Below are positions 1 through 64,000 of a stretch of DNA of 64,000 nucleotides, in pieces. Location of the stretch: positions 152,502 to 216,501 of the IMG/VR virus record IMGVR_UViG_3300043219_000566; one strand, 5' to 3'. A program made the position numbers and the translations under genes. How positions within the stretch are numbered: position 1 is the stretch's first letter; every line of letters begins with the position of its first letter. Below the pieces are notes generated by a model. It was not told where the DNA came from. It searched no databases and saw only the letters and a program-made list of their open reading frames with translations.

Positions 1-797
1 TTGGTATAGCGCTCGCCCAGCGTTTCCTGAGTGACTTCGGGGTCCAGCTGCATCTTCGCAAACGTTTCCTGCAGATCCCTCACCTTGTTGACGGGATCGT
101 CGGGCGAACGCTCGCCGTCCCCCAGCGCCGCCCGCCGCTGGGTGAATTTGGCCCAGGCTTTATCGAGATGCCGGACGTTGTCCTGCAGGGAATTGCTAGC
201 CAGTAGATCGCGGCCCCAGGCCTTCGATAGCTGCTCGTTGGTCACACCCAACGAACGCAGCAACGTGTAAAGCGGAAATTTCGACTGCCCAACCCGTACA
301 TGAAACACGCCGCTCTCCGCGTCCATAAAGACCCGGAAGCCCGGCCCGGAGCCAGGCATGATATTGAAGTGGCTCTCCAGCTCACCAGTCTCTTTCTTGC
401 GCGTGTAAACGCCGGGCTTGAGGCGCATCTGGTTGGCGAGCGTGTACTCGTTACCTCTGTAGATGAACGTGCCGCGGTCGGAGACGTGCGGAACCATCGC
501 AACCCGGCTTCGCCGCTCATCGATCACCTGCCCAGTCGCCTTGTCGATCATGCGCCAGGTGCCAGACAGCGAGCGGTGCATCGTCTTTCCGCCGATGATC
601 GCGCGCTTCTGCCGCTCCAGCCCGGCGGGCTCAGGCTGATCGTAATCGACATCGCCCAGCTCCACGCGGTACTGCGTGTTCTCGATCGGATAGTGATCCT
701 GAGATGATTGACGTACGTTAGCGTAGACGCGCTGGCGCAAGGCGCTCACATCGTCGAAAGCCCGAGTCGTTGGTTCCTTGGTTCCAAGCACATCCAC
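1..797 (-). CDS. rpoB: Phage-encoded DNA-directed RNA polymerase beta subunit-like protein, N-terminal part (runs off window start)
   Basis: Hand translation from GTG at 797: MDVLGTKEPTTRAFDD...RVAMVPHVSDRGTFIYRGNEYTLANQMRLKPGVY...KFPLYTLLRSLG. This matches RpoB motifs IPxMTxxGTFIINGxERVxVSQLxRSPGVY and KIPxxxLLRALG. The frame is open to position 1 and is not in the ORF track. Confidence 0.85.
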   Translation of the reverse strand, partial: MDVLGTKEPTTRAFDDVSALRQRVYANVRQSSQDHYPIENTQYRVELGDVDYDQPEPAGLERQKRAIIGGKTMHRSLSGTWRMIDKATGQVIDERRSRVAMVPHVSDRGTFIYRGNEYTLANQMRLKPGVYTRKKETGELESHFNIMPGSGPGFRVFMDAESGVFHVRVGQSKFPLYTLLRSLGVTNEQLSKAWGRDLLASNSLQDNVRHLDKAWAKFTQRRAALGDGERSPDDPVNKVRDLQETFAKMQLDPEVTQETLGERYT

Positions 798-813
798 AAT
801 TCACCCAACACCT

Positions 814-2007
814 CTACGAGTACGCCGGAGCCCCGTAGCCCGGCCACTTCTGCTGCTGTCGAGGATTATTCAGCAAATAGGCCATCAAGCGCCCCACCAC
901 CGGGCGCTGCTGAGTCATGCGCTGCGTAATCGCGGGCATCATCTGCTGGTAGATCTGGCCCATAACGTGCGGATTACTCAACATGTGCTGAGTTTGCGAG
1001 CGCATGAACTTCGGGTCCTTCATCAGATCCTTTGTCCGCGCAGAAGCCCACCGTCTTCCCAGATCCGTGTTCGTCATCAGCCAACTCAGACCGAGCCCCG
1101 TGCCCGCCGACGTCCCCAAATGACGCAAAGCACGTCCAATTGCAGCGCGCTTATCGTACGCAGTCTTGGATAGATCGCTGTCGCGGTAAGGATTATCGTT
1201 GGGTTTCTCTTCCTCGTCGTCGTCGGTCTGCGTGTGAGACTCCACCTGGGGGCGAGCCATCAAGCTAACCGGGCGCTCGGCCCGCCGACGACGCTGCGCC
1301 TCGCGGTAGGCCTTCAACTCGTCGGCCTGATCGCCCGCGCCGACCATACGCCAGCCGCCGTAAGCCCCCAGCCCAGCCATGATCGCCGCAATTGTTATCG
1401 CAGTAGGCTTAATGCCTCTGCCCACATTGCCGACTGCTTTCACTGCCGACGAACCCGGTATCCAATCCGCGACCTTCCCCAGCGTCTCGTTCAACTCGCC
1501 CTGCTCGTACGCCTCGGCCAAAGCGTGCAAGTCCACCGAGAACTTCAGCGTGCGCTCCTCGGCCAGCGCATCCTCGAACTCCTGCTTGGCTTTGTCCAGC
1601 TCTTGCTGCTCGCGATGACGACGATAGGTCTTCATCAGCTTGCCCATTCCGGCCCAACCAGCAGCTCCCGCCAGCGGCGGGCCGATTACTGCAGCCGGAG
1701 CGAACCAGTCCGGACGTGGCTTACCGTCGAACAACGCCGACTTCACCGGCAACGAGATCTCGTAGCGCGGCTTCTCGTCCAGATCGCGGTCACGTTTGCG
1801 CCGAAGATTCCGCGCTATGTTTCCGTAGACCCCAACCGCGCCACGTGTCGCGGCTCCAGCAGCCAGCATAGCCAGCAGCAACTTGCCGAGATCCTTAGCA
1901 GCGTACTGGTTCACAAAAGTGTCGGCTTGCCCGCGCGTCATAGACGAACGCGACTGCGTCGGCTGCGTCGCAGATGAGCGTGCACAACGTTTCGTTAAAG
2001 CCAGCAT
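814..2007 (-). CDS. Hypothetical virion/head-associated protein with Gly/Ala-rich hydrophobic segments and K-x-A motifs
   Basis: GGAGGT RBS upstream of ATG; motifs VKSA, GKVA, SKTA, DKRA; three hydrophobic G/A-rich stretches each followed by basic residues. Confidence 0.6.
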   Translation of the reverse strand: MLALTKRCARSSATQPTQSRSSMTRGQADTFVNQYAAKDLGKLLLAMLAAGAATRGAVGVYGNIARNLRRKRDRDLDEKPRYEISLPVKSALFDGKPRPDWFAPAAVIGPPLAGAAGWAGMGKLMKTYRRHREQQELDKAKQEFEDALAEERTLKFSVDLHALAEAYEQGELNETLGKVADWIPGSSAVKAVGNVGRGIKPTAITIAAIMAGLGAYGGWRMVGAGDQADELKAYREAQRRRRAERPVSLMARPQVESHTQTDDDEEEKPNDNPYRDSDLSKTAYDKRAAIGRALRHLGTSAGTGLGLSWLMTNTDLGRRWASARTKDLMKDPKFMRSQTQHMLSNPHVMGQIYQQMMPAITQRMTQQRPVVGRLMAYLLNNPRQQQKWPGYGAPAYS

Positions 2008-2011
2008 CCGG

Positions 2012-2470
2012 TTACCTCCGGCGAAGAATACCGGGCTCAGCCTGCGAGTACTGTCGCTGGCTCATGGTGTCGTAGGTAAACACCTCGACCCACTCTAACA
2101 AGATCGTCCAGTTGTCATTGACAAACTGCCGATCGACCGCCGTGATAATAGCACTGCCGCGTTGTGCCATCGAGTAAACCAAAGACGCCACCATCTCGTA
2201 CCGCTTCTTGTCCTCAGCATTTCCGATATTGAACAACTCGCAACGGATACGACCGGCCGTCTGCGGTTGCAAGTGCTCCGGATCATCCTTCCGCAGGTAA
2301 CGAACACCGCGTGCTCGATGCGGTACACCGTCGAGCCCTTGAAAGGTCTGGTACCCATTGTCGTTCTCGCCACTCAGCGAGGAAATTACGCTCGCCAGCG
2401 GATCGCCCGGGTTAACCGAAGCAACCGGCTGTGAGTGGTGACCACTACCCTGTTCTCCGTTCTCGTTCAC
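2012..2470 (-). CDS. Hypothetical protein
   Basis: Co-directional ORF packed between neighbours. Confidence 0.6.
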   Translation of the reverse strand: MNENGEQGSGHHSQPVASVNPGDPLASVISSLSGENDNGYQTFQGLDGVPHRARGVRYLRKDDPEHLQPQTAGRIRCELFNIGNAEDKKRYEMVASLVYSMAQRGSAIITAVDRQFVNDNWTILLEWVEVFTYDTMSQRQYSQAEPGILRRR

Positions 2471-2765
2471 GTCGTGTACGCTCCCTGACCTCTTGAGCCA
2501 GTTGTCGGTACTGAGCCGCCAACTCCTGCGTCTTTAGCTCGCTCACATCGAGGTCGTCGGCCCGCGAAGCATGTCGGGCACCCATGCCCACAAGCGCGCC
2601 GCCAGCCAACGGTAAGCCCAGCGCTAGCGCCAAGCCGCCCTTTCCGAGTGAGCCAAGCAGCGAGTTGGCTACCTTCTCCACCGCTACTTCGATGTCGCCG
2701 GGAGTGAGCCCTATTTCCGCCAGCTTGGTCAAAAATCCGATTTTGAACTGCTCTGCGTTCCGCAC
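2445..2765 (-). CDS. Small hypothetical protein with hydrophobic segment and K-x-A motifs
   Basis: TKLA, EKVA motifs; GGLALALGLPLAGGALVGMGA hydrophobic stretch. Confidence 0.6.
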   Translation of the reverse strand: MRNAEQFKIGFLTKLAEIGLTPGDIEVAVEKVANSLLGSLGKGGLALALGLPLAGGALVGMGARHASRADDLDVSELKTQELAAQYRQLAQEVRERTRRERERRTG

Positions 2766-2874
2766 GGGCTCTGCTCCACAGCTCCAGGCTATTCGCCTGG
2801 GTCCTTACGTCGTAGTCTTCCGCGACTTTACCCTAACCAGCTCCCGACCCCAAATCACGACTCCTCGCTACTAG

Positions 2875-3279
2875 CTACGGACCAGCCGACGAGCTTTCCT
2901 CAGCAGGCGACGCAGCAGCCGACGAGCTTTCCTCAGCAGGCGACGCAGCAGCCGAGGAGCTTTCCTCAGCAGGCGACGCAGCAGCCGAGGAGCTTTCCTC
3001 AGCAGGCGACGCAGCAGCCGAGGAGCTTTCCTCGTCCGGCGGCACCACGGCGATCGGAGGAAGCCGAGACTCAAACTTCGGCTTCACGCCGCTAGGACCG
3101 CCGCCACGTCCGCCGTAGGTCTCGTGCTGGGCCAAATCGTCCAGCGGAATATCCACCCCCGCACCCGGCCGTCCGCCACGGCGCGTATCCGGCAGAATCT
3201 GCCCGATCGGCGTAGCTTCCTGCTGCTGCCCGGTGCGGTCGCTCACTCGCGGCTTAACATGTTCGTCAGAACTACTCAT
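2875..3279 (-). CDS. Hypothetical low-complexity protein with EESSSAAASPA tandem repeats
   Basis: GAGGT RBS + ATG; C-terminal half is encoded by the 33-bp repeat. Confidence 0.65.
   Translation of the reverse strand: MSSSDEHVKPRVSDRTGQQQEATPIGQILPDTRRGGRPGAGVDIPLDDLAQHETYGGRGGGPSGVKPKFESRLPPIAVVPPDEESSSAAASPAEESSSAAASPAEESSSAAASPAEESSSAAASPAEESSSAGP
2883..3033. repeat. 33-bp coding tandem repeat, about 4.6 copies
   Basis: Unit cagccga(c/g)gagctttcctcagcaggcgacgcag, head-to-tail with no spacers. Confidence 0.95.
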
Positions 3280-3293
3280 TTTGCTTACCTCAC

Positions 3294-5051
3294 TTAGCGA
3301 AAGTGTTTGTTCGCGCGCTCAGACTCCATGCGCTTCAACCACGCGCAGTGACCATCCGACCAGTCTTTGTTGTGCATAGGAATGCGCACAGCGAAATCCG
3401 GGTCCATGGCTTGCTCTGTTACCGCGCGCATGGCGCGCAAGTATAGCTGGCCAGGCTCCGACGCGGTTTTCTTCAACTCGTTACCGCTACCCGTCGGTTT
3501 GTAACCCTGCCGCCCGTAAAAACCCGTCAGCTGCTCGTTGTTTAGCGGACGGTCACTAAAGGCGTCGACCTTCAGGCACAACGATTTACCTTTGTGCTCA
3601 CCCTCGGCCACGGCTAGCAGATACTTGGCTAGCCCCTGCCGACGATGAGGCTTGCGTACTTGCAAGCTGCCAACAGTGAGCTTGCCGTTACCGCCCCGCA
3701 TAACTCGTACCGCGCCAGCCAACTTGCCGTCGTCGGTATCAACGTAGTAGCTCTTGAGCGACGGGCGCTCCGAGCGCCGCAACTTGTACCCGTCGGGAGT
3801 GGCCACAGATCGTTTGGTCATGAAGCTCTTGAGCGCTGAGTAAATCAGCGCCGAGCCGATATTCGTGTTCTTCAACCAGCGCGGAGCACCTAGCAGCTTG
3901 GAAACGGCCCAAGCACCCCCGGCCGCCGGGACCGCGTGGACCACGACCTTGGGCAACGCCTTTATCAAAGCTCCGGCGCTGGCTAACCCAGTTCGTCCAA
4001 CACCTTGTTCCTGTCCAGCTTGCGCGACAAGCTGCTTCATCAGCACCCGGTGGCTACCGGGGATCGCCGGGTTCGTAGCGATCTCGTCCATGGCTTGCGC
4101 CACAGGAAACGTCGGGTTCCAAAGCGCCTCGCTGTAGACCATCGGGTCCGCCGCGCCTTCCTTGATCTCCTCGGGCGCTCTGGTCGCGCGTGGGCGGCCC
4201 AACGAAGCTCGCAAGAAGCGCATCATCTCCTGGGGATTCTGCGGCGCACCGCCGGGGTGGAAGAACTTCCCGTAGACTCCCTTGCGCGACAAACCGAGCA
4301 CGGCACCGGGGGTAAGCCCGGCACCGAGCCCAGCAAGAGTGAAGAATCGACGCGCCGCTCGACGGTCTAAGCCAAGCAGACGCGAGAGCAGGGGGGCCGC
4401 CAGATAGCGGCCAGCCAGAGCACCACCAGCCCCGCCAGCAGCCAACCAAGCTGGTACGTTAGTCTTCCAGCTAGGCTTGCCGTACACGGATGGATCATCT
4501 CCGGCAGTTTTCAACGCGCGCAACGAAATCGAAGTCTTCCGCCCGCCCTTCTGGGCAAACAACACCTCGTTGAACGTGTGGGTTCTTCCCTCCAGATCAT
4601 TGCGGTCTGCGTACCGTTGACCGCGCCCCTTCTTGACCCGGGCTACAGTCACGTGCGGCTGGTACTGAGGATGATTCTCCGTGTGCGGCAACAGCCGCTT
4701 GAGCCGCGCGTTGATCCGCCGCAGATCCGGGCTGAAGACCTTCACCACAACCACATCGTCGCCGTCGGTGTGCTTCGAGGCCGGGAAGCACTCGGTGCGC
4801 CCGAAGCGCACGTGGATCGACGGCTCGGCAGTCAGAATAGCGCGCACCGGCTCAGCATTCGCGGTGTGCAGCCCGTATTTCAACGTGATGTGATGACTCG
4901 TCCGTACAGCAGAAACCAGATCCTCAGACCGGATGTCCTGCGCGATTCGCCGTACCGCGGCCGACAACTCCTCCGGCAAGTTGACTTGAGTCGAAGCGAA
5001 CTCGTAAGCCGACTTTTCGATCGCGTCGAGATAGCACAGGAACGAACGCAT
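3294..5051 (-). CDS. Multidomain protein: 2H phosphoesterase (Acb1/gp57B-like) + hydrophobic central region + GNAT acetyltransferase
   Basis: Two HxT motifs (HHITLKYGLH, QPHVTVARV); GNAT motif A (LQVRKPHRRQGLAKYLL) and motif B (LTGFYGRQGY); domains bounded by EKSA, LKTA, TKRS, KKTA. Confidence 0.75.
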   Translation of the reverse strand: MRSFLCYLDAIEKSAYEFASTQVNLPEELSAAVRRIAQDIRSEDLVSAVRTSHHITLKYGLHTANAEPVRAILTAEPSIHVRFGRTECFPASKHTDGDDVVVVKVFSPDLRRINARLKRLLPHTENHPQYQPHVTVARVKKGRGQRYADRNDLEGRTHTFNEVLFAQKGGRKTSISLRALKTAGDDPSVYGKPSWKTNVPAWLAAGGAGGALAGRYLAAPLLSRLLGLDRRAARRFFTLAGLGAGLTPGAVLGLSRKGVYGKFFHPGGAPQNPQEMMRFLRASLGRPRATRAPEEIKEGAADPMVYSEALWNPTFPVAQAMDEIATNPAIPGSHRVLMKQLVAQAGQEQGVGRTGLASAGALIKALPKVVVHAVPAAGGAWAVSKLLGAPRWLKNTNIGSALIYSALKSFMTKRSVATPDGYKLRRSERPSLKSYYVDTDDGKLAGAVRVMRGGNGKLTVGSLQVRKPHRRQGLAKYLLAVAEGEHKGKSLCLKVDAFSDRPLNNEQLTGFYGRQGYKPTGSGNELKKTASEPGQLYLRAMRAVTEQAMDPDFAVRIPMHNKDWSDGHCAWLKRMESERANKHFR

Positions 5052-5606
5052 CTACCTCGGTCTTCCGAAGACCGCCTTGAAGTAGTTAGGAATTCGAGGG
5101 CGCGCGTACTGCGCCGCGTTGTACCCCATCGGCAACATGCCGGGTCCGACAGCGTTCATGTACTGCTGCGCTTGCGGACCTATCCCGGCTATTCTCCGAC
5201 TTCTAGGATCGCCAACCGGAAAGCCGTGAATATTCCTCTCGCCTTGATTCGCGTCCGGCGGCTGACCACCAAACAGTTTTCCGAGTCCCGCCGCGCCCGC
5301 CGCGAAACCAACTGTGGACTTCGGGTACTTGTAGAGCCAGTACGCCGAGCTAAGCGGATTGGGAATTACCCCGGCTACACTGCCACCGAATGCAGCCAAG
5401 TCGGCTTTGCCGCCTCGGAGCATCTTCGGTAGCAGCGGCTCAGGCGTAGCCTTCCCGAACGTCGTCGCGCGCTGCGCCCAGTTCTTAGCAACCGGCGCAG
5501 CCTTTTGCGCTTTAGAAGCCAGCCATGGCAATGCTTTGCTAGCAAAGCGGCCTGCAGACTTGTCCATGGCCAACCGCTCACCAAGTTGGTAAGCGTAGCT
5601 CGGCAT
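5052..5606 (-). CDS. Hypothetical virion-associated protein
   Basis: RBS + ATG; MDKSA motif near N-terminus; G/A-rich. Confidence 0.6.
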   Translation of the reverse strand: MPSYAYQLGERLAMDKSAGRFASKALPWLASKAQKAAPVAKNWAQRATTFGKATPEPLLPKMLRGGKADLAAFGGSVAGVIPNPLSSAYWLYKYPKSTVGFAAGAAGLGKLFGGQPPDANQGERNIHGFPVGDPRSRRIAGIGPQAQQYMNAVGPGMLPMGYNAAQYARPRIPNYFKAVFGRPR

Positions 5607-5615
5607 GAACCACCT

Positions 5616-6036
5616 CTACAGAGTTTTCTTTTCGCTCTGCGCAGGCGGGTCGCCCGCTGGAGCAGGCGCACGCGCCCGCAAGCGGCCTACCAACCCGGCA
5701 GCGCCGATCGGCGCAGAAGCCCCTGCCGCCGCCGCCACTGGTGCCGGGGCTGGCGGCGGAGCAGGCGGCATCGGCATAGAATGCTTGAGCAAGCCCGCCT
5801 GTTTGAGCAACGTGAAATTCGTCACGAGGTTAGCCGCTCTGCGAACCGCGGCAACTTTCTCTTCCTTCTTCATGGGAAGTCCCTTGTGCTTGGTCTTGGC
5901 GAAATCCAACGCATCAGACTTAGAGATCGTCTTCGCCGTCTCGGCGACCTCCTTGGACGGTGGGCTGATGTCGCCCTTCTGCACAGCGTGTACCATCCCG
6001 AAAAAAGCGCTGTTGCTTGCGTGATTTAGCAGGAAC
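5616..6036 (-). pseudogene. DUF3008-like small phage protein with apparent frameshift (or sequence error)
   Basis: AAGGAGGT RBS (6049-6042), then VPAKSRKQQRFF in one frame and FFGMVHAVQKG...DFAKTKHKGLP in the next; frames switch in a T6 run (6001-6006). Confidence 0.6.
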
Positions 6037-6079
6037 AGTACACCTCCTTCCGCAACCGCGCACACGCGGCACAAGCTAC

Positions 6080-6304
6080 CTAGATTTGCGGCCGCGCAAC
6101 ACCCGGCGCAGCCACTGTGGGCTTGCCAGCCTTGGGAGACTTACGCGCCAGAAGCTGACCGGCCAAGTGGCCAAATTGCCCAATCTGGCCTCCGCCCCCG
6201 CCTACCTCGGGTCCAACAACCTTGTCTCCAGCAGGCGGAATCCCGGCAGCCTTCATCAACTCGACGTTGACAACCGCTGCAGCCAAATCATCCATATCAC
6301 TCAT
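6080..6304 (-). CDS. Small hypothetical protein (MKAA motif)
   Basis: GAGGAG RBS before ATG at 6304 (MSDMDD...). Confidence 0.55.
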   Translation of the reverse strand: MSDMDDLAAAVVNVELMKAAGIPPAGDKVVGPEVGGGGGQIGQFGHLAGQLLARKSPKAGKPTVAAPGVARPQI

Positions 6305-6314
6305 GCTCGTCTCC

Positions 6315-7268
6315 TCAAAATCGTTCTCCGCGCTGATGGCGCGCCCACAAATCCGGGAACATGCCCGGCATGTTAGCCTGCAACACATCCGGCCTGCCAC
6401 GATAATCGCGCAGCCACCGATTAAACGAATTTACGCGTTGTTTCGCCGGGTCGGTTTCCGCCGCTTCGCGATTGGCCCGCAGTGTCTTCGCTACGTTACC
6501 GCTAATTTCAGGAATATCGTGCGTTACTGCTTTCGCCGTCGCAAGAGGCGCATAAATCATTCGCTGCTCAAACGACGGACCCGGCAACTCCGCTCCAGCC
6601 ATCGCTAATCCGGCTCGCGCTTTCCAACCTATACCAGGAACGAAATGAAGCGCACCCTGGCCAGCTGCGCCTACTCCTTCACCAACTCGGCGTGACCATG
6701 ACTTTTGCCGCTCTGTGTCGTTGTAAGCATCTACCGCACCATGCAAATCGCCTTTCCATACTTTCTGAAAAAACGGCGACCAGAAAGGTTCATCACCTGA
6801 GTCTTGCGCGCTTTGAGCAGGCTGCTCCTCGCGCATGATCTTCAACCCGCGGCCCAGCTGGCTGCCCAGCGTGTTCCGCGGCATGGACTGCAAACCTTGA
6901 TGTACGATATGGTTAAACGCCATCGCTCCGGCGTTGGGCACCGGCTTCCCCAGATCTGAGTAGTTGAAGCCTCCAGACTTGATCACTGACGGCGGCGTCG
7001 AACGACGTTTCTTCTTCAGCAACATTTTCCAATGCCGCTGCCGATCAGCTTCCGAGACCGACGCACGCTTGCGAACCGACCCGACCAACTGCACGTAGAA
7101 TTCAGCCACGTCGCTGCGCTTGGGCATCGGCTTGCGCCCGGAACGCCAGGGCATGATCTTGTTATGCACCCGGGAATCGATGTCGGCATGCGCCTTGGCC
7201 GATTCACTGGCCGGAACCGTCGCCGAGACGCTGACAGCCGACTTTACCAATTCAAGCAGCGTGAGCAT
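6315..7268 (-). CDS. Hypothetical virion-associated protein
   Basis: VKSA, RKRA, IKSG motifs; directly downstream of the portal-like gene. Confidence 0.6.
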   Translation of the reverse strand: MLTLLELVKSAVSVSATVPASESAKAHADIDSRVHNKIMPWRSGRKPMPKRSDVAEFYVQLVGSVRKRASVSEADRQRHWKMLLKKKRRSTPPSVIKSGGFNYSDLGKPVPNAGAMAFNHIVHQGLQSMPRNTLGSQLGRGLKIMREEQPAQSAQDSGDEPFWSPFFQKVWKGDLHGAVDAYNDTERQKSWSRRVGEGVGAAGQGALHFVPGIGWKARAGLAMAGAELPGPSFEQRMIYAPLATAKAVTHDIPEISGNVAKTLRANREAAETDPAKQRVNSFNRWLRDYRGRPDVLQANMPGMFPDLWARHQRGERF

Positions 7269-7311
7269 GGTGTGATTCTACGTCTGCCGCTCGGCAGCTC
7301 CCAAAAATGCC

Positions 7312-7323
7312 GTAGCGCGCTAC
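7312..7323. repeat. 12-bp palindrome GTAGCGCGCTAC (overlaps portal TAG stop)
   Basis: Exact sequence; one of at least 7 copies. Confidence 0.9.
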
Positions 7324-9134
7324 ATCCCGCCCGGTGCCCCGCCCGGTGCCCCACCCGCCATCTGGGCGATGACCTGGTCCTGACCAACGCTCCGGGCTTG
7401 GCTGCGCATGTTCTGGAGCTTCTGCTTCACCACGGCATGCAGAGTCTCGTCGGTCTGCCGCAACTGGTTGAGCTGGCGTCGTCGCTCACCTTCCGGCATC
7501 GCCAGCAGCTGCTGAGCCATCTGCTCAGCCTGATCGAGCACATCTCCCGGCTGCATCGCCCCTCCGCCACCGCCGCCGCCCGGCATCCCCGGCGCACCAC
7601 CACCAGCAGCCATCGGTGGCATCCCCTGACGGGCCGCGCTGGTTTCGTTCAACCGTCGCTGCATATCCTGCGCCTGCATCTCTTCCTTCTCGATCTTCTG
7701 CTGCTCCTCGCGCAACATGCGTTGCTCGTCGAAGATGCGCCGGATCTCGTCGCGCACGTCGATCCCAAACGGAGCCAACGCCGTCTGATCCGAGATCTTG
7801 TTCGCAGCCGACAACTGCAACCGGACCAACCGCGCTTCCATGTCGTCAGCGCGAGTGACCGGAGTCATACGCCCACGCGCTCGCTCCCAGTTGAAAACCA
7901 TCGAGAGATTTTCGAGCAGCCAGTTTATCCAGTTGTTGAACCCGGCAACCAGGTGCGGCCACGTTGCCTCGAACAGCCGCAAAGCCGGAGGCATGGCCTT
8001 TAGCTCCAACGAGCCCTTGTAGAGATCTGCCGGGACGCCGCACGAATTAAGCAGCTCGTCCAGCGCCACCGTTATCAGCTCGTGCGGTGCAAGCTGATTA
8101 GCCTCGCCGCCCAGCGCCTGATACTCAATTGGAAAAGGCAAACTGTGCATCGCGAGTGGATCACGCCGATGCTCGGCAATCATGCCGCGCACCCGCGACG
8201 AGAAATTGCCCAAGTTAGCGTTCAGCAGCGGATCGACTTTGCCCTGCGGACCGCCCGGACGTCCGGGCGTAACTACGCGCCAGGGCACGATGTAGTCCAT
8301 GGCCAGCGCCTCGTTGTAGCGCTTGAGCACCTGGATGTAGAACCCCTGCTTGAAATTCGACAAGGCCCGTGGGATACCCCAGCCGCGGTTGTGCAGCCCC
8401 GCCAGCGTGTCCTCCTTGAGATGGAACACGATGCCGTCGTTGAACCCGAACAACTGATCCTTCTGGATCGCTTCAATGTATTCCCAGGGGGTGTACTGCA
8501 AATAGAACGGCACGCCACGCTGGATCTGACTTTTGAAATCTTGAGGAATACGCCACAAGTAACGGTGGTCGTGGCTAAGCGGATGGAACAAAATCTCCAT
8601 CTGGTGCGGGCTCCAGCGGATGATCCGCAACCGGTCCTGCTCCATCGAGCGGCGGTCCACCACATCGAACTCGCCGTTGCATTTACACTTCGGGCACTGC
8701 CCGTAGAACTTAAAGCCCCGGAACGTATAGAGCATACGCTCGATCGGACGATCCAACTTGCAGCTCTTGCAACGCAGATAGCGTCGGAACGGAACGAAAA
8801 TGCTCGTAAACGAGTTACCGTAGAACAGAAAATCGAGCCCCACCATCCGCAGTTGCGCAGCGACTCGCAGCGTATCGTCCAGAAATTCGTTGTACTGCTT
8901 CTTGATCTCGTCGGCGACGTCCAGGATCTCGACCTTGGTCAGGAAATACGCACACACGCGCTCCAGCGCCATCCGGTACGTACCGTTGTGCGCCCAGAAC
9001 AACTCACACCAGCGGAGCATGCTCCGCAAGTTGCGAGGCGTGTACATCCCGGAGTAGTCGAGGAAAGGGTCGGGAAACCACTGAACCCCGCCGCTGGACC
9101 CGGACGATGAGTTAGGAACAATGCTATCTGGCAT
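7320..9134 (-). CDS. Portal-like protein with internal CxxC...CxxC zinc ribbon
   Basis: 604 aa; portal-type motifs DFLFYGNSF, WGIP, LLNSCGVPADLYKG; Q/G/M-rich low-complexity C-terminus; CKSC...CPKC insert. Confidence 0.65.
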   Translation of the reverse strand: MPDSIVPNSSSGSSGGVQWFPDPFLDYSGMYTPRNLRSMLRWCELFWAHNGTYRMALERVCAYFLTKVEILDVADEIKKQYNEFLDDTLRVAAQLRMVGLDFLFYGNSFTSIFVPFRRYLRCKSCKLDRPIERMLYTFRGFKFYGQCPKCKCNGEFDVVDRRSMEQDRLRIIRWSPHQMEILFHPLSHDHRYLWRIPQDFKSQIQRGVPFYLQYTPWEYIEAIQKDQLFGFNDGIVFHLKEDTLAGLHNRGWGIPRALSNFKQGFYIQVLKRYNEALAMDYIVPWRVVTPGRPGGPQGKVDPLLNANLGNFSSRVRGMIAEHRRDPLAMHSLPFPIEYQALGGEANQLAPHELITVALDELLNSCGVPADLYKGSLELKAMPPALRLFEATWPHLVAGFNNWINWLLENLSMVFNWERARGRMTPVTRADDMEARLVRLQLSAANKISDQTALAPFGIDVRDEIRRIFDEQRMLREEQQKIEKEEMQAQDMQRRLNETSAARQGMPPMAAGGGAPGMPGGGGGGGAMQPGDVLDQAEQMAQQLLAMPEGERRRQLNQLRQTDETLHAVVKQKLQNMRSQARSVGQDQVIAQMAGGAPGGAPGGM

Positions 9135-9139
9135 AGTTA

Positions 9140-9331
9140 CTATCCGTGACGATTGACAAACCGCGGATTCGAGCCGAGTTCACTCAGCGACTGCTGGCAA
9201 CGGGCTTGCTTCTCCGACGCGCACCGTGGGCACTTCGCCGCGCCGTCTACCAGCACGTTCGCAGTCCCGGCGCAATCAGGCGTGCTGCAAGGCGTCACAG
9301 ATGGTTCAACCACGTTCTTCTTGTTCATCAT
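9140..9331 (-). CDS. Small Cys-rich hypothetical protein
   Basis: GGAGG RBS; C-x4-C...CPRC followed by EKQA. Confidence 0.5.
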   Translation of the reverse strand: MMNKKNVVEPSVTPCSTPDCAGTANVLVDGAAKCPRCASEKQARCQQSLSELGSNPRFVNRHG

Positions 9332-10145
9332 GCTCAACAGCCTCCGGCTGCTCATCTGCGCGGGGCAAAACAACCAGGGTACCGACGCCTGGGATAACTG
9401 TCGTCAGTCCAAAATGCCGAACGGTGAACTCCTTGAAGCTACTGTCGTCCATCGGCACCTTGAGCTTAAACGTCTGGTCCATAGGCGGTTCGTACGCCAA
9501 GTCTCCGTCACCTACCCCGGCAGTATACAAAAGCGCGATGTGTTTCTCGCAAATAATAACGTCCGTCGCCTTAGAGCGGAAGCGACCAAACCCTCCCTCC
9601 AAAACGACCAGCACGAACAACTTAGCGCTTTCTTCCCCCGGCGATTTACGCTCGTCCTCCCGGTCGGGCGACAACGCGGCGCGCAACGTAGCCGCCACGT
9701 TCGGATCAGATAACGCAGCCGCTAGCGCCGTCGCGTCGACCGGCGGCGTAGAAACGACCGCTGGACCAGGAACCGCGACTGGCGTAGTTGTTGCCGGAGC
9801 TGATGGTTGATCACCCACGGGAGCCTCCCTTGCGGGTCGTCCGCTAGTTGGTAGAGGTGGTAACGCACGCGGCACAGCTTGCGCGCAACTCGGCTCGGAA
9901 CGCGATGCCGCCGGATCAGGCGCTGAAGCAGGTTGAACCGGCGACGCGACTGCCTGGCGAACAGGCTCGCCGTCCATCGGCGGATCATCGATCGGCGGCG
10001 GCAAGATCGTCGCGCCCGTGAGCCCCGGCCGACCACCGAAACTGTCCTCGAACGCGTTGGGCACCTTGGTGCCTACGGCCCCAACTTCGACTTCGGAAAC
10101 GACTTCTTTCTTCCAGCCTTGCCCGATGTCTTTGAACTCGGTCAT
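9306..10145 (-). CDS. Hypothetical protein with Pro/Ala-rich linker
   Basis: GGAGGAG RBS + ATG; 279 aa. Confidence 0.7.
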   Translation of the reverse strand: MTEFKDIGQGWKKEVVSEVEVGAVGTKVPNAFEDSFGGRPGLTGATILPPPIDDPPMDGEPVRQAVASPVQPASAPDPAASRSEPSCAQAVPRALPPLPTSGRPAREAPVGDQPSAPATTTPVAVPGPAVVSTPPVDATALAAALSDPNVAATLRAALSPDREDERKSPGEESAKLFVLVVLEGGFGRFRSKATDVIICEKHIALLYTAGVGDGDLAYEPPMDQTFKLKVPMDDSSFKEFTVRHFGLTTVIPGVGTLVVLPRADEQPEAVEHDEQEERG

Positions 10146-10183
10146 TTTTCTCCTCCGCGTGAGTTCGTTGTACCTGATAGCTA

Positions 10184-10227
10184 AGAAAAAAGAAAACGGT
10201 TACCCCGCCAAAAGCGAGGCAACCGTT
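10184..10227 (-). terminator. Rho-independent terminator
   Basis: On the - strand, hairpin AACGGTTGCCTCGC...GCGGGGTAACCGTT followed by TTCTTTTTTC, just after the stop of 10235..11035. Confidence 0.75.
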
Positions 10228-10234
10228 GAGCAAT

Positions 10235-11035
10235 TCATACCGTCGCGCTACTACGCCCGCGTTGCTGGCGCGCGCCACTCAAGCGCACCGGTGGACGCAA
10301 ACTGACGCGAAATGATCCCGCCTCGACATCCAGCGCAGCCGGATTTGAGAAGTGAAGCACAGACGGAACATCTGCTACTACCACTACGGCATCGTGCGAG
10401 ACAATGTGGCTAAGCCAGCGCGCCGGAACCAGTGTCATTCCGTGCTCGTTCTCGGTGTGCTCCCTCAGCAGATCCCGTATCAGAGTCATGATCGTGTTGT
10501 TCGGTATCACGCTACGGAAATGATCCTCCAGATCGAGGAAGGGAATTTCCGGCAGGATGCGCGGGCGCATCCGACGTGACAACTTGTAATCGAACGGCAC
10601 CATGCCATTCAGCCCACGCATCACGTCGTACTCCAGCATATCCCAATCCAGCGGACCAGACCGAGATGTGGAACTGTCGACGTATATCGGCAAATCCACG
10701 CCAAATGGTGCGCGAAGGTCGCGCTGCAACGCGTTTTGCAGCGTCACCAGCGCGTGGTGCGCGCCCCCTAGCCCCCGCACTTGCTTTTTGTACGCTGCGC
10801 TTAAAGCATCTGTATCCCACCACTTGAGACAATGACTTACCAACTTTCCGTGCTCATCCAAGCTCAAGCGCATGCGCGCCAGCCGATAACGAACCACGGT
10901 GTGGCCGCGCCTCCGAATCGGGTCAGGGTACAGACAAAATAACGATGCTTCGCCGAGCGGCACGTACTGCGTCTGATGCCGCGACATCGCTACAACGGCA
11001 ACTGGGTGTCCCATCAACTCTCGATTGTCCTGCAT
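10235..11035 (-). CDS. Hypothetical protein
   Basis: AAGGAG RBS + ATG; 266 aa. Confidence 0.7.
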   Translation of the reverse strand: MQDNRELMGHPVAVVAMSRHQTQYVPLGEASLFCLYPDPIRRRGHTVVRYRLARMRLSLDEHGKLVSHCLKWWDTDALSAAYKKQVRGLGGAHHALVTLQNALQRDLRAPFGVDLPIYVDSSTSRSGPLDWDMLEYDVMRGLNGMVPFDYKLSRRMRPRILPEIPFLDLEDHFRSVIPNNTIMTLIRDLLREHTENEHGMTLVPARWLSHIVSHDAVVVVADVPSVLHFSNPAALDVEAGSFRVSLRPPVRLSGARQQRGRSSATV

Positions 11036-11052
11036 CGCAGACTCCTTCCACG

Positions 11053-11085
11053 AAAAAAAACCCGATGGGCTGCAGTCCCATCGGG
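11053..11085 (-). terminator. Rho-independent terminator
   Basis: CCCGATGGG-actgcag-CCCATCGGG followed by T8 on the - strand. Confidence 0.85.
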
Positions 11086-11112
11086 CCAGGTCACGTTGAC
11101 AACGCGTCGACG

Positions 11113-11547
11113 TTATTCGCTAGGTGGTTCCGGAGTTGTAATCGGTGTAATGACATCACCCGACACATTCACGGAATGATCAGCGCTAGACAGCTGCACA
11201 CGCGTCGTTTGCACGACGTTGCCCGTCAGCTGGTGCCCGTAAAAGGCGTAAGTCGTCACCGCGTCCCGGCGCTGGCGAGCCGCGGCAAAAGCCTCCAAAA
11301 AAGCCTCTTCGTCGTCAAAGACTGTTAGTTCGTCCCGGCGCTCACCCACGATCAGCAAGTGGTATTGCTCGCCGAGCGAAGCATCCGCTTCCCCAGCAAC
11401 TTGCGGTTCTCCGGAACTCTCCTCCAGAAGAGGCGACTCCAGGCCAGGAATCTCAGCCGCCGTGGGTGAAGGCAGCGAGCTATCGTGGTCCGCCAGCGCC
11501 TCGGCAAAACCGGGCGCGACCTGATCATCTGGGGTTTTCTTAACCAC
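11113..11547 (-). CDS. Acidic hypothetical protein
   Basis: Coupled to the upstream ORF and followed by a terminator. Confidence 0.65.
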   Translation of the reverse strand: MVKKTPDDQVAPGFAEALADHDSSLPSPTAAEIPGLESPLLEESSGEPQVAGEADASLGEQYHLLIVGERRDELTVFDDEEAFLEAFAAARQRRDAVTTYAFYGHQLTGNVVQTTRVQLSSADHSVNVSGDVITPITTPEPPSE

Positions 11548-12097
11548 CGTGCGCTCCCGGATTAGGCAGCGGAGCCGCTGGGAAAGTCGCAGCTCCTTCA
11601 GCAGCGCCTGGTGCTACCGGAGCAGTATCACCCAACTGGTCTACCTTGACAGGCGTGATGCCACCACCAACAGGCGGCGTACCGGCCGGGGCCGCATTTG
11701 CTGCCTGTCCAGTAGGCAACGGACCAGGAGCTGCACCCGGAGCACCTCCGCCAGGCGAATTGATCCCACGTAGCAGGCGCTCCACCTGCTCGCGGTAAGA
11801 CAACTCCAGCATTCCCTGGTCCCGACGGCTCATAACAGACGCGCACAGTACGTGCAACATTGTGATCCGGTTCGGAGCTTCCTGAATCTGAAGCGTCGTA
11901 ATGGAACACGCGCCGTGCGGGTTCATGTCCCGCGAATCAGCCCATTCGTTGAACTGCTCGCTCACCGGCTTGTCCCGGGAAATCACGGTCCACTGATTAG
12001 ACTGCGCGTCCAGCTCCCACGTTTCACGTGCAGTCATCTCGACCAGGCGCACCTCGGCGTTAAGCATTGGCTGTGCTGACATCGTTCCCTGCCTCAC
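11540..12097 (-). CDS. Hypothetical protein
   Basis: Operon-like overlaps with neighbours. Confidence 0.6.
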   Translation of the reverse strand: MRQGTMSAQPMLNAEVRLVEMTARETWELDAQSNQWTVISRDKPVSEQFNEWADSRDMNPHGACSITTLQIQEAPNRITMLHVLCASVMSRRDQGMLELSYREQVERLLRGINSPGGGAPGAAPGPLPTGQAANAAPAGTPPVGGGITPVKVDQLGDTAPVAPGAAEGAATFPAAPLPNPGAHGG

Positions 12098-12360
12098 TTG
12101 CTAGAAGAATCTGGTCTCTCTTCTCCCCGCTCAATAACGGGCTTAACTTCCTCGTTGCGATGCAAGATCGTGAGCTTGCCCTTACCACTTACCTGGAAGA
12201 CACCACGATCAAGCACGTTACCCTTGCTGTCAGCCACCACTAGCGTGCCCAGTACGGCCGGACCAACGGAGCTGTAGAACCGCGGAGTAATCGTCATGCT
12301 CTTGGCGTCGCCCTTAACGCCCGCGTCGATTTCGGACGGTGGCAGAAATCTAACTTCCAC
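12094..12360 (-). CDS. Hypothetical protein
   Basis: Operon-like overlaps with neighbours. Confidence 0.6.
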   Translation of the reverse strand: MEVRFLPPSEIDAGVKGDAKSMTITPRFYSSVGPAVLGTLVVADSKGNVLDRGVFQVSGKGKLTILHRNEEVKPVIERGEERPDSSSK

Positions 12361-12943
12361 TTTCGATTCTCCCTTGGCACTTTAGAACCATGTCGGACAT
12401 CTCGACAATCCGCTGATGCGGCTTATTCCACCACAACTTAGCGGGATAGCCGCCTTTGACGTTCATGCGGCCGCGATTGCCGTCTGGCAGAAACACGGTC
12501 AAGCGCACCGGCAACTGCCGCGGACGCACAACCGCCCCCACGTCAGCGGTGCCCTCTACGTTAATCGCTTGCGCTGAAACTTGCCACACGACTTGCTTCG
12601 TGAACGAAACAAACAAGACCGTCGACAGGTAGTGACAGAAATCATCCCAGACCTCCGTAGCAAGACCCTCGACATAACGACCCCAGCGGCCCAGACCCGC
12701 GACCACAGTGCGCTGGTAGTCCACCAGAAGACGCTTCTGCTCTCCAGCCTCGATCTCAAACTGGTCCGGCATCGAGTAGCCCACCCCGGCGTGAACGTAC
12801 AGGGGCGCTAACGTGAAGAACGTGTACTCCTGCAAGTAGGGCTCGATCGACATGGTGCGCACCATCTGCACCTTGCGCCGTCCCGCCCTGGTCTTGTGCG
12901 AAAACTCCTTCTTCCACTGATCTCCGCGCCCAAGCAAATACAT
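12350..12943 (-). CDS. Hypothetical protein
   Basis: ATG overlaps the upstream TGA (TGATG). Confidence 0.65.
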   Translation of the reverse strand: MYLLGRGDQWKKEFSHKTRAGRRKVQMVRTMSIEPYLQEYTFFTLAPLYVHAGVGYSMPDQFEIEAGEQKRLLVDYQRTVVAGLGRWGRYVEGLATEVWDDFCHYLSTVLFVSFTKQVVWQVSAQAINVEGTADVGAVVRPRQLPVRLTVFLPDGNRGRMNVKGGYPAKLWWNKPHQRIVEMSDMVLKCQGRIESGS

Positions 12944-13167
12944 CAGATCGCGACTACCTCGACTTCGCAAAGACAGCGAGTCTCCGGCCGCTGCCACCCG
13001 TCACGATAGCGCTCGTTCTCCGAAGTAACGACTCGGCAGAAATAGCGCCGTTGCTGACGTTGAAAATACGACAGATCGCCGGGGTAAAGCAAGCGCCGCC
13101 GACCCGTCCGGATCGTAAAGCGCTCGCCCACCGCCAGCGGGAAGTTGTTCGGCGGGCGAGCGCTCAT
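12943..13167 (-). CDS. Small hypothetical protein
   Basis: GAGGAG RBS; stop coupled to the next start. Confidence 0.55.
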   Translation of the reverse strand: MSARPPNNFPLAVGERFTIRTGRRRLLYPGDLSYFQRQQRRYFCRVVTSENERYRDGWQRPETRCLCEVEVVAI

Positions 13168-13188
13168 ATCGCACTCCTCTCAGAAGGT

Positions 13189-13842
13189 TCAAATGCCGTA
13201 CGCTTTGTCGAGCCCGAAGGATCGCCACACGCCCCGAACAAACTGGGCCTGTTGCTCCGGATTCTCCGGATTGAACACTGCGCGCAGAGAACCACTCTGG
13301 CGCTGCGCCAGGTGCTTCTCCAGCAGCTCCACCTTAGCGATCGAGAGACCTTCGGAACCCAGTACCAGCCGCGCCGGGTCCCAGACCTCGACGACGTTCC
13401 TGATTGGCTGCGGCATGGACATGAACGCTTCCAGATACAAACCCCAGGACGCAATCAGCTTGCCCTCGCGTGCAGCTTGCACCGCGCATAAGTGCAGCAG
13501 CTTCCGCCCCTCAATGGCCCATAGCCGTAGCGGCGGCACATCGGCATCTCGGTAGTCGGCCAAACGGCCGCTAAGCGAGGTATACAGCTCAACGCCGGTA
13601 CCGTAACCAACTTGTTGACCATCCGCGTCGATCACGCAAGCCGCCTGCACGTCGCCAGCCAGCGGCATTTGAGCTGCCTGCTCCTGACGCAGCTTCCAGG
13701 CCACTTGTAGCCAGTTCTCGATGGTTTCCGGTTTGGTGTAGTTCTTGGGTACCTGGGGCTCGGTCACCAGATCTTTCCAGTTGCTGACCGGCACACACGT
13801 GAAGCCCAGAAACAAATCCTCGTAAAGATCCTTGTTATCCAC
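13189..13842 (-). CDS. PolB-type 3'-5' exonuclease-like fold, probably degenerate
   Basis: PKNYTKPETI...AAQMPLAGDV resembles stand-alone phage PolB-exo proteins; the expected N-terminal DxE reads LGFTCVP. Confidence 0.4.
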   Translation of the reverse strand: MDNKDLYEDLFLGFTCVPVSNWKDLVTEPQVPKNYTKPETIENWLQVAWKLRQEQAAQMPLAGDVQAACVIDADGQQVGYGTGVELYTSLSGRLADYRDADVPPLRLWAIEGRKLLHLCAVQAAREGKLIASWGLYLEAFMSMPQPIRNVVEVWDPARLVLGSEGLSIAKVELLEKHLAQRQSGSLRAVFNPENPEQQAQFVRGVWRSFGLDKAYGI

Positions 13843-14470
13843 TGGTCATCTCCTCTGCTACCGGCGCGCCAGGCGCGCCAACGCCGTGAATGAACACCCG
13901 GCGGCAGTACTCGGCAATGAGCAACGCCGCCGCTTTTTCCGCACTCTTCTGAAGTCGTAGATCTACGCTCGGAAACATCTTGCGAGCCTTAGACAGGTAA
14001 GCCGCGCGCAGCATCTTGGGATCGTCGTGCGCGATCCCCTGCAACATCACTGCCTGCCAAGCCTTGGGCTTGACCAGCTCGTAGCCGACCCCGCGGTCAG
14101 CTAGCGCTTGCTGCAACGCCCAGAACGAGCCACCGAAGGTAAAGGCCCCCGTGACCGAGTCGCGAGGCATAGATGCGACCGCTTCGACCATACCCAGCAC
14201 CTTGCCGGGCAGCGTCACGATACGATCGAACAGACTGGCAATCCCGTTGAAATCGAACTCGCGGTTGTAGCCCTGTACCCGAACGCTTTTCAGCTCGCCG
14301 GTCTTCTTGTCCTTGCGCTTCTTGTAGCGCGCAGCCTTCGGGCTCTCGTTGATCGGAAAGTCCTCGCAGACCAAAACCAAACGATCCCGGCGAATCGCGG
14401 CAACTGCGCCATGTAAGCCGGGATCGATGCCGAGAAAAACGAACTCTGTCTCATCAATTGGTGAACTCAT
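13835..14470 (-). CDS. RuvC-like Holliday junction resolvase
   Basis: LGIDPGLHGAVA, MVEAV, GAFTFG, VKPKAWQ, ALLIAEY. Confidence 0.8.
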   Translation of the reverse strand: MSSPIDETEFVFLGIDPGLHGAVAAIRRDRLVLVCEDFPINESPKAARYKKRKDKKTGELKSVRVQGYNREFDFNGIASLFDRIVTLPGKVLGMVEAVASMPRDSVTGAFTFGGSFWALQQALADRGVGYELVKPKAWQAVMLQGIAHDDPKMLRAAYLSKARKMFPSVDLRLQKSAEKAAALLIAEYCRRVFIHGVGAPGAPVAEEMTSG

Positions 14471-15237
14471 GCTGCTAATTCCGCAAACCTTTCTCGCATC
14501 TCCTTGTAGAGATAATGCGTCATCAGCGTATCCGCGGCCGCGTCGTGTGCAGCGCTGGTATCGATACTGTGCTTCTCCACCAACCCATACTCACGCACAG
14601 CGAACGCTAAATTCCACAACACGCCTCTGGCTCGAATGTCGCGTACCCGGCAGAAGAAATCCCAAACGGGCTCGTCATCGCGCGGTAACAGGCCCAGTCG
14701 ATTGGCCTTGAACATCGCGCCGGTGTCGAACACACGCTCGCGGTCGAACTTGAACGGGAACCCTTCTTTCTGCATGTGGTATTCGACAAACGGGATATCG
14801 AAACCCGTTAAGTTGTGGCCCACCACGACTGCTTCCGGCAGCTGCATCGTTGTCTGCAGCAACTCCCGCAGCACGTGGTAAACCTTGGGGCGAGACACGC
14901 CGTGCTGGCGCACGTCAGCGGCTTTGACATAGCCATCGTTACCGTCGCGGATCTGCCGCTGCACGTACGAACCCTGCTCGTACATGCGCAGCTCGTCCTC
15001 GGGGCACGCTACAAAAATGCCGCCACGGCTAGTGACCTCGGCGCGTATGCACTGCAACCAGCCAAACTGCAGGATACAACCCTGAGCCGGTTGCAACGAA
15101 GTCGTCTCGATGTCCAGCACTAGATAACTATCTGATAGGTTCATGTCTCGCGTCCTCAGAATTTGAGCGATTAGTTGCCACTGCCGTTCGTACGGCATTT
15201 CCCAATCACCCACGTGAGTCGGACGCTTCTCCGTCAT
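14467..15237 (-). CDS. DEDDh 3'-5' exonuclease (DnaQ/epsilon-like)
   Basis: LDIETT (ExoI), GHNLTGFDIPF (ExoII), AHDAAADT (ExoIII). Confidence 0.9.
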   Translation of the reverse strand: MTEKRPTHVGDWEMPYERQWQLIAQILRTRDMNLSDSYLVLDIETTSLQPAQGCILQFGWLQCIRAEVTSRGGIFVACPEDELRMYEQGSYVQRQIRDGNDGYVKAADVRQHGVSRPKVYHVLRELLQTTMQLPEAVVVGHNLTGFDIPFVEYHMQKEGFPFKFDRERVFDTGAMFKANRLGLLPRDDEPVWDFFCRVRDIRARGVLWNLAFAVREYGLVEKHSIDTSAAHDAAADTLMTHYLYKEMRERFAELAA

Positions 15238-15715
15238 TACATGGTTGCTCCGCAAACGCTTCCAACATTGCCAAACACTCTTTCAGATCCTTCTGATTCG
15301 GGTCATGCTCGCCACGATGAAGAGTCTCGCCGTACTTGGAGCAGAACAACGTCGTGAACTGCTCCAGCGCGACAGCACCCACCAACGCGTAAACGCGATG
15401 CGCGCAGAACCCGGACGTCTCGATTGCGCTTTGTAGATCCTCACCCCGCTTGATCACACAGACGATGATCTTGGCAAACATGCGCGCCGCGTTCCCGAGT
15501 TCCTCCTCGGTAATTCCCATGCGCTGCTTGATCGCTCGCCAAGACTCAGGCCAGTCCTCTTCCGGCTGGCTGAGAAGCTGGAAGACCTGCCGCAATAACC
15601 CCGGGTAAACAACGGTGATATCGCGGTTAGGAGACCACCATCGGCCATCGCCGCTACGCTGATCGCGTATCTGCAATAACCCGCGCTTCTGCTGTTGCTT
15701 CGAGCGGCTACCCAT
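15206..15715 (-). CDS. Hypothetical protein
   Basis: AGGAGG RBS + ATG. Confidence 0.65.
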   Translation of the reverse strand: MGSRSKQQQKRGLLQIRDQRSGDGRWWSPNRDITVVYPGLLRQVFQLLSQPEEDWPESWRAIKQRMGITEEELGNAARMFAKIIVCVIKRGEDLQSAIETSGFCAHRVYALVGAVALEQFTTLFCSKYGETLHRGEHDPNQKDLKECLAMLEAFAEQPCNDGEASDSRG

Positions 15716-15725
15716 GAATTGCCTC

Positions 15726-16661
15726 CTACTGCAGCGACACCTTCACGCTCGGAGGGCGTCTCCGACAGTCGGCACACTCGCGCCCGTCGTGATAGGTCTC
15801 TTTACCGCACACCGCACAGGAGACTAGCTTTAACGTCTGCGGCCTGCAAGCGCGCTTGGGCTCCGGGCACGCATCTGCCAGATCGGTGGCATCCGCACCC
15901 AGAGTGCAATTGTGGCAAGACCAGCCGCAACCCACCGGACACAGCTTGACCCGCAGCTCCATCAAATTGCGGTTGTACCCGCCAAACTGGCCGAGCTTGA
16001 CTCGATCGAACGTGATCGCGTTGGTCTCGTACTTCGAGTTAGTCAGCGTAGCTACGAAACGCATGCCGACCAGCTGCGTGCGGTGCCCGGCATAGCGCCG
16101 CCGCGCGCGGTAGTTACCGATACCCAGCTCACGCGCTAACACCCACAGAAAATTGTTCGGAAACCAGCGCAAGAACTGAAACGGGCAATACTCGCCGTCG
16201 ATGACCTTGAAGGTCAGCGTCGTACCGACTCGCGGGTGCGCCCCCCGGCTCCAACCAACCTTGGCATGCACGATCTGCAGCGGTGCGATCACCGCCTGAA
16301 ATACGCCCCGCATGGGTGTAAGAGCGATACCAGCCTTGAGATGTTCGTAATTTGCCGCCAGCCGCCAGCAAACGAACTCGATCTCCTTTTGATCCAGCTC
16401 ACCGCCGTGCAACGCCGCCATCGAAGAATGAATCACACGGAGATCGAGATCGCCGCCCAGCGATCTAGCTGCTTGCTCTGCCAGCTCGAACTGCTGGGCG
16501 ATGTCTTTGCTCAGATCAACTGTAACCCAGGAATTGACCAGCCCGGACTCGCCGGGACCTGCGAACGCCAGACGCTTCGCCCGACGTTCGGTGACGTGGG
16601 GGCGAAACTCCGCGCCCATCACGATCTCCTTTTTCGTCGGGATGAATGTACCGACCGGCAC
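15726..16661 (-). CDS. Hypothetical protein with Cys-rich (zinc-binding) C-terminus
   Basis: CPVGC..CHNC...C..C...CAVC...CADC. Confidence 0.65.
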   Translation of the reverse strand: MPVGTFIPTKKEIVMGAEFRPHVTERRAKRLAFAGPGESGLVNSWVTVDLSKDIAQQFELAEQAARSLGGDLDLRVIHSSMAALHGGELDQKEIEFVCWRLAANYEHLKAGIALTPMRGVFQAVIAPLQIVHAKVGWSRGAHPRVGTTLTFKVIDGEYCPFQFLRWFPNNFLWVLARELGIGNYRARRRYAGHRTQLVGMRFVATLTNSKYETNAITFDRVKLGQFGGYNRNLMELRVKLCPVGCGWSCHNCTLGADATDLADACPEPKRACRPQTLKLVSCAVCGKETYHDGRECADCRRRPPSVKVSLQ

Positions 16662-16714
16662 GGTCCGCGGACGTCACTGGCGCTTGTTCGCACAGGCTCC
16701 GGCAGGGTCGTCAG

Positions 16715-19700
16715 CTAACCACACGCGCCTTCGCCACAGACAGAGCACTTCTGACAACCTTCGGCCCATACCAGCTCTCCCAGACAATCGAGTGTCTGAC
16801 AAGGCACCCGATACGTGCCGGTCATCGCCATAGCGCTATTCACGCGATCCAAAAAAGCCTGAGAGCGCTCGACCCCGTGTCCGTTGCCGCCAGAGACCTG
16901 CGCCGCAGCTACAACAGAAGAAGCGACAGGCTCGGGCCGCTTGTTCGGACCAGGGCGCACATCGGGCAGCTGGGTCAGAAAACCGTCGTCGTCGCGGAAA
17001 GCCTGGGTCTTAGCGAAATAGCTCAACAGCGCCATAGCCAGCTCGTTGGGTGGGCTAGTAGCCTTGTTGCTGCTGCCGTTACGAGAGGGGTGGTTGCCCA
17101 GCACGTGACTACGCATCTGCTCGATAACCAATTCCAGGCTACCGTCCAAGCGCAAGATCAAACTAGCTAAGCGCCCAAAGACCTCGATCATCGGGTGTAC
17201 GCCGTCGCCGGACCGCCCCAGGTTGAAGAACAGCTCTCGCTCGCGATAGCGCCCATCCGGGGTCAGCTCCAGCGAGATCTGCATGTGCAGATTACCGTAA
17301 GCGCTGTGGTAACGCGTGCGTGTCGCGTGCATGAACTCCGGGATCTCGACCGGAACACGGAAGTGCGGAACATCCGGTACGACCAGGACCTCGTCTTGCT
17401 CGCTGGATTTACTCAACGCCATCGGCTGATTCGCTCGACAGCCGTTTCGGTACACCGTCACGCCCTTGCAACGACTCGCGTAAGCCAGAATGTACGCCTC
17501 GCGCACGCTGCTCTCAGTAGCTTCGTGCGGCATGTTGATCGTCTTGCTGATCGAACTCGTCGTATGTCGCTGAAACGCGGCCTGCATCCGCACGTGCCAC
17601 TCCGGGCTCACATCGCGCGCCGTACGGAAAATCTCCTTCATCGGAGCGGGTACCTTCTTGGCATCCTGCAACGTGCCGTTGTCGAACATGTGCTGCTGTA
17701 GCTCCGGGCTATCGAACTGCTGTTGCTGCGCCAACTCAGCGAAATCGGGATGGCACTCCATCATCGTCTCGCCCCCGAGTATCTGGCGCTGGAACACGAA
17801 GCTGAACAACGGCTCGATGCCGCAGCTAGCGTTGGCGATGATGCTGATCGTGCCGGTCGGGGCCACGCTGGTCACGCAGGCATTACGCAGCGGGCGATCG
17901 AGACGCGCAGCCCAACGACTTTGCTCGTAGTTCTCGAACGCACCCCGTTCCTCTGCTAGACCCTGGCTAGCGCTAATCGCATTGTCGTTGACGAACTTCA
18001 TAAAGCGTTCGCCCCACCGCAAGCCCCCCTCCGAGTCGTAACGCACCCCCAGCCGAATCAACGCATCGGCAAAGCCCATGACGCCCAAGCCGATTTTGCG
18101 ATTGGTGTGGCAAATCCGCTCGATGTTCTCAGTGGGGTAGCGATTCACCGATACCACGTTGTCAAGAAGCCGCGTAGAAGTGCAGATGTCATCCTGCAGC
18201 CGGTCCCAGTCCACCAGATCATCACGCTCGTCCGCGCTAAGACTATCCGGGTTACAGGCATCGGGATGCTCGATGTAAAACGGACGCACGTAGCGCCCTA
18301 AGTTGAGCGAGCCCAAGTTACAGGACTCGTTCGGCATCAGCGGCTGTTCCCCGCAGTTACACGACACCACGCCCGACCACAAGCCCGCAGCAGAATCGCC
18401 GCGGTATTCCGGGTCAACGATCACGTAAGTATGCACATCATCGACGGTCCCGTTGTACACGGCAGCACGCCCAGCTGATCGAATCGCAACCACCTTGTGG
18501 TTGTCTCCGTAATAGCGCCTTACACCATCAGCAATCTTGGCATGCACCTCGGCCGCAGCAGTCTTCCAGCCGTGGCGTCCAAACCCGCCTGCCTCGCGCT
18601 CCGGGTAATGACGGCTATTATGTTCTTCCGGCGTCATAACCCGCAGGTTCTCGGGGCGATTGTTGTCCGGGTTTCTATCGATATGGTCGGTTACAAGGCC
18701 CTCGGGTATTTCTACGCCGAAGCAATCCAGCGCCATGCGATGGACCCACTGATGCGCGCAGCGATTAGCCACCCACGCGTGAGCACGCTGGTGGCCGTCG
18801 CGATGCCGCGAGACTGCGTAAGCCCGAACTGACTGCCCGATCCGCAGGTCTTGCGCCGTGATCTTATTGCCACGAAACGTCCGAAAGTTGTGGCCCGCCG
18901 TACAGCGAACTTTGAGCCCGCTGTCGAACTCGACCTCGATGATGTCTGCGGCGTGCTCTGTTCGCCGAATATCACGCATCATGCGGATTACAGGCAGCTT
19001 AGTATCGGAGTCCCACGCATGAACCAACGTGCTCCCGACGCCGGATTCGACCAGCTCCTCAAATGAACGCGGGCCGTCAATAGTCAAGATCTGCGTATCG
19101 CCAGTTACGCATGGATTAGTAGCTTGGATCAACCCCGCCGCAGGCGTAGCTTCCGACTCCCGGATACGGTCGATGAAGAACAACCCCGGTTCACCGGTCT
19201 GCCAGGCATTCTTGACGATCAAGTCCATCACATCGCCAACCGTCAGATATTGATCCTGCTCTCCAGCGACAATTGCCTGGCCCGTCAGCGTCAGATCCTG
19301 AATGCCGTAGCAAATATCCATCTCCCGCGGCTGCCCGTCGCTGGCAACTCCCGCCTGCACCGCTTTACGGCACCGCTCAACGATCTCTTTGGGTATAAGC
19401 CAGCCGTCCCCCTCGCGATCCGGCCAAGTCACGATGAAAGGCGCTCCCGGACGCTTGGTAACGAGTTCCATGAACTCGTCGTCGACCTTCACGCTGATGT
19501 TGTAGTTCTCGAACTGGCGCAAGTCCTGCTTAGCGAACAGGAACTTGATGATATCGGGATGGTTGACCCGCATCATCGCCATGTTGGCTCCCCGGCGGAA
19601 ACTGCCCTGCTGGATCGCCGACGTAGCCTCGCTGAACACGCGCCAGAACGCAATCGGGCCGCTGGACTGCCCGCCGCTCGAACTGACGAACGCCCCACAG

Positions 19701-20173
19701 GGGCGTAATTCGTCGAAAGCAAAACCGGTGCCACCCCCGGCCTTCTGGATGATGGCCGTGTCCTTGATCGCCTGAAAAATGCCACGAGTATCGTCTGGCA
19801 CCGGCAGCACGAAGCACGCGCTCAACAACCCCATCCGTCTGCCGCTGTTCATCAGCGTTGGACTATTGGGCATGAAGCGGCCGGAGCGCATCAGTTCGTA
19901 GAACCGCCCGCTCCACTCGTCACGCTGCGCCTCGTCCTCGCATCCAGCGACGTGGTCAGCCACGCGCTTGAACATCTCGTCGGGCGTTTCCGTGATCTCC
20001 CGTTCGTTCCGTATGAGATAGCGATTACGCAGAACTCGAACTGCGTTTTCAGTGAGAACTGGAACTTCGGGAACAATAGCCGACGCGGTACGTGACAATG
20101 TTGACACAACCCACTCCTTCGACGCTATGGGTTCGACGCTATTAGCGACCGTACATAAGGTGTACGGCGTCAC
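16715..20173 (-). CDS. nrdJ: Class II (adenosylcobalamin-dependent) ribonucleotide reductase with intein; C-terminal TSCPD-like and Zn-ribbon domains (start codon uncertain)
   Basis: FMPNSPTLMN, LSACFV, GGGTG, RRGANM, GEPG, ATNP/CGE, ESCNLGSLNL, RKIGLGVMG, APTGTISI, SISKTIN, KGVTVYR. Confidence 0.95.
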   Translation of the reverse strand: MTPYTLCTVANSVEPIASKEWVVSTLSRTASAIVPEVPVLTENAVRVLRNRYLIRNEREITETPDEMFKRVADHVAGCEDEAQRDEWSGRFYELMRSGRFMPNSPTLMNSGRRMGLLSACFVLPVPDDTRGIFQAIKDTAIIQKAGGGTGFAFDELRPCGAFVSSSGGQSSGPIAFWRVFSEATSAIQQGSFRRGANMAMMRVNHPDIIKFLFAKQDLRQFENYNISVKVDDEFMELVTKRPGAPFIVTWPDREGDGWLIPKEIVERCRKAVQAGVASDGQPREMDICYGIQDLTLTGQAIVAGEQDQYLTVGDVMDLIVKNAWQTGEPGLFFIDRIRESEATPAAGLIQATNPCVTGDTQILTIDGPRSFEELVESGVGSTLVHAWDSDTKLPVIRMMRDIRRTEHAADIIEVEFDSGLKVRCTAGHNFRTFRGNKITAQDLRIGQSVRAYAVSRHRDGHQRAHAWVANRCAHQWVHRMALDCFGVEIPEGLVTDHIDRNPDNNRPENLRVMTPEEHNSRHYPEREAGGFGRHGWKTAAAEVHAKIADGVRRYYGDNHKVVAIRSAGRAAVYNGTVDDVHTYVIVDPEYRGDSAAGLWSGVVSCNCGEQPLMPNESCNLGSLNLGRYVRPFYIEHPDACNPDSLSADERDDLVDWDRLQDDICTSTRLLDNVVSVNRYPTENIERICHTNRKIGLGVMGFADALIRLGVRYDSEGGLRWGERFMKFVNDNAISASQGLAEERGAFENYEQSRWAARLDRPLRNACVTSVAPTGTISIIANASCGIEPLFSFVFQRQILGGETMMECHPDFAELAQQQQFDSPELQQHMFDNGTLQDAKKVPAPMKEIFRTARDVSPEWHVRMQAAFQRHTTSSISKTINMPHEATESSVREAYILAYASRCKGVTVYRNGCRANQPMALSKSSEQDEVLVVPDVPHFRVPVEIPEFMHATRTRYHSAYGNLHMQISLELTPDGRYRERELFFNLGRSGDGVHPMIEVFGRLASLILRLDGSLELVIEQMRSHVLGNHPSRNGSSNKATSPPNELAMALLSYFAKTQAFRDDDGFLTQLPDVRPGPNKRPEPVASSVVAAAQVSGGNGHGVERSQAFLDRVNSAMAMTGTYRVPCQTLDCLGELVWAEGCQKCSVCGEGACG
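18356..19111 (-). mobile_element. Intein (252 aa) carrying an HNH homing endonuclease, inserted in the RNR NP|CGE active-site motif
   Basis: Starts CVTGDT after ATNP; block B CTAGH; VHR...DHIDRNPDNNRPENL...H HNH motif; block F VYNGTV; ends VVSCN followed by CGEQPL. Confidence 0.93.
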
Positions 20174-20423
20174 TCTTGCTGGCAGTCATTAGGTAGTAGC
20201 AAACTGAGATAAACCGACCGATCCCCGGTAACTCTGTACTGGCATGCACTGTTGCGGGCTGAAAAACGATATGCTCGGCGCGCTCCATCCACCGCTGCAT
20301 CTGGGGCACAACTGGCTCGGTGAGCATGACGTCGGTCTGCTCGTCGATCAACGACCCCTGCACCGGTTTACGCACTCTGCATTCGTTGAATTCCTGAAGA
20401 CGCAACCTGGGGAAAACAAACAT
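20142..20423 (-). CDS. Small hypothetical protein
   Basis: GGAG RBS + ATG upstream of nrdJ. Confidence 0.5.
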   Translation of the reverse strand: MFVFPRLRLQEFNECRVRKPVQGSLIDEQTDVMLTEPVVPQMQRWMERAEHIVFQPATVHASTELPGIGRFISVCYYLMTASKSDAVHLMYGR

Positions 20424-20510
20424 TTGCTCCGCTCCACACTAGCACACACCAGCGACCGTTCTTTAGTCGACACTGCTCAAATGCGCCCAGATAGACGACG
20501 CGCACCAAGC

Positions 20511-20539
20511 AGTATACTCGACCAGGCAAGCCCGTCCAA
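20511..20539 (-). promoter_or_regulatory. Possible sigma70-type promoter for the nrdJ/replication operon
   Basis: TTGGAC-N17-TATACT on the - strand in a ~200-bp intergenic gap; the -35 match is weak. Confidence 0.3.
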
Positions 20540-20621
20540 TCGAGCCAGTCAAGCGCACACACCCCTCCGGTTCCCGCTCCCCGCACAGTTCCAGCCGCCA
20601 CCACCAACCGCCGGAAGCGCG

Positions 20622-21236
20622 CTACTGCAGCTGCCTATACGGAGCAGCCAAGATACGAGAAACCGGAGGGGCGATTTCAACTTGGAAATCGTTCAGCCTG
20701 AATCTCTCGATCCACGCCGAATTACACTTCCCGCAACGCGCGGTGCAACGCGCCAAGTAGCGCGCTACGATTTTGGTCGTCAAGTGCACCGGGCTACCGT
20801 CCTCCAGCCCACACAACGGGCAGGTAAGCTGCGGAATCGCATCGAACTTGAACAACTGCTTCCAAAGCTGCGGTTTCCAGCGCCGGGACGGAGCTGGAGG
20901 ATCGATCGATTGATGATCGCCAGATGGAGACAACGCCTCCATAGAGATGACCTGATGCAGACGCCAGTTGAGTTTCACATCCGAACCGCGGCAACCAAGT
21001 TCGACCTCGTGTCGAATAAAAACCTCGGTGATCTCTCCGCCACAAGAAGCACAACGCACTCGCATCAGCACCGCGTTGGACAACTCTTTGCAGCGCTCAG
21101 GCGGCAGCAGCAGCATGAGCGCTGCCTCACAAAATGGACAGAAACGCTCCTCGCTTTCGAGATAACGAGCGCGGGTCTCCAAGTCGACCGCCGCGTTGAT
21201 GTCGAGTTTATCGACCGCGGACAAGATCATGACCAA
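20622..21236 (-). CDS. Double zinc-ribbon protein
   Basis: CPFC...CASC and CPLC...CGKC. Confidence 0.65.
   Translation of the reverse strand: MVMILSAVDKLDINAAVDLETRARYLESEERFCPFCEAALMLLLPPERCKELSNAVLMRVRCASCGGEITEVFIRHEVELGCRGSDVKLNWRLHQVISMEALSPSGDHQSIDPPAPSRRWKPQLWKQLFKFDAIPQLTCPLCGLEDGSPVHLTTKIVARYLARCTARCGKCNSAWIERFRLNDFQVEIAPPVSRILAAPYRQLQ
20757..20768. repeat. 12-bp palindrome GTAGCGCGCTAC (in frame, encodes VARY)
   Basis: Exact sequence; a 1-mismatch copy at 20614-20625 overlaps the same gene's TAG stop. Confidence 0.9.
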
Positions 21237-21667
21237 AGCCCCCGCGGATGCGTCTTCAGCACCCGCAAATTGGCCTTGCTGGGACGTACGCCCGCATAAC
21301 GTCTTCTGCGCTTGTTCCGTACCCGGCGGATCTTGCGGGGATCACCGGCGCGGCGAGCCACTTGCCCAGAGACGCTGCCTTCCTGAATCACCACAACATC
21401 GACCAGCTTCATCATGTCGTGCCAAATAGCGCCGCAAGTCAAACACTCGTGCTCGATGTAGATCGCGCGATTGTGGAAATCTTCGTGATCAAGGTGAACT
21501 TGGCGACCGTCCAGGTAGACCCCCGGACGCCGCTTCCCGACTTGCTCGTCAATCAGCTCTGTACGCGGGAAATCCAAAACACGCTGACCGATCCGCCCGC
21601 AGTAGGGACAATGATCAGGACGCGACAGGTACAGAGCTTTGGCCGCGTTCATCTGCATTCGATCCAT
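21227..21667 (-). CDS. Zinc-ribbon protein, likely paralog of the downstream gene
   Basis: ALYLSRPDHCPYCG...CLTCGAIW versus ARYLESEERFCPFCE...CASCGGEI. Confidence 0.6.
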   Translation of the reverse strand: MDRMQMNAAKALYLSRPDHCPYCGRIGQRVLDFPRTELIDEQVGKRRPGVYLDGRQVHLDHEDFHNRAIYIEHECLTCGAIWHDMMKLVDVVVIQEGSVSGQVARRAGDPRKIRRVRNKRRRRYAGVRPSKANLRVLKTHPRGLWS

Positions 21668-21962
21668 GCGTAGACTCCGTAGACTCTGTGCTCCTTCCTC
21701 GCTGTGCCGCTAGCTCCTTGTTGTAGGAGCCAAGCGCGACGCGTAGCTCAGGATAAAGCCACGTGTCGTACTGGGAAGACCGTTGCGAAGGTCCAAACGC
21801 CTCCGTAGCTACAACCGCAGCTTTGTCAGCAAGACGCTTCGCCTGGTCGAGATCGTCCGTGAGTTCCTTCACCCTCTGACGCAATGCGACCCGGTCCTCC
21901 TCGTCGATTTCGCCTAACGTTGGTTGTCCAGGCGGAGGACCAAATCCGTCGTTCGTACTCAT
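21615..21962 (-). CDS. Hypothetical coiled-coil protein
   Basis: GAGGAG RBS + ATG. Confidence 0.6.
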   Translation of the reverse strand: MSTNDGFGPPPGQPTLGEIDEEDRVALRQRVKELTDDLDQAKRLADKAAVVATEAFGPSQRSSQYDTWLYPELRVALGSYNKELAAQRGRSTESTESTHGSNADERGQSSVPVAS

Positions 21963-21993
21963 CAGTCTCTCCTCGTTTTAGAAACCAAAAATC

Positions 21994-22005
21994 GTAGCGC
22001 GCTAC
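21994..22005. repeat. 12-bp palindrome GTAGCGCGCTAC (overlaps thyX TAG stop)
   Basis: Exact sequence. Confidence 0.9.
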
Positions 22006-22817
22006 ACCTTGTCGTGCTCGGGCACCCAGGCCCCGTCCTTCTCGACGAAGTCGCCGAACAGGTTGGGCTCGTTGCGGACCAGCTCGCGCGCGATCTTGCG
22101 AAAGACGTGAGCGATCTCCTCCTCAGCCGCCGGGCTAGTGCGCATCGTGACGATGTGGCGCATGGCCCGGACGTTCATCGACCAGAACCCGCCGGTGCAG
22201 CAGCCCATTGGCAATATCCGCCGGAGCATCGAGGTGACTTTCTTCTTCTCGGACATCGGCAGCTTGTCGATTTCCCACGCGCCCGCCAGCTCCTGGTACA
22301 CGTCCTCGATCGTAGTGAATATCTTCACAAAGCTGCGGCGCGTTATCCGCTTCTTCGCGGCCAACACCTCGTCATCGTCGGCGCACTCGCGAAGCGACAG
22401 CGGCAGCCAGACGTCGATACCGCGCTCGATGTTCTGCAAAATGAAGCGCATCGAGCCCTCGCTGATCGCCACGCCCGCCCGGTGCCGGTTCATCTCTCCG
22501 GTGAAAACCCGCGTGACGCCCTCGATCGCGAAGGTGTAGCTGGAGTGCTCCAGAATGCTGCCGTGCTTCGAGCGCAGCACGTTCGCAAAGAACTCTCCCA
22601 GGTCGCGACGCACCCGGGTAACGTTCAGATTAGCTCCAGGCTCGAAACTCATATAACAGCGCTTCGCCGCGCAAGCCGGAACCAGCTCCATGTCAGTCGC
22701 GTTTTCTGGAAGCGCGTGGCTTTCGCACTCCGGAAATTCCCTGATGTAAGCGAGAAGCGCCTCGCGATCGGGAACGCTGTGCTGCACCATCCACACTCGG
22801 ATGTCTTTCCAGTTCAT
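22002..22817 (-). CDS. thyX: FAD-dependent thymidylate synthase
   Basis: HGSILEH, RHRAGVAISEGSMRF (ThyX motif), MNVRAMRHIVTMR, AEEEI. Confidence 0.92.
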   Translation of the reverse strand: MNWKDIRVWMVQHSVPDREALLAYIREFPECESHALPENATDMELVPACAAKRCYMSFEPGANLNVTRVRRDLGEFFANVLRSKHGSILEHSSYTFAIEGVTRVFTGEMNRHRAGVAISEGSMRFILQNIERGIDVWLPLSLRECADDDEVLAAKKRITRRSFVKIFTTIEDVYQELAGAWEIDKLPMSEKKKVTSMLRRILPMGCCTGGFWSMNVRAMRHIVTMRTSPAAEEEIAHVFRKIARELVRNEPNLFGDFVEKDGAWVPEHDKV

Positions 22818-22819
22818 AT

Positions 22820-22945
22820 CTACCTCTCGATATAGTCGGCTACTTCACAGCGGCGGCAGCGCACGAACGCCACAGTCCCGCTGCGATGCACCTCGTCCCA
22901 GCTGTGCCAGCCCAGCCAACACAGCAACCGGCCGAACCACTTCAT
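22820..22945 (-). CDS. Tiny DUF1660-like Zn-binding phage protein
   Basis: RLLCWLGWHSW...CRRC. Confidence 0.55.
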   Translation of the reverse strand: MKWFGRLLCWLGWHSWDEVHRSGTVAFVRCRRCEVADYIER

Positions 22946-23181
22946 CAGAACAGATTTCCCTGGCTGTCGATCATGCCCTCGTAGCCACACCACTTGCAAC
23001 GCGCATGTTGCGAGCAACCATCGTGAGATGACAGATCGTAATTTCTGCTGTGCCAGCCCCTTCGGCAAAGATAGATCTTCGCCAGACGCGAGCTAAACGG
23101 CCAGATCACATACGGCGTGATCGCCCATCCCGCGAGTCCGCCCACCGCCGTAACAAGGATCAATATCAGAATGTCTCCCAT
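22945..23181 (-). CDS. Small membrane-anchored DUF1660-like protein
   Basis: N-terminal hydrophobic helix, then CRRGWH...CKWCG. Confidence 0.55.
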   Translation of the reverse strand: MGDILILILVTAVGGLAGWAITPYVIWPFSSRLAKIYLCRRGWHSRNYDLSSHDGCSQHARCKWCGYEGMIDSQGNLF

Positions 23182-23195
23182 AGGTCACCTCATTC

Positions 23196-23783
23196 CTACC
23201 TGTCGTCGAGCGCTTGTTCAAAACATCGGCACCGCACCGGATGCTGCAGCTTGCGTATAGCCTGCGCCTCTATTTGCCGCGCCCGTTCTCTAGACACGCC
23301 GATGATTTTGCCTATTTCCTCCCACTCATGGGGTTCGGTAACCGAGCCAAGCCCCAACCGCAATTCGATCACCAAACGATGTCGCTCGGACAATGTCCAC
23401 TTGACCCTGTCCCAGATCTCGCTGACCGTGGCTTCGGTAGAGGACAACACGGCCAACGGAGACGGAGCCACCAGCCGCGCCTGCGCGCCCGCGGCAGCAA
23501 GCAAACGCTCGGTAGTCGCGTGCTTGTACATCACGCGCTCCATCCCGAGCTTCATCCCGCCGAGTTCAGGAGGACAAATATCCTCGGGCTCCGAGCCAAG
23601 CAATGAAGCAATCGCAACGAGGCTACTCAACGACGTTTGACTGAAGTCCATCCGTTCAACAGCGCCCCAGGATGTTGTAGAAACCCCGGCCAAGCTCGCC
23701 GCGGCACTCTGGCTCAATTTGCGCTGACGACGAAAGCGGATCAACGATCCGCTCCGTGTTTTAGCAATTACGGCAATTTCCAT
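23196..23783 (-). CDS. XRE-type HTH fused to sigma70 region 4 domain
   Basis: RRQRKLSQSAAASLAGVSTTSWGAVE (HTH_3); LSERHRLVIELRLGL...EEIGKIIGVSRERARQIEAQAIRKLQHP (sigma 4.2). Confidence 0.85.
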   Translation of the reverse strand: MEIAVIAKTRSGSLIRFRRQRKLSQSAAASLAGVSTTSWGAVERMDFSQTSLSSLVAIASLLGSEPEDICPPELGGMKLGMERVMYKHATTERLLAAAGAQARLVAPSPLAVLSSTEATVSEIWDRVKWTLSERHRLVIELRLGLGSVTEPHEWEEIGKIIGVSRERARQIEAQAIRKLQHPVRCRCFEQALDDR

Positions 23784-23790
23784 AGCTACC

Positions 23791-24522
23791 TCACTTCACA
23801 ATCTTGGTGATTTCATCCGGCGGGAACCGCAGCCGCTGCACACGGTTGGCCTCAAACAGATGAATCTCGCAGTCGTCCTGACAAACCTTCAAGTGCTGCA
23901 TGAACGTCTTCGGGGCGCGCGGGTCGTGCTCGTCGCAAAAATGCCGCGAGCGCACGCTGTCCTCATGAGTGATGTGACGCAGCATGGCAGGTGGATAGCC
24001 CGAAACACGGCCGCCCGCTTTCTGCGACCGGACAATCAAGTCCGTGTCCTCGTAGCCCCAGGCATAGTCGAGATTCTCGTTGTAGCCCCGAATCCGCTCG
24101 AACAGCCAACGCTGGATCGCCAGAGTGCCAGTCGCGCCGCCCATATCCTTGCTACTGAGCAACGGCGAGTTCACCACGATATCAAACCGCCGCTTCAACT
24201 GCGCCACACAGAAACTCACCCAGTTGGGGTCCAGCGCAATATCGGCATCGACGAAGCACAGGATCTCGCCGGTAGCGGCCAGCACCCCCAAATTACGCAT
24301 GTAGCTCGCCCGGTAGTGCGGGGCATTGCGCACATGCAATAGAGTACCGTGGAAGTACTCATTCTGCGGCAACAGTTTCAATCCGTCGTCCTGGGGTCCG
24401 CCGACGATCACGTATTCGACCTGGGGGTAATCCTGCCGGTACCAAGACTGCACCGAATGCTGCAAGTGATGCCACCGATCGTAGCACACAGTGATAATGC
24501 TAGCCTTCCGGAAGAACATCAC
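23791..24522 (-). CDS. Glycosyltransferase (GT-A; GT2/GT7-like)
   Basis: RNLG, FVDAD (DxD), GYNENL..WGYEDTDL. Confidence 0.9.
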   Translation of the reverse strand: MMFFRKASIITVCYDRWHHLQHSVQSWYRQDYPQVEYVIVGGPQDDGLKLLPQNEYFHGTLLHVRNAPHYRASYMRNLGVLAATGEILCFVDADIALDPNWVSFCVAQLKRRFDIVVNSPLLSSKDMGGATGTLAIQRWLFERIRGYNENLDYAWGYEDTDLIVRSQKAGGRVSGYPPAMLRHITHEDSVRSRHFCDEHDPRAPKTFMQHLKVCQDDCEIHLFEANRVQRLRFPPDEITKIVK

Positions 24523-25015
24523 TCTCCTCCGCGCGCCAGTGCTCGAAGTACAAATCGAGTTCTTTCAACCCGAACACCACGTCCCGGGACTGTAGCGTCG
24601 CGATCATCACGTAGAAAACACCCGACATGAACGGGCGGTAACCAGTGCGCAGCAATGAGGAATACAGCTCGGCCTGCTTGCCTTTCAGTTTGGCAGCGCG
24701 CTTGCCCTCGGACAACACCCTGCTGATCGCGTCGGCTCGCCGAGTCCAACCACGACGCACCAGCAGCCTGAGACAGTTCATAATGTAGTCGGTGTCCATC
24801 TCGTCGACATGCACATACTCCATGTTGGATGTGAACCAGACGTGAGCACGCATCTGCAGGCGCGAAGGCGTATGCTGGAACAAAAGATCTTCGGTAGCAT
24901 CGAAAAAGTAGCCGCAGTGCTGACACACCCGGCCGCTCGCGCTGTCTTGGTCGCAATGCTGACAATGGCAGCGGCGGCCCGAGTCGGGTCGCGCCGTAAA
25001 CCGACGTTTCGACAT
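24500..25015 (-). CDS. Hypothetical protein with N-terminal zinc ribbon
   Basis: CQHC...CQHC; AGGAG RBS. Confidence 0.6.
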   Translation of the reverse strand: MSKRRFTARPDSGRRCHCQHCDQDSASGRVCQHCGYFFDATEDLLFQHTPSRLQMRAHVWFTSNMEYVHVDEMDTDYIMNCLRLLVRRGWTRRADAISRVLSEGKRAAKLKGKQAELYSSLLRTGYRPFMSGVFYVMIATLQSRDVVFGLKELDLYFEHWRAEESDVLPEG

Positions 25016-25024
25016 GGGCAGCTC

Positions 25025-25792
25025 CTACCACACTTGTCCCCAGTCCTGTCCGCGATTGGCCTCCCAACCGATCTCTTGGCGATACCACGCCGAGTAGGCT
25101 TCGTGAGCCTGATAGCTGGCTCGAAGATCTGGCGCATCGTACGGAGCAGAACGCTCCTCGTCGGAATGCAACAATACGGCAACAGTCTCAGTGAGATAAT
25201 CGCCGATTGAGCAACCAGCCGTTTTCAACATGGCCTCGGCACGCAGCCGATAGTCGATGCACTCGTAACCCCAACCGTGTGGATTCTCCATCAACGGCTC
25301 GTGGAACCCGCGAAGCCGGGTATGGACCCAACGCTTGACAGCAACCAGACCCTCCAACGTCGGGTCGTAAGGCACGCGGCGAGTAATCCCCTCTGCCACC
25401 CACATGTCAAAATCGTCCCAGTGCACCATCAGCCGAGCAATAAACTCCGGGTCCACCAGAAAATCAGCAGTAGTGAAAATCAACAGCGTGCCGTACGCGT
25501 TGCGTGCTCCCAGATTTCTGGCTCGACACGGATTCCAACGCGTATCCTGCGGACGAAGCAAACGCACACGGCTCAAATCGACAGACGAAGGTTCATCCGA
25601 GAAGTCCACGACCACGATACCGATGTGACCGGTATACTTCTGCTGGAACCACGCTTCGAGAGCCTGGTTGAGATGCTTCTCTCGATCCAGGTAAGGAATG
25701 ACAACAGTGACCGGCGCGCTAGTCGTCCTTGTCTGGTCCAAAGAAGTTTTCTGGCTCTGGGTAACTATCTTCATCGGGATCGGATACCTCAC
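25025..25792 (-). CDS. Glycosyltransferase (GT-A; GT2/GT7-like) with variant catalytic motifs
   Basis: VTVVIPY, VVDFS, ARNLGA, FTTAD (DxD altered), GFHE...GWGYECIDY. Confidence 0.8.
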   Translation of the reverse strand: MRYPIPMKIVTQSQKTSLDQTRTTSAPVTVVIPYLDREKHLNQALEAWFQQKYTGHIGIVVVDFSDEPSSVDLSRVRLLRPQDTRWNPCRARNLGARNAYGTLLIFTTADFLVDPEFIARLMVHWDDFDMWVAEGITRRVPYDPTLEGLVAVKRWVHTRLRGFHEPLMENPHGWGYECIDYRLRAEAMLKTAGCSIGDYLTETVAVLLHSDEERSAPYDAPDLRASYQAHEAYSAWYRQEIGWEANRGQDWGQVW

Positions 25793-25994
25793 CGAAGTCC
25801 TCCCCAGACTGCGGCCCCGCGCTGCACTGATCTTGTTGGGCTTGTTGGTCCGTTAACACTTGCTGAATCGCGCCGAAGACCCGCTTCGGATCTATGTTGG
25901 TAGCGACCTCTTTTAACTCCTCCTCATCACCGTATCCGGTATCGACATCGTCGACGGGCTCAGGCAAGACTCCCATCGCGTCTTTGTAACTCAT
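25719..25994 (-). CDS. Small acidic hypothetical protein
   Basis: GAGGAG RBS; ATGA coupling. Confidence 0.5.
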   Translation of the reverse strand: MSYKDAMGVLPEPVDDVDTGYGDEEELKEVATNIDPKRVFGAIQQVLTDQQAQQDQCSAGPQSGEDFGEVSDPDEDSYPEPENFFGPDKDD

Positions 25995-26668
25995 CTCGTT
26001 CTCCTCGCGATGCGCTTCAGCTGATTGCACATGATGTTCGCCAGAAAAGAATGTGCCCACTCAACGCAGTACCCGGCCGGATCACGCTCGTCCGCCTGCT
26101 GTATCCGCACCTTCGTCGAAGCGAAACGGACCAGCGGAGTGCCGGGGTAGTGGGTGAACACGATCACAGGGATCTTCAACTCTTTGCTGGCGCGCGTAGC
26201 TACACCCAGTAAAGCGCGCGAACCAGGATCGCTGGCGAAGCACCACAGTGCATCTCCACGGCGACCCTGAACCATCAATTCAGCCCCCAGGGACTCGTCG
26301 GTTCCGCACTTGCCGTACGAAGTGGTGGAAGTCGCGACGTTCAGTCCCAAAACACTGGCGCGCGTAGGCCGCTCGTACTTGGACGTGGTCGTCGAGAGCT
26401 TATGGCACACGTCGACCGCCAAGCAAAATCCCGGGCCGTTGCCCGCCAGCCATAAGCTGCCGCAGTTCTCCACAGTTAAGGACATGGCTTCGAGCGCGCG
26501 CTCGATTTCTCTCAGCACAAGCTCGTCTCTGATCTGCCGAGCAGCTGTGTCGCAGGCTTTCCCGGTCGCGCGGATCTCCTCCCGAACGCTGATAAGCCGA
26601 GATAGCGCTCGCCGAGTAGACTTAGTTGCTGCTACTTTTTTCTTGGACACGGCGCTCACTTTGGCCAC
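25991..26668 (-). CDS. Hypothetical protein
   Basis: Packed co-directional ORF. Confidence 0.6.
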   Translation of the reverse strand: MAKVSAVSKKKVAATKSTRRALSRLISVREEIRATGKACDTAARQIRDELVLREIERALEAMSLTVENCGSLWLAGNGPGFCLAVDVCHKLSTTTSKYERPTRASVLGLNVATSTTSYGKCGTDESLGAELMVQGRRGDALWCFASDPGSRALLGVATRASKELKIPVIVFTHYPGTPLVRFASTKVRIQQADERDPAGYCVEWAHSFLANIMCNQLKRIARRTR

Positions 26669-26671
26669 AGA

Positions 26672-27085
26672 TCAAACCTCCGAGTCGTCGGACTCCCGTA
26701 ACTCGCCGCCCTTGAAGAACTTAGCGAGCAACATCGATGTCGCCGATTGACCTTTCGCTCTCTCGGCCAGTTGATCCCGAATGTCCTTGACCTCGGAGTC
26801 TACCGTAAATTCTCTCGCGCCGCTGAGGAAAGCAGCTGTAGATCGGTCGAATATGCCGCTCACCAGAGCCAGCAACTGCGCAAATAGCTGAGACAGCTCG
26901 CAATGTTCGGCCTTGGTAGCTTTGGCAACGTACTCGAACGGATTAAGTGCCAGCTCCTTGTGGAGAGTCGCGATCTCCTGCATGACCCCGGTCAGTTCCA
27001 GGATCGACTGCGGCGTCAGCGTCTCGGGCATCCGCTCCAGCACGTCCAGGAGCTTGCCGCGAAGGCGGTACCGGCTGTAAGCCAT
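26672..27085 (-). CDS. Hypothetical helical protein
   Basis: GGGAG RBS before ATG at 27085. Confidence 0.6.
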   Translation of the reverse strand: MAYSRYRLRGKLLDVLERMPETLTPQSILELTGVMQEIATLHKELALNPFEYVAKATKAEHCELSQLFAQLLALVSGIFDRSTAAFLSGAREFTVDSEVKDIRDQLAERAKGQSATSMLLAKFFKGGELRESDDSEV

Positions 27086-27410
27086 GTTGATCACTCCCGA
27101 ACAGCTCCGCGAGGCCGGTCTCGGCGACCACCATCTCGGAGCTATGGTGTAAACGCCAAACCTCGATCCAGGCCTCGCCCTCATCGTCATTCCATTCGCA
27201 GCCCTCGATGAGCGCGGCCAAACGCGTGTGAACCTGCTGCTCCCATAGCTGATCTATGTCTGCAAGCTGCGCAGACGAACCGCGAACATTGAACAAGCGC
27301 TCGATCGCGAGCTTGCCGAGCACCGCCTCGTAGCGGCTAACCCGCTTGGCGTCCAGACGCCGCTGAAGCGCCAGTAGCACCGTCCACTTGTTGGTTAATC
27401 GCGCAGCCAT
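26943..27410 (-). CDS. Hypothetical protein (3' end overlaps the next gene by about 140 nt)
   Basis: ATG at 27410 fills the gap between neighbours. Confidence 0.45.
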   Translation of the reverse strand: MAARLTNKWTVLLALQRRLDAKRVSRYEAVLGKLAIERLFNVRGSSAQLADIDQLWEQQVHTRLAALIEGCEWNDDEGEAWIEVWRLHHSSEMVVAETGLAELFGSDQHGLQPVPPSRQAPGRAGADARDADAAVDPGTDRGHAGDRDSPQGAGT

Positions 27411-27646
27411 TTCTTCGCACCTTCCAGCCAGTTCTCGGCCGCCCCAAGCTGTCCCGGCGTAACTCGCTCGTCCGCGCATATTCGCTCGTCCATACTCGTA
27501 GCTTGCTCACGGACGCTCTCAACAAAATCCTGCGCCGGGTCGCCAACTTCCTCCTCTACACGATCGAGAGTCTCGAATAAATCCTTCAACGTATCCAGCA
27601 CATCCCCGTAATCGGGACCCTCTGGACGACGTATTCCAAAGCCCAT
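27395..27646 (-). CDS. Small acidic hypothetical protein
   Basis: GGAG RBS before ATG at 27646. Confidence 0.55.
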   Translation of the reverse strand: MGFGIRRPEGPDYGDVLDTLKDLFETLDRVEEEVGDPAQDFVESVREQATSMDERICADERVTPGQLGAAENWLEGAKKWLRD

Positions 27647-27662
27647 AGTTACTCTCCAGCAG

Positions 27663-28373
27663 TCACACGCAGCACAGCCGACAAATACGGTGCTCCAGCA
27701 CCTCATTCCACAGCTCACGACTTAGCTGCTCCGCGCGCTTGTGAGGACCAAACTCGATCGCAACACAATCTTCCCCGAGGTAAGGATACTCCGCCCGCAC
27801 CGCCAGCATCCGCCGGTAACAGGCGTCCAGCTGCTCCATGCGCCGTCGGCCTTCCTGCTCAAACACGTCCGGGCGATCTCCAGACACCTGGTGCCAGCGT
27901 TCGATAGCCAACTCGACGTCCGCCAACAACACAATCGTGATGTCGGGGACGAAGGAATTGCAGATCCGCAACAACGCCGTGATGTTCTCACGCCCTGAGT
28001 AATCGCCGAATTTCTCTCGATACTCTCTAGTTCCAGCCGCCTGCTCGAAGGCATCCTCACCGTAGGCGTAGAAGCTCGCTGAATAGCGATCGAGCACAAC
28101 GATATCGCCCACAGCAACATAATGACGCACCGTGGTGATCAACTCGCACCGCGCAGCCATGTACAACATCATCCGCGTCATCGGGTTGCCCCAGTCCGCG
28201 AACCGCGCCAGCGGACGAAGCTGCAAATGCGCGGAATGCTGCTCGTGCACACCGGGGTCCTGCAGCAGATGAACACCCCGGTCGGGATACTCGTCACGCA
28301 ACCGAGCAAGCAGTGCTCGGGCCTGAGTAGTCTTGCCTACGCCGTTTAGCCCTTCAAAACAAACGATCGCCAT
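27663..28373 (-). CDS. tmk: Thymidylate kinase-like nucleotide monophosphate kinase
   Basis: FEGLNGVGKTTQ P-loop, LYMAAR, VLDRYSASFYAY, VPDITIVL. Confidence 0.88.
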   Translation of the reverse strand: MAIVCFEGLNGVGKTTQARALLARLRDEYPDRGVHLLQDPGVHEQHSAHLQLRPLARFADWGNPMTRMMLYMAARCELITTVRHYVAVGDIVVLDRYSASFYAYGEDAFEQAAGTREYREKFGDYSGRENITALLRICNSFVPDITIVLLADVELAIERWHQVSGDRPDVFEQEGRRRMEQLDACYRRMLAVRAEYPYLGEDCVAIEFGPHKRAEQLSRELWNEVLEHRICRLCCV

Positions 28374-28864
28374 CAGTGGTCATCCTCCTGCTCGAACAGA
28401 TCAAATGGATCGCGCACTCCGTCCGGCAGAGCTTCCTTGAGTAAAAAGGCCAGCTGAGACCTCCGCTGGTCCCACAGCTTCTTCACCTCCGGGTTCCGCA
28501 GCTGCGCGCTGTTCTCCAGCAGCGCCAACAAGAACACGACGTCGCAGGCTGGCAGACTCAGCACCAACACCTTATCAACGTCGTCAACCTCCTCACCGAC
28601 GAGGCACGGGAGACGCGCCTCCAACCGCGTCACCGCCAGTTTCTTACCCCGGATCTCGCCGAGCAACAAGCGATAGCTAGTGCCCGTGGCATCCCGCGTG
28701 CGCTCCAGAGTAAATCCCCCGAACTTGGCCTCACGCAAGTGCCGCGCGCGGCGAACACCCTTCTCTCCGCAGCGCCGCCGTAGCTCATCGGCAGAGTGCC
28801 ACTTCCCGTCCTTCAGCACCGCGAACGCACCGTACGCGCTGCCATCAATGGTCTTGGTAGGCAT
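28373..28864 (-). CDS. Hypothetical protein, N-terminal winged-helix-like
   Basis: LKDGKWHSADEL...RRARHLRE..FGG. Confidence 0.55.
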   Translation of the reverse strand: MPTKTIDGSAYGAFAVLKDGKWHSADELRRRCGEKGVRRARHLREAKFGGFTLERTRDATGTSYRLLLGEIRGKKLAVTRLEARLPCLVGEEVDDVDKVLVLSLPACDVVFLLALLENSAQLRNPEVKKLWDQRRSQLAFLLKEALPDGVRDPFDLFEQEDDH

Positions 28865-28874
28865 GAGTACCTCC

Positions 28875-28886
28875 GTAGCGCGCTAC
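28875..28886. repeat. 12-bp palindrome GTAGCGCGCTAC (overlaps TAG stop; extends to 14 bp)
   Basis: cGTAGCGCGCTACg. Confidence 0.9.
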
Positions 28887-29728
28887 GCAGACGGTTCCTT
28901 GGCCGCATCGTCGCTGTCCACCCCCGGGCCGCTATGCACAACGCAATCCACGAACTGTGGGGGAAGCTCGGTCATAACACGCATTTCGCACTCGACTACC
29001 GGCATCCCCGCGGCCAGCCGCCGCTTGCGCTCCTCGGTGATCATGTCGATCACGCCCCAGTAGCCAGCTCCATCAACGCGATTACCGCGCTTCGCGCAAT
29101 GAACCTCCCTGCCGAGCTTCATGCACTCGACAATCATCGGAATGTGCTCAGCCTTGAACGCGCGGCCGGGCTTGAGCATCTCGTGGAACAACCCCGTGAC
29201 CATCGTGGACACTTTGGTGTAGTCGTCGAGCGGATGACCGTAGCTGTCGCGCCGCGCACCATGGATCAAGCTCTCGGCTACCTGCAAAATCGAGCGCAGA
29301 TCGCGATCGTCGTCGGTATCGGTGCTGTACGGCCGCCGCTCGGGGATCAGGTCAACCGGCGTCAGCTCGAATTCGTCCGGCCTGCGCTCGGGTCCTTCTG
29401 GACCAGCTGGCGCGGTGGGCCAACAAAGCAAGAACCCCGGCTTGCCGCACTGCCAAGCCACCATTGCTTCGGTATTCGCGCCGTCGGACTCGGTCCATTC
29501 CTTCAGGAACACGATCCCGTCGGCCTCGATAACCTTGGGGATGTCCCGTTTCATGAAAAACGCTCGATCGGTGATACCTTGCTTGAGCGGCTCCTCGCTC
29601 ATCTCGCCCGGGCAAAAGACAGTATGACCCGCTGCGCGCAACGCCTCGCGCGCCCGCTTAAACGCGGGCATGTTGTGATCTGCGAAACCGGTCATCGGCC
29701 CGGCCAAGTACAATTTCATAACGTCCAT
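28883..29728 (-). CDS. DUF4406 (nucleoside deoxyribosyltransferase-like fold) fused to DUF6378-like domain
   Basis: YLAGPMTG..HNMPAF...WTESDGANTE; ILQVAESLIHGARRDSYGHP...KLGRE...DGAGY. Confidence 0.75.
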   Translation of the reverse strand: MDVMKLYLAGPMTGFADHNMPAFKRAREALRAAGHTVFCPGEMSEEPLKQGITDRAFFMKRDIPKVIEADGIVFLKEWTESDGANTEAMVAWQCGKPGFLLCWPTAPAGPEGPERRPDEFELTPVDLIPERRPYSTDTDDDRDLRSILQVAESLIHGARRDSYGHPLDDYTKVSTMVTGLFHEMLKPGRAFKAEHIPMIVECMKLGREVHCAKRGNRVDGAGYWGVIDMITEERKRRLAAGMPVVECEMRVMTELPPQFVDCVVHSGPGVDSDDAAKEPSA

Positions 29729-29737
29729 AGCCTCTCC

Positions 29738-30646
29738 TCACACTGCGGATTCCATACGGGCTCGTCTCCGGGAGTCCGTCTCCGGATTGTCCGACATGCG
29801 CAAGAGTGCTTTCTGCAGCGTCTTGCCGTCCATCGCGAATTTGTTGGTCAAGTGGTTCACCGGAGTCTTGAACGGATTCCACTCCTTGAGGTACCGGTTA
29901 CGTACGTCGCTGCGCCCGCCACCCCAGACCACGTGCGGTGTACCAGTAGCCGCAGCCAGGTGCATCGGCCCCGAAGAGGAACCGACCACCATTCCACCCA
30001 AATGGAAAATGGCCAGCAAATCGTCGAGGCTGGTCTTGTTCAACAGATCGATCCCGCGGATCTCGAACAGCGGAGCGAACCCGGCCGTGCGCCCGACAGT
30101 GACGAACTGACGCTTGTGCTTGCGTGCCCACCGATAAGCCGCTTCGTACGCGCCCAGCGGCGTGTTCTTCTTCTTGCTGCGCGAGATATGCCGAAGATGA
30201 AAAATCACCGCCTTGGGCTTGATCGTCTCAGCCCAGTGCTCCAGCTGCTCATCTGACGGCCGTAGCAACGCGAAAGCCCGGTGCCGCATCTTGAAGCGAT
30301 GGTAGCGGTACTTCGACTTGGGCAAACGCACCGACACAACGTCGTGCCCGCTGGCCACCAGCTTCTCGACCTGCTGATCGCAGCGCACACAGTGCGCCTT
30401 GTAGTGGTTGTAGGCATCAGGGCGGTGCAGCACGAAAGCGTTGCCCTCGGTGCAATCTTCGTGCTCGGCGAAGGTGTCGAACTCCGCAACGAAGTCGCGG
30501 TAAATACCCTCGTGCCCAGAACGAACCACGGCGAACGTGTGCTCGAACGGACCTTGCTCCTGGAACACAAACCGGCAGTGAGTTGCCCAATTTGTCAATT
30601 CCCATCCTAATTCTCCATAGAACGGGTAACAATACAACACACGCAT
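29738..30646 (-). CDS. GT-B glycosyltransferase, GT9 (heptosyltransferase)-like
   Basis: DLLNKTSLDDLLAIF...VGSSSGPMHLAAATGTPHVVW. Confidence 0.8.
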   Translation of the reverse strand: MRVLYCYPFYGELGWELTNWATHCRFVFQEQGPFEHTFAVVRSGHEGIYRDFVAEFDTFAEHEDCTEGNAFVLHRPDAYNHYKAHCVRCDQQVEKLVASGHDVVSVRLPKSKYRYHRFKMRHRAFALLRPSDEQLEHWAETIKPKAVIFHLRHISRSKKKNTPLGAYEAAYRWARKHKRQFVTVGRTAGFAPLFEIRGIDLLNKTSLDDLLAIFHLGGMVVGSSSGPMHLAAATGTPHVVWGGGRSDVRNRYLKEWNPFKTPVNHLTNKFAMDGKTLQKALLRMSDNPETDSRRRARMESAV

Positions 30647-30650
30647 ATTG

Positions 30651-31478
30651 CTACTCGATCCCGAACTGGTGCTTCAGCTCGTCGGTTAACGGCACTTGCC
30701 CGCTCCCGGTCTGCTTGATACCGGAGTAGTTGAAGCCAGTTCCGGTCACGTAGATCGCTGCGCGGAAAGGCAACTTGGCCGTATCACGCCCCGTATTACG
30801 CAGCCGCTTGAACACGGACGCGTGCCCCGCAAACAGCCAGTGGGTCTTGCGCTCGAACGTGTTGACGCTGTGCGTCGCAGCGAACTGGTCCTTCTCCCAC
30901 TGAACCAGCCGCACGACGTTGCAAGTCCCGCAGATCTTGTGGAACCCGTTCACCTCGCGAAGAGAGTCCTCACCCACCCGCCAGGAGTAGCCGCGCGTCA
31001 CAGTATGCCCGCCCGGCCACTCGCCGTCATGCGCCAGCGCGTGCGCTACCACGTCGCGGTGCACCAGGTCGTCCGAGTCGACGAACATCACCCACTGCGC
31101 CTCGGGGTCAGCAAGCGCCGCGCTCAAGTTGATCTTGAGCTTCGAGTATTTATCGCCTATGCGCCGACGACGCACGTCCGGCAATTTGTCCAGCACCTTG
31201 CCAGCCAGCTGATTGTACATGTCCAGATTGATATCGGGCGGCCTCGGGAAATCAGCAGAATGAACTGCTATGCGCTGCGGATCTGCCACGTGCAACGGCG
31301 GCAACTCATGCGCCGCCAGGTGAATCATAAAGTCTCGCTCGCTCTGATTAAGCAGCGACTTCAAGCAACGGTCCAGCGTCGCCTCGACACTGCCGCCGCC
31401 TGGAGCATCGGACGCGTCCCAACGCCCGCGCGCCATCACCGACGACATCACCGGCACGCAGAAATGGAATCTAGCCAT
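30651..31478 (-). CDS. GT-A glycosyltransferase-like
   Basis: LDRCLKSLLNQS, DKYSK, WVMFVDSDDLVH, FHKICGT. Confidence 0.75.
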   Translation of the reverse strand: MARFHFCVPVMSSVMARGRWDASDAPGGGSVEATLDRCLKSLLNQSERDFMIHLAAHELPPLHVADPQRIAVHSADFPRPPDINLDMYNQLAGKVLDKLPDVRRRRIGDKYSKLKINLSAALADPEAQWVMFVDSDDLVHRDVVAHALAHDGEWPGGHTVTRGYSWRVGEDSLREVNGFHKICGTCNVVRLVQWEKDQFAATHSVNTFERKTHWLFAGHASVFKRLRNTGRDTAKLPFRAAIYVTGTGFNYSGIKQTGSGQVPLTDELKHQFGIE

Positions 31479-31674
31479 GCCGCTCCCCCAGTACCAGTAG
31501 CACGATCATCGTAACCAGCGTTGCTACACCGACTACGACCACCAAGATAGCAAGAAAGCTGGGCTCGGGTTTCCCAGCCGCACGAAACCCAGACACCTTG
31601 ATCATCTCCGGCTCAAAGTCGAACTTCGGAGGCTCAGAGACGTTATCACAATCCGGCAATTTCACCGGGGGCAT
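31471..31674 (-). CDS. Small membrane protein
   Basis: C-terminal TM helix; GGAGGTGA RBS. Confidence 0.55.
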   Translation of the reverse strand: MPPVKLPDCDNVSEPPKFDFEPEMIKVSGFRAAGKPEPSFLAILVVVVGVATLVTMIVLLVLGERHG

Positions 31675-31687
31675 GATCACCTCCGCA

Positions 31688-31912
31688 TTAGAACAGCGCG
31701 TTGAACAAAACGTCCATCGCGCTCTCTCCCCCGAACATCTCTGTGTTGTCCTGGAACAGCTGCCAACAGGTCTCGCGCCCAGACGAAGACTCCAAGCACG
31801 CCGACAGATCCATGCCATCGACGTCCTCGGCAAACGGAGCGAACGGCGTCAGCAAGCAGCCGGGAAAAGCCAACAGAACCACGGGTAACAACCAACGCAG
31901 CTTGCGTCTCAT
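31688..31912 (-). CDS. Small putative lipoprotein
   Basis: MRRKLRWLLPVVLLAFPG-C signal/lipobox-like sequence. Confidence 0.5.
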   Translation of the reverse strand: MRRKLRWLLPVVLLAFPGCLLTPFAPFAEDVDGMDLSACLESSSGRETCWQLFQDNTEMFGGESAMDVLFNALF

Positions 31913-32030
31913 AGCTACTCCACCTTTCTATGCGGCCACCGCCACAGCGCGAGGCCAAGCACCCACGGCGCGAGACGCCCCAGCGGGACGTCCCACGCAA
32001 CCCAAATCAGAAATCGCTGCAACATCCTCC

Positions 32031-32294
32031 TCATGCGCCGACCTCGAACCAGTCCTCGGCCAGCACGTCGGTCTGGCTCGCGAGCCACGGGACCAGATCG
32101 CCCTGCACAGTCGTGATGAAGATGTACGGCAAGCTCATCTTGAAAACAATCTTGCCTTCGCGAGCAATGCGGGTGTCGCTCTCGGGTACTTGAAGCATGA
32201 GATTCTGGTTCGGACCGTTCCATCCCTTCCGTGCCACTCGTTTACCTGCCTTCAGTCGAGCAATTGCCTCTCCAAAACCAAAGTCCGGTTCCAT
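32031..32294 (-). CDS. DUF2829 / Tad2-like protein (Thoeris anti-defence sponge family)
   Basis: FGEAIARLKAGKRVARKGWNG...PYI...VPWLASQTDVLAEDW. Confidence 0.85.
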   Translation of the reverse strand: MEPDFGFGEAIARLKAGKRVARKGWNGPNQNLMLQVPESDTRIAREGKIVFKMSLPYIFITTVQGDLVPWLASQTDVLAEDWFEVGA

Positions 32295-32321
32295 CTGTGT
32301 TCTCCTGATAGAAATCCAACC

Positions 32322-33296
32322 TCATACCGCGCCCCCGATTATTCGCAGAATGTGTCTAGCCGCGACCGGAAGCGACAACTCCCGCTCATAGTACTCCCGC
32401 GGGCGGAACGATCTCCAGTCGCCCAGCACTTCGGAGAGAACTTTCACAAACGTGTCCTTGGTGAAGGTACGTCCCGTCTCAGGCGTGATGTATTGGCTGT
32501 GCCAGAGCCGCGTGCCCTCCGAGACAACGATCGGAGTATCGCAGGCCAGAGCCTCGGGAATCACCCGCGGGCAGCTGTCCTTGCCCGCCGTCATCACTAC
32601 GGCGACCTTGGCGCGCGCGTACAGACTCGGCAAGTCAGCACGCCGTACCCAGCCAGTGAAGCTAGTATTGGGAAATTTAGCAGGCCAGCCCCGCCGTCCG
32701 ATTCCCACGTGCAGCAAACGCACCCCGCGCAAATTCGGCAACAGAAAACGATGGCCCTTATTGGCGTTGTGGTTGAAATTGGCCACGTAGATCACGTCGA
32801 ACTCGGGATGAGCAGATATCGGGGAAGCAGGCCGGAAGATATTGTCGGCCGCCGGTTTGACGAACAACTGCGCGTTGTAGCCGTTAGCTTGCGCCCGCTC
32901 CAGCTGCTCGGGTGTGTCTACCAGCACCAGATCCCAGTGCTGCCTCGGCCCGGGGATCACCCGCTGCCCGGCCCCGTAGTGGATCTTGAAGGCCTTCGGG
33001 AACTGCGCAGCCTTGGCCCGATGGATTTTGAAGCCGCCGCGGGTGAACACGACATCCGGGTCAAAGGACACCGGCGTCTGAGCGTAGCGCGCTACCCAGC
33101 GCTCCACGAAGTTCTCGCGGTACTGCGCCCTCCGCTTGCCCTTCTCGTACCACACCTCGCCGTAGCCGCCCGTCTGGTTGACCAGCTCCCAGGCCAGTTG
33201 CGTCCACATGTCGTCGTTCTGCTCCAGCTTGTCGAACATGATCTGACGCGCCGGACGATCGCTAGGCACTTGCCCGCGCAGGAATAACAGTTTCAT
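32322..33296 (-). CDS. GT-B glycosyltransferase (GT4-like)
   Basis: FDVIYVA...KGH...FTGWV...DSCPRVIPEALACDTPIVV. Confidence 0.85.
   Translation of the reverse strand: MKLLFLRGQVPSDRPARQIMFDKLEQNDDMWTQLAWELVNQTGGYGEVWYEKGKRRAQYRENFVERWVARYAQTPVSFDPDVVFTRGGFKIHRAKAAQFPKAFKIHYGAGQRVIPGPRQHWDLVLVDTPEQLERAQANGYNAQLFVKPAADNIFRPASPISAHPEFDVIYVANFNHNANKGHRFLLPNLRGVRLLHVGIGRRGWPAKFPNTSFTGWVRRADLPSLYARAKVAVVMTAGKDSCPRVIPEALACDTPIVVSEGTRLWHSQYITPETGRTFTKDTFVKVLSEVLGDWRSFRPREYYERELSLPVAARHILRIIGGAV
33084..33095. repeat. 12-bp palindrome GTAGCGCGCTAC (in frame, encodes VARY)
   Basis: Exact sequence. Confidence 0.9.
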
Positions 33297-33338
33297 GCAG
33301 TTTCCTCGACGAGAACCGATCACCACAGCTCAACGACG

Positions 33339-33677
33339 TTACATCGACTTCTCTTGCTTCCGCTGCAACCGCAAGCGGACAAATTGCATCGACTCCCAAC
33401 ACGCCCGCAACCAGAGTTTCTCTCCCTGGTTCAACACAATTCCGCCGCCGTCCTCGTCGTCCAAACGCAACGGATCAGGTTTCAACGTCAGCTTCTTCTC
33501 CCAACCGCAATCGCCCATTCGCACAACGATTTCGCCGGTCTCCAAATTACCCTCGAAGACCGCCTGTTCGCCGTGTTCGTTTTCGTAGTAACCGTGCTGA
33601 ATTTCCTGTCGGTCACCATCGATCTCGGGCGGTGGGCCACTATCCTTGCACTGGTGATTAGAAACTCTGAACAGCAT
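33339..33677 (-). CDS. Hypothetical protein
   Basis: AGGGAG RBS; 112 aa. Confidence 0.6.
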   Translation of the reverse strand: MLFRVSNHQCKDSGPPPEIDGDRQEIQHGYYENEHGEQAVFEGNLETGEIVVRMGDCGWEKKLTLKPDPLRLDDEDGGGIVLNQGEKLWLRACWESMQFVRLRLQRKQEKSM

Positions 33678-33692
33678 ACCGATCTCCCTTTG

Positions 33693-34463
33693 TCAAAACC
33701 ATTCGTCAACGCGCCCGCCCATGATCTCGAACAACTTCCGATTCCACGGTTTGTAAAACTTCCGCAGCTCGGCCCGTAAGCCGGGGTCCATGTCGCAGCC
33801 GTGATCCGTCTTCCAATTGCGAAACGCGCCTGCCACCGGAGCAGGCCGGTCCCGCTCAACGAACTTCATCTCGACTGTCTTGGGGGTGTAGGGATCAACA
33901 CCCAGCCACGCGAACAGCTTATTGGTCTCGACAGTCGTGTTAGCCGCCATGCGCTCCTGCACCAAGAAGTACAGCTGCGCGCGCCAGTCGGAGAAAAATG
34001 GGAATACCGCCCGCTCCAACTGCTGGAAATACTGCCCACGTTTCCGTGGGCTCGACCCAGCCGAGAACCGCTTGAACTTCTTGATCTTCACCGGCTTGAG
34101 ATGGTGCATCCAGAACTCGCTCAACATCCGGTCCACCGGCTCACGCACACAGAGAATCAGCTTCACCCCGGGGATCTGGCTGCTGATCCGGCGCAGAGCC
34201 ATCGGGCTCTCGATGTAGTTGGCGCACTTCTCCCCGGCCAACTGCGTTGCGTTGCTGAAGCAACCCTGATACCAGCCGGTACCCCGGGAGAAAACGTGAT
34301 ACGGCCCATCGTTGTTCCAGAAGCGGATCTCCGTCGAAGTCCGCTTCGGGTCCTCCGCATTCTTGCCCATCGTGATCTGCGGGTGCTCATTCAAATTCCG
34401 CCACAGCGCAGTCGTCCCGCACTTCATGGAACCAACAATGATGAAATCAGGAAACTTGGGCAC
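33693..34463 (-). CDS. PAPS-dependent sulfotransferase (Sulfotransfer_1 type)
   Basis: 5'-PSB loop PDFIIVGSMKCGTTAL; GEKCANY; 3'-PB motif VREPVDRMLS; LRKFYKPWN. Confidence 0.9.
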   Translation of the reverse strand: MPKFPDFIIVGSMKCGTTALWRNLNEHPQITMGKNAEDPKRTSTEIRFWNNDGPYHVFSRGTGWYQGCFSNATQLAGEKCANYIESPMALRRISSQIPGVKLILCVREPVDRMLSEFWMHHLKPVKIKKFKRFSAGSSPRKRGQYFQQLERAVFPFFSDWRAQLYFLVQERMAANTTVETNKLFAWLGVDPYTPKTVEMKFVERDRPAPVAGAFRNWKTDHGCDMDPGLRAELRKFYKPWNRKLFEIMGGRVDEWF

Positions 34464-34496
34464 GCCGGATCTCCAGAGCACAACGAGTATGGCTTA

Positions 34497-34817
34497 CTAC
34501 GTACCCGACTCGCGCTTTCGCCGGTCCAGTTCAATGCGTAGTCTTTTGCCCGCAGTAAGCATATTCGTAAGCAACGCTTGCAAGCGCGCGTCGTACGCGG
34601 CCGGAGTAGCGCACTCGTGCTCGTACGGAACGGGCACAAAATGGTCAGGTTCAAACCACATGCGGTTGATAAATTTTGAATCCACCGGCAAATTGCCGCT
34701 CTCATCGCGCGCAAAAATACGATTGGCCAATCGATCCACTTCGTCCTTGAACTTGTTGAACGCGAGATCAAACTCTCGCGGATCAGCATCCCCGCCTAGT
34801 CCGCCACTTTTAGCCAT
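34497..34817 (-). CDS. Hypothetical protein
   Basis: GGAGGT RBS + ATG. Confidence 0.6.
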   Translation of the reverse strand: MAKSGGLGGDADPREFDLAFNKFKDEVDRLANRIFARDESGNLPVDSKFINRMWFEPDHFVPVPYEHECATPAAYDARLQALLTNMLTAGKRLRIELDRRKRESGT

Positions 34818-34838
34818 CGAACACCTCCATCATGCGTA

Positions 34839-35672
34839 TCAATGGGCTGCAACGCCCAAATCGACCTCGATTGGTCCGAATACCGCGTCGCTCAGGCGAC
34901 GCACCTCCGCGTCATCCACTACGCGCTGCAGCGGGCGTGCTAGCCCGCGATGCTCCCCGGTGAGCTGCTCCCAGCGCCGCAACACGTTCATGTCCTGGCC
35001 GCGTCCGTCCAGATCCAAGTAGTCGAACGAACTGCCTTGCCCGTGACGAGACACACGCTGCAGCCCAGCGTCGCTGAACGGTACGTCCAGCCATTCGGCC
35101 AACTCACGCCGGTACTCCTCGTCGACGAACCAGCGGTTGTAGTTCACCCGGAGCGCGTCTGGGTAGTGCTCCAGCTCGCCCAGGAACTCGCGCGCGTGCG
35201 CCTTCCACAGCTCCACAGCCCAGTCCAGATGCAGCGGGCTCATCGCTATTCGCAAAGGAAGTTTCTCGGGGGTCTGATTCCACGGAGCCACTGACCACAC
35301 CAGACGGCTAGCAAACGTGTTGTACGGATCTCGCAGCACCAAGATGCAGCGCCGACGACGAGCGCGCCCCAAATGCAGTTGTTCGTAAGCCCCGTAGCGT
35401 GAATTAGCCGCGATCTGCGACGGAATCACGTGAGGAAAGTACTCCTCGAAATTGACGATTGCGGTATTCAGAAATCCGGGACGGCGCGCAGTCTGCCGAT
35501 GCTTCTGCCAAGGACTCAACAGCGACAGGTTGTTGAAGAACTGCGCATCGTCGCCCCACAACCCGAGCATCCAGTTAATCACCGCGTGGTGCCCAGTCCG
35601 GCGCATAGCCACGACGTAGATTATTTCGGCAGTGCGAAGTTCAATCGGATTGACTTCCAGACGGATTCTCAA
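34839..35672 (-). CDS. Sulfotransferase-fold protein (paralog of the upstream gene)
   Basis: AMRRTGHHAVINW, LRDPYNTFASR, VNYNRW, GQGSSFD; GGAGG RBS before TTG at 35672. Confidence 0.75.
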   Translation of the reverse strand: MRIRLEVNPIELRTAEIIYVVAMRRTGHHAVINWMLGLWGDDAQFFNNLSLLSPWQKHRQTARRPGFLNTAIVNFEEYFPHVIPSQIAANSRYGAYEQLHLGRARRRRCILVLRDPYNTFASRLVWSVAPWNQTPEKLPLRIAMSPLHLDWAVELWKAHAREFLGELEHYPDALRVNYNRWFVDEEYRRELAEWLDVPFSDAGLQRVSRHGQGSSFDYLDLDGRGQDMNVLRRWEQLTGEHRGLARPLQRVVDDAEVRRLSDAVFGPIEVDLGVAAH

Positions 35673-36393
35673 TTCCGCCTCCGGGGCCGAAGATTCTTTC
35701 TGCCAGGCGGCGCACGTCGACGTCGGATAGCACGGCCTGAAAAGCAGGCTGGTGCTCAACCGTACGCCAGCGACTCAACACGTCCATCGCCTGAGCATTG
35801 CCTTGATGTGCATACGAATCGAACGAGCTGCCGCCACCGGCCCGCGGGATTCGGTGCAAACCATCGTCAGAAAACTCCAGGCCCAGCTCCGCCGACAGCT
35901 CGCGGCGATAAGCCGCATCAACAAACCAGCGGTTGTAGTTGATGCGCAACAACCCCGGAAACGGCGGCGAACCCAAGTAGAAGCGCGCGTAGTCCTTCCA
36001 TTTCCGAATGTACTTGTCCGGACGCTTGCGAGCTTCTTTGCGAAACCACGGATGCGAAAGACGGCTGGCGAACGTGTTGTAAGGATCTCGCACGACCAGC
36101 AAGTAAATCCGCCGCACGATCTCGCCGAGGCACCGGCGCTCACAGCGACGATAGACACTCTGCGACTCCGGCCGCGTCTCCGCAAAACGATCGACCCGCA
36201 CATCCTCGAAGTTGACGGACAACACTCGCGCCGCTGCCTTGGCGCTGGCCTGCCACTTGAACTGCGGCTTAGTCAGCAACTCGTTGTTGAAATGATGCTG
36301 CGGACCCGGCAATTGCGCCATGACCCAGTCGAGCACAGCATGATGGCCGGAACGCCGCATACCGAGCGTGTACACCATCGTGTCGTATGGCAA
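35641..36393 (-). CDS. Sulfotransferase-fold protein
   Basis: GMRRSGHHAVLDW, VRDPYNTFASR, INYNRW, GGGSSFD. Confidence 0.75.
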   Translation of the reverse strand: MPYDTMVYTLGMRRSGHHAVLDWVMAQLPGPQHHFNNELLTKPQFKWQASAKAAARVLSVNFEDVRVDRFAETRPESQSVYRRCERRCLGEIVRRIYLLVVRDPYNTFASRLSHPWFRKEARKRPDKYIRKWKDYARFYLGSPPFPGLLRINYNRWFVDAAYRRELSAELGLEFSDDGLHRIPRAGGGSSFDSYAHQGNAQAMDVLSRWRTVEHQPAFQAVLSDVDVRRLAERIFGPGGGIENPSGSQSD

Positions 36394-36417
36394 AACAGGC
36401 CCCTACGTGCCGCGTCA

Positions 36418-37431
36418 TCAAGACAACTCGAACGACCGCTCAAGAGCTTCCAAATCGTCCAGACTGGTCAACGCTGCTCTGGTATTCAACAGATACATGC
36501 GCACCCAGCGCTCCGTTAACGACAGCTCGTGATCAACAAACGCACGTCGGAAGTGCAGGTAGCCGCGCCGAGCCATTTCCACTAGCCCCTCCGGCGCGCT
36601 GAGCAACCGCTCCAGACAAGGCACGATGTTTCTGTCCAGCGTGCAGTAGTGATCCTCCGCGCGAAAATCGGCGATCTGGACCTGTTCTCGCTCGTTGATC
36701 GCATCCAGCAGCAACCCGCTGCCCGCCGCCATCACTTCCCACTCACGACGACAACGAAAACCGGAGCCCGGCGGAGAGTAGCACAACAACGCTCGGCCCA
36801 TTCCCCGCAGGTACCCCCGGGGCCTGAGCGCCGCGTTCGAGATACGAAACCGCAGCCCCAGCCGCTTACAGGCCTCGCGCAGCTCGTTAACCCGGCGATG
36901 CCGGTACCGGCGCTTGGGCTCGGCCGCGTTCATGTTGCCAATGAAAAATACGTCTAGCTCACGCGGTCCATCCTTGGGCACCGGCGGAGGATTAGCGAGC
37001 CAGGCATAATGCACCCGCGGCACTGGAAATTGCGGGAAAACCCACAAATTGTAGGTCTGCTGAGCGACGTCAACCGACGTACCCCCCAACGAGCGCCGCG
37101 ACAAGTTGGCCTTGAGGTACACGTGCCGCTCGCAGCAATGCTCCAACAAATGCGGACGCACGATCGAGCCATCGTAGATATCGGTGAACAGCACGCGAGC
37201 TTCGGTATCGCGCAGCAACCGCGCCCAGTATTCGTCGGGCACCATACGCATCCCGAGCTTACACACGGCAACGTAGCCCGGCCCCCGCGGAAACGTCGCA
37301 TGGACCTCGGGCATGAACCCCCGTACAGCTGCCTCGTCTTTGAAATACAGGAATCCCGGGTGCTTGCCCAAATGAATGACCGGATGCCCGTGGTAATGAT
37401 CGGCTTTGTAGCCGCGATCAACTAAGCGCAT
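36418..37431 (-). CDS. GT-B glycosyltransferase-like (CgeB/exostosin-like C-terminus)
   Basis: DVFFIGN...YLRGM...CYSPPGSGFRCRREWEVMAAG...EMARRGY. Confidence 0.7.
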   Translation of the reverse strand: MRLVDRGYKADHYHGHPVIHLGKHPGFLYFKDEAAVRGFMPEVHATFPRGPGYVAVCKLGMRMVPDEYWARLLRDTEARVLFTDIYDGSIVRPHLLEHCCERHVYLKANLSRRSLGGTSVDVAQQTYNLWVFPQFPVPRVHYAWLANPPPVPKDGPRELDVFFIGNMNAAEPKRRYRHRRVNELREACKRLGLRFRISNAALRPRGYLRGMGRALLCYSPPGSGFRCRREWEVMAAGSGLLLDAINEREQVQIADFRAEDHYCTLDRNIVPCLERLLSAPEGLVEMARRGYLHFRRAFVDHELSLTERWVRMYLLNTRAALTSLDDLEALERSFELS

Positions 37432-37447
37432 CAGTTGTTCTCCCGGA

Positions 37448-38176
37448 TCAATATCCGTACACGTCCAGCATGCCCCCAGCCTCGCGGCGAATGATACGCC
37501 GGTCATTTGGCGTCAATCGCGCCCGCGACTCAGCGTCGAAATCAGGATGGCGGCCCAATGGGAACGGGCGACCGTACATGTTCTGCCGCCGGACCGGCGC
37601 GGACAGATCGACCGGCACCGACGCGAGCCCCAGCTCCGCAAGAATACGATCCACGCTGGCCTGGGGCTCGGCGACCAGCGCCTCGTACCGCACCACCAAA
37701 TGACGAACCTGAGCAGCATCGTCCCGCATGATCCGATTGGCCTCACGCCACTGCCTAGCACAGCGCGCGATATCGTGCCCGCGCCGACGCCGCAAACCCT
37801 CGGCCACGGCGTAACCGTCGCGAACCAGGCAGATGAAGATTGCCGGAACGAAGACCGCATTCATGAAGCGCAGGCGCAGAGCATTGTGCGGGCTCTTTTC
37901 CAGCAAGACCTCCCGGTTGCGATCCCACTTGCGGTAGAACGCATTTCGCAATCGTGCCACGTCGCGCGTCGCCACGTCCCGCTCGGTCATACAGAACTTC
38001 TTGGGGTACAAGGCGAACAGCCGCTTGGTCTTCGGCCCACGATCGCGCGGCAGTACCCGGCTGTAGTGATGACCCTCCTTGGGTAAAGTCGACACGGCAG
38101 GATGTTGAGCCAGTAATCCGCGAAGCAAACCGCTCCCGGAGTTGGTCGTTCCCGCGATAAAAGCATGCAGCCGCAT
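37448..38176 (-). CDS. Sulfotransferase (Sulfotransfer_3 type)
   Basis: FIAGTTNSGSGLL..LLAQHP, LEKSPHN, VRDGYAVAEG, VRYEALV; likely start ATG at 38176. Confidence 0.85.
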   Translation of the reverse strand: MRLHAFIAGTTNSGSGLLRGLLAQHPAVSTLPKEGHHYSRVLPRDRGPKTKRLFALYPKKFCMTERDVATRDVARLRNAFYRKWDRNREVLLEKSPHNALRLRFMNAVFVPAIFICLVRDGYAVAEGLRRRRGHDIARCARQWREANRIMRDDAAQVRHLVVRYEALVAEPQASVDRILAELGLASVPVDLSAPVRRQNMYGRPFPLGRHPDFDAESRARLTPNDRRIIRREAGGMLDVYGY

Positions 38177-38178
38177 CG

Positions 38179-38847
38179 TCACACCCACCGTGTGAAACGA
38201 GCTTTTGGCCCCCGCCGGGCAATCTGATGCCGCGCCGCCCACGGCCGCCCGATATCGCGCACCAATACCACGCCCTTGCGCGACGAGTGCATGACCGCGC
38301 AGCGCTCGCGGGAAGCAATACCCCAGGCTTTCCAGCGATACACCTCGTGCAGCTGCGTCTCCGGGTTGAAGCTCTCGTCCAACTTCCCGGCCACCCGGCT
38401 GTAAAACGCGCGACACGTCACGCCCGGAGCCAACGCGATCCGCTGCGACTTGTGCGACTGCGCCCGTCCGACGAAACGAACCTGGTAAATTCCTGGATGA
38501 GCATCGAAAGCACGGTAGACATCGGCCATGCGCGTATCGTTGATCATCTCCCAGTCGTCCTCCAGGTGCAGGATGAACTGGGTATCGGCCTGAGACCAGA
38601 GCCAGTTGATCGCTGCCGTAAAGTTGGGTTTCGCCGAGCAACGCGACACGACCGTGCCAAAGAACCTCCGCGCCACGGCGAGTACGTCGTCGGCCGTGTA
38701 TTTACCTGCCGGAGCTGGATCGACGTTGATATACAGCGTCAGATACTTGAAATCCACATCCTTCAAATGCTTCTGAAATGAAGCGTAGGTACGCCGCAGC
38801 AGGTCCGGCCGCAGCATAGCCGTCGTCGTCACCGAGAGCAGCTTCAT
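38179..38847 (-). CDS. GT-A glycosyltransferase-like
   Basis: TTTAMLRPDLL, INVD, FILHLEDDW, DIGR. Confidence 0.75.
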   Translation of the reverse strand: MKLLSVTTTAMLRPDLLRRTYASFQKHLKDVDFKYLTLYINVDPAPAGKYTADDVLAVARRFFGTVVSRCSAKPNFTAAINWLWSQADTQFILHLEDDWEMINDTRMADVYRAFDAHPGIYQVRFVGRAQSHKSQRIALAPGVTCRAFYSRVAGKLDESFNPETQLHEVYRWKAWGIASRERCAVMHSSRKGVVLVRDIGRPWAARHQIARRGPKARFTRWV

Positions 38848-39572
38848 GCGATTACCCACTCGCTGCCGTAGATCGCTCGGTACTGTTCCCAGACCCCGGC
38901 TCGCAACTGCTCGTCGAACTCGGGCAACAACTGCCCGGGATTGCGCCGGGAGCTATCCCACTTGTTGAATATCTCCCGCGGCGCGGCATCGAGCGTGCGG
39001 GCATTGCTCTGGGCATACTCGTAACGTACGATCCGCCCTCCAGATTCCAGCGCGTCCTGAGCAAACAAGCTCCATTCCCGAATCCAGAAGCTGATACTCG
39101 CTGCCGCATTTACCCCGCCAGTATTAGCGACGAACTCGAAGTGGCGTTTGGGCTTGGTCAAGCTGATGTACTGGTGCACCGGATGCCGAACAATGCAGAT
39201 CAGATCTCGGATCACGTCTCGGTTGCGGGAGAAGAAACCAAACATGGGAGCCCGACTGAACATCGTGACTTTGCGCGGACGACCCTTCATCCAGTGACAG
39301 TAGGCCAGCAAGTTCTGCTCGATGGTTAACCGCTCGTCGCACTGGTAACCAGTACGCCGGTGGAAACCCGCGATTGAAGCCGCAGACGGCCGCGCCGCGT
39401 AACCACGGTGGTCTAACTGCTGATCGAACTTGGTAGCCGACTTTTGTTGCTGCGGAAAGTACCACGGCAACCAATAGGTCTCCGGACGGTAGTGACCGGT
39501 GTAACGTCGCTCAAGCCGTCGTTTCAGCCACGTCGAGCCCGAACCCCCGTAGCAAGCGAAAGCGTACTTCAC
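38844..39572 (-). CDS. Sulfotransferase-fold protein
   Basis: CYGGSGSTWL, VRHPVHQYIS, IVRYE; GTGA-coupled start. Confidence 0.65.
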   Translation of the reverse strand: MKYAFACYGGSGSTWLKRRLERRYTGHYRPETYWLPWYFPQQQKSATKFDQQLDHRGYAARPSAASIAGFHRRTGYQCDERLTIEQNLLAYCHWMKGRPRKVTMFSRAPMFGFFSRNRDVIRDLICIVRHPVHQYISLTKPKRHFEFVANTGGVNAAASISFWIREWSLFAQDALESGGRIVRYEYAQSNARTLDAAPREIFNKWDSSRRNPGQLLPEFDEQLRAGVWEQYRAIYGSEWVIA

Positions 39573-40303
39573 AGCATCTCCCTTCCGAAGCGCCGACGCA
39601 ATTGTCGCGCAAACCGCGGCAGCAGCAGCGCGTACGGAAACGGGCGCGGTGACGACGGAATCTTCCACCGCGCAAGATACCAGGCCAAGATAAACTCGGG
39701 TACGCCGCAGCGATACTTGCGAATCGCACCCAGAATCTCGTCACTCAGCAGCTCGGAGTACAACGCAGCATAAACCCGCATCTGCGCGGGACGCCCTGCC
39801 AGAAACGTGTCGTTGATAGCGTAGCCCGCGCTCGGCAAGCCCTTCACCTTGAAGTTCGAGTAGCACAGCTCCGTGCGAGTCCACGCCAGCAACTTATCCC
39901 AGTCGAGACAGAACGTCGGGTACCAGTCGAAACGGCAACGCAGAATGATGTCGTACTCGTCGAGGTTCCCGATCAACTCGAAAGCACTTTGAATCGTCAA
40001 ATACTGGGCAAATAGCCCGGTCTTGATGCTGAAGCGCTTGCGTTGAAACGGCAGTTGTTCGACCTGTGCGGCTTTGGCCGTGACCTCAGCCGCGACCGCG
40101 TCCCAGGAATGAAGCACCAGCTTACGTGGGCTGTACGTATCCGCAAGCGCCGCCCGGCCCTGCTCACAGCTGTAACCCTCGTCAAACGTGTCCCAGGCAT
40201 AGACATACGTATCGACCTCCTGATCACCGAGCATCTTCCGCCAGGCCGGGGCCGTCTTGGCGAACGTCCGCGGCATACCGCCGAACACCACAGCTACTTT
40301 CAT
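39569..40303 (-). CDS. Putative glycosyl/phospho-transferase-like protein of phage glycan loci
   Basis: MKVAVVFGGMPRTF...YDIILRCRFD...INDTFLAG...PE; ATGA-coupled to the GDPD-like gene. Confidence 0.55.
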   Translation of the reverse strand: MKVAVVFGGMPRTFAKTAPAWRKMLGDQEVDTYVYAWDTFDEGYSCEQGRAALADTYSPRKLVLHSWDAVAAEVTAKAAQVEQLPFQRKRFSIKTGLFAQYLTIQSAFELIGNLDEYDIILRCRFDWYPTFCLDWDKLLAWTRTELCYSNFKVKGLPSAGYAINDTFLAGRPAQMRVYAALYSELLSDEILGAIRKYRCGVPEFILAWYLARWKIPSSPRPFPYALLLPRFARQLRRRFGREML

Positions 40304-40749
40304 GACGTCGCTCCAATGTAACGAGCTGGGTAATCCGAGCAAATCGCGTAGCAGCCCCGCAGCTCATCCGGCGTGTAATTGGCCTGCTCGGGCAATACCG
40401 CGATGCTGCGCTGGGTCAACTGCGCACCGGTCCGCGTCCACACAAGCCCGCACGAAGTCAACGCTACCGCATCCTGGTCGTGAAAGAACACGTGTGCGTA
40501 ATTGAGCAGACGGCAAAGCGCTTCGACATTCTTGGCATGAACCCAAATGTCAGGCTGAGCCAGCCAAAATAGCTCAATGGGCTCCGACGGGCCGTCATGC
40601 CCTAGCCACAGCTCACCCTCATGCCACCAAACGTCGACCTCGACCTGAAAGCCCGCCGCACGCGCAGATTCCAGATACTCAAGCCGATTCTCGCGATTTA
40701 CCACCCGTCCAGCTACATTTCCGCGATGGCTGATGGGTCTTTGATCCAT
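40300..40749 (-). CDS. Minimal glycerophosphodiester phosphodiesterase (GDPD)-like protein
   Basis: ISHRGN, EN, VEVDVW, LGHD, HAKN, ICSDY. Confidence 0.8.
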   Translation of the reverse strand: MDQRPISHRGNVAGRVVNRENRLEYLESARAAGFQVEVDVWWHEGELWLGHDGPSEPIELFWLAQPDIWVHAKNVEALCRLLNYAHVFFHDQDAVALTSCGLVWTRTGAQLTQRSIAVLPEQANYTPDELRGCYAICSDYPARYIGATS

Positions 40750-41336
40750 TTCCGTACCACCGTAATGCCCCAGTCATCGTCGCGCTCCTTGAAGAACTGG
40801 TTCACGTCGAACAGCTCGCGATCGATAGCCGGGAGCAATGCAACCGGACCGGGATGAAAATTCGTGTCATGCAGCACAATAACGCCGAACGGCGAGACAA
40901 ACTCGGCGTAGCGCCAATCGCGCACTACCTGATCGACCGAGTGCCAACCGTCGATGTGTAAGAAGTCGATCACCCGCTCACCGCATAGCTCCTCGACCTT
41001 GGCCATCACGCGCTCTAGGTCCGAGGAGTCGCAGCGCAACGTATGCACGTTGGCGCGCTCGATGTAGCACTTGTCCTGCGTGTCCACGCCCAGGTAAAGC
41101 ACGTCGGCGGGCAATTCCACCAGCAGCACCTGCGTACCGGATGCACCGTCCCCGTGATTGGATACGCCAATTTCCAAAACCAAACGCCTCTGTCCCGCTA
41201 GCGAACGAAATGCTTCGCGCAACACGCTCTGATCGCGCGTAGAGTACACTCTGGAAATGCGCTTCTTAGCCGCAGCAAAATTGGGCGGACGATCCTTGTC
41301 ACCGTTGCTCGGAACATAGGTTAATCCGTAACTCAT
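40713..41336 (-). CDS. Class I SAM-dependent methyltransferase (Methyltransf_24-like)
   Basis: VLEIGV, YLGVD, CDS, IDFLHIDGWHS, GVIVLHDT. Confidence 0.85.
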   Translation of the reverse strand: MSYGLTYVPSNGDKDRPPNFAAAKKRISRVYSTRDQSVLREAFRSLAGQRRLVLEIGVSNHGDGASGTQVLLVELPADVLYLGVDTQDKCYIERANVHTLRCDSSDLERVMAKVEELCGERVIDFLHIDGWHSVDQVVRDWRYAEFVSPFGVIVLHDTNFHPGPVALLPAIDRELFDVNQFFKERDDDWGITVVRKWIKDPSAIAEM

Positions 41337-42529
41337 TCAGTTACTCCCCATAGTCGAATAGCCTGACGGTACTCAGCTCCGTGCTCACCGTCGATCGCCT
41401 GGCGCATCGCCCGCGCGCCTGCCAAGGTTCCGCCGGGATGACCGTGAATACTGCCGCCACAATTCGCCAGCCAGTCGTTACCGAAGCGCTTGACAATCGC
41501 TTGCACCAGCCCCGGGTGCAACCCGCAGCTGAGCGCAGGCAGCACGTCGGCTTGCCGCAGGACGGCCAGCGTCGCGCTCAGCTCATCCTCCGGATCAGAC
41601 AGATACCCGCCCCACATCCCGGCATGAATGAAGTCGACGCCCATCAGGCCCGCCAGCTTGCAAATCACGTTCCAAGAGATGTACGCGCGGTCGGTCGGCG
41701 TGGTCATGATGCGATCGCCGCTTTTCTGAAAGAACAACGCCAACGGCAGATCCAGGCGGCGCACGGCCCGATAGGCTCCCAAGCCACTCCAGATATTGAG
41801 ATGCACAGCATTGCCGCCCAGCTCGTGCACCAACGCTACGCGATCCAGCAGTTCCGGTCCGTCGGCGGTCACACAGACCGCGTAGATCACGTGCTTGTCG
41901 TGCAAGTAGTCCATGATCAGCGGCACCCGCTCCTTCAGCGAGCAGCACGCCGGGTTCGACATGATCTCGTCTTCCTTGATGAAATTGACCCCGCCCGCGA
42001 CCAGCTCCTTGACCACAGCTAGTAACGTGGACGGGCTAATACCCACCTTGGGCTTGATAATCCCACCCAGCAGCGGTTTATCGTGGCAACGGGTAGCCTG
42101 ACGGATGCCGCCGAGCCCGTAGCGCGGCGGCAAGAAGCCCGCGCAAGCTGACTTCGGGATCTCCAGCCCGAGCAATCCGCAGCCCTCGATGAGATCGATG
42201 TCGAGCTGACCACCCATCAACTGACACAGCAATTGAGATATGCCGTCGTTCGGCAAATCGATATTAGCCAGTGGAAACGCGATCTTCACTTCGCCCTTCC
42301 GGCGGCGCGCCAGATCGTCCGGGTCGTGCGGGATCAGACAACCGTGCTTGCGGAACAGCTCGGGGCTCTCCCACGCGCTGCGCATATTCGGGTTGCCAAT
42401 ACTCTGGCCCACCGCCAATGCCCAAGCTGCCTCCTTCAGCGTAGTACGCGAGCGCAAGTTGTAACGCGCAACGATGTACTCCTCGGGGTCGTACTGGCTC
42501 GTGAAAACAATCGACTCAACTGACGACAT
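41333..42529 (-). CDS. RuBisCO-like protein (form IV, divergent)
   Basis: KPLLGGIIKPKVG, GGVNFIKEDE, GVDFIHAG, PALSCGLHPG, CGGSIHGHPGGTLAGARAMRQAI; 398 aa. Confidence 0.93.
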   Translation of the reverse strand: MSSVESIVFTSQYDPEEYIVARYNLRSRTTLKEAAWALAVGQSIGNPNMRSAWESPELFRKHGCLIPHDPDDLARRRKGEVKIAFPLANIDLPNDGISQLLCQLMGGQLDIDLIEGCGLLGLEIPKSACAGFLPPRYGLGGIRQATRCHDKPLLGGIIKPKVGISPSTLLAVVKELVAGGVNFIKEDEIMSNPACCSLKERVPLIMDYLHDKHVIYAVCVTADGPELLDRVALVHELGGNAVHLNIWSGLGAYRAVRRLDLPLALFFQKSGDRIMTTPTDRAYISWNVICKLAGLMGVDFIHAGMWGGYLSDPEDELSATLAVLRQADVLPALSCGLHPGLVQAIVKRFGNDWLANCGGSIHGHPGGTLAGARAMRQAIDGEHGAEYRQAIRLWGVTE

Positions 42530-42839
42530 GCTTGTCTCCCGGCCGCGAAGGGATCTTGACCACGATCAGCTCGCAGTCCTCGTGGAAGACGGGGTCCGCT
42601 AGCTCAAAGGGATGCAGGACAAATACGTCACCGGCCTGCAACTCGCGGTCTTGGATACGCATTCTTCCACGGATGAGGTAGTTGACCTCTACGGATTTCT
42701 TGTGATAGTGCCTCGGCCACTCCTCGCCTTGCCGATGCCGCAGATACCCGACCTCGCAGTCGGCAGTCTGAAAGGCCGCAGGCTCGAAGTTGCCTACGAA
42801 CCAGCCGCCTTCCATCGTCTTGATGTGGCGAATGTCCAT
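42516..42839 (-). CDS. Cupin-fold protein
   Basis: GGWFVGNFEP, HYHKKSVEVNYLIRG, GDVFVL, VVKIPS. Confidence 0.85.
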   Translation of the reverse strand: MDIRHIKTMEGGWFVGNFEPAAFQTADCEVGYLRHRQGEEWPRHYHKKSVEVNYLIRGRMRIQDRELQAGDVFVLHPFELADPVFHEDCELIVVKIPSRPGDKHVVS

Positions 42840-42840
42840 G

Positions 42841-43566
42841 CTACTCGTGGGGCAAGTCTCCCCGCCTCAACTTCTCCAGGAACAACTCCAAGTCCTCGGG
42901 AATCCCAATCGCGTGATGAACCTCCGCCGGAATGCGGTAGACCACCACCTTTGAGCCTGCCTTGATCATGGCGTTGTACGTCGGGCACACGTACGGCTCG
43001 CCATCGTGAGCGCGTTCACCGGTCTGAGCAGCTCGAATGAAGTCCCGCCCGTGACGCCACCAGTGAATGCCGTTGCTGGCGATATCGCTGATGACCCGCT
43101 TCTCGACGATAAGGTCGACGACGTCGTTGTCGTCGACGCGCACGAAGCAGTCCGTCGCCCGACTGCACGGATAGCAAACCACGATGCCGTCTGCGCTAGT
43201 GTGCTCGATGAAAGTCAGAAAGCGCTGCGGGTTCCACGTCATGTACTGATCGCAGTTGGCGATCACCAGCTCGTCGTCGTTGTTGATCAACGCCACAGCC
43301 TGTATGCACGTGTCTGCCGGTCCAGCGGTATCGTCGACAATCACGATCTCCGCCTCGGGATAGTGCTCCAGCACGACCGCATCGATCCCGTAGCGCCTCA
43401 CATGCTCACGATGCAGACAGAAAATCAACCGACCCGGCAGATCCAACGTATCGACCGCCCGCTTGAACATCGGCTCCCCCGCCACGTCGATAAGAGGTTT
43501 GATCGTGTCGATGTTGCCGAACCGCGCTCCACGGCCTGCCATAGGGATAAGAACGTTCCTGCTCAT
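42841..43566 (-). CDS. Sugar-phosphate nucleotidyltransferase
   Basis: IPMAGRGARF, KPLIDV.GEPM, T.GPA.T, IANCDQ, IVEK, IGIPEDL. Confidence 0.9.
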   Translation of the reverse strand: MSRNVLIPMAGRGARFGNIDTIKPLIDVAGEPMFKRAVDTLDLPGRLIFCLHREHVRRYGIDAVVLEHYPEAEIVIVDDTAGPADTCIQAVALINNDDELVIANCDQYMTWNPQRFLTFIEHTSADGIVVCYPCSRATDCFVRVDDNDVVDLIVEKRVISDIASNGIHWWRHGRDFIRAAQTGERAHDGEPYVCPTYNAMIKAGSKVVVYRIPAEVHHAIGIPEDLELFLEKLRRGDLPHE

Positions 43567-44477
43567 CAGCTCTCCAATCGTGTAACGAATTCGCGCATCC
43601 GTTCAGCCCGCGTACCGAACTTCGCGTGCAGCAACTCCACCATATTGGTATTGAGACGCTGCCGCAAACTCTCATCTCGCAACAACCGCGAAACGTAACG
43701 AGCCGCAGTATCGATGTCGCGCGCCGGGTAAACCAACGCAGTCTGCTCGTGGATAGCGTAGTCCTGCATCCCGCTGCGCGGGTGATCGGTACAGACCAGC
43801 GCGCAGCCCGCCAGCGCCGCCTCGATCGGTGGATTGTGCAGGCCCTCCAGCTCGGTGGGCGCAAACCAGACCTTCAGTCCGTTGTACCAGTTGTTCAGCC
43901 GCTCCGGAGTCGGACGCTTGATATGGCGATTGAGCTGCTGGATCGGCTGATCAAGCTGACGTTCGAGAAAGTCGATGTCGCCGTTGCGCTTGGTCGCATG
44001 GCGATTGTTGCGCAGAGCCCCCGCCCCGGCCCGCACGCGCGGAACCAGGTGAAACCAGTGCGGGTCCAGCCCCGGGTACTGCAGCATCACCGAGATCCCG
44101 TACTCTCGCATGTAGGCGTAGAGCCACTGGGAGTTCACGAAGACGCGATCGACCGCCCGAAACGAGCGCAGTAACGTCGCCTCGGTGGCTTTCCACAGCT
44201 CCAGGCCGCGCACGTAGTAGGTCTGCAACCGAGCGGAAGTGTAGCGCGCTACAGATCTGACGCTGTTGATCCCGGTCGCGATGGTCACGTCGCAGGGCGG
44301 ATGCGTCTCGCCCCCGATGCACTCGATCTTCGCCGGATGCCAAGTGTAACGGCTACGTCCACAATGAAAGAAGGCCTTGTGCCCTAGCTCGCGCAGCGTC
44401 TCCACGCAACGCACCAGCGTACGGGAGCCGCCGTTGTTAGCTAGCCCCACGCCGCGCATGTTAAAGCAAATTCTCAT
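43566..44477 (-). CDS. GT-B glycosyltransferase (GT4-like)
   Basis: NNGGSRTL, VNSQWL, EGLHNPPIEAALAGC. Confidence 0.85.
   Translation of the reverse strand: MRICFNMRGVGLANNGGSRTLVRCVETLRELGHKAFFHCGRSRYTWHPAKIECIGGETHPPCDVTIATGINSVRSVARYTSARLQTYYVRGLELWKATEATLLRSFRAVDRVFVNSQWLYAYMREYGISVMLQYPGLDPHWFHLVPRVRAGAGALRNNRHATKRNGDIDFLERQLDQPIQQLNRHIKRPTPERLNNWYNGLKVWFAPTELEGLHNPPIEAALAGCALVCTDHPRSGMQDYAIHEQTALVYPARDIDTAARYVSRLLRDESLRQRLNTNMVELLHAKFGTRAERMREFVTRLES
44241..44252. repeat. 12-bp palindrome GTAGCGCGCTAC (in frame, VARY; extends to 14 bp)
   Basis: tGTAGCGCGCTACa. Confidence 0.9.
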
Positions 44478-44794
44478 AGCTTTATCCGTGCCCAGTGTTC
44501 TTCTGGCTCGTCACATTCGATCACGAGCATGCGAACAACCAGAGCCGGAATGGAAAAAGGCACAAAGCCCCTCAGCCCTCGGCGGCCCATGTTGATTTCC
44601 CAAAACTGCAGCTGCCCCCACTCACCATTCGGCTCGCCGTCTATCGCTCCTAAGAACCGCACCAGTTGCCCTTGGCCCTGAGACCCGAGTTTTCGGAAAG
44701 CATCGATGAACACCGGAACCACGCGGCCAATGTTGGATTCGTCGACAACTTGTCCATCGTACTCGGTAGATAACATCACCACGTACTCCTTCAT
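44474..44794 (-). CDS. Hypothetical protein
   Basis: Stop coupled (ATGA) to the glycosyltransferase start. Confidence 0.55.
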   Translation of the reverse strand: MKEYVVMLSTEYDGQVVDESNIGRVVPVFIDAFRKLGSQGQGQLVRFLGAIDGEPNGEWGQLQFWEINMGRRGLRGFVPFSIPALVVRMLVIECDEPEEHWARIKL

Positions 44795-44801
44795 CACCCG
44801 C

Positions 44802-45602
44802 CTACGTCGCACCAGGAATTTCGGCATCGGCGTCCACGGCATTGGGCCATAGGTCCAGCGCCTTCCGCGGGTCTTCGGCATCGTACTCCCAGAACAGCCG
44901 CCAACGCCAAGCCGGAGCAGGCGGGATTTTGCGGTGCTCAGCCGCGAGCACCACCGACGTCGGAGTATCCGGGTTCACGCGTAGCAAGTGGTTCAGATTG
45001 ATATTGCGATTTTGGCATTCCCAGTTACGTCGACGGACCTGACGAATCCGGATGTCACCGATCAACGTAAGGTGCTCGATGCACTTCTTGTACGGAAACT
45101 TTCCGGTCGCAAAGCCAGCAGCAGTCTCACAAAAACGCGTGAGCGTGAACGGCACCTGCTTGTCGCGCGCCTGCGTCATCAGTGAATCACCCGGAAACTT
45201 GATCTCGGGCATGACCACCACCGTTAGCTCAGGATTTGTCCTATTCGTCTGCGGATGCCAGTGGCCATCCATCTCGCGCTCAAAGAAACGACACCAACGC
45301 AACCACTCCCAATCCGGCTCGGACATAATCGCGCCTGGCCGATGAGTTCCGCGCGCCCGCTCGCCCCTGCAACGCAGCACGCGCTTACCCCGCACCGCAT
45401 CGAGCGCGTGACCAATGTGCGCAGCTGTGCTGCTAGAATAGGTTTCGTCGGGATGCCGAATGTAAAAGATATCCTCCCCCACCCTCCGTCCAATCTCGTA
45501 CCAACTGTGAGACCACAGACTGATCCCGTCTGTGGACATACGGGAACCCCCGCGCTGCTTCCTGGAGATCCAGGCCGCAGCCACGTCGCTATGACTAACC
45601 AT
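44802..45602 (-). CDS. Hypothetical protein
   Basis: GAGGT RBS before ATG at 45602. Confidence 0.6.
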   Translation of the reverse strand: MVSHSDVAAAWISRKQRGGSRMSTDGISLWSHSWYEIGRRVGEDIFYIRHPDETYSSSTAAHIGHALDAVRGKRVLRCRGERARGTHRPGAIMSEPDWEWLRWCRFFEREMDGHWHPQTNRTNPELTVVVMPEIKFPGDSLMTQARDKQVPFTLTRFCETAAGFATGKFPYKKCIEHLTLIGDIRIRQVRRRNWECQNRNINLNHLLRVNPDTPTSVVLAAEHRKIPPAPAWRWRLFWEYDAEDPRKALDLWPNAVDADAEIPGAT

Positions 45603-45615
45603 CGTTACCTCAGAA

Positions 45616-46029
45616 TCAATCGAAACCGGTGAATACCTCATTGGAGAATTTGTCTGCTTCGGAAGCCTCGGGCTGCAAAAGGCCCTGCTTCTCTTTGGCC
45701 CGCTCCCAACGCTGCATAACCGTTGCAACGAACTCGCTCATAACGGCCCGGCGCAATCGGTCGATCAGCTCGCGAAAGCGTGCGTTGTCAGTAGAGCGCA
45801 GATTCGCAAACCCGCGCGTAGCGGTAGAGACTCCGATAACCATGCCTTTGTGCTGAATGGGGTTGCTAGTCTGTACGATGTGATCGTACAGCGCATGACC
45901 GATGATCTTGGATTGCTCCGACGGGCCAAACTTACCTTTCAGCGGCACGCCCCGCCCTTGAAAATCGATACCATCGATCACCCGGTCGCGCTCGCGCTCG
46001 GCTAACTGCACTAGCTGCGCAAAAGTCAC
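45616..46029 (-). CDS. Hypothetical protein
   Basis: GTGA coupling to the upstream kinase. Confidence 0.55.
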   Translation of the reverse strand: MTFAQLVQLAERERDRVIDGIDFQGRGVPLKGKFGPSEQSKIIGHALYDHIVQTSNPIQHKGMVIGVSTATRGFANLRSTDNARFRELIDRLRRAVMSEFVATVMQRWERAKEKQGLLQPEASEADKFSNEVFTGFD

Positions 46030-47060
46030 AGCCCGTTCTCCTTGATGTGCCGATCCAGCGCTGCCAGCAACTGTTCGCGGCTGACCGCGTTCGTATCGTG
46101 GTGCTGCACCGCCTCGGCAGCAGCAACATTGGCGAGCAACGCCGCGTCCGGAGACGATAACCCGCAGGCACAAGCCCAGGCGTAGGTCGCCAGCACGGTA
46201 TCACCCGCGCCGGTGACATTGTACACCTCGCGCGCAAACCGCGGCAGGCAGAGCTGCTCAGCTAGATCATCGTAGACCAGCGTCATGCCGTCCCGCCCAC
46301 GAGTGATAAGCAGCTCATCGATACCCAGAGTCTTAGCAAACTCCCGCGGAGCAACAACCTTACCGGCGTCGTCCAGCTGCCCGCCCATGCGCTCGAACTC
46401 GCGCAAATTGGGCTTCAGCGTAGTGTGGCTGCCGACGTTGGCGCGGTACATGGGTAGCGATTCAGGCTTGCACTCCAGGTAGCAGCGCGCGCGGGACGCG
46501 CGGATGGGCTCCAGCACGTCTTCGGCTATCGTGCCCTTGTCGTAATCAGCCACCACGATGCCGCAGACCATGGAATTGGACAGCGCTGTACGCAGCTCCT
46601 GACACAGGCGATTACGACTTCTCTTGTCGCCGCGGCAGTCTGCGGCAAGAGTAACCGACTCGTCGACCCGCAGCAGCTGCTGCTGATGCTCGGCGATGTA
46701 CCGCGTCTTCCGCTCGGTTCGCAAAGCCGGGAAAGTTACTAGCTGAGCACTGCAGCAGCCAGAAAAGTACGCGGTCAGAAAAGCCCCGTCTTCGTCGCTA
46801 CCCACCCGGCCAACGAGAGCGACCAACGCACCTAACTTCATCAAGTTGTGGGCAACGTTAGCCGCCCCGCCAGGGCACAGGCGAGTACAAGACTGTTGTA
46901 AAACAGGCACCGGGGCTTCGGGCGAGATACGCTTCACCTCGCCGTAAACGTAGCAATCGACCATCACGTCGCCGATAACGACGAAGCGCGGAGCCACGCT
47001 AGAAACCTGACGCAAGTTCTTCGCCGCCGAAACGAGGAATCGTTTGGTGTCGTCGTTCAT
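46026..47060 (-). CDS. HldE/RfaE kinase domain-like (heptose-7-phosphate kinase, PfkB family), stand-alone
   Basis: VIGDVMVDCYVYGEVKRISPEAPVPV, GGAANVA, LLRVD, DYDKG, KPNLREF, NVTGAGDTV. Confidence 0.9.
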   Translation of the reverse strand: MNDDTKRFLVSAAKNLRQVSSVAPRFVVIGDVMVDCYVYGEVKRISPEAPVPVLQQSCTRLCPGGAANVAHNLMKLGALVALVGRVGSDEDGAFLTAYFSGCCSAQLVTFPALRTERKTRYIAEHQQQLLRVDESVTLAADCRGDKRSRNRLCQELRTALSNSMVCGIVVADYDKGTIAEDVLEPIRASRARCYLECKPESLPMYRANVGSHTTLKPNLREFERMGGQLDDAGKVVAPREFAKTLGIDELLITRGRDGMTLVYDDLAEQLCLPRFAREVYNVTGAGDTVLATYAWACACGLSSPDAALLANVAAAEAVQHHDTNAVSREQLLAALDRHIKENGL

Positions 47061-47069
47061 GCTCGCAGT

Positions 47070-47510
47070 CTACCGAACCACGGAAATGATTTCGACATCG
47101 AGGTTCTGCACGCCCCACTCCAGCGCTTCTTGGTGCGTAGGAAACATCACGTCCAGCTGCCTGTCGGACAACGGCCCGCGGTCTTGCACTTCCGCCTCTC
47201 CATAACCAGGGATAATGACGCGCGTACCGAAAGGCAGTGCTCTGGCCGCCACGATTCGGCCGTCATTGTGCGTCACCAGCCTGCCAGAGGCCGTATGTCC
47301 GTCAGACCAGCGCCCGCAACACTTCACGCACGGACAATACGCAGTTACTCTGGCGACGCGCTGCTCGCGGATCGCTTCAAGCTGCTCGGACGCCCGCTCC
47401 GGCAGCAACCAGAGAGCCAGTCCCCACCCAAATCCTCCACCCAAAAAGAAAGCCGCCGCTGCTAGCAAAACAGCTGAAAATAGACTTACTGACCATCTCA
47501 TCATCCTCAT
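47070..47510 (-). CDS. 3D-domain cell-wall hydrolase-like protein with N-terminal membrane anchor
   Basis: VTAYC, TASG, LPFGTRVIIPGYG, QDRG, LDV. Confidence 0.85.
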   Translation of the reverse strand: MRMMRWSVSLFSAVLLAAAAFFLGGGFGWGLALWLLPERASEQLEAIREQRVARVTAYCPCVKCCGRWSDGHTASGRLVTHNDGRIVAARALPFGTRVIIPGYGEAEVQDRGPLSDRQLDVMFPTHQEALEWGVQNLDVEIISVVR

Positions 47511-47623
47511 CGTCGTGCTCCATGTAACCAATCCCGTTACCGAACGTTAACCAGCCCGCCCTTGCCGCTGTCGAGATGCTTGACGATCGTTTCGATCAAG
47601 CCCTTGTCCTGCAGCGCAACTGC

Positions 47624-48016
47624 CTAGCGAGAGAAGTGCTTCCAAAGCCGCGCCCAATCGATCCTGGTCGGTTTCTGGACCCCCCAGATAGTGAATGCCG
47701 CCCGCCGCTCTAACTGCACGATGTCGCCGCGCTCCCGCAGAGCCTGGAACATCGACTCGGGCAACTTGCATTTTCGCTCATCACGCCGCAACTCACAGCG
47801 CGGCGGCCGATTGTGGCTACGCACGCGATTGGCCTGCTTGCGCCCATGGTGGAAATAAATGACCCACCCAGCTCGCAACCGCACCAGCACATCGCGCTGC
47901 ACCGAAGTCATCTCGCCCACAGGGTCCGGTGATTTCCGGCGCAGCGCGACCTGTATCCAGACCGGCAAGCGCTCACTCGGTTCGTTCGACGCTGTCCTTG
48001 GTCGTGAAGACGCCAC
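47624..48016 (-). CDS. Hypothetical protein
   Basis: Co-directional ORF filling the gap; start uncertain. Confidence 0.45.
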   Translation of the reverse strand: MASSRPRTASNEPSERLPVWIQVALRRKSPDPVGEMTSVQRDVLVRLRAGWVIYFHHGRKQANRVRSHNRPPRCELRRDERKCKLPESMFQALRERGDIVQLERRAAFTIWGVQKPTRIDWARLWKHFSR

Positions 48017-48587
48017 TGGGATACCGCTTTCGTAGCTTCTCGATGTTCATCTCCAGCACCGCGCTCAGCTTCATGGAGCAAGCGCTGGCCGCCAAACACT
48101 GCACTTCGTGGATAATGCTCCGGAGCGCCTTCTCGATCTTCTTGCTGTACTCCTCAGTCAAATCGTGCCCGTGGTAGACCACCCACTTCAGCAGCCCAGC
48201 CACCACCTCGACTTTCTCGCAGAGCCTGTAGAAACTGTACTGAATCTTCGAGTTGTCCGCGCTTAGCGCATTAACGAACGTTATGGCGCTAGTATTGGTC
48301 CGCCCGCTCGGCTCGCCACAGATCTCCGCCAGACTAAGATCCAGCGCACCAGCTATCCCGGCACTGTACCAGGTCAGGTCACCCAGCTCCTTGGCGATCT
48401 CCAGCTCTCGGTCCTTGCAGTGAGGCGCTGCGAGAAACTTGTACTCATTCCCCTTCGGAAACAGCCAAGTCGACAGCTCCAACGCCTCGCAGGCCAGCCC
48501 CATCCCGCACGTGCCCAGCCGCTCCAACAACGTCAATTCGGGGTTCAGCGTAGCTACGGCTTTAGGTTGATACTCGTTCAACGTCAT
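47973..48587 (-). CDS. MazG-like NTP pyrophosphohydrolase (internally duplicated)
   Basis: LNEYQ, GLACEALE, KELGDLTWY, NIEKLRKRYP.G.F. Confidence 0.85.
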   Translation of the reverse strand: MTLNEYQPKAVATLNPELTLLERLGTCGMGLACEALELSTWLFPKGNEYKFLAAPHCKDRELEIAKELGDLTWYSAGIAGALDLSLAEICGEPSGRTNTSAITFVNALSADNSKIQYSFYRLCEKVEVVAGLLKWVVYHGHDLTEEYSKKIEKALRSIIHEVQCLAASACSMKLSAVLEMNIEKLRKRYPSGVFTTKDSVERTE

Positions 48588-48709
48588 TGAGCCAACTCCT
48601 TCTTCAATGTGAAACGCACAGGCCGGTGTAGCCCGGCCTCGATCTCCAGCTGCAACTCACACGGAAATCATCTTCTTCTCCTGTTTCAATTGTTCAAGCC
48701 CCGCGCCCA

Positions 48710-48985
48710 TCAGACGCGAACGACCTGACTATCATCGGTAACGGCATCGGTGGGAACGATGCACCAAAGGCAACCGGGGCCGTTGCCTTCTGGATCACAC
48801 GACGGCACCACGACCGGCTTGAACGTGTCGTTCTCGGTCAACTCAGCAGGACGCGTAACCAACACAATGGGAGCGCCGTTTACTCCAAAAGGATACCCGA
48901 ACCCGCAGTGCTTTGCTTCTCTCTCCGTCATCGGACGCACGTCCACGATGACGTTGCCGACTAGAGGATGTTTGCCTTCACCCAT
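48710..48985 (-). CDS. Hypothetical protein
   Basis: AGGAG RBS; DVRPMT..EA...SCDPEGNGPG. Confidence 0.6.
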   Translation of the reverse strand: MGEGKHPLVGNVIVDVRPMTEREAKHCGFGYPFGVNGAPIVLVTRPAELTENDTFKPVVVPSCDPEGNGPGCLWCIVPTDAVTDDSQVVRV

Positions 48986-49071
48986 ATCGTTACTCCTGAC
49001 GCCGGATCTTGCCCCCAGCCTCCGGAGGCTTGATGCAGCCGTTATCGCTCCGTGTGAAATCATCCATTAGC

Positions 49072-49674
49072 TTACTCCAGTTGCTCAGGCTCATCGCGGA
49101 ACAAGCGCACTAGCTCCGCGGAAGCCACGATCTCCAGTTCCTCTGCCGTGCACACCAGCGCCATATCGTTCTGGAAAATACCGTCGTTAGTCATCCACGC
49201 CAGCGCGTAAGTGTAGTAGGGCTCCACGCCCTTCTGTTTGTCAGCGTAAGCTGCATTCAACAGAACGTCGACCACCGTCATGCGCAACCGCGCCGCCTGC
49301 TCAGACGTCACGTCCTGCGAAGCACTCACCACCTGCCCCAAGATGTAATGCGGTGCAGGCAGCATACCGCGCGCCGACTCAAACTCGGGCAGCTGGGAAG
49401 AGATCGGCACGCAGCCGTTGTCGTATACGTAGCCAAGCTTGTACTCCTGGCTCCGGGGCGACGGCAGCATCCGCACGTAGCGCAACGGACCCGCAGAATC
49501 GCAGCACATTCCAGAGATGTTCTCCAGAGTAACTAAGTCGATCCCCGCGAAGTCCTCGCGGTTAATCGGCCCTTCCAGACACAGGCACACGTGCTTCGTC
49601 ATCAGATCCAAGAACAGATCGCCTCCCAGAATCGTCTGACGGAGCGACGTACCCACGTCGTATGTGTTTGCCAT
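49072..49674 (-). CDS. Hypothetical protein
   Basis: AAGGAGG RBS + ATG. Confidence 0.65.
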   Translation of the reverse strand: MANTYDVGTSLRQTILGGDLFLDLMTKHVCLCLEGPINREDFAGIDLVTLENISGMCCDSAGPLRYVRMLPSPRSQEYKLGYVYDNGCVPISSQLPEFESARGMLPAPHYILGQVVSASQDVTSEQAARLRMTVVDVLLNAAYADKQKGVEPYYTYALAWMTNDGIFQNDMALVCTAEELEIVASAELVRLFRDEPEQLE

Positions 49675-49927
49675 GCTCAGCCGCCTCCTTCAGCGCGTTC
49701 GAGAACAAATCGAAGTCCGGGCCAGATGCGCCCATCAGCGACGCAACCTTGGACAGGAACAGCACGTTGACGGGGTGTTGCCGGTACTCATCTTCCGATT
49801 CAACCGAGCCGCGTACCGCTGAAATATGCAAAGCCCACGAGTTCAGAACTCCAGCTAGGTTGCTGGCGTCCTGAACCATGATAGCGTCCGCATAGGCGCG
49901 TTGCAGCTCCTGTGTAACTTCACCCAC
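49562..49927 (-). CDS. Hypothetical protein
   Basis: AAGGAGG RBS + GTG. Confidence 0.55.
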   Translation of the reverse strand: MGEVTQELQRAYADAIMVQDASNLAGVLNSWALHISAVRGSVESEDEYRQHPVNVLFLSKVASLMGASGPDFDLFSNALKEAAEHGKHIRRGYVAPSDDSGRRSVLGSDDEARVPVSGRAD

Positions 49928-49940
49928 GATCGGCCTCCTT

Positions 49941-50414
49941 TCATGCTACCGCTTTCTGTTTGAGCTTGCGGCAGCGTACGACATCGTTGCTGAAATACGT
50001 GCCCCCCTGCTCCTGGGCCAGGTGGATGCCCCACCACTCGTTGCCCGTGAAGTCTGTGAACCAGATATCGCGGCGCGAGCAGCAGTACCAATTGTGCCCA
50101 CCACCCTTGTGAGACTTGACAAAGCACCGGATCTTGAACGATTCAGCGCCGTCGGTAACGAACCACTGGTAACCAGGCATTAGCAAAGACGGCTTAGGCG
50201 GGAACACGGTCCAGTGGCTGCGCGCGCATGAGGCCCGCCAACGAGCTAAGCGCTCGCGATACTTGGCCGCGAGCTGAGCGCAACACAACCGCTCAGCCTC
50301 GTAGTTACCCAGCCGAGCGGCAATCAGCTGCAGCGTAGCCGACGGCAGAACCATGCGTTTCACCAGGTACAACACGGTCTTGTCCTGCTTGAGCATCCAG
50401 TCAGGGATCTTCAT
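49941..50414 (-). CDS. Hypothetical protein
   Basis: ATG at 50414 with purine-rich RBS. Confidence 0.55.
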   Translation of the reverse strand: MKIPDWMLKQDKTVLYLVKRMVLPSATLQLIAARLGNYEAERLCCAQLAAKYRERLARWRASCARSHWTVFPPKPSLLMPGYQWFVTDGAESFKIRCFVKSHKGGGHNWYCCSRRDIWFTDFTGNEWWGIHLAQEQGGTYFSNDVVRCRKLKQKAVA

Positions 50415-50727
50415 CGGAGCCCCTCTCCGACTGATTGTCCATACTTCTCCTCGCATGCCGCGCGATAAGCGTAGTCGGAGTGACCTCCACTTCACGCGCG
50501 GCGATAATGGGATCGGATACGTAAATACGGGACACGTCCGGGAGCAAGCGGAGGAGGCGTTCAGCGCGGATGACAATAGCACGATGCGGAATACCAGCCT
50601 CGTCCGCGGTGCTAATCACGCGAGCAAACGGACCCCACATTACAGTAAGCCCGCCCAACACTAATACGCGATCGCCCACCCTGATCACCTGCCCTCGCCG
50701 GTCCAGCGCGGGAGGTTCACGATTCAT
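50401..50727 (-). CDS. Hypothetical protein with KOW/SH3-like start
   Basis: IRVGDRVLVLGG. Confidence 0.5.
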   Translation of the reverse strand: MNREPPALDRRGQVIRVGDRVLVLGGLTVMWGPFARVISTADEAGIPHRAIVIRAERLLRLLPDVSRIYVSDPIIAAREVEVTPTTLIARHARRSMDNQSERGSDEDP

Positions 50728-50736
50728 GAATTGTTC

Positions 50737-51090
50737 CTATGGTCCAGGGCCGGGAATTCCAGAGCTAGCCAGCTTGGCCCAGGCAGAAATGATAGCGGCG
50801 ACAACGGAGAACAGCCCGGCCACCACGCAGACAATGACCATGATTACCAACACCCGTTTGGAGCGCCGGTCCTCGCGATCCTGCGTAGTGCCGCTCGCAA
50901 TCCGCTTAGACAGCTCCTGAACGACCCGGTCGCAGTTCTCCCGACAATTTCGAGCCTCGGAGCCCATTACCTCCTGCGTCGTATGCGTATCGTTATGCTC
51001 TGTACGCAGAAGCTCGACCTGGTCACTAAGGCGTTCTAACTCGGTTAGAACGTGCTTACTCCACTCCGCCCATCCGTCTTCACCAGCCAC
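50737..51090 (-). CDS. Coiled-coil membrane protein (holin/hemolysin-like topology)
   Basis: WAEWSKHVLTELERL coiled coil + C-terminal TM helix. Confidence 0.55.
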   Translation of the reverse strand: MAGEDGWAEWSKHVLTELERLSDQVELLRTEHNDTHTTQEVMGSEARNCRENCDRVVQELSKRIASGTTQDREDRRSKRVLVIMVIVCVVAGLFSVVAAIISAWAKLASSGIPGPGP

Positions 51091-51129
51091 GACCGCGCTC
51101 CTAGCTCAACAACTCTTCGGCGCGCGACG

Positions 51130-51612
51130 CTACTCAGGCCACTCGGGGGCGCGCGGAACTGTAATTCCGACATACCAGCAATCCTCAACGAAACATCCCG
51201 CGTGCTTGACCTCCGGCTCGATCACCACGCCCATGCCTGGCAGCAGCCGCTGGTCCTCGTGGCCGTCCCGTTTGAGTATCATCGATCCGGCGTAGATGAT
51301 CAGCCACTCACGCTGGGAATGCGTATGGACCGGGAACTCGGTACCGGCCGAACTAAACCAGCGCGCGCACGAGACTTCGTCCTGCGACAGCAAATTCCAC
51401 GACAGACTGGTGCCCTTGCTCATGACGTGCTGTTTGAGCCCATCGACATCGGGACCGGTGGTTTCCGGGAAATGAGGCAAACAGTCCGTCATGACCCGCA
51501 GCCGCTTCAGCGACTCGGGACGTGCCGAACAACTGCCGCGCTCCTCAGTTTCGCCAACAGGGCGGCAAGTTTCCCCAGTCTGGCACTCTCCGTCGTTGCA
51601 GGATCGTTTCAT
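51130..51612 (-). CDS. Cupin-fold protein
   Basis: GTEFPVHTHSQREWLIIYAG...PEVKH. Confidence 0.75.
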   Translation of the reverse strand: MKRSCNDGECQTGETCRPVGETEERGSCSARPESLKRLRVMTDCLPHFPETTGPDVDGLKQHVMSKGTSLSWNLLSQDEVSCARWFSSAGTEFPVHTHSQREWLIIYAGSMILKRDGHEDQRLLPGMGVVIEPEVKHAGCFVEDCWYVGITVPRAPEWPE

Positions 51613-51913
51613 CGTCGTTCTCCAACGGCACCGCAGAATCAGCAAAAATCCGCCCGGTCACCAGCGAGGTTTGATCAACGTCGGTATTGAAAACGATATC
51701 GAAGCCAAGGGAATTAGCTTCACCGCTCACTTCGACAGACGCTACACGCGCGTCACGAGACACTCTGCCCGCGACCTCCTTGGCCACCTGCAGACTCAAA
51801 CCAGGGTCCTGCACGTTCGCAAATACGCCGGTGCAGCCACGCGAGATCGCTTCGCTCGCGCATTCTAGCAACACAGCGGTTAACTGACATTTTGGACACG
51901 GATCGTCTGCCAT
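51545..51913 (-). CDS. Hypothetical protein
   Basis: GGAG RBS; CPKC. Confidence 0.5.
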   Translation of the reverse strand: MADDPCPKCQLTAVLLECASEAISRGCTGVFANVQDPGLSLQVAKEVAGRVSRDARVASVEVSGEANSLGFDIVFNTDVDQTSLVTGRIFADSAVPLENDDETILQRRRVPDWGNLPPCWRN

Positions 51914-51953
51914 GATGCTCTCCATTCTAAAACAGTGCGCCGAGACTAAGCAA

Positions 51954-52193
51954 CTACGACACCGCGTCAAGTTTCCCAGCTTCAGTTTCGTAAGGGCAGT
52001 CAGAGCACGGATCGCCTCGACAACGCCGCTCCTGCTCGTCCCAGCGTTTTCGATTTATCGCGCAGCAAATCGGGCAGCGGCGCGCGTATCGATCAAAGTA
52101 CTTGCTGCTTTCCGTAACCGGCAGCTTAGTCGCACCGCACATCGGTGCACCACCTGAACTACGCGCAAGGTGAAGATAATCCTCCACAAGCAC
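51954..52193 (-). CDS. Small Cys-rich hypothetical protein
   Basis: H...MCG...CPIC; GAGGA RBS. Confidence 0.45.
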   Translation of the reverse strand: MLVEDYLHLARSSGGAPMCGATKLPVTESSKYFDRYARRCPICCAINRKRWDEQERRCRGDPCSDCPYETEAGKLDAVS

Positions 52194-52351
52194 ATCCTCG
52201 TCAACAAGGTGTTTACCCCCGCCGCCTATCAGCCAAGCGGTAGGCTAGCACGATCTCTTCAGACACGGTCAGACGAAATACTCCTGCAGAGTACAAGCAA
52301 CCGATGCCCTCGAACAAATCAGAGGGCACGCCGCCCCACTCCAACAGCAAA

Positions 52352-52720
52352 TCAGCTCCCATGCTCAGCCCTCCAAGATCCCACGATCTGCATCGTCACG
52401 CTGGCCAGCACGCTGCACACGCGGCGACAAACAGCCTCGCGAGTGGGGTACCTCTCCTCGCCCTCGAATAGACCGAATATCGAAGGTGCAATACACACGA
52501 TCTCGAACAGGTAGTCACTCCGCGAGAACGCAGGTTTGGCCTGAATGATCGAAAGCGTACCGACCGAGCTGGACGCCAAAAGCTGGTACGGCCCCAGCGG
52601 AGTAAACGAAAACTTGCTAGCGACTCCGCTTAGCTTTTCCACGTCGACCCACAGCGGGTGTTCCCGTATTTCCAGCTCCAGCCCGCCCGCCGCCTGGAGC
52701 ATCTTCAGCAGCTTTTTCAT
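52352..52720 (-). CDS. Hypothetical protein
   Basis: AAGGAG RBS + ATG. Confidence 0.6.
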   Translation of the reverse strand: MKKLLKMLQAAGGLELEIREHPLWVDVEKLSGVASKFSFTPLGPYQLLASSSVGTLSIIQAKPAFSRSDYLFEIVCIAPSIFGLFEGEERYPTREAVCRRVCSVLASVTMQIVGSWRAEHGS

Positions 52721-53513
52721 GGTCGGGCTCCTTCAGCCACGCGGGGATCTCGGTCAGCACCCAGCCACTACGCTCGTCGTCAGAGTACCTGGGCTTGTAC
52801 TGCGGCGGATTCGCATCCGGCGTAAACACCGCCATCAGAGCATTGGCCCGCGCCACCCGACCGTAGCTAGCCCACGCCGGAGTACCGACGCGCTGCCAGG
52901 CGTAACGCAGCGACAACAGGTGGCACAGAACTTGTGTGCTGGGCCGATAGCCCAAGTCGCACAGCTCCCAGCTGTCCGAGCCAAACAGCTCGGGCATCTC
53001 GTTCAACATGGTTCCGCAGCTGTGCGGATCGTCGCACTCGGATCGCAGCCAGGCTTTCATCAACGACACCACGTTGTGGACGGAAACACCGCGCTCGCGC
53101 TCGATAAGCTTTCCGGCCCACTCAGCGGGATTCTGGTCCTCCGGCACGTTCTCCATCAGGTGCTGCCACAATCTCTCGGCCATCAGCTCCGAGTCCCACT
53201 CCCGGCCGCCACGCCCAGTATCGCTAGCAAGACACTTCTCGGCGAAGTAGCCCATGCCGAGCCCGGCTAGCCACTGGAAACTGATGACATCGGACCAGCG
53301 GTAGACCGCGTCACCCAGGTCACCGTAGACCATGAGCGTGCTGTGCCGGATAACGAAGCAGCAACAGTTGATGGTGCTCTTGGGGTTGCGCCAGTCCAGC
53401 ATGAACAACACGGTGCCGTCCGGATTGACCATCTTCCGGAAGCGGGCTTCGTGTCCGTTCTGCTGCTCGGCCAGATTGTTACAGTCATCTTTGTGACGTT
53501 GCAGAGCGGACAT
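52617..53513 (-). CDS. Hypothetical phage protein
   Basis: LMVYGDLGDAVYRW...YFAEK; GGAGG RBS. Confidence 0.65.
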   Translation of the reverse strand: MSALQRHKDDCNNLAEQQNGHEARFRKMVNPDGTVLFMLDWRNPKSTINCCCFVIRHSTLMVYGDLGDAVYRWSDVISFQWLAGLGMGYFAEKCLASDTGRGGREWDSELMAERLWQHLMENVPEDQNPAEWAGKLIERERGVSVHNVVSLMKAWLRSECDDPHSCGTMLNEMPELFGSDSWELCDLGYRPSTQVLCHLLSLRYAWQRVGTPAWASYGRVARANALMAVFTPDANPPQYKPRYSDDERSGWVLTEIPAWLKEPDHEKAAEDAPGGGRAGAGNTGTPAVGRRGKAKRSR

Positions 53514-54000
53514 AGATTTCCTCCGGGTTCCAGATGTTCCTCTTGTAAGAATCGGCCAGGACCTGCACCGGCGAAAGCTCGTTGCGCATCCAGTTCAGCG
53601 GAACTTCGGCCGAGATCAACGCAGTCTCCGAGTGTTTCGCACCGATACGCCAGTCGATCGAGCGCGCGTTGATTTCCAAGCGATCCCAGCCGACGCTACC
53701 AAAAGCATACTCGGGAATTGCCAGATTCCGCACAACCAAGATATCGCTGTTCGTAACCTCCTCGTAGACTTGCTCGCACTCGCTGCACCAGCCAAATATA
53801 GCCGGAGACCACTCGTAGTACGTCAGCTCACACAAGCCCCGATCCACGCCCCGTAAAGAGTTCAGCAGCGCGATGCGCGCAGCCATCCAGCCCACCAGCT
53901 CAGGCGAGAAATCGATCACCATCACGTCTTCGCCATCGTAGCCCTCGTAGTTCGCTGACAACCGCGCCAAGAGAGCGTACGGGTAGCGTCTCATTTCCAT
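53485..54000 (-). CDS. Hypothetical protein
   Basis: GAGGTGA RBS + ATG. Confidence 0.65.
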   Translation of the reverse strand: MEMRRYPYALLARLSANYEGYDGEDVMVIDFSPELVGWMAARIALLNSLRGVDRGLCELTYYEWSPAIFGWCSECEQVYEEVTNSDILVVRNLAIPEYAFGSVGWDRLEINARSIDWRIGAKHSETALISAEVPLNWMRNELSPVQVLADSYKRNIWNPEEIYVRSATSQR

Positions 54001-54012
54001 GGTTCACCTCGT

Positions 54013-54024
54013 GTAGCGCGCTAC
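54013..54024. repeat. 12-bp palindrome GTAGCGCGCTAC (overlaps TAG stop)
   Basis: Exact sequence. Confidence 0.9.
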
Positions 54025-55082
54025 GATACGCCCCTTGCGGCAGCTGCCATTGCTGAAAACTGACTCCAGAGCCTGCGGAGACGAACGGGCGTCTCAAGCG
54101 TAGAGGTGAATTGCCCTAGCTCGTGCAACGCCCGTTTGGCCCGTTCAACAACCTCCGTATGCGCGACATCCAGTTCATCGACGCCGAAGCGCTCCCGCAA
54201 ATCGTCAACAAGCTGCTTAGCAACTCCGAGCGCGCCGACCGGCTCGTCGATAAGCGTTTCCTGGCCCGTCACGCTCTTTATCCCCTCGGGAGTCGTAAGC
54301 AGCACGTCGACGATGGTAATACCGCAATGGTCCAGGTCCTCCAGCTCATCCCGCGTGCTGCAAATCGCTGTCTCCCAGTCGACCGCTTGAACGATGTGGT
54401 GCACGCATTGACGCGACTCGGCCCAGAACCCGATGACATGGAACTCCGACGTAAACTGGGGCTGCACCGCCCCGGGAGGAGCCGGAGCCTCCGCAGCTTG
54501 GGTCTGCTCCGCAGCCGGAGCCTGTGCGGCGGCCGCAGGCGTTCCCGTCGTCGGGAGCTGAGGCGGAGTCACCTGCACCACCTCGATAGCGTCGTTCTTG
54601 CCCACCCCTGGCGGCGGTGCCGCAGCAGCCTGATCTTTTTTGAACTCGTGGGGCATTTTGTTCCCTTTCTTCTCGTCGCAAGGCGCGCAAGCCAGGCACA
54701 AATTGTCGTACCCGTTCGAGCCGTCCTTGCTGAGTGGAATGATGTGGTCCAACCGAGCAGTCTCCAGCGTCAACAGCGCACCGCACCAGCTACATGCAGC
54801 CCGCTCACGCAGCAGCCTCCTCTTCTGGTTGCCGTAGCGCTTCTTGCGCTGAACAGTCGGGTTCTGCACCGCTGGTTCAAAAGCCAACTCGACCAGTGCT
54901 ACGATGCCGCCAGTAAACCGCTGACCTTTTCCAGTCCCGGCAATGTAGTACGTCGGACCACGGCGGCTGCGCGGATAGAAGTTCACCAGGTAGTCGCCAA
55001 TGACCTGCCAGTGACCTCCGCCGCAGTCCTTCACCTTAGCTCCGGAAGCCTGCGCGGTTTCCCTCAGATCGCTGAATTTCAT
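54021..55082 (-). CDS. HNH endonuclease domain protein with Pro/Ala linker and extra C-terminal domain
   Basis: CSWCG...LDHIIPLSKDGSNGYDNLCLACAPCDEKKGN. Confidence 0.85.
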   Translation of the reverse strand: MKFSDLRETAQASGAKVKDCGGGHWQVIGDYLVNFYPRSRRGPTYYIAGTGKGQRFTGGIVALVELAFEPAVQNPTVQRKKRYGNQKRRLLRERAACSWCGALLTLETARLDHIIPLSKDGSNGYDNLCLACAPCDEKKGNKMPHEFKKDQAAAAPPPGVGKNDAIEVVQVTPPQLPTTGTPAAAAQAPAAEQTQAAEAPAPPGAVQPQFTSEFHVIGFWAESRQCVHHIVQAVDWETAICSTRDELEDLDHCGITIVDVLLTTPEGIKSVTGQETLIDEPVGALGVAKQLVDDLRERFGVDELDVAHTEVVERAKRALHELGQFTSTLETPVRLRRLWSQFSAMAAAARGVS

Positions 55083-55137
55083 ATTGCCTGCCTCCAGACG
55101 ATACACTGACGTCGAACACAGTTTATGGAGAACGATT

Positions 55138-55479
55138 ATGGCTATCACCGACCCTACAGCCGTCGGGTTCTGCAACGAGAAAGTGCGCCCGCTCGCTAAC
55201 ATGCTGGCGCAAATGTACTACAGCGGCAAAGCGATCATCGACGAGTACGAAGCTCGTGGGGGCACCGAGTTCATCCCCAACGACCCCGACGAAGAGGTCA
55301 TGGACGGCGCACAGACCGACAGCCGCCCGGTAATCACCGGCCAGAACGTCACGCGCATCGGTCAAATCATGACCGAGATCATCGACGCCTTCGAGGCCAA
55401 CGACGAAGAGAAACTAGGCTGGATCTTCGCAGTTGCGCACCGGCCCACCATGTTGCCCCCAGGTAGCGAGATCGTCTAA
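55138..55479 (+). CDS. Small hypothetical protein (first gene of the + strand cassette)
   Basis: GGAG RBS before ATG at 55138; stop abuts the next ATG. Confidence 0.75.
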   Translation: MAITDPTAVGFCNEKVRPLANMLAQMYYSGKAIIDEYEARGGTEFIPNDPDEEVMDGAQTDSRPVITGQNVTRIGQIMTEIIDAFEANDEEKLGWIFAVAHRPTMLPPGSEIV

Positions 55480-56877
55480 ATGGCAATCGCAGCCGTCACA
55501 GAATGGGAGCTGCGCATCACCGGCCACGCCGACAACGGCGGCTGCTTCCGCTCGGATATTGCAGGCGGCACCGATTTCTCGCAGCAAGACAGCCCAGTGG
55601 AAACCTACAAAAAAACCCTTGCCACCTCGGGCGCGCTCTCGACAACGCTCACGCGCGGCTCCGGGAGCTGGGCCACGACCGCCGCCGGGAACTGCATCTA
55701 CATCACCGGCGGAACCAACTTTGCCGTAGGATTCTACCAAATTGTTCTATGGGTCAGCAGCTCATCGGTGGTCTTGGACCGTACACCTACCCCAGTCGGA
55801 GCAGGCAGCGCTGGCGACGGGCGGCTGGGCGGCGCGCAATCTGACCCAATTAGGCTCACCGCCGCGCTAGTCGCAGGCAATCGCGTCTGGTGCAAAGCCG
55901 GAACGCACACGATGGCTGGAGCCTGGCAACTGCCGCAAAGCATCGGTACCCACAAAGACAAAATCCGCTGGACCGGCTACCACTTCATCCGCGGCGACGG
56001 AGTCTACCCGGCTGCGATCTTCGACGGTAACGGAGCCTCGCGAGACGTGATGGAAGTCGGTACTTCCGCCGCGCTCTACGGTCAATACATCTTCGAGTTC
56101 CTAGGCTGGAAGGGCGCAGGTGGCTCCTACCCGGCTGTCGATGCCAACTGCCGCAACAACATTTTCTGGCGCTGCGGCACTTACGACACCAACTCCTCCG
56201 GGTTCTCTCTAGCAGCATTCGGCAACGTCGCCATAGGCTGCGAAGCCTACAACTTCGGAATCGGCGGAACAACCTCGTACGGCATTCAGCTCTATAACAA
56301 CTCAGCAGCCATCGGCTGCTACGCGCACTCACCTGTTGCGCGCGTTTGCACCGGCTTCCTAGCCTATTACGGAGCCACTCTTACGCGCTGCGTCGCAAGA
56401 AACGTATACCGCGGATTTTACTTCTCTACGTCCTCAGCCGCCTATCAAGGATTCCTAATAAACTGCGCAGCTTACGGCTGCGCCACCGACGGTATCTACA
56501 TCGCTGGCAACGTCGGGATGCTGAACCTGATCAACTGCCTGGGCGTAAACAACCTCGGGTTCGGAATCAACGACGCAAACTCCACAGGCGGGACAGTCAA
56601 CGTCTCTAACTTCGCGCACTACGGCAACGGTTCAGGAGGAATCGACACCGGCGGACCCAGCAACATGATCAGCCTGGGCGGCCTAAGCGAAATCGCGCTG
56701 GCCGAACAGCCCTTTATGAACCCAGCCGGACATGACTTTCGGATCAAGTCGCACATGACCGAGCTGCTGCGCACGGGGTTCCCCGAGAACGTGCTAGCCG
56801 AAGGCGTAATCGCCGATCTGCCCTACGGACTCGACTACGGACCAGCGGAGTCGCCCTGGCGCGGCCGGAGGACCTAA
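55480..56877 (+). CDS. Right-handed beta-helix (pectin-lyase-like) protein, putative tailspike/adhesin
   Basis: G/N/C-rich coils (NCAAYGCATDGIY, NCLGVNNLGFGI); WCKAGTH; C-terminal PFMNPAGHDFRI...LDYG. Confidence 0.7.
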   Translation: MAIAAVTEWELRITGHADNGGCFRSDIAGGTDFSQQDSPVETYKKTLATSGALSTTLTRGSGSWATTAAGNCIYITGGTNFAVGFYQIVLWVSSSSVVLDRTPTPVGAGSAGDGRLGGAQSDPIRLTAALVAGNRVWCKAGTHTMAGAWQLPQSIGTHKDKIRWTGYHFIRGDGVYPAAIFDGNGASRDVMEVGTSAALYGQYIFEFLGWKGAGGSYPAVDANCRNNIFWRCGTYDTNSSGFSLAAFGNVAIGCEAYNFGIGGTTSYGIQLYNNSAAIGCYAHSPVARVCTGFLAYYGATLTRCVARNVYRGFYFSTSSAAYQGFLINCAAYGCATDGIYIAGNVGMLNLINCLGVNNLGFGINDANSTGGTVNVSNFAHYGNGSGGIDTGGPSNMISLGGLSEIALAEQPFMNPAGHDFRIKSHMTELLRTGFPENVLAEGVIADLPYGLDYGPAESPWRGRRT

Positions 56878-56879
56878 CG

Positions 56880-57278
56880 ATGCAAGAATTCCACCTGGTC
56901 GCGGGCGTCGAGAAAATCCTTCACGTATTCGTCGAGGACACCAAGCGCAGCGACGGAGGCGGAAAAACCGGGCTAGTCTACGACTCGACCGATCTCGAAT
57001 GCCACTTCGTCCGGCCCGGAGACGAAGGCTCCACGCAGCTGGTCCTGGTAGACACCGAGCTAGGCATCTGGGTCTCCGGCGGATTCAAACAAGTCGATGC
57101 CACCAATATGGCCGGATGGTATGAGCTGCAGCTTGCTGCCGCATGCGTCGCGCCCAGCTTCGAGCACTGCATGCTCCACCTGTACGACGGAGGCAGCAGC
57201 GGCATGGCCGTTACCAGTATCCGCCTCCTGGAAGACCAGCGGCGGCTGTACTGCCGCCATCCGCGCGGCCAGAGCTAA
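56880..57278 (+). CDS. Putative virion structural (Ig/BppU-like) domain protein
   Basis: GGAGG RBS; DGGGKTGL...GGFKQVDATNMAGWYEL. Confidence 0.6.
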   Translation: MQEFHLVAGVEKILHVFVEDTKRSDGGGKTGLVYDSTDLECHFVRPGDEGSTQLVLVDTELGIWVSGGFKQVDATNMAGWYELQLAAACVAPSFEHCMLHLYDGGSSGMAVTSIRLLEDQRRLYCRHPRGQS

Positions 57279-58099
57279 CCTCCCGACGGCTTCTTCTCGG
57301 CAGTCTCCGGTACAGCCCTTCTCTGCAACATATCTTGGACCATCCCATCGGCGGTACCGGTACCCTCACAATGACTGCACTCATGCTCGTAGAATACCTT
57401 GGAACCCTCACACGCAGGGCACTGAGCCGCTTCCCCCTTCCCATCGAGCAGATCCATCAACAATTGCGCAGCCCATTGCACCCCGTTATTCCCCGATGAC
57501 CCCCGAGATATCAGAGCTGCGGCTCTGATTACGTTCCGTTCGCGTTCCGTCATCTCATCTCTCCAATCAAATGTTTCCTGGCACCCGCCTCGCGATCTAT
57601 GCCAGTCGCTATCCTCCGGAAGATGCGACGGCTGCACGACTTCGTAAGTCTCGGTAACGTCCGGAGGTTCGTGCTGCTCGGCCATCCGCTCGATCACCTC
57701 GACTAGATCTCGGCGCTCGTCTTTAAGCGCCTGAGCCACACAAGCGCCCGCGCTGGCCGGAAAGTACACGAACTCGGTCAGCACCCCCGGTTCGGACGTA
57801 TCCCAAGGCTGGAAACCGCGCCAAGGTAAACGCCGCTTCTTGGTATTGAACGTCCAGTCCAGAATCACGAGCTTGTGCCCGGCGCGGAACAATGCCTTGA
57901 CCATCAGCTCAACAGTCGCCCAAACGCGCTCCTCGGCCACCTGAACGTAAGCCTGCCCGTGCAATGCCTTCCGTACCTCGTCAGGGCTTACCACCGCCAC
58001 GCCGCGTTTGGACCGCAGCTGCTTGCGCGCCCAAGTAGACTTGCCGCTGCGCGGCAGGCCGATAGTTACCTTCAACAACAGCGGCTTCTTTTTAGGCAT
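57275..58099 (-). CDS. AAA_33 / polynucleotide-kinase-like P-loop protein with C-terminal DnaJ-like zinc finger
   Basis: GLPRSGKSTWA, SPDEVR, VILDWTF.TKKRR; CPACEG...CSHCEGTG. Confidence 0.85.
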   Translation of the reverse strand: MPKKKPLLLKVTIGLPRSGKSTWARKQLRSKRGVAVVSPDEVRKALHGQAYVQVAEERVWATVELMVKALFRAGHKLVILDWTFNTKKRRLPWRGFQPWDTSEPGVLTEFVYFPASAGACVAQALKDERRDLVEVIERMAEQHEPPDVTETYEVVQPSHLPEDSDWHRSRGGCQETFDWRDEMTERERNVIRAAALISRGSSGNNGVQWAAQLLMDLLDGKGEAAQCPACEGSKVFYEHECSHCEGTGTADGMVQDMLQRRAVPETAEKKPSGG

Positions 58100-58109
58100 C
58101 AGAGCTACC

Positions 58110-58454
58110 TCACTTTCGTTCGCCTACCAGCAGTGGTCTACCGCGCCCGTGCGGAACGTTGTCAGTCGCGGGGTTGTAAAGCCGAAATCCGGAGATCCGC
58201 CCATCGCTCTTTAGCTCCATCACGACCGGACCGCGGTCGTCGGCGCTCTCGCAAAACAAGCCGTTGATGAGCCCCAGCGGACCGAGCTTCGGCTTATCGA
58301 GCAAATCCGCCTGCACGACAACCCGCGGATGATCAGCGATCTCGCGCGAGCAATTGTACCTGCGCTGAAAAAGACTACGAATACAACCAGGATCGAGCTT
58401 GACCAGCTCAGTCAACAACTCGACCACGTCTTTCGGACTAACCGACGTTCGCAT
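58110..58454 (-). CDS. Hypothetical phage protein
   Basis: LDPGCI...HPRVVV...GPLGLINGLF. Confidence 0.6.
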   Translation of the reverse strand: MRTSVSPKDVVELLTELVKLDPGCIRSLFQRRYNCSREIADHPRVVVQADLLDKPKLGPLGLINGLFCESADDRGPVVMELKSDGRISGFRLYNPATDNVPHGRGRPLLVGERK

Positions 58455-58962
58455 CGCTACCCTCTCGCCAGCCCCCATCCACAGGAAAATGCGGCGGTTG
58501 AATGATCTCGTGGTACTCGGTGTCGTCCGGCGGCTCATGCCGCTCGGCCATCTGCAGTATCACATTCACCAGCTCGTGGCGCTCGTCCTTGTCCGCCTGG
58601 ATGATACATTCCTCCGGATCAGCCCGAAAGTACATGAACTTAGTTGTCACCTCGTAACCCATAATATCCCAGGGACGGAAATTGACCCAAGGCGCACGGC
58701 GCTTCTTGGTGTTAAATGTATCGTCCAGAATCACGATCTTGTGCCCGGCGCGAAATAGCGCCTTGACCATCAGCTTGACCGTCGCCCACACGAAATCCTC
58801 AGCTGACTGAAAGTAAGCCTGGCCATGCAGCGCCAAACGTATCTCGTCAGGACTGACCAGTACCGCACATCTGGCGGCGATCTGCTGACGCGCCCAGGTC
58901 GACTTGCCGCTGCGCGGCAGGCCAACAGTCACCAGCAGCATCGGCAACTTCTCTTTAGCCAT
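58438..58962 (-). CDS. AAA_33 / polynucleotide-kinase-like P-loop protein (paralog)
   Basis: GLPRSGKSTWA, SPDEIR, VILDDTFNTKKRR. Confidence 0.85.
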   Translation of the reverse strand: MAKEKLPMLLVTVGLPRSGKSTWARQQIAARCAVLVSPDEIRLALHGQAYFQSAEDFVWATVKLMVKALFRAGHKIVILDDTFNTKKRRAPWVNFRPWDIMGYEVTTKFMYFRADPEECIIQADKDERHELVNVILQMAERHEPPDDTEYHEIIQPPHFPVDGGWREGSDANVG

Positions 58963-59309
58963 CAGAGTTTCCTCACTTTCGTTATCTGGCTGCCGCTGGC
59001 CGGATCGAAGCTGATCGAGCGCAAACACGCATGCCCCCCGCCCTTCTTCTGACCGCAATCGCGACAGTGGGTTGTAGGCCCGGTCATTTCGGACAGGTCG
59101 GGTTTAGCATCAAGCAAACCAGCTACATAGGCCGCTTTGGTGCGTCCCAGCGCCCCGCACGTGAGGCAGTAGATCTCTGACCAGTCGCTAGGCGTGTAAT
59201 GACAACCGTTGAACGCCGAGTAATTGCAACGCCGGGCGATAACCACCCAGCGCCGCTGCCCTACGGGCTTTCTGCGCTCGGGGCATCTGCACCCGAATGA
59301 CACTGACAC
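58962..59309 (-). CDS. Cys-rich hypothetical protein
   Basis: CNYSAFNG.HYTPSDWS..CLTCG. Confidence 0.55.
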   Translation of the reverse strand: MSVSFGCRCPERRKPVGQRRWVVIARRCNYSAFNGCHYTPSDWSEIYCLTCGALGRTKAAYVAGLLDAKPDLSEMTGPTTHCRDCGQKKGGGHACLRSISFDPASGSQITKVRKL

Positions 59310-59620
59310 TGGTCACCTCCACACGTCCCCGCATCCGGAGCAGCGGGTAGCTCCTGCGCCTTGTCGCCCAGCAAATCGACCAGAGTGTCCCGAAGACTGG
59401 AAGCGTTCTCAACGGTCATCAAGACCTCGCCGCTAGTACGGCACTCGCCGCTCTCCAGCAAGCGAAAAGGACGCTCAGCGTTTTTGCCCTCGAAAGAGAC
59501 CCTCAACCTGATGTCATCCTTGAGATGAAAAATCTCCCCCCGCGAAACAGGCGCAGTAATATCGTCCGCGCGCTTCTGCGCATCCACACACTTTGCTTGA
59601 AGTTCAGAAAACTTGCTCAT
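59261..59620 (-). CDS. Hypothetical protein
   Basis: GAGGT RBS + ATG. Confidence 0.55.
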   Translation of the reverse strand: MSKFSELQAKCVDAQKRADDITAPVSRGEIFHLKDDIRLRVSFEGKNAERPFRLLESGECRTSGEVLMTVENASSLRDTLVDLLGDKAQELPAAPDAGTCGGDQCQCHSGADAPSAESP

Positions 59621-59641
59621 TGCGTCTACCTCTCGCTTGTC

Positions 59642-60463
59642 CTACGGAAACCAATCCATCTCCGGCCGAATACGTTTGTTCTGCTCCCACGTTGCCTTCA
59701 ACAGCAAGGGGTCGAAATCGCTGGTATGCAACTGCTCAATGAGAGCAGCGATATCCTTGGGAAAGCACGAGCCGCTGAAGCCGTGCACACCGTCATCCCC
59801 TGGTGCGCTGTAGTGGCTCCGGCCGATCCGCCCGTCGGACAACACGCCCTCGATCACGCGCTCCCAGTCCAACCCGAAGCGCGCCATGCCCAGGCTCATC
59901 TCGTTGAAAAAGAGCACCTTGACCGCCAGGAAGCAGTTGCTGACGTACTTGACTGCTTCTGACTCGCTCGCCGTCATCAACAGGATCGAGACGCCCGGGA
60001 ACCGCTGGGCGTACATACGCCCTACTTCCTCGATCAAGGGAATCGGGCCGCCCAACACCACCCGAGACGGCGTCAGGAAATCGATATCGGCGTTCTTGGC
60101 TGTAAGAAACTCGGGGTTGTGGATCAACCGCAAACCGTAGGTATCGGCCAGCTCATTCGTGGTCCAGACCGGCACAGTGGACTTGAGGACAAAGATCCCT
60201 TGCGGATTGAACGGCGTCTCACTGATGAGCTTGAACGCGTCGTGGATGATATCCAGCCGCGCCGCGCCACCGTCGGGCCGAGGCATCGGCGTAGGCAAGC
60301 AGACGAAGATCAGATCGCAAGCAAGCACCTCCTCCAGCGAATGCGTACGTCGCCGCTCGTCGATATCGTACCCGCGGGTCTCGGTCCAGCTGGAGAACCC
60401 GCGGAAAACGGCTCCGCCCACGAAGCCCATGCCGATCACGCCGATAATTGGGGGTTTATCCAC
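59642..60463 (-). CDS. UDP-glucose/GDP-mannose dehydrogenase family protein lacking the C-terminal UDP-binding domain
   Basis: GVIGMGFVG, FVCLPTP, KSTVP, HNPEFL, KYVSNCFLAVK..FFNE, GFSGSCFPKD; about 273 aa. Confidence 0.9.
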   Translation of the reverse strand: MDKPPIIGVIGMGFVGGAVFRGFSSWTETRGYDIDERRRTHSLEEVLACDLIFVCLPTPMPRPDGGAARLDIIHDAFKLISETPFNPQGIFVLKSTVPVWTTNELADTYGLRLIHNPEFLTAKNADIDFLTPSRVVLGGPIPLIEEVGRMYAQRFPGVSILLMTASESEAVKYVSNCFLAVKVLFFNEMSLGMARFGLDWERVIEGVLSDGRIGRSHYSAPGDDGVHGFSGSCFPKDIAALIEQLHTSDFDPLLLKATWEQNKRIRPEMDWFP

Positions 60464-60581
60464 TCTAAAACTCCTGCTTTCTCTTGGCAGGTTGCAAGCC
60501 CGCCTCAACCGGGGGCTCCACTACGTGGATTCCACGCTACGCTACTGCTGTATTTGGACTATCAATCTTCGCAGAATTGCA

Positions 60582-61247
60582 TCAGTCGAATTCCGCGATA
60601 TTCCACCGCCGAACTCTCCGCGCTGGAGGCGCTAGATCGGCCTCTGCCGCCGTGACCGTGATCCAGATATCGTAGATCTCGTCCAAGATGTTCCAACCGC
60701 CATACTCGTCGGTGATAGTGACTTCTGCATTGCCAAGATCACCCACGATATTCCAACCGGGGATCTCTTCGTCCAAGACGGCAGTCACTGAGCAATACCC
60801 ATACTCGTCGATAATCTCGATCCCAGCATCGCCAGGAGCAATCGCCATAAATTGAAACGTTGTGATATAAAGCCCCCCAGGCGTCGAGACAGCCGCTGGC
60901 TCTCCAAGCCAGCACCAAAGATGGTAGTAAGCATCGCCATCGTCAAACGAGTTATTAAGGCCGTCTAGCCCGTCGTCAGCTGGAAAACCAGAGAGCATCC
61001 AGACGCCAGGCTCGTCGTCCTCATTACCCAGTAGCGTCAAGCGGGTCTCGTCCCAAGTGACGATAAGCTGAGCAGCACAGAATGGATCATCGGCTCCGTT
61101 GTTGTCAGCTACGAAATAAAGATCAACTTCAACCACATTGCCGACTTCGACTATCTCCCCGTCCGACCGCAATTCCAGATCAACTTCAGCCTGCAACGAG
61201 CAAACACCTACGATTGCTGTCATCAGCGCCACTAGAAAAGTTCTCAT
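60582..61247 (-). CDS. Secreted acidic cohesin-like domain protein
   Basis: Signal peptide MRTFLVALMTAIVGVCSLQA; VGNVVEVDLY...AAQLIVTWD..L; TTFQF.A. Confidence 0.6.
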   Translation of the reverse strand: MRTFLVALMTAIVGVCSLQAEVDLELRSDGEIVEVGNVVEVDLYFVADNNGADDPFCAAQLIVTWDETRLTLLGNEDDEPGVWMLSGFPADDGLDGLNNSFDDGDAYYHLWCWLGEPAAVSTPGGLYITTFQFMAIAPGDAGIEIIDEYGYCSVTAVLDEEIPGWNIVGDLGNAEVTITDEYGGWNILDEIYDIWITVTAAEADLAPPARRVRRWNIAEFD

Positions 61248-61388
61248 GCTATTCTCTCTTTCGTTGTCGGTTAGAGCGAAGAACATCCCGGCACACACCT
61301 GAGACGCGGGACTCTAACACAGCTACCAGCTACCGCTCAAGTTCTCTCGACAGCGTACTATCTCGTCGCGCTGTTGCCACATCTTCGG

Positions 61389-63155
61389 TCATGTCAAATC
61401 TTTGAACGCGACGCTCAACGCCACGTGCCCCTTGCTCGGGTACGCCACGATGCCGCTGGTACGCAGCGACGAGATGGTGTTGTCGAAGTGACTGCTGGTA
61501 CGCGACTGCTCGATTGCGCCCGCCAGCCCTTCACGCGACAGCTCACCGTGGCGCACCAGCGCATCGAAGATCCGCAGCGGCAACCCGCCCTTCAACACCA
61601 ACCGCACGCGGTCGTGCAGCTCAGTCAACGTAGCAGGCTTGTCCGGAGCATTAGCCACACGGCGTCCCGCAGCAGTCAGAGCAATCCGCCCGCCAGCAGG
61701 GTAACTGAGTAGATCCTGGGTCCGTAGCGCCGAGATCGTGTTGTCAGAGTGGCTGCTTTTGGGCTTAGCACAAGCCGCAAAAGTCACCTGCCGCCGCGTC
61801 GGGTGCTCGACACCGGCCGAGTTCCACCACGCGACCGCGTCGAGGATGCGAGACTTGAGCGAGCCGCGCGGCACATCCTGAGTCGGGTGCACAGCCCGGC
61901 AAGCATACGTCCGCTCGTGGACTGAAATAATCGGCACCGCCGCCGAAGAAGCTGCGTCGGGCGGACTCCTCTTCTTGCGCGACGACGATGCCGAATTCGG
62001 AGCAGCGGGCAACGACACGTCCGGAACCGGCGGTAGCTGCAGCATATCTATCGCCGTCCCGACGCGCAGCACGATGTCCTTGATGTAGTCGCACATGCGC
62101 GACACGGTCTTGTCCGCCTGCTGTTTGTACAACGCAAGCTGCTGCTGCGTATCATCGGCATCGCGCTGGAGCTGCGCCAACTCCTCAGCACCCGGCTGCT
62201 GGCCGTTCGCAGCGCGCTGCTCCAGATTCTGCACTTCTCGCCGCAGCTCAGCAATCTTGGCCTTAGCCTGTTCCATGTCCTTGATCTCCTGCTCAGCCTG
62301 CTCCGGCAGGTCCTCGAACTCGTCCAACATGCCCTTGATGGCCTTCGACGGCGCAGGCATGACCAGCTGCCGCCGCTTGCCGGGGCGTGGGTGAGTCGTC
62401 TGTACATCGCCCACCTTGAAATCACCGACGCCGAGGAAACTCAGCGCCGGGCCAAAACCCCAGAACTCACCGGGGGAGAGGTGCATCAGCTTGGTACGCT
62501 CACGCGATCCCATGCCCAGCACCATCCCGGCCCGCTGCAAGTCGACGTCCAGTGTGGTGGAGCCGATCAACACGTTCTTGGCCTGAGCCGCGGCGTCCTT
62601 ACTAAGCGCGCTCAGCCGCTGGGTAGCGAGCAGTCCGCAGAATCCCCGCTTACGACCCTGTGTCATAAGCGTGATAACCGCATCCAGCGACTGAGCAGCT
62701 ACGTTCCCCTTCTCGGGAGCGAACACGTGTGCCTCGTCGATGATGACCAGCACATCGTGCCACAATTTCTTCGGTACGTTCATCAGCGCGTTGAGAAAGC
62801 CGCTGACGAACTCACGGCGTTGCGCTAGCTTCAGCTCGTACAGGTCCAGCACGGCCGAGACCTTCAGCTCAGCCAAGCGGCGCGCCAGCAGAGCCGCCGA
62901 CCGCACCTCGGGCTTCAGCTCGCCCTCCTCGCCAACCAGCAAGAAGTCGTGCTTCTCGCGCAGCGTGCCGAACTCGCCCTCGGGATCGAAGATGATGATC
63001 TGAAGGTGCTTGGCCGCCTCCTCGGCGATCTTCCGCAGCAGCCAGCTCTTGCCGCCGCCCGAAGAGGCCTGCACCAGCAAACGGGTGTCAATCAGCTTGA
63101 GCACGTCCAGCCGCACCGCACTGCGACCGGACGCGCCAATCTTGATGGCGCTCAT
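61389..63155 (-). CDS. HerA/FtsK-superfamily ATPase (DUF87-like) with coiled coil and two C-terminal winged-helix repeats
   Basis: QASSGGGKS Walker A, FDPEGEF, IIDEAH Walker B, GRKRG, ATQR; repeat SSH.DNTIS.LRT.....YP..G...L. Confidence 0.88.
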   Translation of the reverse strand: MSAIKIGASGRSAVRLDVLKLIDTRLLVQASSGGGKSWLLRKIAEEAAKHLQIIIFDPEGEFGTLREKHDFLLVGEEGELKPEVRSAALLARRLAELKVSAVLDLYELKLAQRREFVSGFLNALMNVPKKLWHDVLVIIDEAHVFAPEKGNVAAQSLDAVITLMTQGRKRGFCGLLATQRLSALSKDAAAQAKNVLIGSTTLDVDLQRAGMVLGMGSRERTKLMHLSPGEFWGFGPALSFLGVGDFKVGDVQTTHPRPGKRRQLVMPAPSKAIKGMLDEFEDLPEQAEQEIKDMEQAKAKIAELRREVQNLEQRAANGQQPGAEELAQLQRDADDTQQQLALYKQQADKTVSRMCDYIKDIVLRVGTAIDMLQLPPVPDVSLPAAPNSASSSRKKRSPPDAASSAAVPIISVHERTYACRAVHPTQDVPRGSLKSRILDAVAWWNSAGVEHPTRRQVTFAACAKPKSSHSDNTISALRTQDLLSYPAGGRIALTAAGRRVANAPDKPATLTELHDRVRLVLKGGLPLRIFDALVRHGELSREGLAGAIEQSRTSSHFDNTISSLRTSGIVAYPSKGHVALSVAFKDLT

Positions 63156-63178
63156 CGCGTCCTCCTCAAGCAGGTAGT

Positions 63179-64000
63179 TTAGCCGCCGTCGTTCAAGAAT
63201 TCCTCCACCTCATCGAAGCGATCGCTAAGCGCCTGTAGCACGTCCTGCTGACGACGCTCCTCGTGTAGCGCGGACGCCCAGAGTTTCTCGTCACGAAACT
63301 GCAGCACGTTGTCGCGAATGACCTGAGACAGCACGTCCGGAGGCAGCGCATCCAGCTCCCAGGAAGAACTCCCGTACTGGGATTCATAGTCCTTAAAGCG
63401 AGGATCGACCTGCTTCGCAGGGTTGGGCGGAGGATTGTGCTTCCGGATCTGCGGCATGTTCAAGGCGATGCGCTCGACCCGTAAGTCGGCCCCCAAGAAC
63501 AAACTGACCCGATCAGTGATGTCACGCGTCATATCGATCCCGGACGGATCGTGATCGCCCATGTGCAGCACGATCACTTCTTTGCCGCTATCGCGAATCT
63601 CCTGCAGGCGATTGTGCGCGCTATCGTGCAGCACCGACTGACTGGCGTAACCCTTGCAAGCGAAATAGTTCACCCGCAGTTCCTCACAAACCGGCTCGAT
63701 CACGCCCAGCAACGCCTCCTTCTCGACCCACACTTCGACGTGGTAATCCTGCTCAGCCCACAAGTCGATCTGATACTGCTTAGCGCAAGCCCGCAGGATC
63801 GAAGCCGGTTCGTCCCAGGTCAAGATCGTTTTGACCGCGCGGCCACGATCCTCGATCGCGTCCCAGTCGATCAGCCCGGCCAAGCGCCCATCGCTGACGA
63901 TACCGGCTAACCGCGAGTAGTTGGCTTGCTTGTTCTCCAGCAGACCTCGCGCGACAAACTGGTAGTACAACTGGCGCAACGTCATCTTGTAACCGTTGGC
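63179..64000 (-). CDS. Toprim-fold nuclease of the TopoVI-A/Spo11/JetD-like class (5' end beyond window)
   Basis: TLRQLYY winged helix, EVWVEK, KGYAS, GDHDPSGIDM, WELDAL. Confidence 0.8.
   Translation of the reverse strand, partial: ANGYKMTLRQLYYQFVARGLLENKQANYSRLAGIVSDGRLAGLIDWDAIEDRGRAVKTILTWDEPASILRACAKQYQIDLWAEQDYHVEVWVEKEALLGVIEPVCEELRVNYFACKGYASQSVLHDSAHNRLQEIRDSGKEVIVLHMGDHDPSGIDMTRDITDRVSLFLGADLRVERIALNMPQIRKHNPPPNPAKQVDPRFKDYESQYGSSSWELDALPPDVLSQVIRDNVLQFRDEKLWASALHEERRQQDVLQALSDRFDEVEEFLNDGG

What the first reader, a model, noticed from the sequence alone, without database searches (positions are those of the whole stretch)
1..797. Phage-encoded multisubunit RNA polymerase beta-like gene next to head genes, absent from the ORF track
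Seen: an open - strand frame from 797 off the window edge carrying RpoB N-terminal motifs (VPHVSDRGTFIYRGNEYTLANQMRLKPGVY; KFPLYTLLRSLG), compact and divergent. Its neighbours are virion-type genes, not rplL/rpoC. Established: only some large phages encode double-psi-barrel multisubunit RNAPs. Inference: sitting directly downstream of portal/head-protein genes, it may be a virion-packaged polymerase of a little-studied jumbo phage lineage.
Basis: partly seen in the sequence, partly recalled or inferred. Interest (0 to 1): 0.65.

Follow-up and report, generated by a model that had tools for sequence, protein, structure and literature searches.

The report
Phage RNA polymerase with fused subunits
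The open frame at the window's edge is the start of a large phage gene in which the two catalytic subunits of a bacterial-type RNA polymerase are fused into one chain; it belongs to a widespread and almost unstudied phage lineage that probably carries this enzyme inside the virus particle.

Summary
Window 797..3 (- strand) holds the first 265 codons of a 1,465-codon gene that continues upstream of the window in a complete 216.5-kb phage genome from marine sediment.

The full protein is more than an RpoB-like subunit. It is a complete beta fused to the N-terminal part of beta', including the catalytic motif GADFDGD. The rest of beta' is a 617-codon gene 2.1 kb downstream. I found no alpha or omega homologue, no second polymerase set, and two sigma-like ORFs.

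On my trees the enzyme lies outside six bacteria. It also lies apart from the published mReC phage polymerases, which have separate beta' and beta genes. Its clade includes Salmonella phage Arash, Vibrio phage D69 and many metagenomic contigs. In at least 18 of those contigs the whole beta+beta' is one ORF of 2,000-2,500 aa placed just after the portal gene.

Virion packaging is not shown for this phage. Three things support it indirectly:
- The Arash homologue is the most-detected protein in purified virions.
- The gene sits in the morphogenesis block.
- The 2,082 aa of the two chains contain no cysteine.

Verdict: a new variant of a known kind, of moderately high interest.

The parts
3..797 (-). 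First 265 codons of the 1,465-codon beta::beta'-N RNA polymerase gene. The rest lies before the window, at genome 148,901-152,501 (= L002:13901-17501). The beta'-C gene is at genome 144,921-146,774 (= L002:9921-11774, - strand).
   Evidence: ORF and start codon. Completion. Pfam Rpb2_3/Rpb2_6 followed by Rpb1_1/Rpb1_2. PDB beta and beta' matches. beta'-C gene matches Rpb1_5 at 3.5e-23 and PDB beta' residues 573-1165.
814..2007 (-). 397-aa ORF directly upstream, ending 16 nt before the polymerase start. Function unknown. Low complexity, one cysteine, not conserved in relatives.
2012..3279 (-). Three small ORFs (152, 106 and 134 aa). Two contain no cysteine. The 134-aa ORF carries a tandem Ser/Ala/Pro/Glu repeat. 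Function unknown.
3294..5051 (-). 585-aa protein with an N-terminal 2H phosphoesterase (2'-5' RNA ligase superfamily, weak Acb1 similarity), a Gly/Ala-rich hydrophobic middle and a C-terminal GNAT acetyltransferase. Related 2H and GNAT domains are built into the polymerase chain itself in relatives.
5052..7268 (-). Three ORFs (184, 152 and 317 aa) between the portal gene and the 2H/GNAT gene. Two contain no cysteine. The 152-aa ORF matches PHROGs of unknown function.
7320..9134 (-). Portal protein homologue. It heads the block in which the polymerase genes lie.
   Evidence: BLASTP against Arash gp204 portal: 25% identity over 562 aa, E 4e-73. Order is colinear with Arash. The portal lies 0.6-4 kb upstream of the polymerase in about 30 IMG/VR loci.
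23196..23783 (-). 195-aa ORF with an N-terminal XRE-type HTH and a C-terminal sigma-70 region 4. It is a candidate transcription factor for the phage polymerase. A second sigma-like ORF lies outside the window at genome 112,537-113,394 (-).
   Evidence: The out-of-window ORF matches Sigma70_r3 at 4e-12 and Arash gp10 at 8e-17.

Best explanation
The frame is the 5' end of a phage gene for a single polypeptide that joins a complete bacterial-type beta subunit to the N-terminal part of beta'. The beta' part runs from about residue 35 through the Mg-binding double-psi barrel and has lost the zinc ribbon. A second gene 2.1 kb downstream supplies the rest of beta' (bridge helix, trigger loop). Together the two chains carry every catalytic element of a multisubunit RNA polymerase. 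The phage encodes no detectable alpha or omega and no second polymerase set, but it has sigma-like proteins. Inferred mechanism: the covalent beta-beta' tether replaces the alpha-dimer assembly platform. The two-chain core, with a phage sigma-like factor, transcribes phage DNA independently of the host enzyme. The enzyme is made with the late morphogenesis genes, packed into the capsid and delivered with the DNA to start early transcription, as in phiKZ, N4 and crAss-like phages. Shown here: gene structure, catalytic residues, lineage and synteny. Inferred: assembly without alpha, use of sigma, packaging and ejection. My odds: identity as a beta::beta' polymerase 0.97; a lineage distinct from bacteria, phiKZ-type and published mReC 0.85; virion packaging 0.55.
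For: Structure. Pfam domain order is Rpb2_2/3/6 then Rpb1_1/2 in one ORF, with Rpb1_5 in the downstream ORF. PDB mapping: beta roughly 80-1035, beta' 142/163-550, beta'-C = beta' 573 to about 1165. The GDK...KG lysines and the three aspartates are conserved. The beta' N-terminus is present with the Cys4 ribbon excised.
Gene content. Only one Rpb2_6 locus and one Rpb1_2 locus occur in the 216.5-kb genome. No RNA_pol_L, RNA_pol_A_bac or Rpb6 match at E<=10. Sigma-like ORFs are present.
Lineage. The word search gave 1,685 proteins at E<=1e-10, and the best 120 all carry Rpb2_6 and Rpb1_2 in one chain. 227 IMG/VR stretches encode relatives. 18 or more contigs encode the whole beta+beta' as one 2,000-2,500-aa ORF. 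Tree supports: fused lineage 100, split class (G000, Arash, D69) 99, bacteria 100, mReC 100.
Packaging. The order portal > polymerase > beta'-C > gp218-like > ... > capsid is colinear with Arash. In sucrose-gradient-purified Arash virions gp206 has the most spectra (3,516; 128 unique peptides). gp216 (1,210 spectra) and sigma gp10 are also present. Spectra per residue exceed those of the portal (PMC10585845). There are zero cysteines in 2,082 aa against a 1.62% proteome average (P about 1.6e-15). 10 of the 12 cysteine-free ORFs cluster in the structural block. Relatives insert 'polyvalent protein' domains (2H-SAK, SET, GNAT) into the chain.
Against: There is no virion, expression or activity data for this phage. 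The Arash preparation listed 116 'structural' proteins, including ribonucleotide reductase, and its authors allow carry-over of abundant intracellular enzymes. The lack of cysteine could have other causes. In this phage's nearest metagenomic kin no portal gene lies within 10 kb upstream. Absence of alpha/omega and of a second polymerase rests on Pfam-level sensitivity. The first residue of the catalytic motif is Gly instead of the near-universal Asn, so altered activity cannot be excluded. The trees use only six bacteria and no archaeal or eukaryotic outgroup. No enriched intergenic promoter word was found.
Confidence: 0.6

Rival explanations
1. Same enzyme, but not packaged. It acts only inside the infected cell as the phage's middle/late polymerase, as phiKZ nvRNAP or T7 RNAP do. 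Host polymerase would make the first transcripts, and the position among head genes would be historical accident.
For: There is only one polymerase set, so one enzyme may have to serve the whole cycle. The Arash virion list is broad and includes metabolic enzymes, and its authors raise carry-over. No portal lies within 10 kb in the nearest kin.
Against: An enzyme co-oriented with, and 16 nt behind, morphogenesis-block genes would be made late, which is when a non-packaged polymerase is least needed. Arash gp206, gp216 and gp217 give 2.0-2.4 spectra per residue, above the 12-copy portal at 1.5. The polymerase and its neighbours are depleted in cysteine.
Confidence: 0.3
2. It is a member of the published mReC lineage (multisubunit-RNAP-encoding Caudovirales; Weinheimer and Aylward 2020).
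For: Both are large uncultured phages with bacterial-like beta/beta' found in IMG/VR. On my trees the two phage groups sit on the same side of the bacteria.
Against: mReC contigs list separate beta' (about 890-1,300 aa) and beta (about 1,000-1,490 aa) genes, with beta' first (supplement). One of them, 149,482 bp, is my locus L071, which has that layout and is only 20-23% identical to this enzyme. mReC formed its own clan with support 100. Selection for mReC required NADxDGD, and this gene has GADFDGD. mReC capsid and terminase hit PF07068 and PF03237, whereas here the capsid has no Pfam match and the terminase hits PF05876.
Confidence: 0.06
3. It is a cellular rpoB from host or contaminant DNA, or a phiKZ-type split jumbo-phage polymerase.
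For: Best PDB and Pfam matches are to bacterial beta and beta'. The genome exceeds 200 kb, like phiKZ-type phages.
Against: There is no rplKAJL-rpoBC context. The contig has terminase, portal and capsid genes and a 123-nt terminal overlap. Identity to bacteria is 25% on trimmed columns, and the bacteria form their own clan at support 100. phiKZ-type enzymes have beta split into 2-3 chains, two paralogous sets and no sigma (PMC7598289, PMC7824862); none of this holds here. tblastn finds no full-length phiKZ-like match.
Confidence: 0.02

Closest known systems
Salmonella phage Arash gp206 + gp216 (OQ632216; PMC10585845) and Vibrio phage D69 VPHD69_0261 + 0264
   Same: Same two-gene layout: a beta::beta'-N chain of about 1,525 aa plus a beta'-C chain of about 606 aa, broken at the same alignment position. 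Same order portal > polymerase > beta'-C > structural genes > capsid. Sigma-like genes present. Same clade, support 99.
   Different: Only 27-31% identical. In Arash the portal is one small gene away and 4.8 kb (nine genes) separates the two polymerase genes. The motif is AADYDGD rather than GADFDGD. They carry 5-6 cysteines rather than none. The records annotate them simply as 'beta'/'beta'' or as 'hypothetical'; the fusion is not noted in the Arash record's product names or in the passages I read.
mReC polymerases (Weinheimer and Aylward 2020, PMC7481178)
   Same: Bacterial-like beta and beta' in large uncultured tailed phages, detectable with cellular profiles, outside the bacterial clan.
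   Different: Separate genes with beta' upstream of beta, an intact short beta', NADFDGD, 0.7-1.75% cysteine, T4-type capsid. A separate clan on my trees.
phiKZ / AR9 virion RNA polymerase (PMC7598289, PMC7824862)
   Same: A multisubunit two-barrel enzyme without alpha or omega. beta' is broken after its barrel. It is a packaged enzyme that starts early transcription, which is the model proposed here.
   Different: In phiKZ, beta is in 2-3 pieces and never fused to beta'. There are two paralogous sets and no sigma. The sequences are too divergent for a full-length match.
Cellular beta-beta' fusions (Helicobacter/Wolinella RpoBC, Ca. Adlerbacteria; PMC11515920)
   Same: The C-terminus of beta is joined to the N-terminus of beta' in one reading frame. 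This shows that the tether is compatible with activity.
   Different: Those are cellular enzymes with alpha and omega and a full beta'. Here the junction has lost about 35 residues and the zinc ribbon, and in this phage beta' is cut again after the barrel.
Single-chain virion polymerases: N4 vRNAP, crAss-like gp66, P23-45 tape-measure-fused RNAP (10.1101/2022.12.01.518664)
   Same: Very large single polypeptides delivered from the particle to transcribe early genes. This may explain why one chain is favoured.
   Different: N4 is a T7-like single-subunit enzyme. crAss and P23-45 are minimal two-barrel enzymes without recognisable beta/beta' domains. Delivery is shown for those and not here.
Cyanobacterial/plastid split beta' (gamma + beta')
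   Same: The break lies between the beta' barrel and the Rpb1_5 module.
   Different: The break is not at the same residue. This phage's break maps about 20-65 residues upstream of the gamma/beta' junction. Its clade has unsplit relatives, so the break is independent.

Membership tests
Two-barrel multisubunit RNA polymerase catalytic core (beta/beta', Rpb2/Rpb1) | beta-type barrel module (Rpb2_6) with the conserved GDK...KG lysines | tested here: met
   Rpb2_6 at 3.8e-44 over residues 570-909. GDK at residue 782 and KG at 792, aligned with bacteria.
Two-barrel multisubunit RNA polymerase catalytic core (beta/beta', Rpb2/Rpb1) | beta'-type barrel with the three-aspartate metal motif (NADFDGD) | tested here: met
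   Rpb1_2 at 9.4e-22. ADFDGD at residue 1374 is invariant in 13 relatives, but the first residue is G instead of N.
Two-barrel multisubunit RNA polymerase catalytic core (beta/beta', Rpb2/Rpb1) | Bridge-helix/trigger-loop module (Rpb1_5) | tested here: met
   Found in the separate 617-aa ORF: Rpb1_5 at 3.5e-23, PDB beta' residues 573-1165.
Bacterial core enzyme alpha2-beta-beta'-omega | alpha (RNA_pol_L / RNA_pol_A_bac) and omega (Rpb6) subunits encoded | tested here: not met
   No match at E<=10 in the whole genome, while all 14 control genomes match. Sensitivity is at Pfam level only. Use of the host's alpha is not excluded.
Chromosomal bacterial rpoB | rplKAJL-rpoB-rpoC context and placement inside Bacteria | tested here: not met
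   The context is phage; compare the Salmonella and Acinetobacter loci. The bacteria form their own clan, support 100. Only six bacteria were sampled.
phiKZ/AR9-type jumbo-phage RNAPs | beta in 2-3 polypeptides, beta' in 2, and two paralogous sets (virion and non-virion) | tested here: not met
   beta is intact and fused. Only beta' is broken. There is one set only.
phiKZ/AR9-type jumbo-phage RNAPs | No sigma-family factor in the genome | tested here: not met
   A Sigma70_r3 ORF and an HTH+Sigma70_r4 ORF are present.
mReC (Weinheimer and Aylward 2020) | Separate beta' and beta genes of at least 800 aa each, with NADxDGD | tested here: not met
   Here one fused gene plus a 617-aa gene, with GADFDGD. 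mReC gene tables.
mReC (Weinheimer and Aylward 2020) | Clusters with mReC polymerases; capsid PF07068, terminase PF03237 | tested here: not met
   Separate clans, each with support 100. The capsid has no Pfam match and the terminase hits PF05876.
Natural beta-beta' fusion (RpoBC type) | beta C-terminus and beta' N-terminus in one reading frame | tested here: met
   The junction was compared with Salmonella beta'. The full beta' is in the same chain only in relatives.
Virion-packaged early RNA polymerase | Protein physically present in purified virions | not testable with these tools
   Known only by homology: Arash gp206/gp216 are the top and fifth proteins by spectra in gradient-purified virions.
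Virion-packaged early RNA polymerase | Host-polymerase-independent transcription of early genes from phage promoters | not testable with these tools
   No RNA run holds the sequence. No enriched intergenic word was found.
Cyanobacterial-type split beta' | Break at the gamma/beta' junction | tested here: not met
   Same inter-module region, but about 20-65 residues upstream. Unsplit kin show an independent origin.

The most novel reading that the evidence does not exclude
A large, cosmopolitan lineage of big tailed phages, with cultured members Arash and Vibrio D69, carries a self-assembling bacterial-type RNA polymerase. Its beta and beta' are one chain, or two after a single later fission. 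It needs no alpha or omega, has shed its zinc sites and nearly all cysteines, is packed into the capsid with a phage sigma factor, and is injected to run host-independent transcription. Some members have built effector enzymes (2H phosphoesterase, SET, GNAT) into the beta lobe, making an injected 'Swiss-army' polymerase. This would be a third, independent route to a packaged multisubunit polymerase, beside phiKZ and crAss/P23-45. It would also be a natural minimal sigma-dependent core.
Probability: 0.4. Interest if true: 0.8.

Novelty: new variant of a known kind. Interest (0 to 1): 0.62.

Why it matters
Phage multisubunit polymerases are known mainly from phiKZ-type phages, where they are highly split and sigma-less, and from the sequence-only mReC group. 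This gene points to another, much larger group with the opposite architecture: a fused catalytic core. These enzymes stay close enough to bacterial enzymes to align well, keep sigma-like partners, and have a cultured, tractable representative in Arash on Salmonella.

If the enzyme works without alpha and omega, it is a natural minimal bacterial-type polymerase. That would be useful for studying assembly, sigma recognition and evolution, and possibly as an orthogonal expression tool. If it is packaged, it makes testable how a 230-kDa two-barrel enzyme is stored and passed through a tail.

The fused genes also escape surveys that ask for separate beta and beta' hits. Such surveys may therefore undercount phage-encoded polymerases.

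Tried and rejected
- Pfam on the 265-aa in-window fragment alone gave no hit, so the gene had to be completed from the genome.
- Sigma70_r2 search of the genome gave nothing. Sigma-like ORFs appeared only through region 4, region 3 and homology to Arash gp10.
- My greedy ORF caller mis-called several + strand ORFs over real - strand genes, for example over both sigma-like ORFs. I corrected these by hand.
- An 8-mer enrichment search in 103 intergenic gaps for a phage promoter found nothing convincing. The sigma-70 and terminator scan around the genes was no better than shuffles.
- The genome-contig scan returned only seven phage-like contigs binned into MAGs, with no bacterial rpoB. Bacterial references therefore came from those MAGs' own rpoBC and from mislabelled records in the phage collection. 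The result is only six bacteria and no archaeal or eukaryotic outgroup.
- MAFFT --auto and a full IQ-TREE bootstrap run hit the time limit. I used FastTree on 48 taxa and treekit 'quick' on 30 taxa instead.
- I considered and rejected membership in mReC after reading its supplement.
- I tested whether the 759-aa gene after beta'-C matches the Arash helicase gp217. It does not. It matches structural protein gp218 weakly.
- The two 230-aa ORFs between the polymerase genes have no family hits and no counterparts in relatives, so a homing-endonuclease origin of the split could not be shown.
- Literature searches for a described phage beta-beta' fusion found none. This covers only the open-access library.
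Full report
1. THE OBSERVATION

On the - strand an ORF starts at a GTG at window 797 and runs off the window (3..797, 265 codons). The start is 16 nt behind the stop of the preceding gene and has a GGTGA-type ribosome-binding site. The fragment alone matches no Pfam family.

The window is bases 152,502-216,501 of a 216,501-bp IMG/VR virus record that CheckV rates as complete. The first 123 nt of that record recur at its end with one mismatch. In the whole record the ORF is 1,465 codons long, genome 148,901-153,298. It was 'absent from the ORF track' only because it is cut by the window edge.

2. WHAT THE GENE ENCODES

The full protein matches Rpb2_2 (weakly), Rpb2_3 and Rpb2_6 (3.8e-44) over residues 161-909. 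It then matches Rpb1_1 and Rpb1_2 (9.4e-22) over residues 1123-1395.

Against solved structures:
- Residues of about 80-1035 align with essentially full-length bacterial beta (best 9e-66).
- Residues 1069-1463 align with beta' residues about 142/163-550.

The catalytic elements are present: GDK...KG in the beta barrel, and ADFDGD at residue 1374 in the beta' barrel. So this is a beta::beta'-N fusion, not just an RpoB.

Comparison by eye with Salmonella beta' shows that the beta' part begins at about residue 35. The GLF... and ...HI.L..P blocks are kept, but the roughly 33-residue Cys4 zinc ribbon between them is gone. BLASTP itself aligns only from beta' residue 160 onward.

A 617-codon ORF 2.1 kb downstream on the same strand (L002:9921-11774) matches Rpb1_5 (3.5e-23) and beta' residues 573 to about 1165. 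beta' is therefore broken between about residues 550 and 573, just after its barrel. This is the same inter-module region as the cyanobacterial gamma/beta' and phiKZ breaks, but about 20-65 residues upstream of the cyanobacterial one (PMC7598289).

The two 230-aa ORFs in the gap have no family hits and no counterparts in relatives.

3. THE REST OF THE TRANSCRIPTION KIT

- The genome has one Rpb2_6 locus and one Rpb1_2 locus.
- It has no match to alpha (RNA_pol_L, RNA_pol_A_bac) or omega (Rpb6) profiles at E<=10, although all 14 control genomes match.
- It has two sigma-related ORFs.
  - The first is a 285-aa protein at genome 112,537-113,394 (-). It matches Sigma70_r3 (4e-12), has a C-terminal HTH, and is homologous to Arash gp10 (8e-17).
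  - The second is a 195-aa HTH_3 + Sigma70_r4 protein at window 23196-23783.

4. NEIGHBOURHOOD

Nearly all genes are on the - strand. Upstream of the polymerase gene lie eight ORFs without recognisable structural function. One of them is a 2H-phosphoesterase/GNAT protein (window 3294-5051). Beyond them lies a portal homologue (window 7320-9134; E 4e-73 to Arash gp204).

Downstream follow beta'-C, a gp218-like structural protein, further shared structural genes, and the major capsid gene at genome 132,994-133,938.

The order portal > polymerase > beta'-C > gp222-like > capsid > gp233-236-like is colinear with Salmonella phage Arash, at only 25-38% protein identity. Vibrio phage D69 has the same layout.

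5. RELATIVES AND ARCHITECTURE CLASSES

- In the phage collection, only Arash and three Vibrio phages (D69, D181, D148) match full-length, at 31% identity. Other long matches are bacterial rpoBC in mislabelled records.
- The word search found 1,685 proteins at E<=1e-10. The best 120 (at least 47% identical, 1,437-2,447 aa, on contigs up to 235 kb) all carry Rpb2_6 and Rpb1_2 in one chain.
- An IMG/VR scan found 227 stretches encoding relatives.

Reading the ORFs in 80 loci gave three classes:
- Class A: beta::beta'-N plus beta'-C. This class includes this phage, Arash and D69, with gaps of 0.6-4.8 kb between the two genes.
- Class B: the whole beta+beta' as one ORF of about 2,000-2,500 aa, usually 0.6-4 kb after the portal gene. 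At least 18 independent contigs show this. For example L026 is 2,099 aa with Rpb2_3/6/7 and Rpb1_1/2/3/5 in one chain.
- Class C: separate beta' (about 900 aa) followed by beta (about 1,000-1,400 aa), 20-23% identical to this enzyme.

6. RELATION TO mReC

The published 'mReC' phages (PMC7481178) are class C. Their supplement lists separate beta' and beta genes with beta' first. One listed contig (3300017989..., 149,482 bp) is my locus L071.

Their selection required separate hits of at least 800 aa to each subunit profile, plus NADxDGD. Neither the mReC table nor the non-mReC table shows a same-protein fusion. mReC capsids and terminases hit PF07068 and PF03237. Here the capsid has no Pfam match and the terminase hits PF05876.

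The fused lineage therefore appears not to have been captured there. I found no paper describing it. The Arash paper calls gp206 'beta' and gp216 'beta''; the passages I read do not mention a fusion.

7. TREES

I concatenated beta and beta' for 48 taxa and kept 1,881 columns. FastTree LG+G gave these support values:

| Split | Support |
|---|---|
| bacteria vs rest | 1.0 |
| mReC vs rest | 1.0 |
| classes A+B vs rest | 1.0 |
| class A | 0.998 |

IQ-TREE (LG+C20+F+G4 PMSF, 30 taxa, 1,599 columns, SH-aLRT) agreed: bacteria 100, mReC 100, A+B 100 on a branch of 0.81, class A 99. Inside A+B there is a polytomy of L032, L025, class A and the remaining class B.

Identity of this enzyme on trimmed columns is 45% to class A, 32% to class B, 25% to bacteria and 22% to mReC.

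The most parsimonious reading is one beta-beta' fusion in the ancestor of A+B and one later fission giving class A.

Limits: six bacteria, no archaeal or eukaryotic outgroup, root not inferred, and compositional heterogeneity flagged by the tool.

8. IS IT PACKAGED?

Not shown for this phage. The indirect support is as follows.

(a) In sucrose-gradient-purified Arash virions, gp206 is the most-detected protein (128 unique peptides, 3,516 spectra). gp216 has 1,210 spectra, and sigma gp10 has 100% coverage. Spectra per residue are:

| Protein | Spectra per residue |
|---|---|
| gp206 | 2.3 |
| gp216 | 2.0 |
| portal | 1.5 |
| capsid | 4.3 |

(PMC10585845.) The authors also list 116 proteins, including metabolic enzymes, and allow for carry-over.

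(b) The genes sit, co-oriented and tightly spaced, inside the morphogenesis block across the lineage.

(c) The two chains (2,082 aa) contain no cysteine, against 1.62% for the phage's proteome (P about 1.6e-15).
- 11 of the 13 class-A relatives outside the Arash/D69 branch also have none.
- Classes A and B mostly have 0-0.4% cysteine (one class-B contig, L038, has 0.62%), against 0.6-0.9% in bacteria and 0.7-1.75% in mReC.
- 10 of the 12 cysteine-free ORFs of at least 100 aa lie in the structural block, including four between the portal and the polymerase.
- This fits proteins that persist outside cells or cross the oxidising periplasm unfolded. That link is my inference.

(d) Relatives insert 2H-SAK, SET and DUF5661 domains at about residues 225-245 (the beta lobe), and GNAT at the N-terminus. 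As I recall, 2H-SAK and related domains are typical of 'polyvalent' proteins thought to be delivered with phage DNA (Iyer et al. 2017, not read here); PMC7824862 itself reports ART and GNAT domains in such injected proteins.

Against packaging: the nearest metagenomic kin show no portal within 10 kb upstream, and a single polymerase set may have to serve the whole cycle.

9. MECHANISM PROPOSED

A two-chain core forms from beta::beta'-N and beta'-C. The covalent tether stands in for the alpha-dimer platform; cellular RpoBC fusions show that such a tether is tolerated (PMC11515920). The core is directed by phage sigma-like proteins, made late, packed, and delivered with the DNA to begin host-independent transcription. 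It then continues through the cycle, because no second enzyme is encoded.

Shown: gene structure, catalytic residues, lineage and synteny. Inferred: everything about assembly, sigma use and delivery.

10. NOVELTY

Phage multisubunit polymerases, packaged polymerases and beta-beta' fusions are each known. The combination, and the size of this lineage, are not described in the literature I could search. I rate it a new variant of a known kind.

The source is a marine sediment metagenome, with a single DNA run and no RNA holder.

Noticed in passing
genome 144,921-153,298 (window 3-797 and L002:9921-18298); also window 2445-7268 and genome 116,478-120,206: Both polymerase chains (2,082 aa) contain no cysteine, against a proteome average of 1.62%. 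10 of the 12 cysteine-free ORFs of at least 100 aa cluster in the structural block, including a 1,242-aa ORF. The whole fused lineage is cysteine-poor (0-0.6%), unlike bacteria and mReC.
   Followed up: partly
P0001 residue 1373 (L002, - strand); relatives L014-L063; Arash and D69: The near-universal Asn of NADFDGD is Gly in this phage and 9 of the 14 other class-A members sampled (GADFDGD), and Ala in Arash and D69 (AADYDGD). Fully fused kin, mReC and bacteria keep Asn. From memory, this Asn contacts the incoming NTP's ribose, so sugar discrimination may differ.
   Followed up: partly
relatives P0016-P0065; insertion point = P0001 residues about 225-245: Many relatives carry 300-700-aa insertions in the beta lobe holding 2H-SAK phosphoesterase, SET or DUF5661 domains, a GNAT at the N-terminus, or inteins (LAGLIDADG/Intein_splicing). 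This phage has no insertion but encodes a separate 2H+GNAT protein four genes upstream.
   Followed up: partly
window 3294-5051 (-): A 585-aa protein combines a 2H phosphoesterase (2_5_RNA_ligase2 at 3.5e-9; weak Acb1 anti-CBASS similarity at 0.0016), a Gly/Ala-rich hydrophobic middle and a GNAT acetyltransferase.
   Followed up: partly
window 16715-20173 (-): The ribonucleotide reductase large subunit (1,152 aa) is interrupted by an intein-like insert with an HNH endonuclease and has a C-terminal TSCPD domain.
   Followed up: no
window 2875-3279 (-): A 134-aa ORF ends in four to five tandem copies of an 11-residue Ser/Ala/Pro/Glu repeat. The overlapping frame reads as an Arg/Leu repeat.
   Followed up: no
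genome 1-123 and 216,379-216,501 (window 63,878-64,000): The contig's first 123 nt recur at its end with one mismatch, although the record is classed 'linear, no end repeats'. The genome is probably complete and either circularly permuted or terminally redundant.
   Followed up: partly
L064-L074 (IMG/VR), e.g. L071:9614-15596: This is a second phage polymerase lineage with beta' (about 900 aa, unsplit) directly upstream of beta. It corresponds to the published mReC set. Its gene order is the reverse of bacterial rpoB-rpoC.
   Followed up: partly
L094, L095 (MAG CAZWRK01 'Aquaspirillum'), L099 (Anaerolineales MAG, 176-kb contig), L100 (Acidobacteriaceae MAG): Fused-polymerase phage contigs are binned into bacterial MAGs in GTDB. 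One 'Aquaspirillum' MAG holds two different ones and no bacterial Rpb2_6 match. These are binning artefacts or weak host hints. L100 matches only residues 63-325.
   Followed up: no
Vibrio phages D181 and D148 (OZ196140, OZ196545), match region 144,170-149,404: In these two isolates the region matching the fused polymerase gene is in two pieces and includes an annotated homing endonuclease. This suggests mobile-element insertion as a route to splitting these genes.
   Followed up: no
window 22002-22817 (-): A 271-aa ORF contains an RHR...S....S.R-like stretch that resembles flavin-dependent thymidylate synthase (ThyX). This was seen by eye only and not scanned.
   Followed up: no

What the first reader, a model, noticed from the sequence alone, without database searches (positions are those of the whole stretch)
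814..9331. Recurrent K-x-A/S motif across head-module proteins: candidate prohead-protease cleavage code
Seen: otherwise unrelated proteins around the portal share a [hydrophobic/E/D/T]-K-x-[A/S/G] motif, typically 8-18 residues from the N-terminus or between domains: VKSA, GKVA, SKTA, DKRA (814..2007); TKLA, EKVA (2445); EKSA, LKTA, TKRS, KKTA (3294); DKSA (5052); EKVA, LKQA, LKHS (5616); MKAA (6080); VKSA, RKRA, IKSG (6315); EKQA (9140). Established: T4 gp21 and phiKZ gp175 process many head proteins at short shared motifs. Inference: this is the equivalent targeting/maturation signal, and it marks internal-head (ejected) proteins. Many of these have G/A-rich hydrophobic helices.
Basis: partly seen in the sequence, partly recalled or inferred. 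Interest (0 to 1): 0.65.

Follow-up and report, generated by a model that had tools for sequence, protein, structure and literature searches.

The report
Lysine-based head-protease cleavage motif
A short signal, hydrophobic-x-Lys-x-Ala, marks the capsid protein, the capsid-maturation protease and the portal-side cargo proteins of this uncultured 216-kb phage and its distant relatives, and is most likely the cutting code of that protease, which uses lysine where T4 and phiKZ use glutamate.

Summary

A narrower motif is real: [L/I/M/V/F]-x-K-x-A, often followed by S or A.
- In the region it occurs 11 times against 3.9 expected (P=0.001).
- It sits 9-18 residues from the N-terminus in five proteins.
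- It lies at or within a few residues of five low-confidence linkers that separate the parts of the 585-aa protein at 3294-5051.
- Most of these sites are conserved in orthologues from seven related contigs.

The signal is strongest outside the window, 10-18 kb upstream, with 34 sites against 6.2 expected. That block holds a protease with the T4 gp21/herpesvirus assemblin fold, the major capsid protein and scaffold-like proteins.

The same block-restricted enrichment recurs in Salmonella phage Arash, Vibrio phage D181 and an IMG/VR genome. L.K.A was the top-scoring pattern in an unbiased enumeration in three of the four genomes.

The cleavage-code idea is therefore supported by computation only, with a corrected motif, and no cleavage has been shown. 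That the motif specifically marks ejected proteins is not shown.

The parts
7320..9134 (-). Portal protein (604 aa; public gene calls use a 566-aa start). No enrichment of the motif.
   Evidence: tblastn to the Arash gp204 portal and Vibrio phage D181. 658+ homologues. No [LIVMF]-x-K-x-A.
6315..7268 (-). 317-aa protein, first gene after the portal. It has an N-terminal peptide MLTLLELVK9SA.
   Evidence: No family hit. The N-terminal L-x-[IV]-K-x-A is kept in 7 of 7 orthologues.
7236..7250 (-).
6080..6304 (-). Small ORF (74 aa from the internal ATG), MSDMDDLAAAVVNVELMK18AAG. Conserved in relatives; missed by my gene caller.
   Evidence: Orthologues read ELMKSA, ELFKLS, ELAKMS, ELIKMA. Site at 6245-6259.
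5616..6074 (-). DUF3008-like protein (FGMVHAVQKG), start codon uncertain. Candidate site LLK91QA at 5796-5810.
Evidence: PHROG hits. LLKQA is kept in 5 of 6 aligned orthologues.
5052..5606 (-). 184-aa G/A-rich protein with N-terminal site AMDK16SA at 5553-5567.
   Evidence: Orthologues keep K-x-[A/S] in the first 10-25 residues: AMEKPA, GMDKSS, LRKEA, IEKSA, IAKRA.
3294..5051 (-). 585-aa multi-part cargo protein. Order: N-terminal helix, 2H phosphoesterase (about 19-176), G/A-rich hydrophobic helices, conserved but poorly modelled middle part (about 300-410), GNAT acetyltransferase (about 422-530), tail.
   Evidence: Pfam 2_5_RNA_ligase2 37.3 bits (cut-off 27), Acetyltransf_7 and Acetyltransf_1 above cut-off. 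AF2 model.
5007..5021 (-).
   Evidence: K-x-[A/S] is kept in 10 of the 12 other family members (two lack this N-terminus). Next to pLDDT<50 at 14-16.
4503..4517 (-).
   Evidence: K-x-A within +/-2 columns in the 12 family members that cover this part. Starts the pLDDT<50 stretch 181-193.
4155..4169 (-).
   Evidence: K297 is invariant in 13 sequences. Inside pLDDT<50 stretch 285-313.
3807..3821 (-).
   Evidence: GFM-x-K-x-[A/S/G] is kept in about 10 of 13. Inside pLDDT<50 stretch 393-415.
3462..3476 (-).
   Evidence: E-[LM]-x-K-x-A is kept in the close GNAT-bearing orthologues (own, P0226, P0228, P0233; looser in P0227). L039 has SKMA after its own GNAT. pLDDT<50 from 532.
2875..3279 (-). 134-aa S/A/E-rich protein with 33-bp tandem repeats. 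No motif.
   Evidence: TRF: 2883-3033, period 33, 4.6 copies, 99% match..
2445..2765 (-). 106-aa protein. FLTK14LA (2718-2732) is partly conserved; VEK31VA (2667-2681) is conserved. It is followed by a G/A-rich hydrophobic segment.
   Evidence: In relatives the same module is fused to the C-terminus of other cargo (BLAST matches to L037_16003 and L041_15289).
2012..2470 (-). 152-aa conserved protein without the motif.
814..2007 (-). 397-aa G/A-rich protein. PVK89SA (1735-1749) is conserved within +/-1 register in 4 of 5 orthologues. LSK281TA (1159-1173) is partial, DKRA partial, and LGK178VA is not conserved.
1..797 (-). 5' part of a 1465-aa RNA polymerase gene (beta fused to the N-terminal half of beta'), likely packaged in virions. 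Motif at chance (3 against 1.7).
   Evidence: Pfam Rpb2_6, Rpb1_1 and Rpb1_2. The Arash orthologue gp206 is the most detected virion protein (PMC10585845)..
9140..9373 (-). Small conserved Cys-rich (zinc-ribbon-like) ORF upstream of the portal.

Best explanation
The recurring element is a five- to six-residue motif, [L/M/I/V/F]-x-K-x-A-(S/A/G), with S or G tolerated in place of A at some sites. It is most likely the recognition and cleavage site of the phage's own capsid-maturation protease. That protease is a 457-aa protein with the T4 gp21/herpesvirus assemblin fold, encoded at genome 136318-137691, 15 kb upstream of the window.

Inferred sequence of events:
1. The protease, the capsid protein, scaffold-like proteins and a set of portal-side cargo proteins co-assemble into the prohead.
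2. The protease cuts at the motif.
3. Cutting removes a 30-residue peptide from the capsid protein.
4. It frees and then fragments the protease itself, at sites on both flanks of its catalytic domain and in its helical C-terminal half.
5. It chops the multi-site scaffold-like proteins.
7. It cuts the 585-aa protein at 3294-5051 into separate pieces: a 2H phosphoesterase, hydrophobic segments and a GNAT acetyltransferase.

By analogy with T4 ([L/I]-x-E, cut after E), the cut is probably right after the lysine, with hydrophobic P3 and Lys P1. This is an inference; a cut after the alanine is not excluded.

Shown: the motif, its restriction to this module, its conservation, its position in low-confidence linkers, and the protease fold.
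Inferred: that the motif is cleaved, by this protease, and where.
For: 1. Specificity within the genome.
- Unbiased lysine-context test: among 467 lysines of 33 proteins around the protease and portal, L at K-2 occurs 79 times against 38.7 expected (p=1e-9) and A at K+2 96 times against 52.7 (p=5e-9). The other 206 proteins show nothing.
- By gene block: 27 against 4.4, 11 against 4.0 and 8 against 3.6 in the three blocks from the protease to the portal, and about expectation elsewhere.
- Genes 141-152: 34 against 6.2 +/- 2.4, with a maximum of 16 in 5,000 shuffles.

2. De novo enumeration. Among 48,000 three-residue patterns, L.K.A ranks first in the own module (28 against 4.2, p=2e-14), the Arash block (20 against 1.7) and the G001 block (19 against 2.7). 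It ranks third in D181, behind two sub-patterns of the same motif.

3. Controls. K to R, K to E, the reversed pattern and a non-hydrophobic residue at K-2 are not enriched.

4. Replication in distant relatives (portal 26-60% identical, GC 45-53%). Enrichment appears only in the protease block: Arash 35 against 6.3, D181 34 against 5.3, G001 34 against 6.9.

5. Canonical positions.
- Capsid protein N-terminus: own AIVK30NA, G001 VLQKNA, Arash GLVK27EA, D181 GLTK27EA.
- Protease flanks: K35/A37 are at least 90% conserved, and a site at K217-220 occurs in about 64 of 79 homologues.
- 105 protease homologues carry 680 sites against 100 expected.

6. Protease fold. AF2 pLDDT 86.8. Best structural match is T4 gp21 (5jbl_A), Z 10.4, rmsd 2.9 A over 126 residues, followed by herpesvirus proteases at Z 9.7-7. 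PHROG head maturation protease, E 3e-5. H97 and S148 are invariant.

7. Sites fall in low-confidence linkers. Protease K220 lies in 220-228 (pLDDT<50). The five sites of gene 3294-5051 lie in or within about four residues of stretches 14-16, 181-193, 285-313, 393-415 and 532-564.

8. Orthologue conservation in the region. Flank preferences learned from Arash and D181 score the region's sites above sites elsewhere in the genome (MWU p=0.0013).

9. Complex prediction. The protease domain with residues 1-40 of gene 6315-7268 scored 0.62 against a best control of 0.01. That mark was reached by 51 of 78 solved complexes and 2 of 108 mismatched pairs. Runs agree in at least 51% of contacts and the partner pLDDT is at least 38. 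The peptide lies on the invariant surface N70, N72, D74, H97, S148-D156, with a lysine touching D74 and D156.
Against: - There is no experimental cleavage data for this phage or any relative. The Arash virion MS is reported only as coverage per protein and used trypsin, which would mask a cut after lysine. Several multi-site Arash proteins show 100% coverage.
- In the complex model the docked residues are 34-40 (VHNK37IMP), not the LVK9SA motif, so it does not confirm the register.
- Some motif occurrences lie inside the folded protease domain (columns of K78, K90 and residue 138). These may reflect fold conservation rather than cleavage.
- Only 17 of 49 own sites are conserved in strict register in G001.
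- The G001 orthologue of 3294-5051 lacks the N-terminal peptide.
- Two sites in 814-2007 and one in 6315-7268 are not conserved.
- Mapping of H97 and S148 onto the catalytic residues of gp21 was not verified residue by residue.
- Gene starts come from my own ORF caller, so N-terminal distances depend on start-codon choice. Orthologue N-termini agree for most.
Confidence: 0.72

Rival explanations
1. The motif is a docking or capsid-targeting signal, not a cleavage site. It would be a short linear motif by which cargo, scaffold and capsid proteins bind a common partner inside the prohead (protease, scaffold or inner shell surface), with cleavage absent or occurring elsewhere.
For: - The same restricted distribution and conservation would be expected.
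- The N-terminal peptides are predicted helical (residues 2-14 of gene 3294-5051), like the T4 capsid targeting sequence.
- Arash multi-site proteins were detected with up to 100% coverage.
- The complex model docked a different segment.
Against: - Sites lie next to low-confidence linkers between folded parts, on both flanks of the protease catalytic domain, and in tandem arrays of 5-9 per scaffold-like protein. This fits processing better than docking.
- In T4, targeting and cleavage coexist, so this rival is partly compatible with the main explanation.
Confidence: 0.13
2. Chance or composition: K-x-A/S/G is simply frequent in alanine-rich proteins of a 60% GC genome and has no function.
For: Several listed instances are not conserved.
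Against: The refined motif is enriched 4-7 fold only in this module, in four genomes of different GC content. It is the top pattern of an unbiased enumeration in three of them, and negative controls are flat.
Confidence: 0.03
3. Shared structural repeat. L-x-K-x-A would reflect alanine-rich amphipathic or coiled-coil helices of paralogous scaffold-like proteins, conserved by descent and unrelated to any protease.
For: - Highest densities are in helical, repeat-like proteins (for example ELVKEAS and ELEKAAAV repeats in Arash and D181).
- Some occurrences lie within helices or inside the protease fold.
Against: - The motif also occurs in non-homologous proteins (capsid protein, protease, 2H/GNAT protein, small proteins) at N-termini and in low-confidence linkers.
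- K to R and K to E variants, which would fit helices equally well, are not enriched.
- The neighbourhood of a homologous protease in mycobacteriophage Alice shows no clear enrichment (7 against about 5).
Confidence: 0.06

Closest known systems
T4 gp21 prohead protease and its [L/I]-x-E cleavage motif, with the N-terminal capsid targeting sequences of internal proteins
   Same: - Best structural match of the protease domain (Z 10.4).
- Hydrophobic residue two positions before a charged residue.
- Motif in the capsid protein N-terminal peptide, in the protease itself, in scaffold-like proteins, and after short N-terminal peptides of unrelated head cargo proteins.
   Different: - The charged residue is Lys, not Glu.
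- There is an additional, nearly obligatory Ala two residues after it.
- No detectable sequence similarity to gp21.
- The protease carries a 240-aa helical C-terminal half.
- Cleavage is unproven here.
phiKZ gp175 / SPN3US gp245 and the [S/A/G]-x-E motif of giant-phage head and ejection proteins (PMC10052503, PMC5694885)
   Same: - Large phage with a packaged multisubunit RNA polymerase.
- Many head proteins carry the motif.
- Several motifs per propeptide.
- N-terminal propeptides and self-cleaving protease.
   Different: - Different motif, with Lys in place of Glu and a hydrophobic rather than a small residue at the upstream position.
- Different lineage: only about 15 proteins are shared even with Arash, and no phiKZ-like hits were seen.
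- Cargo here includes a multi-part enzyme protein that appears cut at the borders between its parts.
Herpesvirus assemblin, (V/L)-x-A then S (own knowledge)
   Same: Same fold class (Z 7-9.7). Hydrophobic residue upstream, with Ala followed by Ser/Ala in the motif.
   Different: The spacing differs, because the Lys is an extra conserved position. If the cut were after Ala, the register would be K-x-A then S/A, with Lys at P3. This is unresolved.
Salmonella phage Arash (OQ632216; PMC10585845) and Vibrio phages D181/D148/D69
   Same: Nearest cultured relatives. They share portal, capsid protein, protease, RNA polymerase genes and gene order, and show the same motif enrichment in the protease block.
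   Different: - Only 26-41% identity in the core proteins.
- Arash has a single small gene between portal and RNA polymerase, where this phage has about ten.
- No protease or cleavage motif is annotated or discussed for them.

Membership tests
Capsid maturation (prohead) protease of the assemblin / T4 gp21 fold | Characteristic fold of the catalytic domain | tested here: met
   AF2 model pLDDT 86.8. 5jbl_A Z 10.4, rmsd 2.9 A over 126 aa. Herpesvirus proteases Z 9.7-7. Foldseek E-values alone were weak (0.08).
Capsid maturation (prohead) protease of the assemblin / T4 gp21 fold | Catalytic Ser and His conserved | tested here: inconclusive
   H97 and S148 are invariant in 79 homologues and lie in the predicted peptide-binding surface. 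Equivalence to the gp21 catalytic residues was not checked residue by residue.
Capsid maturation (prohead) protease of the assemblin / T4 gp21 fold | Gene placed between portal and major capsid protein, next to scaffold-like genes | tested here: met
   The gene order portal ... protease ... capsid protein is conserved in the own genome, G001, Arash and D181.
Shared prohead-protease cleavage motif (as in T4, phiKZ, SPN3US) | Short motif over-represented in head proteins relative to the rest of the proteome | tested here: met
Shared prohead-protease cleavage motif (as in T4, phiKZ, SPN3US) | Motif present in the capsid protein N-terminal peptide and flanking the protease domain | tested here: met
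Shared prohead-protease cleavage motif (as in T4, phiKZ, SPN3US) | Mature protein ends map to the motif | not testable with these tools
   No peptide-level data are available for any relative.
Shared prohead-protease cleavage motif (as in T4, phiKZ, SPN3US) | Glu at the cut position ([L/I]-x-E or [S/A/G]-x-E) | tested here: not met
   [LIVMF]-x-E-x-A is not enriched. The conserved charged residue is Lys. It works like these systems but uses a different code.
T4-type capsid targeting sequence | Short N-terminal peptide ending in the protease motif on unrelated cargo proteins | tested here: met
   K9, K13, K14, K16 and K18 in five region proteins. 10 of 35 module proteins against 6 of 204 others. 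Conserved in orthologues.
T4-type capsid targeting sequence | Peptide sufficient to target a protein into the capsid | not testable with these tools
   Needs a fusion experiment in a cultured relative.
2H phosphoesterase superfamily (domain of gene 3294-5051) | Pfam match above cut-off and two H-x-T/S motifs | tested here: met
   PF13563, 37.3 bits against a cut-off of 27. HITL and HVTV are in the sequence.
Acb1 anti-CBASS family | Pfam PF23474 above its gathering score | tested here: not met
   18.6 bits against a cut-off of 27. One orthologue (P0231) carries a precomputed PF23474 hit.

The most novel reading that the evidence does not exclude
A widespread, uncultured lineage of about 200-kb phages (658+ portal homologues) uses a lysine-specific assemblin-fold protease. 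Besides maturing the shell, the protease would cut multi-part proteins into free enzymes inside the capsid: 2H phosphoesterase, GNAT acetyltransferase, and in relatives LigD-type phosphoesterase and metallophosphatase. Each enzyme is tethered to G/A-rich membrane-type helices. The enzymes would be injected together with a packaged RNA polymerase as ready-made counter-defence cargo.
Probability: 0.3. Interest if true: 0.75.

Novelty: new variant of a known kind. Interest (0 to 1): 0.6.

Why it matters
Capsid-maturation proteases with a readable cleavage code are known in detail for few phages (T4, phiKZ/SPN3US). A second, charge-reversed code (Lys instead of Glu) in a large environmental lineage would have three uses.

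- It would let head and cargo proteins be predicted from sequence in hundreds of otherwise unannotated 200-kb phage genomes.
- It would give a natural pair of related folds for studying how specificity at the cut position evolves.
- It would point to enzymes that are probably delivered into the host with the DNA.

The idea is directly testable in two cultured relatives, Salmonella phage Arash and Vibrio phage D181. One practical warning follows: tryptic proteomics would hide a cut after lysine.

Tried and rejected
I did not stop there, because three N-terminal K-S-A peptides looked non-random.
- Megablast of the region against phage genomes found no match.
- Sequence searches of the PDB with the portal, and with a profile of the protease family, found nothing useful.
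- Pfam and PHROGs gave nothing for most region proteins.
- Foldseek E-values for the protease model were all above 0.05, although assemblins topped the list. The fold call rests on the VIA-align second look.
- The Arash paper and its supplement hold no peptide-level MS, so no mature ends could be read.
- The neighbourhood of the protease homologue in mycobacteriophage Alice shows no clear enrichment (7 against about 5 expected). The code is therefore not a property of every phage with a related protease.
- The complex prediction passed its mark but docked residues 34-40 rather than the motif. I use it only as support for the location of the binding cleft and for a lysine-accepting acidic pocket, not as confirmation of the site.
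- The word search for homologues of 3294-5051 gave only 9 proteins, so that alignment is shallow and the model is of middling confidence (pLDDT 66).
- Literature searches found no report of a Lys-based prohead protease motif or of this lineage's protease. This is not proof of absence.

Full report
**Setting.** The window is the last 64 kb of a single 216,501-bp virus record. The record is 60% GC and nearly all genes are on the minus strand. Gene calls are from my own codon-score ORF caller (239 genes), so start codons are provisional.

- portal (7320-9134);
- a 317-aa protein (6315-7268);
- a small ORF (6080-6304);
- a DUF3008-like protein (5616-6074);
- a 184-aa protein (5052-5606);
- a 585-aa protein with 2H phosphoesterase and GNAT domains (3294-5051);
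- a repeat protein (2875-3279);
- three more proteins (2445-2765, 2012-2470, 814-2007);
- a 1465-aa RNA polymerase gene that fuses beta to the N-terminal half of beta'.

The nearest cultured relatives are Salmonella phage Arash and Vibrio phages D181, D148 and D69 (portal 26-28% identical). In Arash the orthologous polymerase is the most detected protein of the virion preparation (PMC10585845).

**The observation as stated.** All 19 tetrapeptides are there. The motif as defined accepts V, G, S, D, T, E, L, K, M, R or I before the lysine, so it is effectively K-x-[A/S/G]. In nine region proteins per-protein shuffles give K-x-A 16 against 17.3 +/- 3.8, K-x-[AS] 24 against 25.6 and K-x-[ASG] 32 against 38.2.

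**What is really there.** K-S-A tripeptides cluster between 24 kb upstream of the window and position 7300, and most have a hydrophobic residue two positions before the lysine.
- A test of every lysine context in that segment (33 proteins, 467 lysines) gave only two strong signals (p below 1e-8). L at K-2 occurs 79 times against 38.7 expected (p=1e-9). A at K+2 occurs 96 times against 52.7 (p=5e-9). A weak V excess at K-1 was the only other entry below 0.01. The other 206 proteins show neither.
- By blocks of eight genes, [LIVMF]-x-K-x-A is at expectation across the genome except from the head genes to the portal. There the counts are 27 against 4.4, 11 against 4.0 and 8 against 3.6.
- For genes 141-152, shuffling gives 34 against 6.2 +/- 2.4, with a maximum of 16 in 5,000 shuffles.
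- Replacing K by R or E, reversing the pattern, or requiring a non-hydrophobic residue at K-2 abolishes the enrichment. In the region K-x-A without the hydrophobic residue is depleted (6 against 11.9), which explains why the loose motif looks random.
- Enumerating all three-residue patterns in six spacings (48,000 patterns) puts L.K.A first in the own module (28 against 4.2, p=2e-14).

**Replication.** The pattern was fixed on this genome and then counted in three others.
- Arash (53% GC): 35 against 6.3 in the block holding the protease homologue.
- D181 (45% GC): 34 against 5.3.
- IMG/VR genome G001 (45% GC, 107 shared proteins): 34 against 6.9, plus 9 against 3.4 in its portal-side block.
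- The rest of each genome is mostly near expectation. A few other blocks show smaller excesses, the largest being D181 170384-175111 (9 against 1.8).

L.K.A is again the top pattern in Arash and G001 and third in D181, behind K.AS and EK.A, which are parts of the same motif. The logo from Arash and D181 is (G/E)-[L/M/I]-[E/V]-K-x-A-[S/A]. The neighbourhood of a more distant protease homologue in mycobacteriophage Alice shows no clear enrichment.

**Who carries it.** The densest carriers surround a 457-aa protein at genome 136318-137691.
- It matches PHROG head maturation protease families and has 105 unnamed homologues.
- Its AF2 model (pLDDT 86.8) has a confident domain at 41-215, a low-confidence linker at 220-250 and a helical C-terminal half.
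- The domain aligns best with T4 gp21 (Z 10.4, rmsd 2.9 A, 126 residues), then with herpesvirus proteases (Z 9.7-7).
- H97 and S148 are invariant. K35 and A37 are at least 90% conserved.
- The 105 homologues hold 680 motif sites against 100 expected, and none has fewer than three. A site precedes the domain in 66 of 79 aligned homologues, and one follows it (own K217-220, inside the pLDDT<50 stretch) in about 64 of 79.
- The major capsid protein (PHROG major head protein) carries the motif 27-30 residues from its N-terminus in all four genomes.
- Neighbouring proteins of unknown function carry 3-9 sites each.

This is the layout known for T4 gp21 and for phiKZ gp175/SPN3US gp245. In those phages the motif marks the capsid propeptide, the protease's own ends, the scaffold or inner-body proteins and N-terminal propeptides of cargo (PMC10052503; T4 from established knowledge).

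- Five proteins have the motif 9-18 residues from the start: K9, K13, K14, K16, and K18 for the small ORF. That is 4 of 9 called region proteins against 6 of 204 proteins outside the module (P=3e-4). For the whole module it is 10 of 35 (P=6e-6).
- Portal-flanking loci from six further relatives (GC 40-59%, portal 51-80% identical) and G001 keep the gene order.
- The N-terminal L-x-[IV]-K-x-A of the first gene after the portal is kept in 7 of 7. The small ORF's ELMKAA is kept in 5 of 5. LLKQA of the DUF3008-like protein is kept in 5 of 6. The N-terminal site of 5052-5606 is kept in most. VEKVA of 2445-2765 is kept in 3 of 4.
- In the 585-aa protein, 13 family members share five K-x-[A/S/G] sites. 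These are K13 before the 2H domain, K181 after it, the invariant K297, K413 after the invariant F-M, and K528 after GNAT.
- In the AF2 model these five sites lie in or within about four residues of the pLDDT<50 stretches 14-16, 181-193, 285-313, 393-415 and 532-564, which separate the more confidently modelled parts.
- GKVA (814-2007) and RKRA (6315-7268) are not conserved. Several others are partial, and EKQA (9140) is unsupported.
Six of the eight such segments with at least 42% G+A lie in genes 147-164.

**Mechanism and its limits.** The best reading is that [L/M/I/V/F]-x-K-x-A(S/G) is the cleavage code of this protease. No experiment exists, and the only proteome of a relative used trypsin and reports coverage only.

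A complex prediction of the protease domain with the first 40 residues of gene 6315-7268 passed its mark.
- The score was 0.62 against a best control of 0.01.
- That mark was reached by 51 of 78 solved complexes and 2 of 108 mismatched pairs.
- Runs agree in at least 51% of contacts, and the partner pLDDT is at least 38.
- The peptide was placed on the invariant surface N70, N72, D74, H97 and S148-D156.
- The docked segment was residues 34-40, with K37 against D74 and D156, not the LVK9SA motif.

This supports the cleft and a lysine-accepting acidic pocket, but not the specific site. The cut is probably after the lysine: that gives hydrophobic P3 and charged P1, the T4 spacing with reversed charge. 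A cut after the alanine (assemblin-like, Ala then Ser) is not excluded.

**Rivals.** A non-cleaved docking motif cannot be excluded and may coexist with cleavage. Chance is excluded for the refined motif. A shared helical repeat fits poorly with the K-specificity, the unrelated carriers and the linker positions.

**Ejected proteins.** The motif also marks shell, protease and scaffold-like proteins, so at most it marks proteins present in the prohead. Three observations make delivery into the host plausible but unproven: the position between the portal and a probably packaged polymerase, the enzyme domains, and the membrane-type helices.

**Novelty.** I found no report of a lysine-based prohead protease motif or of this lineage's protease. 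I rate it a new variant of a known kind.

No reads tools, alternative codes or restricted sequences were used.

Noticed in passing
window 1-797 (gene continues to genome 148901); second gene at genome 144921-146774: The multisubunit RNA polymerase is encoded by two genes inside the structural module. One is a 1465-aa fusion of beta with the N-terminal half of beta' (Rpb2_6 + Rpb1_1 + Rpb1_2). The other is a 617-aa C-terminal half of beta' (Rpb1_5). This split differs from the phiKZ-type splits. The Arash orthologues are among the most detected virion proteins.
   Followed up: partly
window 3294-5051 and loci L037, L039, L041: The cargo genes between portal and polymerase are modular. The same hydrophobic middle part and the 2445-2765 module are joined to different enzymes in relatives (2H phosphoesterase, GNAT, LigD_N phosphoesterase, metallophosphatase; up to 995 aa). 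In G001 the 2445-2765 module is fused to the C-terminus of the 2H protein.
   Followed up: partly
window 2883-3033: Near-perfect 33-bp tandem repeat (4.6 copies, 99% match) encoding SPAEESSSAAA units in the 134-aa protein 2875-3279. The gene has no motif and only one weak BLAST match to a small G001 protein.
   Followed up: no
window 6080-6304 and 9140-9373: Two small conserved ORFs that simple gene calling misses or mis-starts. One is a 74-aa protein after the first post-portal gene. The other is a Cys-rich, zinc-ribbon-like protein just upstream of the portal, conserved in four relatives.
   Followed up: partly
relatives' homologues (P0011, P0067, P0084, P0194; L040 RNA polymerase and ribonucleotide reductase): Inteins or homing-endonuclease domains (Hint, Intein_splicing, LAGLIDADG_3) interrupt the protease, portal, polymerase and ribonucleotide reductase genes in several relatives.
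   Followed up: no
protease family alignment A1 (own residues 158, 161, 172): Three invariant cysteines (C158, C161, C172) sit inside the protease domain next to the predicted substrate cleft. This could be a metal site or a disulphide. I did not check whether T4 gp21 or the herpesvirus proteases have an equivalent.
   Followed up: no
window 39569-44881 and G001 182692-191149: A second, weaker excess of the motif far from the head genes: 5 against 1.4 in the own genome, including an N-terminal pair in gene 39569-40342, and 11 against 4.5 in G001. It may mark further virion proteins or be chance.
   Followed up: no
window 7320-9134: The portal family is very large (658+ homologues at E<=1e-20, many on 170-216-kb contigs) and entirely unnamed in public sources. 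The lineage is common in metagenomes but essentially unstudied.
   Followed up: partly

What the first reader, a model, noticed from the sequence alone, without database searches (positions are those of the whole stretch)
7312..54024. Dispersed perfect 12-bp palindrome GTAGCGCGCTAC embedded in stop codons and codons
Seen: exact copies at 7312, 20757, 21994, 28875, 33084, 44241 and 54013, plus a 1-mismatch copy at 20614 (a by-eye scan may have missed more). Four exact copies and the near copy use the TAG as a gene's stop codon. The other three lie in frame as Val-Ala-Arg-Tyr in unrelated proteins. A rough hand estimate at about 62% GC gives about 0.01 expected copies per 64 kb. It has no loop or U-tract, so it is not a terminator. 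Inference: a selected cis-signal tolerated inside genes, such as a dimeric protein binding site (parS/matS-like genome organisation, repressor, packaging or recombination site), an element for the phage RNAP, or a HIP1-like iterated palindrome.
Basis: seen in the sequence. Interest (0 to 1): 0.75.

Follow-up and report, generated by a model that had tools for sequence, protein, structure and literature searches.

The report
Conserved dispersed palindrome in jumbo phages
A perfect 12-base palindrome is kept in about 20 exact, unusually evenly spaced copies across a 216-kb uncultivated marine phage genome and its closest relatives, inside genes and on stop codons alike, so it is almost certainly a selected docking site for a symmetric phage protein whose role is still unknown.

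Summary
The window holds 7 exact copies and 1 near copy. The whole 216.5-kb phage genome holds 20 exact copies, against about 0.03-0.06 expected. It is the commonest 12-mer, and no other 12-mer palindrome exceeds 2 copies. A null that keeps every protein sequence and the codon usage expects 0.17 copies inside genes; 9 are seen.

The motif marks one clade of uncultivated jumbo phages that carry their own multisubunit RNA polymerase. A 45%-GC relative has the same core 34 times. The sister genome and another contig carry only the symmetric variant GTAACGCGTTAC. Several sites sit at orthologous places while their flanks have diverged. Thirty-seven other relatives show no excess.

Spacing is more even than random in all three genomes (combined P 2e-5). 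RNA folding is no better than for shuffled sequence. No ParB, DNA methyltransferase, Vsr, RAYT transposase or topoisomerase II was detected.

Best reading: genome-wide double-stranded DNA sites read by a phage-encoded homodimer. This resembles stoperator or KorB operator sets and shares some properties with HIP1. The use of TAG as a stop codon looks like a by-product of tight gene packing and rare GTA/CTA codons. A clade-specific winged-helix protein (window 28373-28864) is a weak candidate reader. The function is unproven.

The parts
7312..7323 (.). Exact palindrome. Its minus-strand TAG is the stop of the 604-aa gene at 7320-9134(-). On the minus strand it is followed by a T-run and a sigma-70-like TTGGGA-N18-TAGAAT.
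   Evidence: The sister genome G001 has GTAACGCGTTAC at the same gene end.
20614..20625 (.). One-mismatch copy, GAAGCGCGCTAC. It supplies the TAG stop of the gene at 20622-21236(-).
20757..20768 (.). Exact palindrome read in frame as Val-Ala-Arg-Tyr at residue 155 of the gene at 20622-21236(-).
21994..22005 (.). Exact palindrome. It supplies the TAG stop of the ThyX gene at 22002-22817(-) and is followed by GATTTTTGG.
28875..28886 (.). Exact palindrome. It supplies the TAG stop of the gene at 28883-29728(-), a nucleoside 2-deoxyribosyltransferase-like and PFK-like fusion. It lies 10 nt upstream of the ATG of the winged-helix gene.
33084..33095 (.). Exact palindrome read in frame as VARY at residue 68 of the glycosyltransferase gene at 32322-33296(-). 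The G003 orthologue reads VDRY (GTG GAT AGA TAC) and has no motif there.
44241..44252 (.). Exact palindrome read in frame as VARY at residue 70 of the glycosyltransferase gene at 43566-44459(-). The G003 orthologue carries the motif 13 nt further on, in the other reading frame.
54013..54024 (.). Exact palindrome. It supplies the TAG stop of the HNH endonuclease gene at 54021-55082(-) and lies 12 nt upstream of the ATG of the gene at 53485-54000(-).
28373..28864 (-). Candidate reader of the motif (inferred, weak). It is a 163-aa protein with an N-terminal winged helix, a helical C-terminal domain and an acidic tail.
   Evidence: The AlphaFold2 model has pLDDT 92.5 and an H-H-H-strand-strand winged-helix topology. 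The nearest Atlas clusters are phage HTH_39 and HTH_11 winged helices. An HMM finds the family in the motif-bearing G000 and G003 but not in G002, G005 or G006. Six further contigs encoding homologues of 10 kb or less gave four with the motif; L350 (10.5 kb) and L351 (5.5 kb) have none.

Best explanation
GTAGCGCGCTAC (core TAGCGCGCTA) is most likely a selected recognition site on double-stranded DNA for a symmetric, probably homodimeric, sequence-specific protein. The protein would be encoded by this clade of uncultivated marine jumbo phages.

The sites act at the DNA level, whatever the strand or reading frame, and they are kept at fairly regular intervals of about one per 5-10 kb. The genome places them where they cost least. 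In this 60%-GC genome GTA and CTA codons are rare, so the cheapest places are gene ends, where the motif's TAG doubles as the stop codon. In a 45%-GC relative most copies lie inside genes.

The most likely role is a dispersed operator set for a global regulator or architectural protein. That would work like mycobacteriophage stoperators or plasmid KorB operators. The winged-helix protein at window 28373-28864 is the best, still weak, candidate reader.

Shown here: non-randomness, DNA-level constraint, conservation within the clade, a symmetric allele switch, site retention at orthologous places, and even spacing. Inferred: that a protein dimer reads the site, which protein it is, and what binding achieves.
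For: 1. Excess. There are 20 exact copies against 0.03-0.06 expected. Inside genes there are 9 against 0.17 expected with the proteins and codon usage held fixed. In G003 the figures are 28 against 0.29, and in G001 6 against 0.08.
2. All 12 positions are fixed and flanks are not conserved beyond one more base. Exact copies outnumber one-mismatch copies 20 to 6.
3. The same core occurs 34 times in G003, which has 45% GC and a median 41% protein identity to this genome. A host-specific factor or a compositional cause is therefore unlikely.
4. The sister genome G001 and contig L227 carry only GTAACGCGTTAC, with the same change in both half-sites. Genomes are all-G or all-A with few hybrids: 21+3, 34+3, 8/8 and 6/6.
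5. Four of 6 comparable sites lie at the same place in G000 and G001 (P 1.5e-8), and 2 of 9 in G000 and G003 (P 0.003). These include a variable protein linker, an Ala-to-Thr change forced by the allele switch, and a shift of frame in a conserved glycosyltransferase.
6. G003, G000 and G001 form one clade (support 99/95). Thirty-seven other relatives show no excess.
7. Spacing is more even than random in all three genomes (combined P 2e-5).
8. RNA hairpins are no more stable than in shuffled sequence.
9. Cluster A mycobacteriophages are a precedent for a whole set of dispersed sites changing together with its reader (PMC6550527).
Against: No binding has been shown and the reader protein is not identified.

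- About 49 genes share the winged-helix gene's pattern of presence and absence. The winged-helix gene is only one of them.
- The winged helix's recognition helix does not differ between G-type and A-type genomes. Only one wing residue differs, Arg in G-type and Gln in the A-type contig L227. That is a single observation, and the one attempt to test it was uninformative.
- In G003, 27-28 of the 34 copies lie inside genes, by two counting rules, with no bias towards gene starts or ends. This does not fit classical promoter operators.
- Even spacing, conservation of sites and occurrence in coding DNA are also properties of HIP1, whose function is probably not repression (PMC13756078).
- Pfam found no helix-turn-helix domain in about 75 proteins scanned, apart from one Xre-like gene unique to this genome.
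Confidence: 0.5

Rival explanations
1. A HIP1-like iterated palindrome. Here the word would be kept up by an enzymatic process, such as a methyltransferase with biased repair, or would serve as a genome identity tag. For example, it could mark phage DNA for the neighbouring nucleotide or DNA-modification module, or tell phage DNA from host DNA. It would not be an operator.
For: The motif occurs in coding and non-coding DNA in two frames, sites are conserved at orthologous places, and spacing is quasi-regular. The same properties are reported for HIP1 (PMC13756078). All sites of a genome switched allele together. The clade-specific genes include a module of ThyX, a dTMP-kinase-like gene, a deoxyribosyltransferase-like gene, a SIS-domain gene and at least 6 glycosyltransferases, next to the winged-helix gene.
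Against: No C5 or N4/N6 DNA methyltransferase and no Vsr was detected in any clade genome. Density is one per 6-10 kb, which I recall to be far lower than for HIP1. One-mismatch copies exceed chance (6 against 1.5; 17 against 1.1) rather than being swept away, as a conversion drive would predict.
Confidence: 0.17
2. Target sites of a site-specific nuclease, nickase or recombinase. These could be regularly spaced nicks as in T5, recombination or replication-initiation hot spots, or packaging-related cuts.
For: The site is dyad-symmetric like those of dimeric nucleases, spacing is even, and the genome holds several HNH endonuclease genes. One of these ends in a palindrome copy.
Against: No nuclease is conserved across the clade and specific to it: the HNH gene at 54021-55082 has no G003 orthologue. 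Cuts at a palindrome on both strands would break the genome into about 20 pieces. No topoisomerase II or Y1 transposase was found.
Confidence: 0.1
3. An RNA-level element. The transcribed palindrome would form a small hairpin (4-5 bp stem, CGCG loop) that terminates transcription, directs RNA processing, or tunes translation of the next gene.
For: Eleven of 21 core (10-bp) copies in this genome lie at gene ends (P 5e-6). Three or four are followed by a T-run, and four lie 2-13 nt before the next start codon. The G-to-A and C-to-T allele switch keeps base pairing.
Against: Folding energies equal those of shuffled sequence (z from -1.6 to +0.5), and the palindrome's own hairpin is often not the best fold. 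A hairpin would not need all 12 bases fixed in every copy. Most copies in G003 and G001 lie inside genes at no preferred position. Enrichment at gene ends is absent in G003 (P 0.35). The terminator scan of 19000-35000 flags none of the five copies there.
Confidence: 0.07
4. A promoter or other signal read directly by the phage's own multisubunit RNA polymerase.
For: The phage encodes a fused beta/beta' RNA polymerase, and some copies lie in intergenic regions upstream of genes.
Against: A perfectly symmetric signal has no direction, yet 255 of 264 called genes lie on one strand. Most copies in relatives are inside genes. Separate sigma-70-like and TATA-rich elements lie downstream of several copies, and one of them is conserved in G001 without the palindrome.
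Confidence: 0.05

Closest known systems
Stoperators of Cluster A mycobacteriophages (L5, Bxb1)
   Same: There are two to three dozen copies of a 12-14-bp word spread over the whole phage genome, often touching stop and start codons. Related phages carry distinct versions of the word that go with distinct readers (PMC6550527; PMC9283540, title and abstract).
   Different: Stoperators are asymmetric, oriented with transcription, read by a monomeric immunity repressor of temperate phages, and mostly intergenic. Here the word is a perfect palindrome in a probably lytic 216-kb phage. Many copies are inside genes, and no repressor is known.
HIP1 (GCGATCGC) of cyanobacteria
   Same: A perfect palindrome is over-represented in coding and non-coding DNA, conserved at orthologous sites and quasi-periodic (PMC13756078; PMC4390886, abstract).
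   Different: HIP1 is 8 bp, is far denser (from my own knowledge), and is tied to two orphan DNA methyltransferases. Here the word is 12 bp, occurs once per 6-10 kb, lies in a virus, and no methyltransferase was detected.
KorB operators (O_B, TTTAGCSGCTAAA) of IncP plasmids, and parS/ParB sites
   Same: From my own knowledge: about a dozen copies of a 13-bp palindrome with TAGC/GCTA half-sites are spread over a replicon. Some lie far from promoters or inside genes. They are read by a dimeric global regulator.
   Different: KorB is a ParB-family protein, and no ParB N-terminal domain was detected in any clade genome. The spacing between half-sites also differs.
Conserved inverted repeats of Streptomyces phage phiC31, and the 17-bp palindromes of Cluster O mycobacteriophages
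   Same: From my own knowledge: multiple copies of one dyad-symmetric 17-bp word are dispersed in a phage genome. In phiC31 they are bound by the repressor.
   Different: Those are longer, mostly intergenic, and found in 40-70-kb phages of actinobacteria. I did not test the comparison here.

Membership tests
Stoperator-type dispersed operator set | Tens of copies of one 12-14-bp word dispersed over the phage genome, far above chance | tested here: met
   There are 20 exact copies against 0.03-0.06 expected.
Stoperator-type dispersed operator set | Asymmetric word with a fixed orientation relative to transcription | tested here: not met
   The word is a perfect palindrome with no asymmetric flank conservation.
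Stoperator-type dispersed operator set | Sites mainly in short intergenic gaps at gene boundaries | tested here: inconclusive
   Met in G000 (11 of 21, P 5e-6). Not met in G003 (6 of 34, P 0.35) or G001 (2 of 8, P 0.09).
Stoperator-type dispersed operator set | The word differs between related phages together with its reader protein | tested here: inconclusive
The word differs, as G-type against A-type, and is fixed within each genome. One Arg-to-Gln difference in the candidate winged helix is a single observation.
Stoperator-type dispersed operator set | Bound by the phage's repressor, blocking transcription elongation | not testable with these tools
   This needs EMSA, DAP-seq or transcription assays.
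HIP1-like iterated palindrome | A palindrome over-represented in coding and non-coding DNA, conserved at orthologous positions and quasi-regularly spaced | tested here: met
HIP1-like iterated palindrome | Cognate DNA methyltransferase(s) recognising the inner part of the word | tested here: not met
   No hit to PF00145 or PF01555 in G000, G001, G003, G002 or G006. D12-class (Dam) and host enzymes were not tested.
parS / KorB O_B sites | A ParB-family reader encoded on the same replicon | tested here: not met
   No hit to PF02195 in G000-G003, while the search hits 11 of 14 control genomes.
Intrinsic terminator | A stable G+C-rich hairpin followed by a U-tract | tested here: not met
   RNA folding z is about 0 at seven sites. 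Only three or four copies have a T-run. The terminator scan of 19000-35000 flags none of the five copies there.
REP elements with a RAYT transposase | Extragenic hairpin repeats starting with GTAG, together with a Y1 (RAYT) transposase gene | tested here: not met
   The word does begin with GTAG. But it is only 12 bp, is often inside genes, and no PF01797 hit was found.

The most novel reading that the evidence does not exclude
The palindrome could be an evenly spaced 'self' tag on the phage chromosome. A clade-specific winged-helix protein would read it. That protein is always encoded next to a module of a dTMP-kinase-like gene, a deoxyribosyltransferase-like gene, glycosyltransferases and ThyX. 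The tag could direct or license DNA modification, or tell phage DNA from host DNA. This would be a viral counterpart of HIP1 or of DNA-uptake sequences, not an operator set.
Probability: 0.12. Interest if true: 0.85.

Novelty: new variant of a known kind. Interest (0 to 1): 0.62.

Why it matters
Dispersed operator-like words are known from small temperate phages and from plasmids. This one differs in several respects:
- It is a perfect palindrome in a clade of roughly 200-kb uncultivated marine phages that carry their own RNA polymerase.
- It is held exact against codon preference.
- It is spaced more evenly than chance.
- It has switched as a complete set between two symmetric alleles.

It offers a clean and testable handle on a genome-wide DNA-protein system in jumbo phages, which could concern global silencing, chromosome organisation or a DNA identity tag.

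Tried and rejected
**Database and literature searches**
- The phage collection has no nucleotide match. The nearest named phages by RNA polymerase are Salmonella phage Arash and Vibrio phages D69, D181 and D148, at 31% identity.
- A literature search for the word itself found nothing.
- The 14-mer in IMG/VR gave 76 stretches with one site each. Only one, G003, proved to be a relative.
- In 185,579 species genomes the same 14-mer gave scattered single sites and no enriched host.
- The only sequencing run that holds the window is one marine-sediment DNA run stored as contigs. No read-end or RNA evidence was possible, and read laying was not used.

**Searches for a reader or enzyme**
- Pfam and PHROGs scans of about 75 proteins found metabolic and replication genes but no conserved helix-turn-helix domain.
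- No ParB, C5 or N4/N6 methyltransferase, topoisomerase II, Y1 transposase, Vsr or HTH_39 was detected.
- The single HTH_3 hit, at window 23196-23783, is unique to G000.

**Tests of the winged-helix candidate**
- Complex prediction with two copies of the winged-helix protein plus DNA was not folded. It is no evidence either way.
- A profile search of the PDB gave only insignificant hits.
- The test of the Arg/Gln wing idea failed for lack of sequence: the contig encoding P0020 is 10 kb and holds no site.

**Searches for more relatives**
- Searches of IMG/VR with P0011, P0020 and the glycosyltransferase found no new relatives.
- The metagenome scan added one A-type contig, L355, and a 34%-GC relative without sites.

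**Other**
- G005's abundant 29-mer turned out to be a CRISPR-like array, not a counterpart of the palindrome.
- One search was a mistyped reference and should be ignored.

Full report
**Observation.** Dinucleotide-preserving shuffles give a mean of 0.29 matches at up to one mismatch, and none of 100 shuffles reaches 8. The window is bases 152,502-216,501 of a 216,501-bp IMG/VR virus record with 59.7% GC. The whole record has 20 exact copies, 6 one-mismatch copies and 28 two-mismatch copies.

GTAGCGCGCTAC is the most abundant 12-mer in the genome. The next unrelated word has 5 copies, and the other 55 palindromic 12-mers that occur have at most 2. Markov models of order 1-6 expect 0.02-0.38 copies. 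With the sites masked, orders 2-4 expect 0.03-0.06 exact and about 1.5 one-mismatch copies. Permuting synonymous codons among all positions of the same amino acid keeps every protein and the codon usage. It gives 0.17 copies inside genes against 9 observed.

**Gene context.** My own ORF and codon-usage caller puts 255 of 264 genes on the minus strand. Of the 20 exact copies:
- 8 supply the TAG stop of a gene, at motif bases 2-4;
- 3 lie 2-5 nt after a stop;
- 7 are read as GTA GCG CGC TAC (Val-Ala-Arg-Tyr);
- 2 are read in the other open frame, xGT AGC GCG CTA.

The genes involved are unrelated to one another. They are a 604-aa unknown, ThyX, a deoxyribosyltransferase-like fusion, an HNH endonuclease, two glycosyltransferases and a 202-aa unknown.

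**What kind of genome.** The phage encodes a fused beta/beta' multisubunit RNA polymerase (1,465 aa) plus a separate beta' C-terminal gene. It also encodes a family A DNA polymerase fused to a UDG-like domain, and a ribonucleotide reductase carrying an intein with HNH. The nearest named phages share only 31% identity in the polymerase. About 80 IMG/VR contigs of 150-235 kb encode the most conserved protein of the family. The only sequencing run that holds the window is a marine-sediment metagenome.

**Relatives.** Four facts stand out.

1. Record G003 (202.6 kb, 45% GC) shares 102-107 collinear genes with this genome at a median 41% identity. It has the core TAGCGCGCTA 34 times, 19 of them as the exact 12-mer.
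2. G001 is an 85-kb fragment whose RNA polymerase is 72% identical. It has none of these, but has GTAACGCGTTAC 8 times. That is the same word with G4 changed to A and, symmetrically, C9 changed to T.
3. Further metagenome contigs of the same clade were recognised by synteny. They carry the G-type (L225, L228), the A-type (L227 with 6 copies in 16 kb; L355) or one of each (L222). Genomes are essentially all-G or all-A, with few hybrids.
4. A maximum-likelihood tree of the conserved protein places G003 with G000+G001 in one clade (support 99/95). Thirty-seven other large relatives show no excess of TANCGCGNTA over a reversed control. The sister-clade genome G006 has no dispersed palindrome.

The motif is therefore a shared derived feature of one clade. 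It is kept across hosts with presumably very different base composition, which argues for a phage-encoded reader.

**Site conservation.** In the region that G001 covers, 4 of 6 G000 sites have the A-type word at the same place (binomial P 1.5e-8). These four are the stop of the 604-aa gene, the start of the gene after G000:99,986, a variable linker of a protease-like gene, and a VARY that becomes VTRY. In the last case the allele switch forced an Ala-to-Thr replacement.

Two of 9 comparable sites are shared with G003 (P 0.003). One lies in the same frame in the variable linker. The other lies in a well-conserved glycosyltransferase, but 13 nt away and in the other reading frame. Flanking DNA is not conserved, and only one more base on each side shows a preference. 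The DNA word, not the peptide, is what is kept.

**Where sites are placed.** Enrichment at gene ends is strong in G000 (11 of 21 copies, P 5e-6). It is absent in G003 (6 of 34, P 0.35) and marginal in G001 (2 of 8, P 0.09). GTA and CTA make up 11% of Val and 6% of Leu codons in G000, but 36% and 21% in G003.

The simplest reading is that position relative to genes does not matter for function. In the GC-rich genome the cheapest place for a word containing TA is just past a gene, where TAG can serve as the stop. One copy (G000:71,909) even supplies the stops of two convergent genes. What does seem to matter is distribution. The coefficient of variation of spacing is 0.64, 0.63 and 0.29 in G000, G003 and G001. 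That is lower than in random placements (P 0.028, 0.0026 and 0.002; combined 2e-5).

**What it is not.**
- RNA folding of seven sites is no better than for shuffled sequence, and the motif's own hairpin is often not the best fold. Only three or four copies are followed by a T-run. A hairpin would not require all twelve bases to be identical in every copy.
- A symmetric word is a poor candidate for a promoter in a genome transcribed in one direction. Separate sigma-70-like elements lie downstream of some copies, such as TTGAGG-N18-TATACT. That one is conserved in G001 without the palindrome.
- No ParB, C5 or N4/N6 methyltransferase, Vsr, Y1 transposase or topoisomerase II was detected in the clade.
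- One-mismatch copies exceed chance rather than being depleted. This gives no support to a conversion-type drive.

**Candidate reader.** Forty-nine G000 genes have an orthologue in G003 but none in G002, G005 or G006. Most have no Pfam match.

One of them, at window 28373-28864, starts 10 nt after the palindrome at 28875. Its AlphaFold2 model has pLDDT 92.5. The model shows a canonical winged helix followed by a helical domain and an acidic tail. The nearest Atlas clusters are phage HTH_39 and HTH_11 winged helices, with a feature score of 0.91 for residues 1-80 and TM 0.6-0.7.

Its family comprises about 23 clusters in public metagenomes. In every contig that extends past the gene, it sits just upstream of a dTMP-kinase-like gene. 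The longer contigs also show DUF4406, SIS, glycosyltransferase, ThyX and RNR genes nearby. An HMM of the family finds it only in the motif-bearing complete genomes.

This co-occurrence is confounded by phylogeny. The recognition helix does not differ between G-type and A-type genomes. A wing residue is Arg in G-type genomes and Gln in the one A-type contig that encodes the protein. That fits the usual Arg-G and Gln-A preference, but it is a single observation, and the attempt to test it lacked sequence. I treat this protein as a lead only.

**Comparison with known systems.** The nearest functional analogues are mycobacteriophage stoperators. These are dispersed, touch stop codons, and come in distinct versions with distinct repressors in related phages (PMC6550527). 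They are, however, asymmetric, oriented and read by a monomer (PMC9283540).

KorB operators share the TAGC/GCTA half-sites and a dispersed, partly intragenic layout (from my own knowledge), but no ParB domain is present here. HIP1 shares the palindromic form, the occurrence in coding DNA, the site conservation and the quasi-periodic spacing (PMC13756078). It is shorter, denser and tied to methyltransferases that were not found here.

I therefore file the motif as a new variant of the dispersed recognition-site kind. It is not a member of any of these families.

**Verdict.** The feature is real and strongly selected, and it is specific to this clade. It is most likely a double-stranded DNA site for a phage-encoded homodimer acting genome-wide. 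What that binding does remains open: global silencing or roadblock, chromosome organisation, or an identity or modification tag.

Noticed in passing
Related record G005 (IMGVR_UViG_3300017991_000001), loci L210-L220, about 4.4-5.9 kb from one end: A CRISPR-like array in a 211-kb relative. The 29-nt repeat GTCGCACCCACGCGTATAGGGAAGATTGG recurs with a 61-bp period, at least 17 times, with unique spacers of about 32 nt.
   Followed up: partly
Related record G002 (IMGVR_UViG_3300044712_001462), loci L109-L120: A different dispersed word, the 18-bp quasi-palindrome TCTAATAGCGATAACAGA. It occurs 10 times, in both orientations, always between a stop codon and the next ribosome-binding site. It shares a TAGCG half-site with the palindrome and may be a diverged counterpart.
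   Followed up: partly
G000:71909-71920 (outside the window; locus L085): One palindrome copy supplies the TAG stop codons of two convergent genes at once, one on each strand.
   Followed up: yes
window 20000-48600, minus strand: A clade-specific module. It holds the winged-helix gene, a dTMP-kinase-like gene, a nucleoside 2-deoxyribosyltransferase (DUF4406) and PFK-like fusion, a SIS-domain gene, at least six glycosyltransferases, ThyX and a MazG-like gene. This suggests nucleotide-sugar or DNA hypermodification chemistry.
   Followed up: partly
window 16715-19975 (-): The ribonucleotide reductase large subunit is interrupted by an intein with an HNH endonuclease domain.
   Followed up: no
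window 23196-23783 (-): A 195-aa protein with an N-terminal Xre-type HTH and a C-terminal part like sigma-factor region 4. No homologue was found in G003, G001, G002 or G006.
   Followed up: partly
G000:144740-144900 (locus L090), after the RNA polymerase beta' C-terminal gene; also window 7260-7310: Sigma-70-like promoters lie just downstream of palindrome copies. TTGAGG-N18-TATACT is conserved in G001 without the palindrome, and TTGGGA-N18-TAGAAT follows the copy at window 7312.
   Followed up: partly
window 1-797 (-), continuing upstream to G000:148901: A single 1,465-aa gene fuses RNA polymerase beta with the N-terminal part of beta'. The rest of beta' is a separate 607-aa gene.
   Followed up: no
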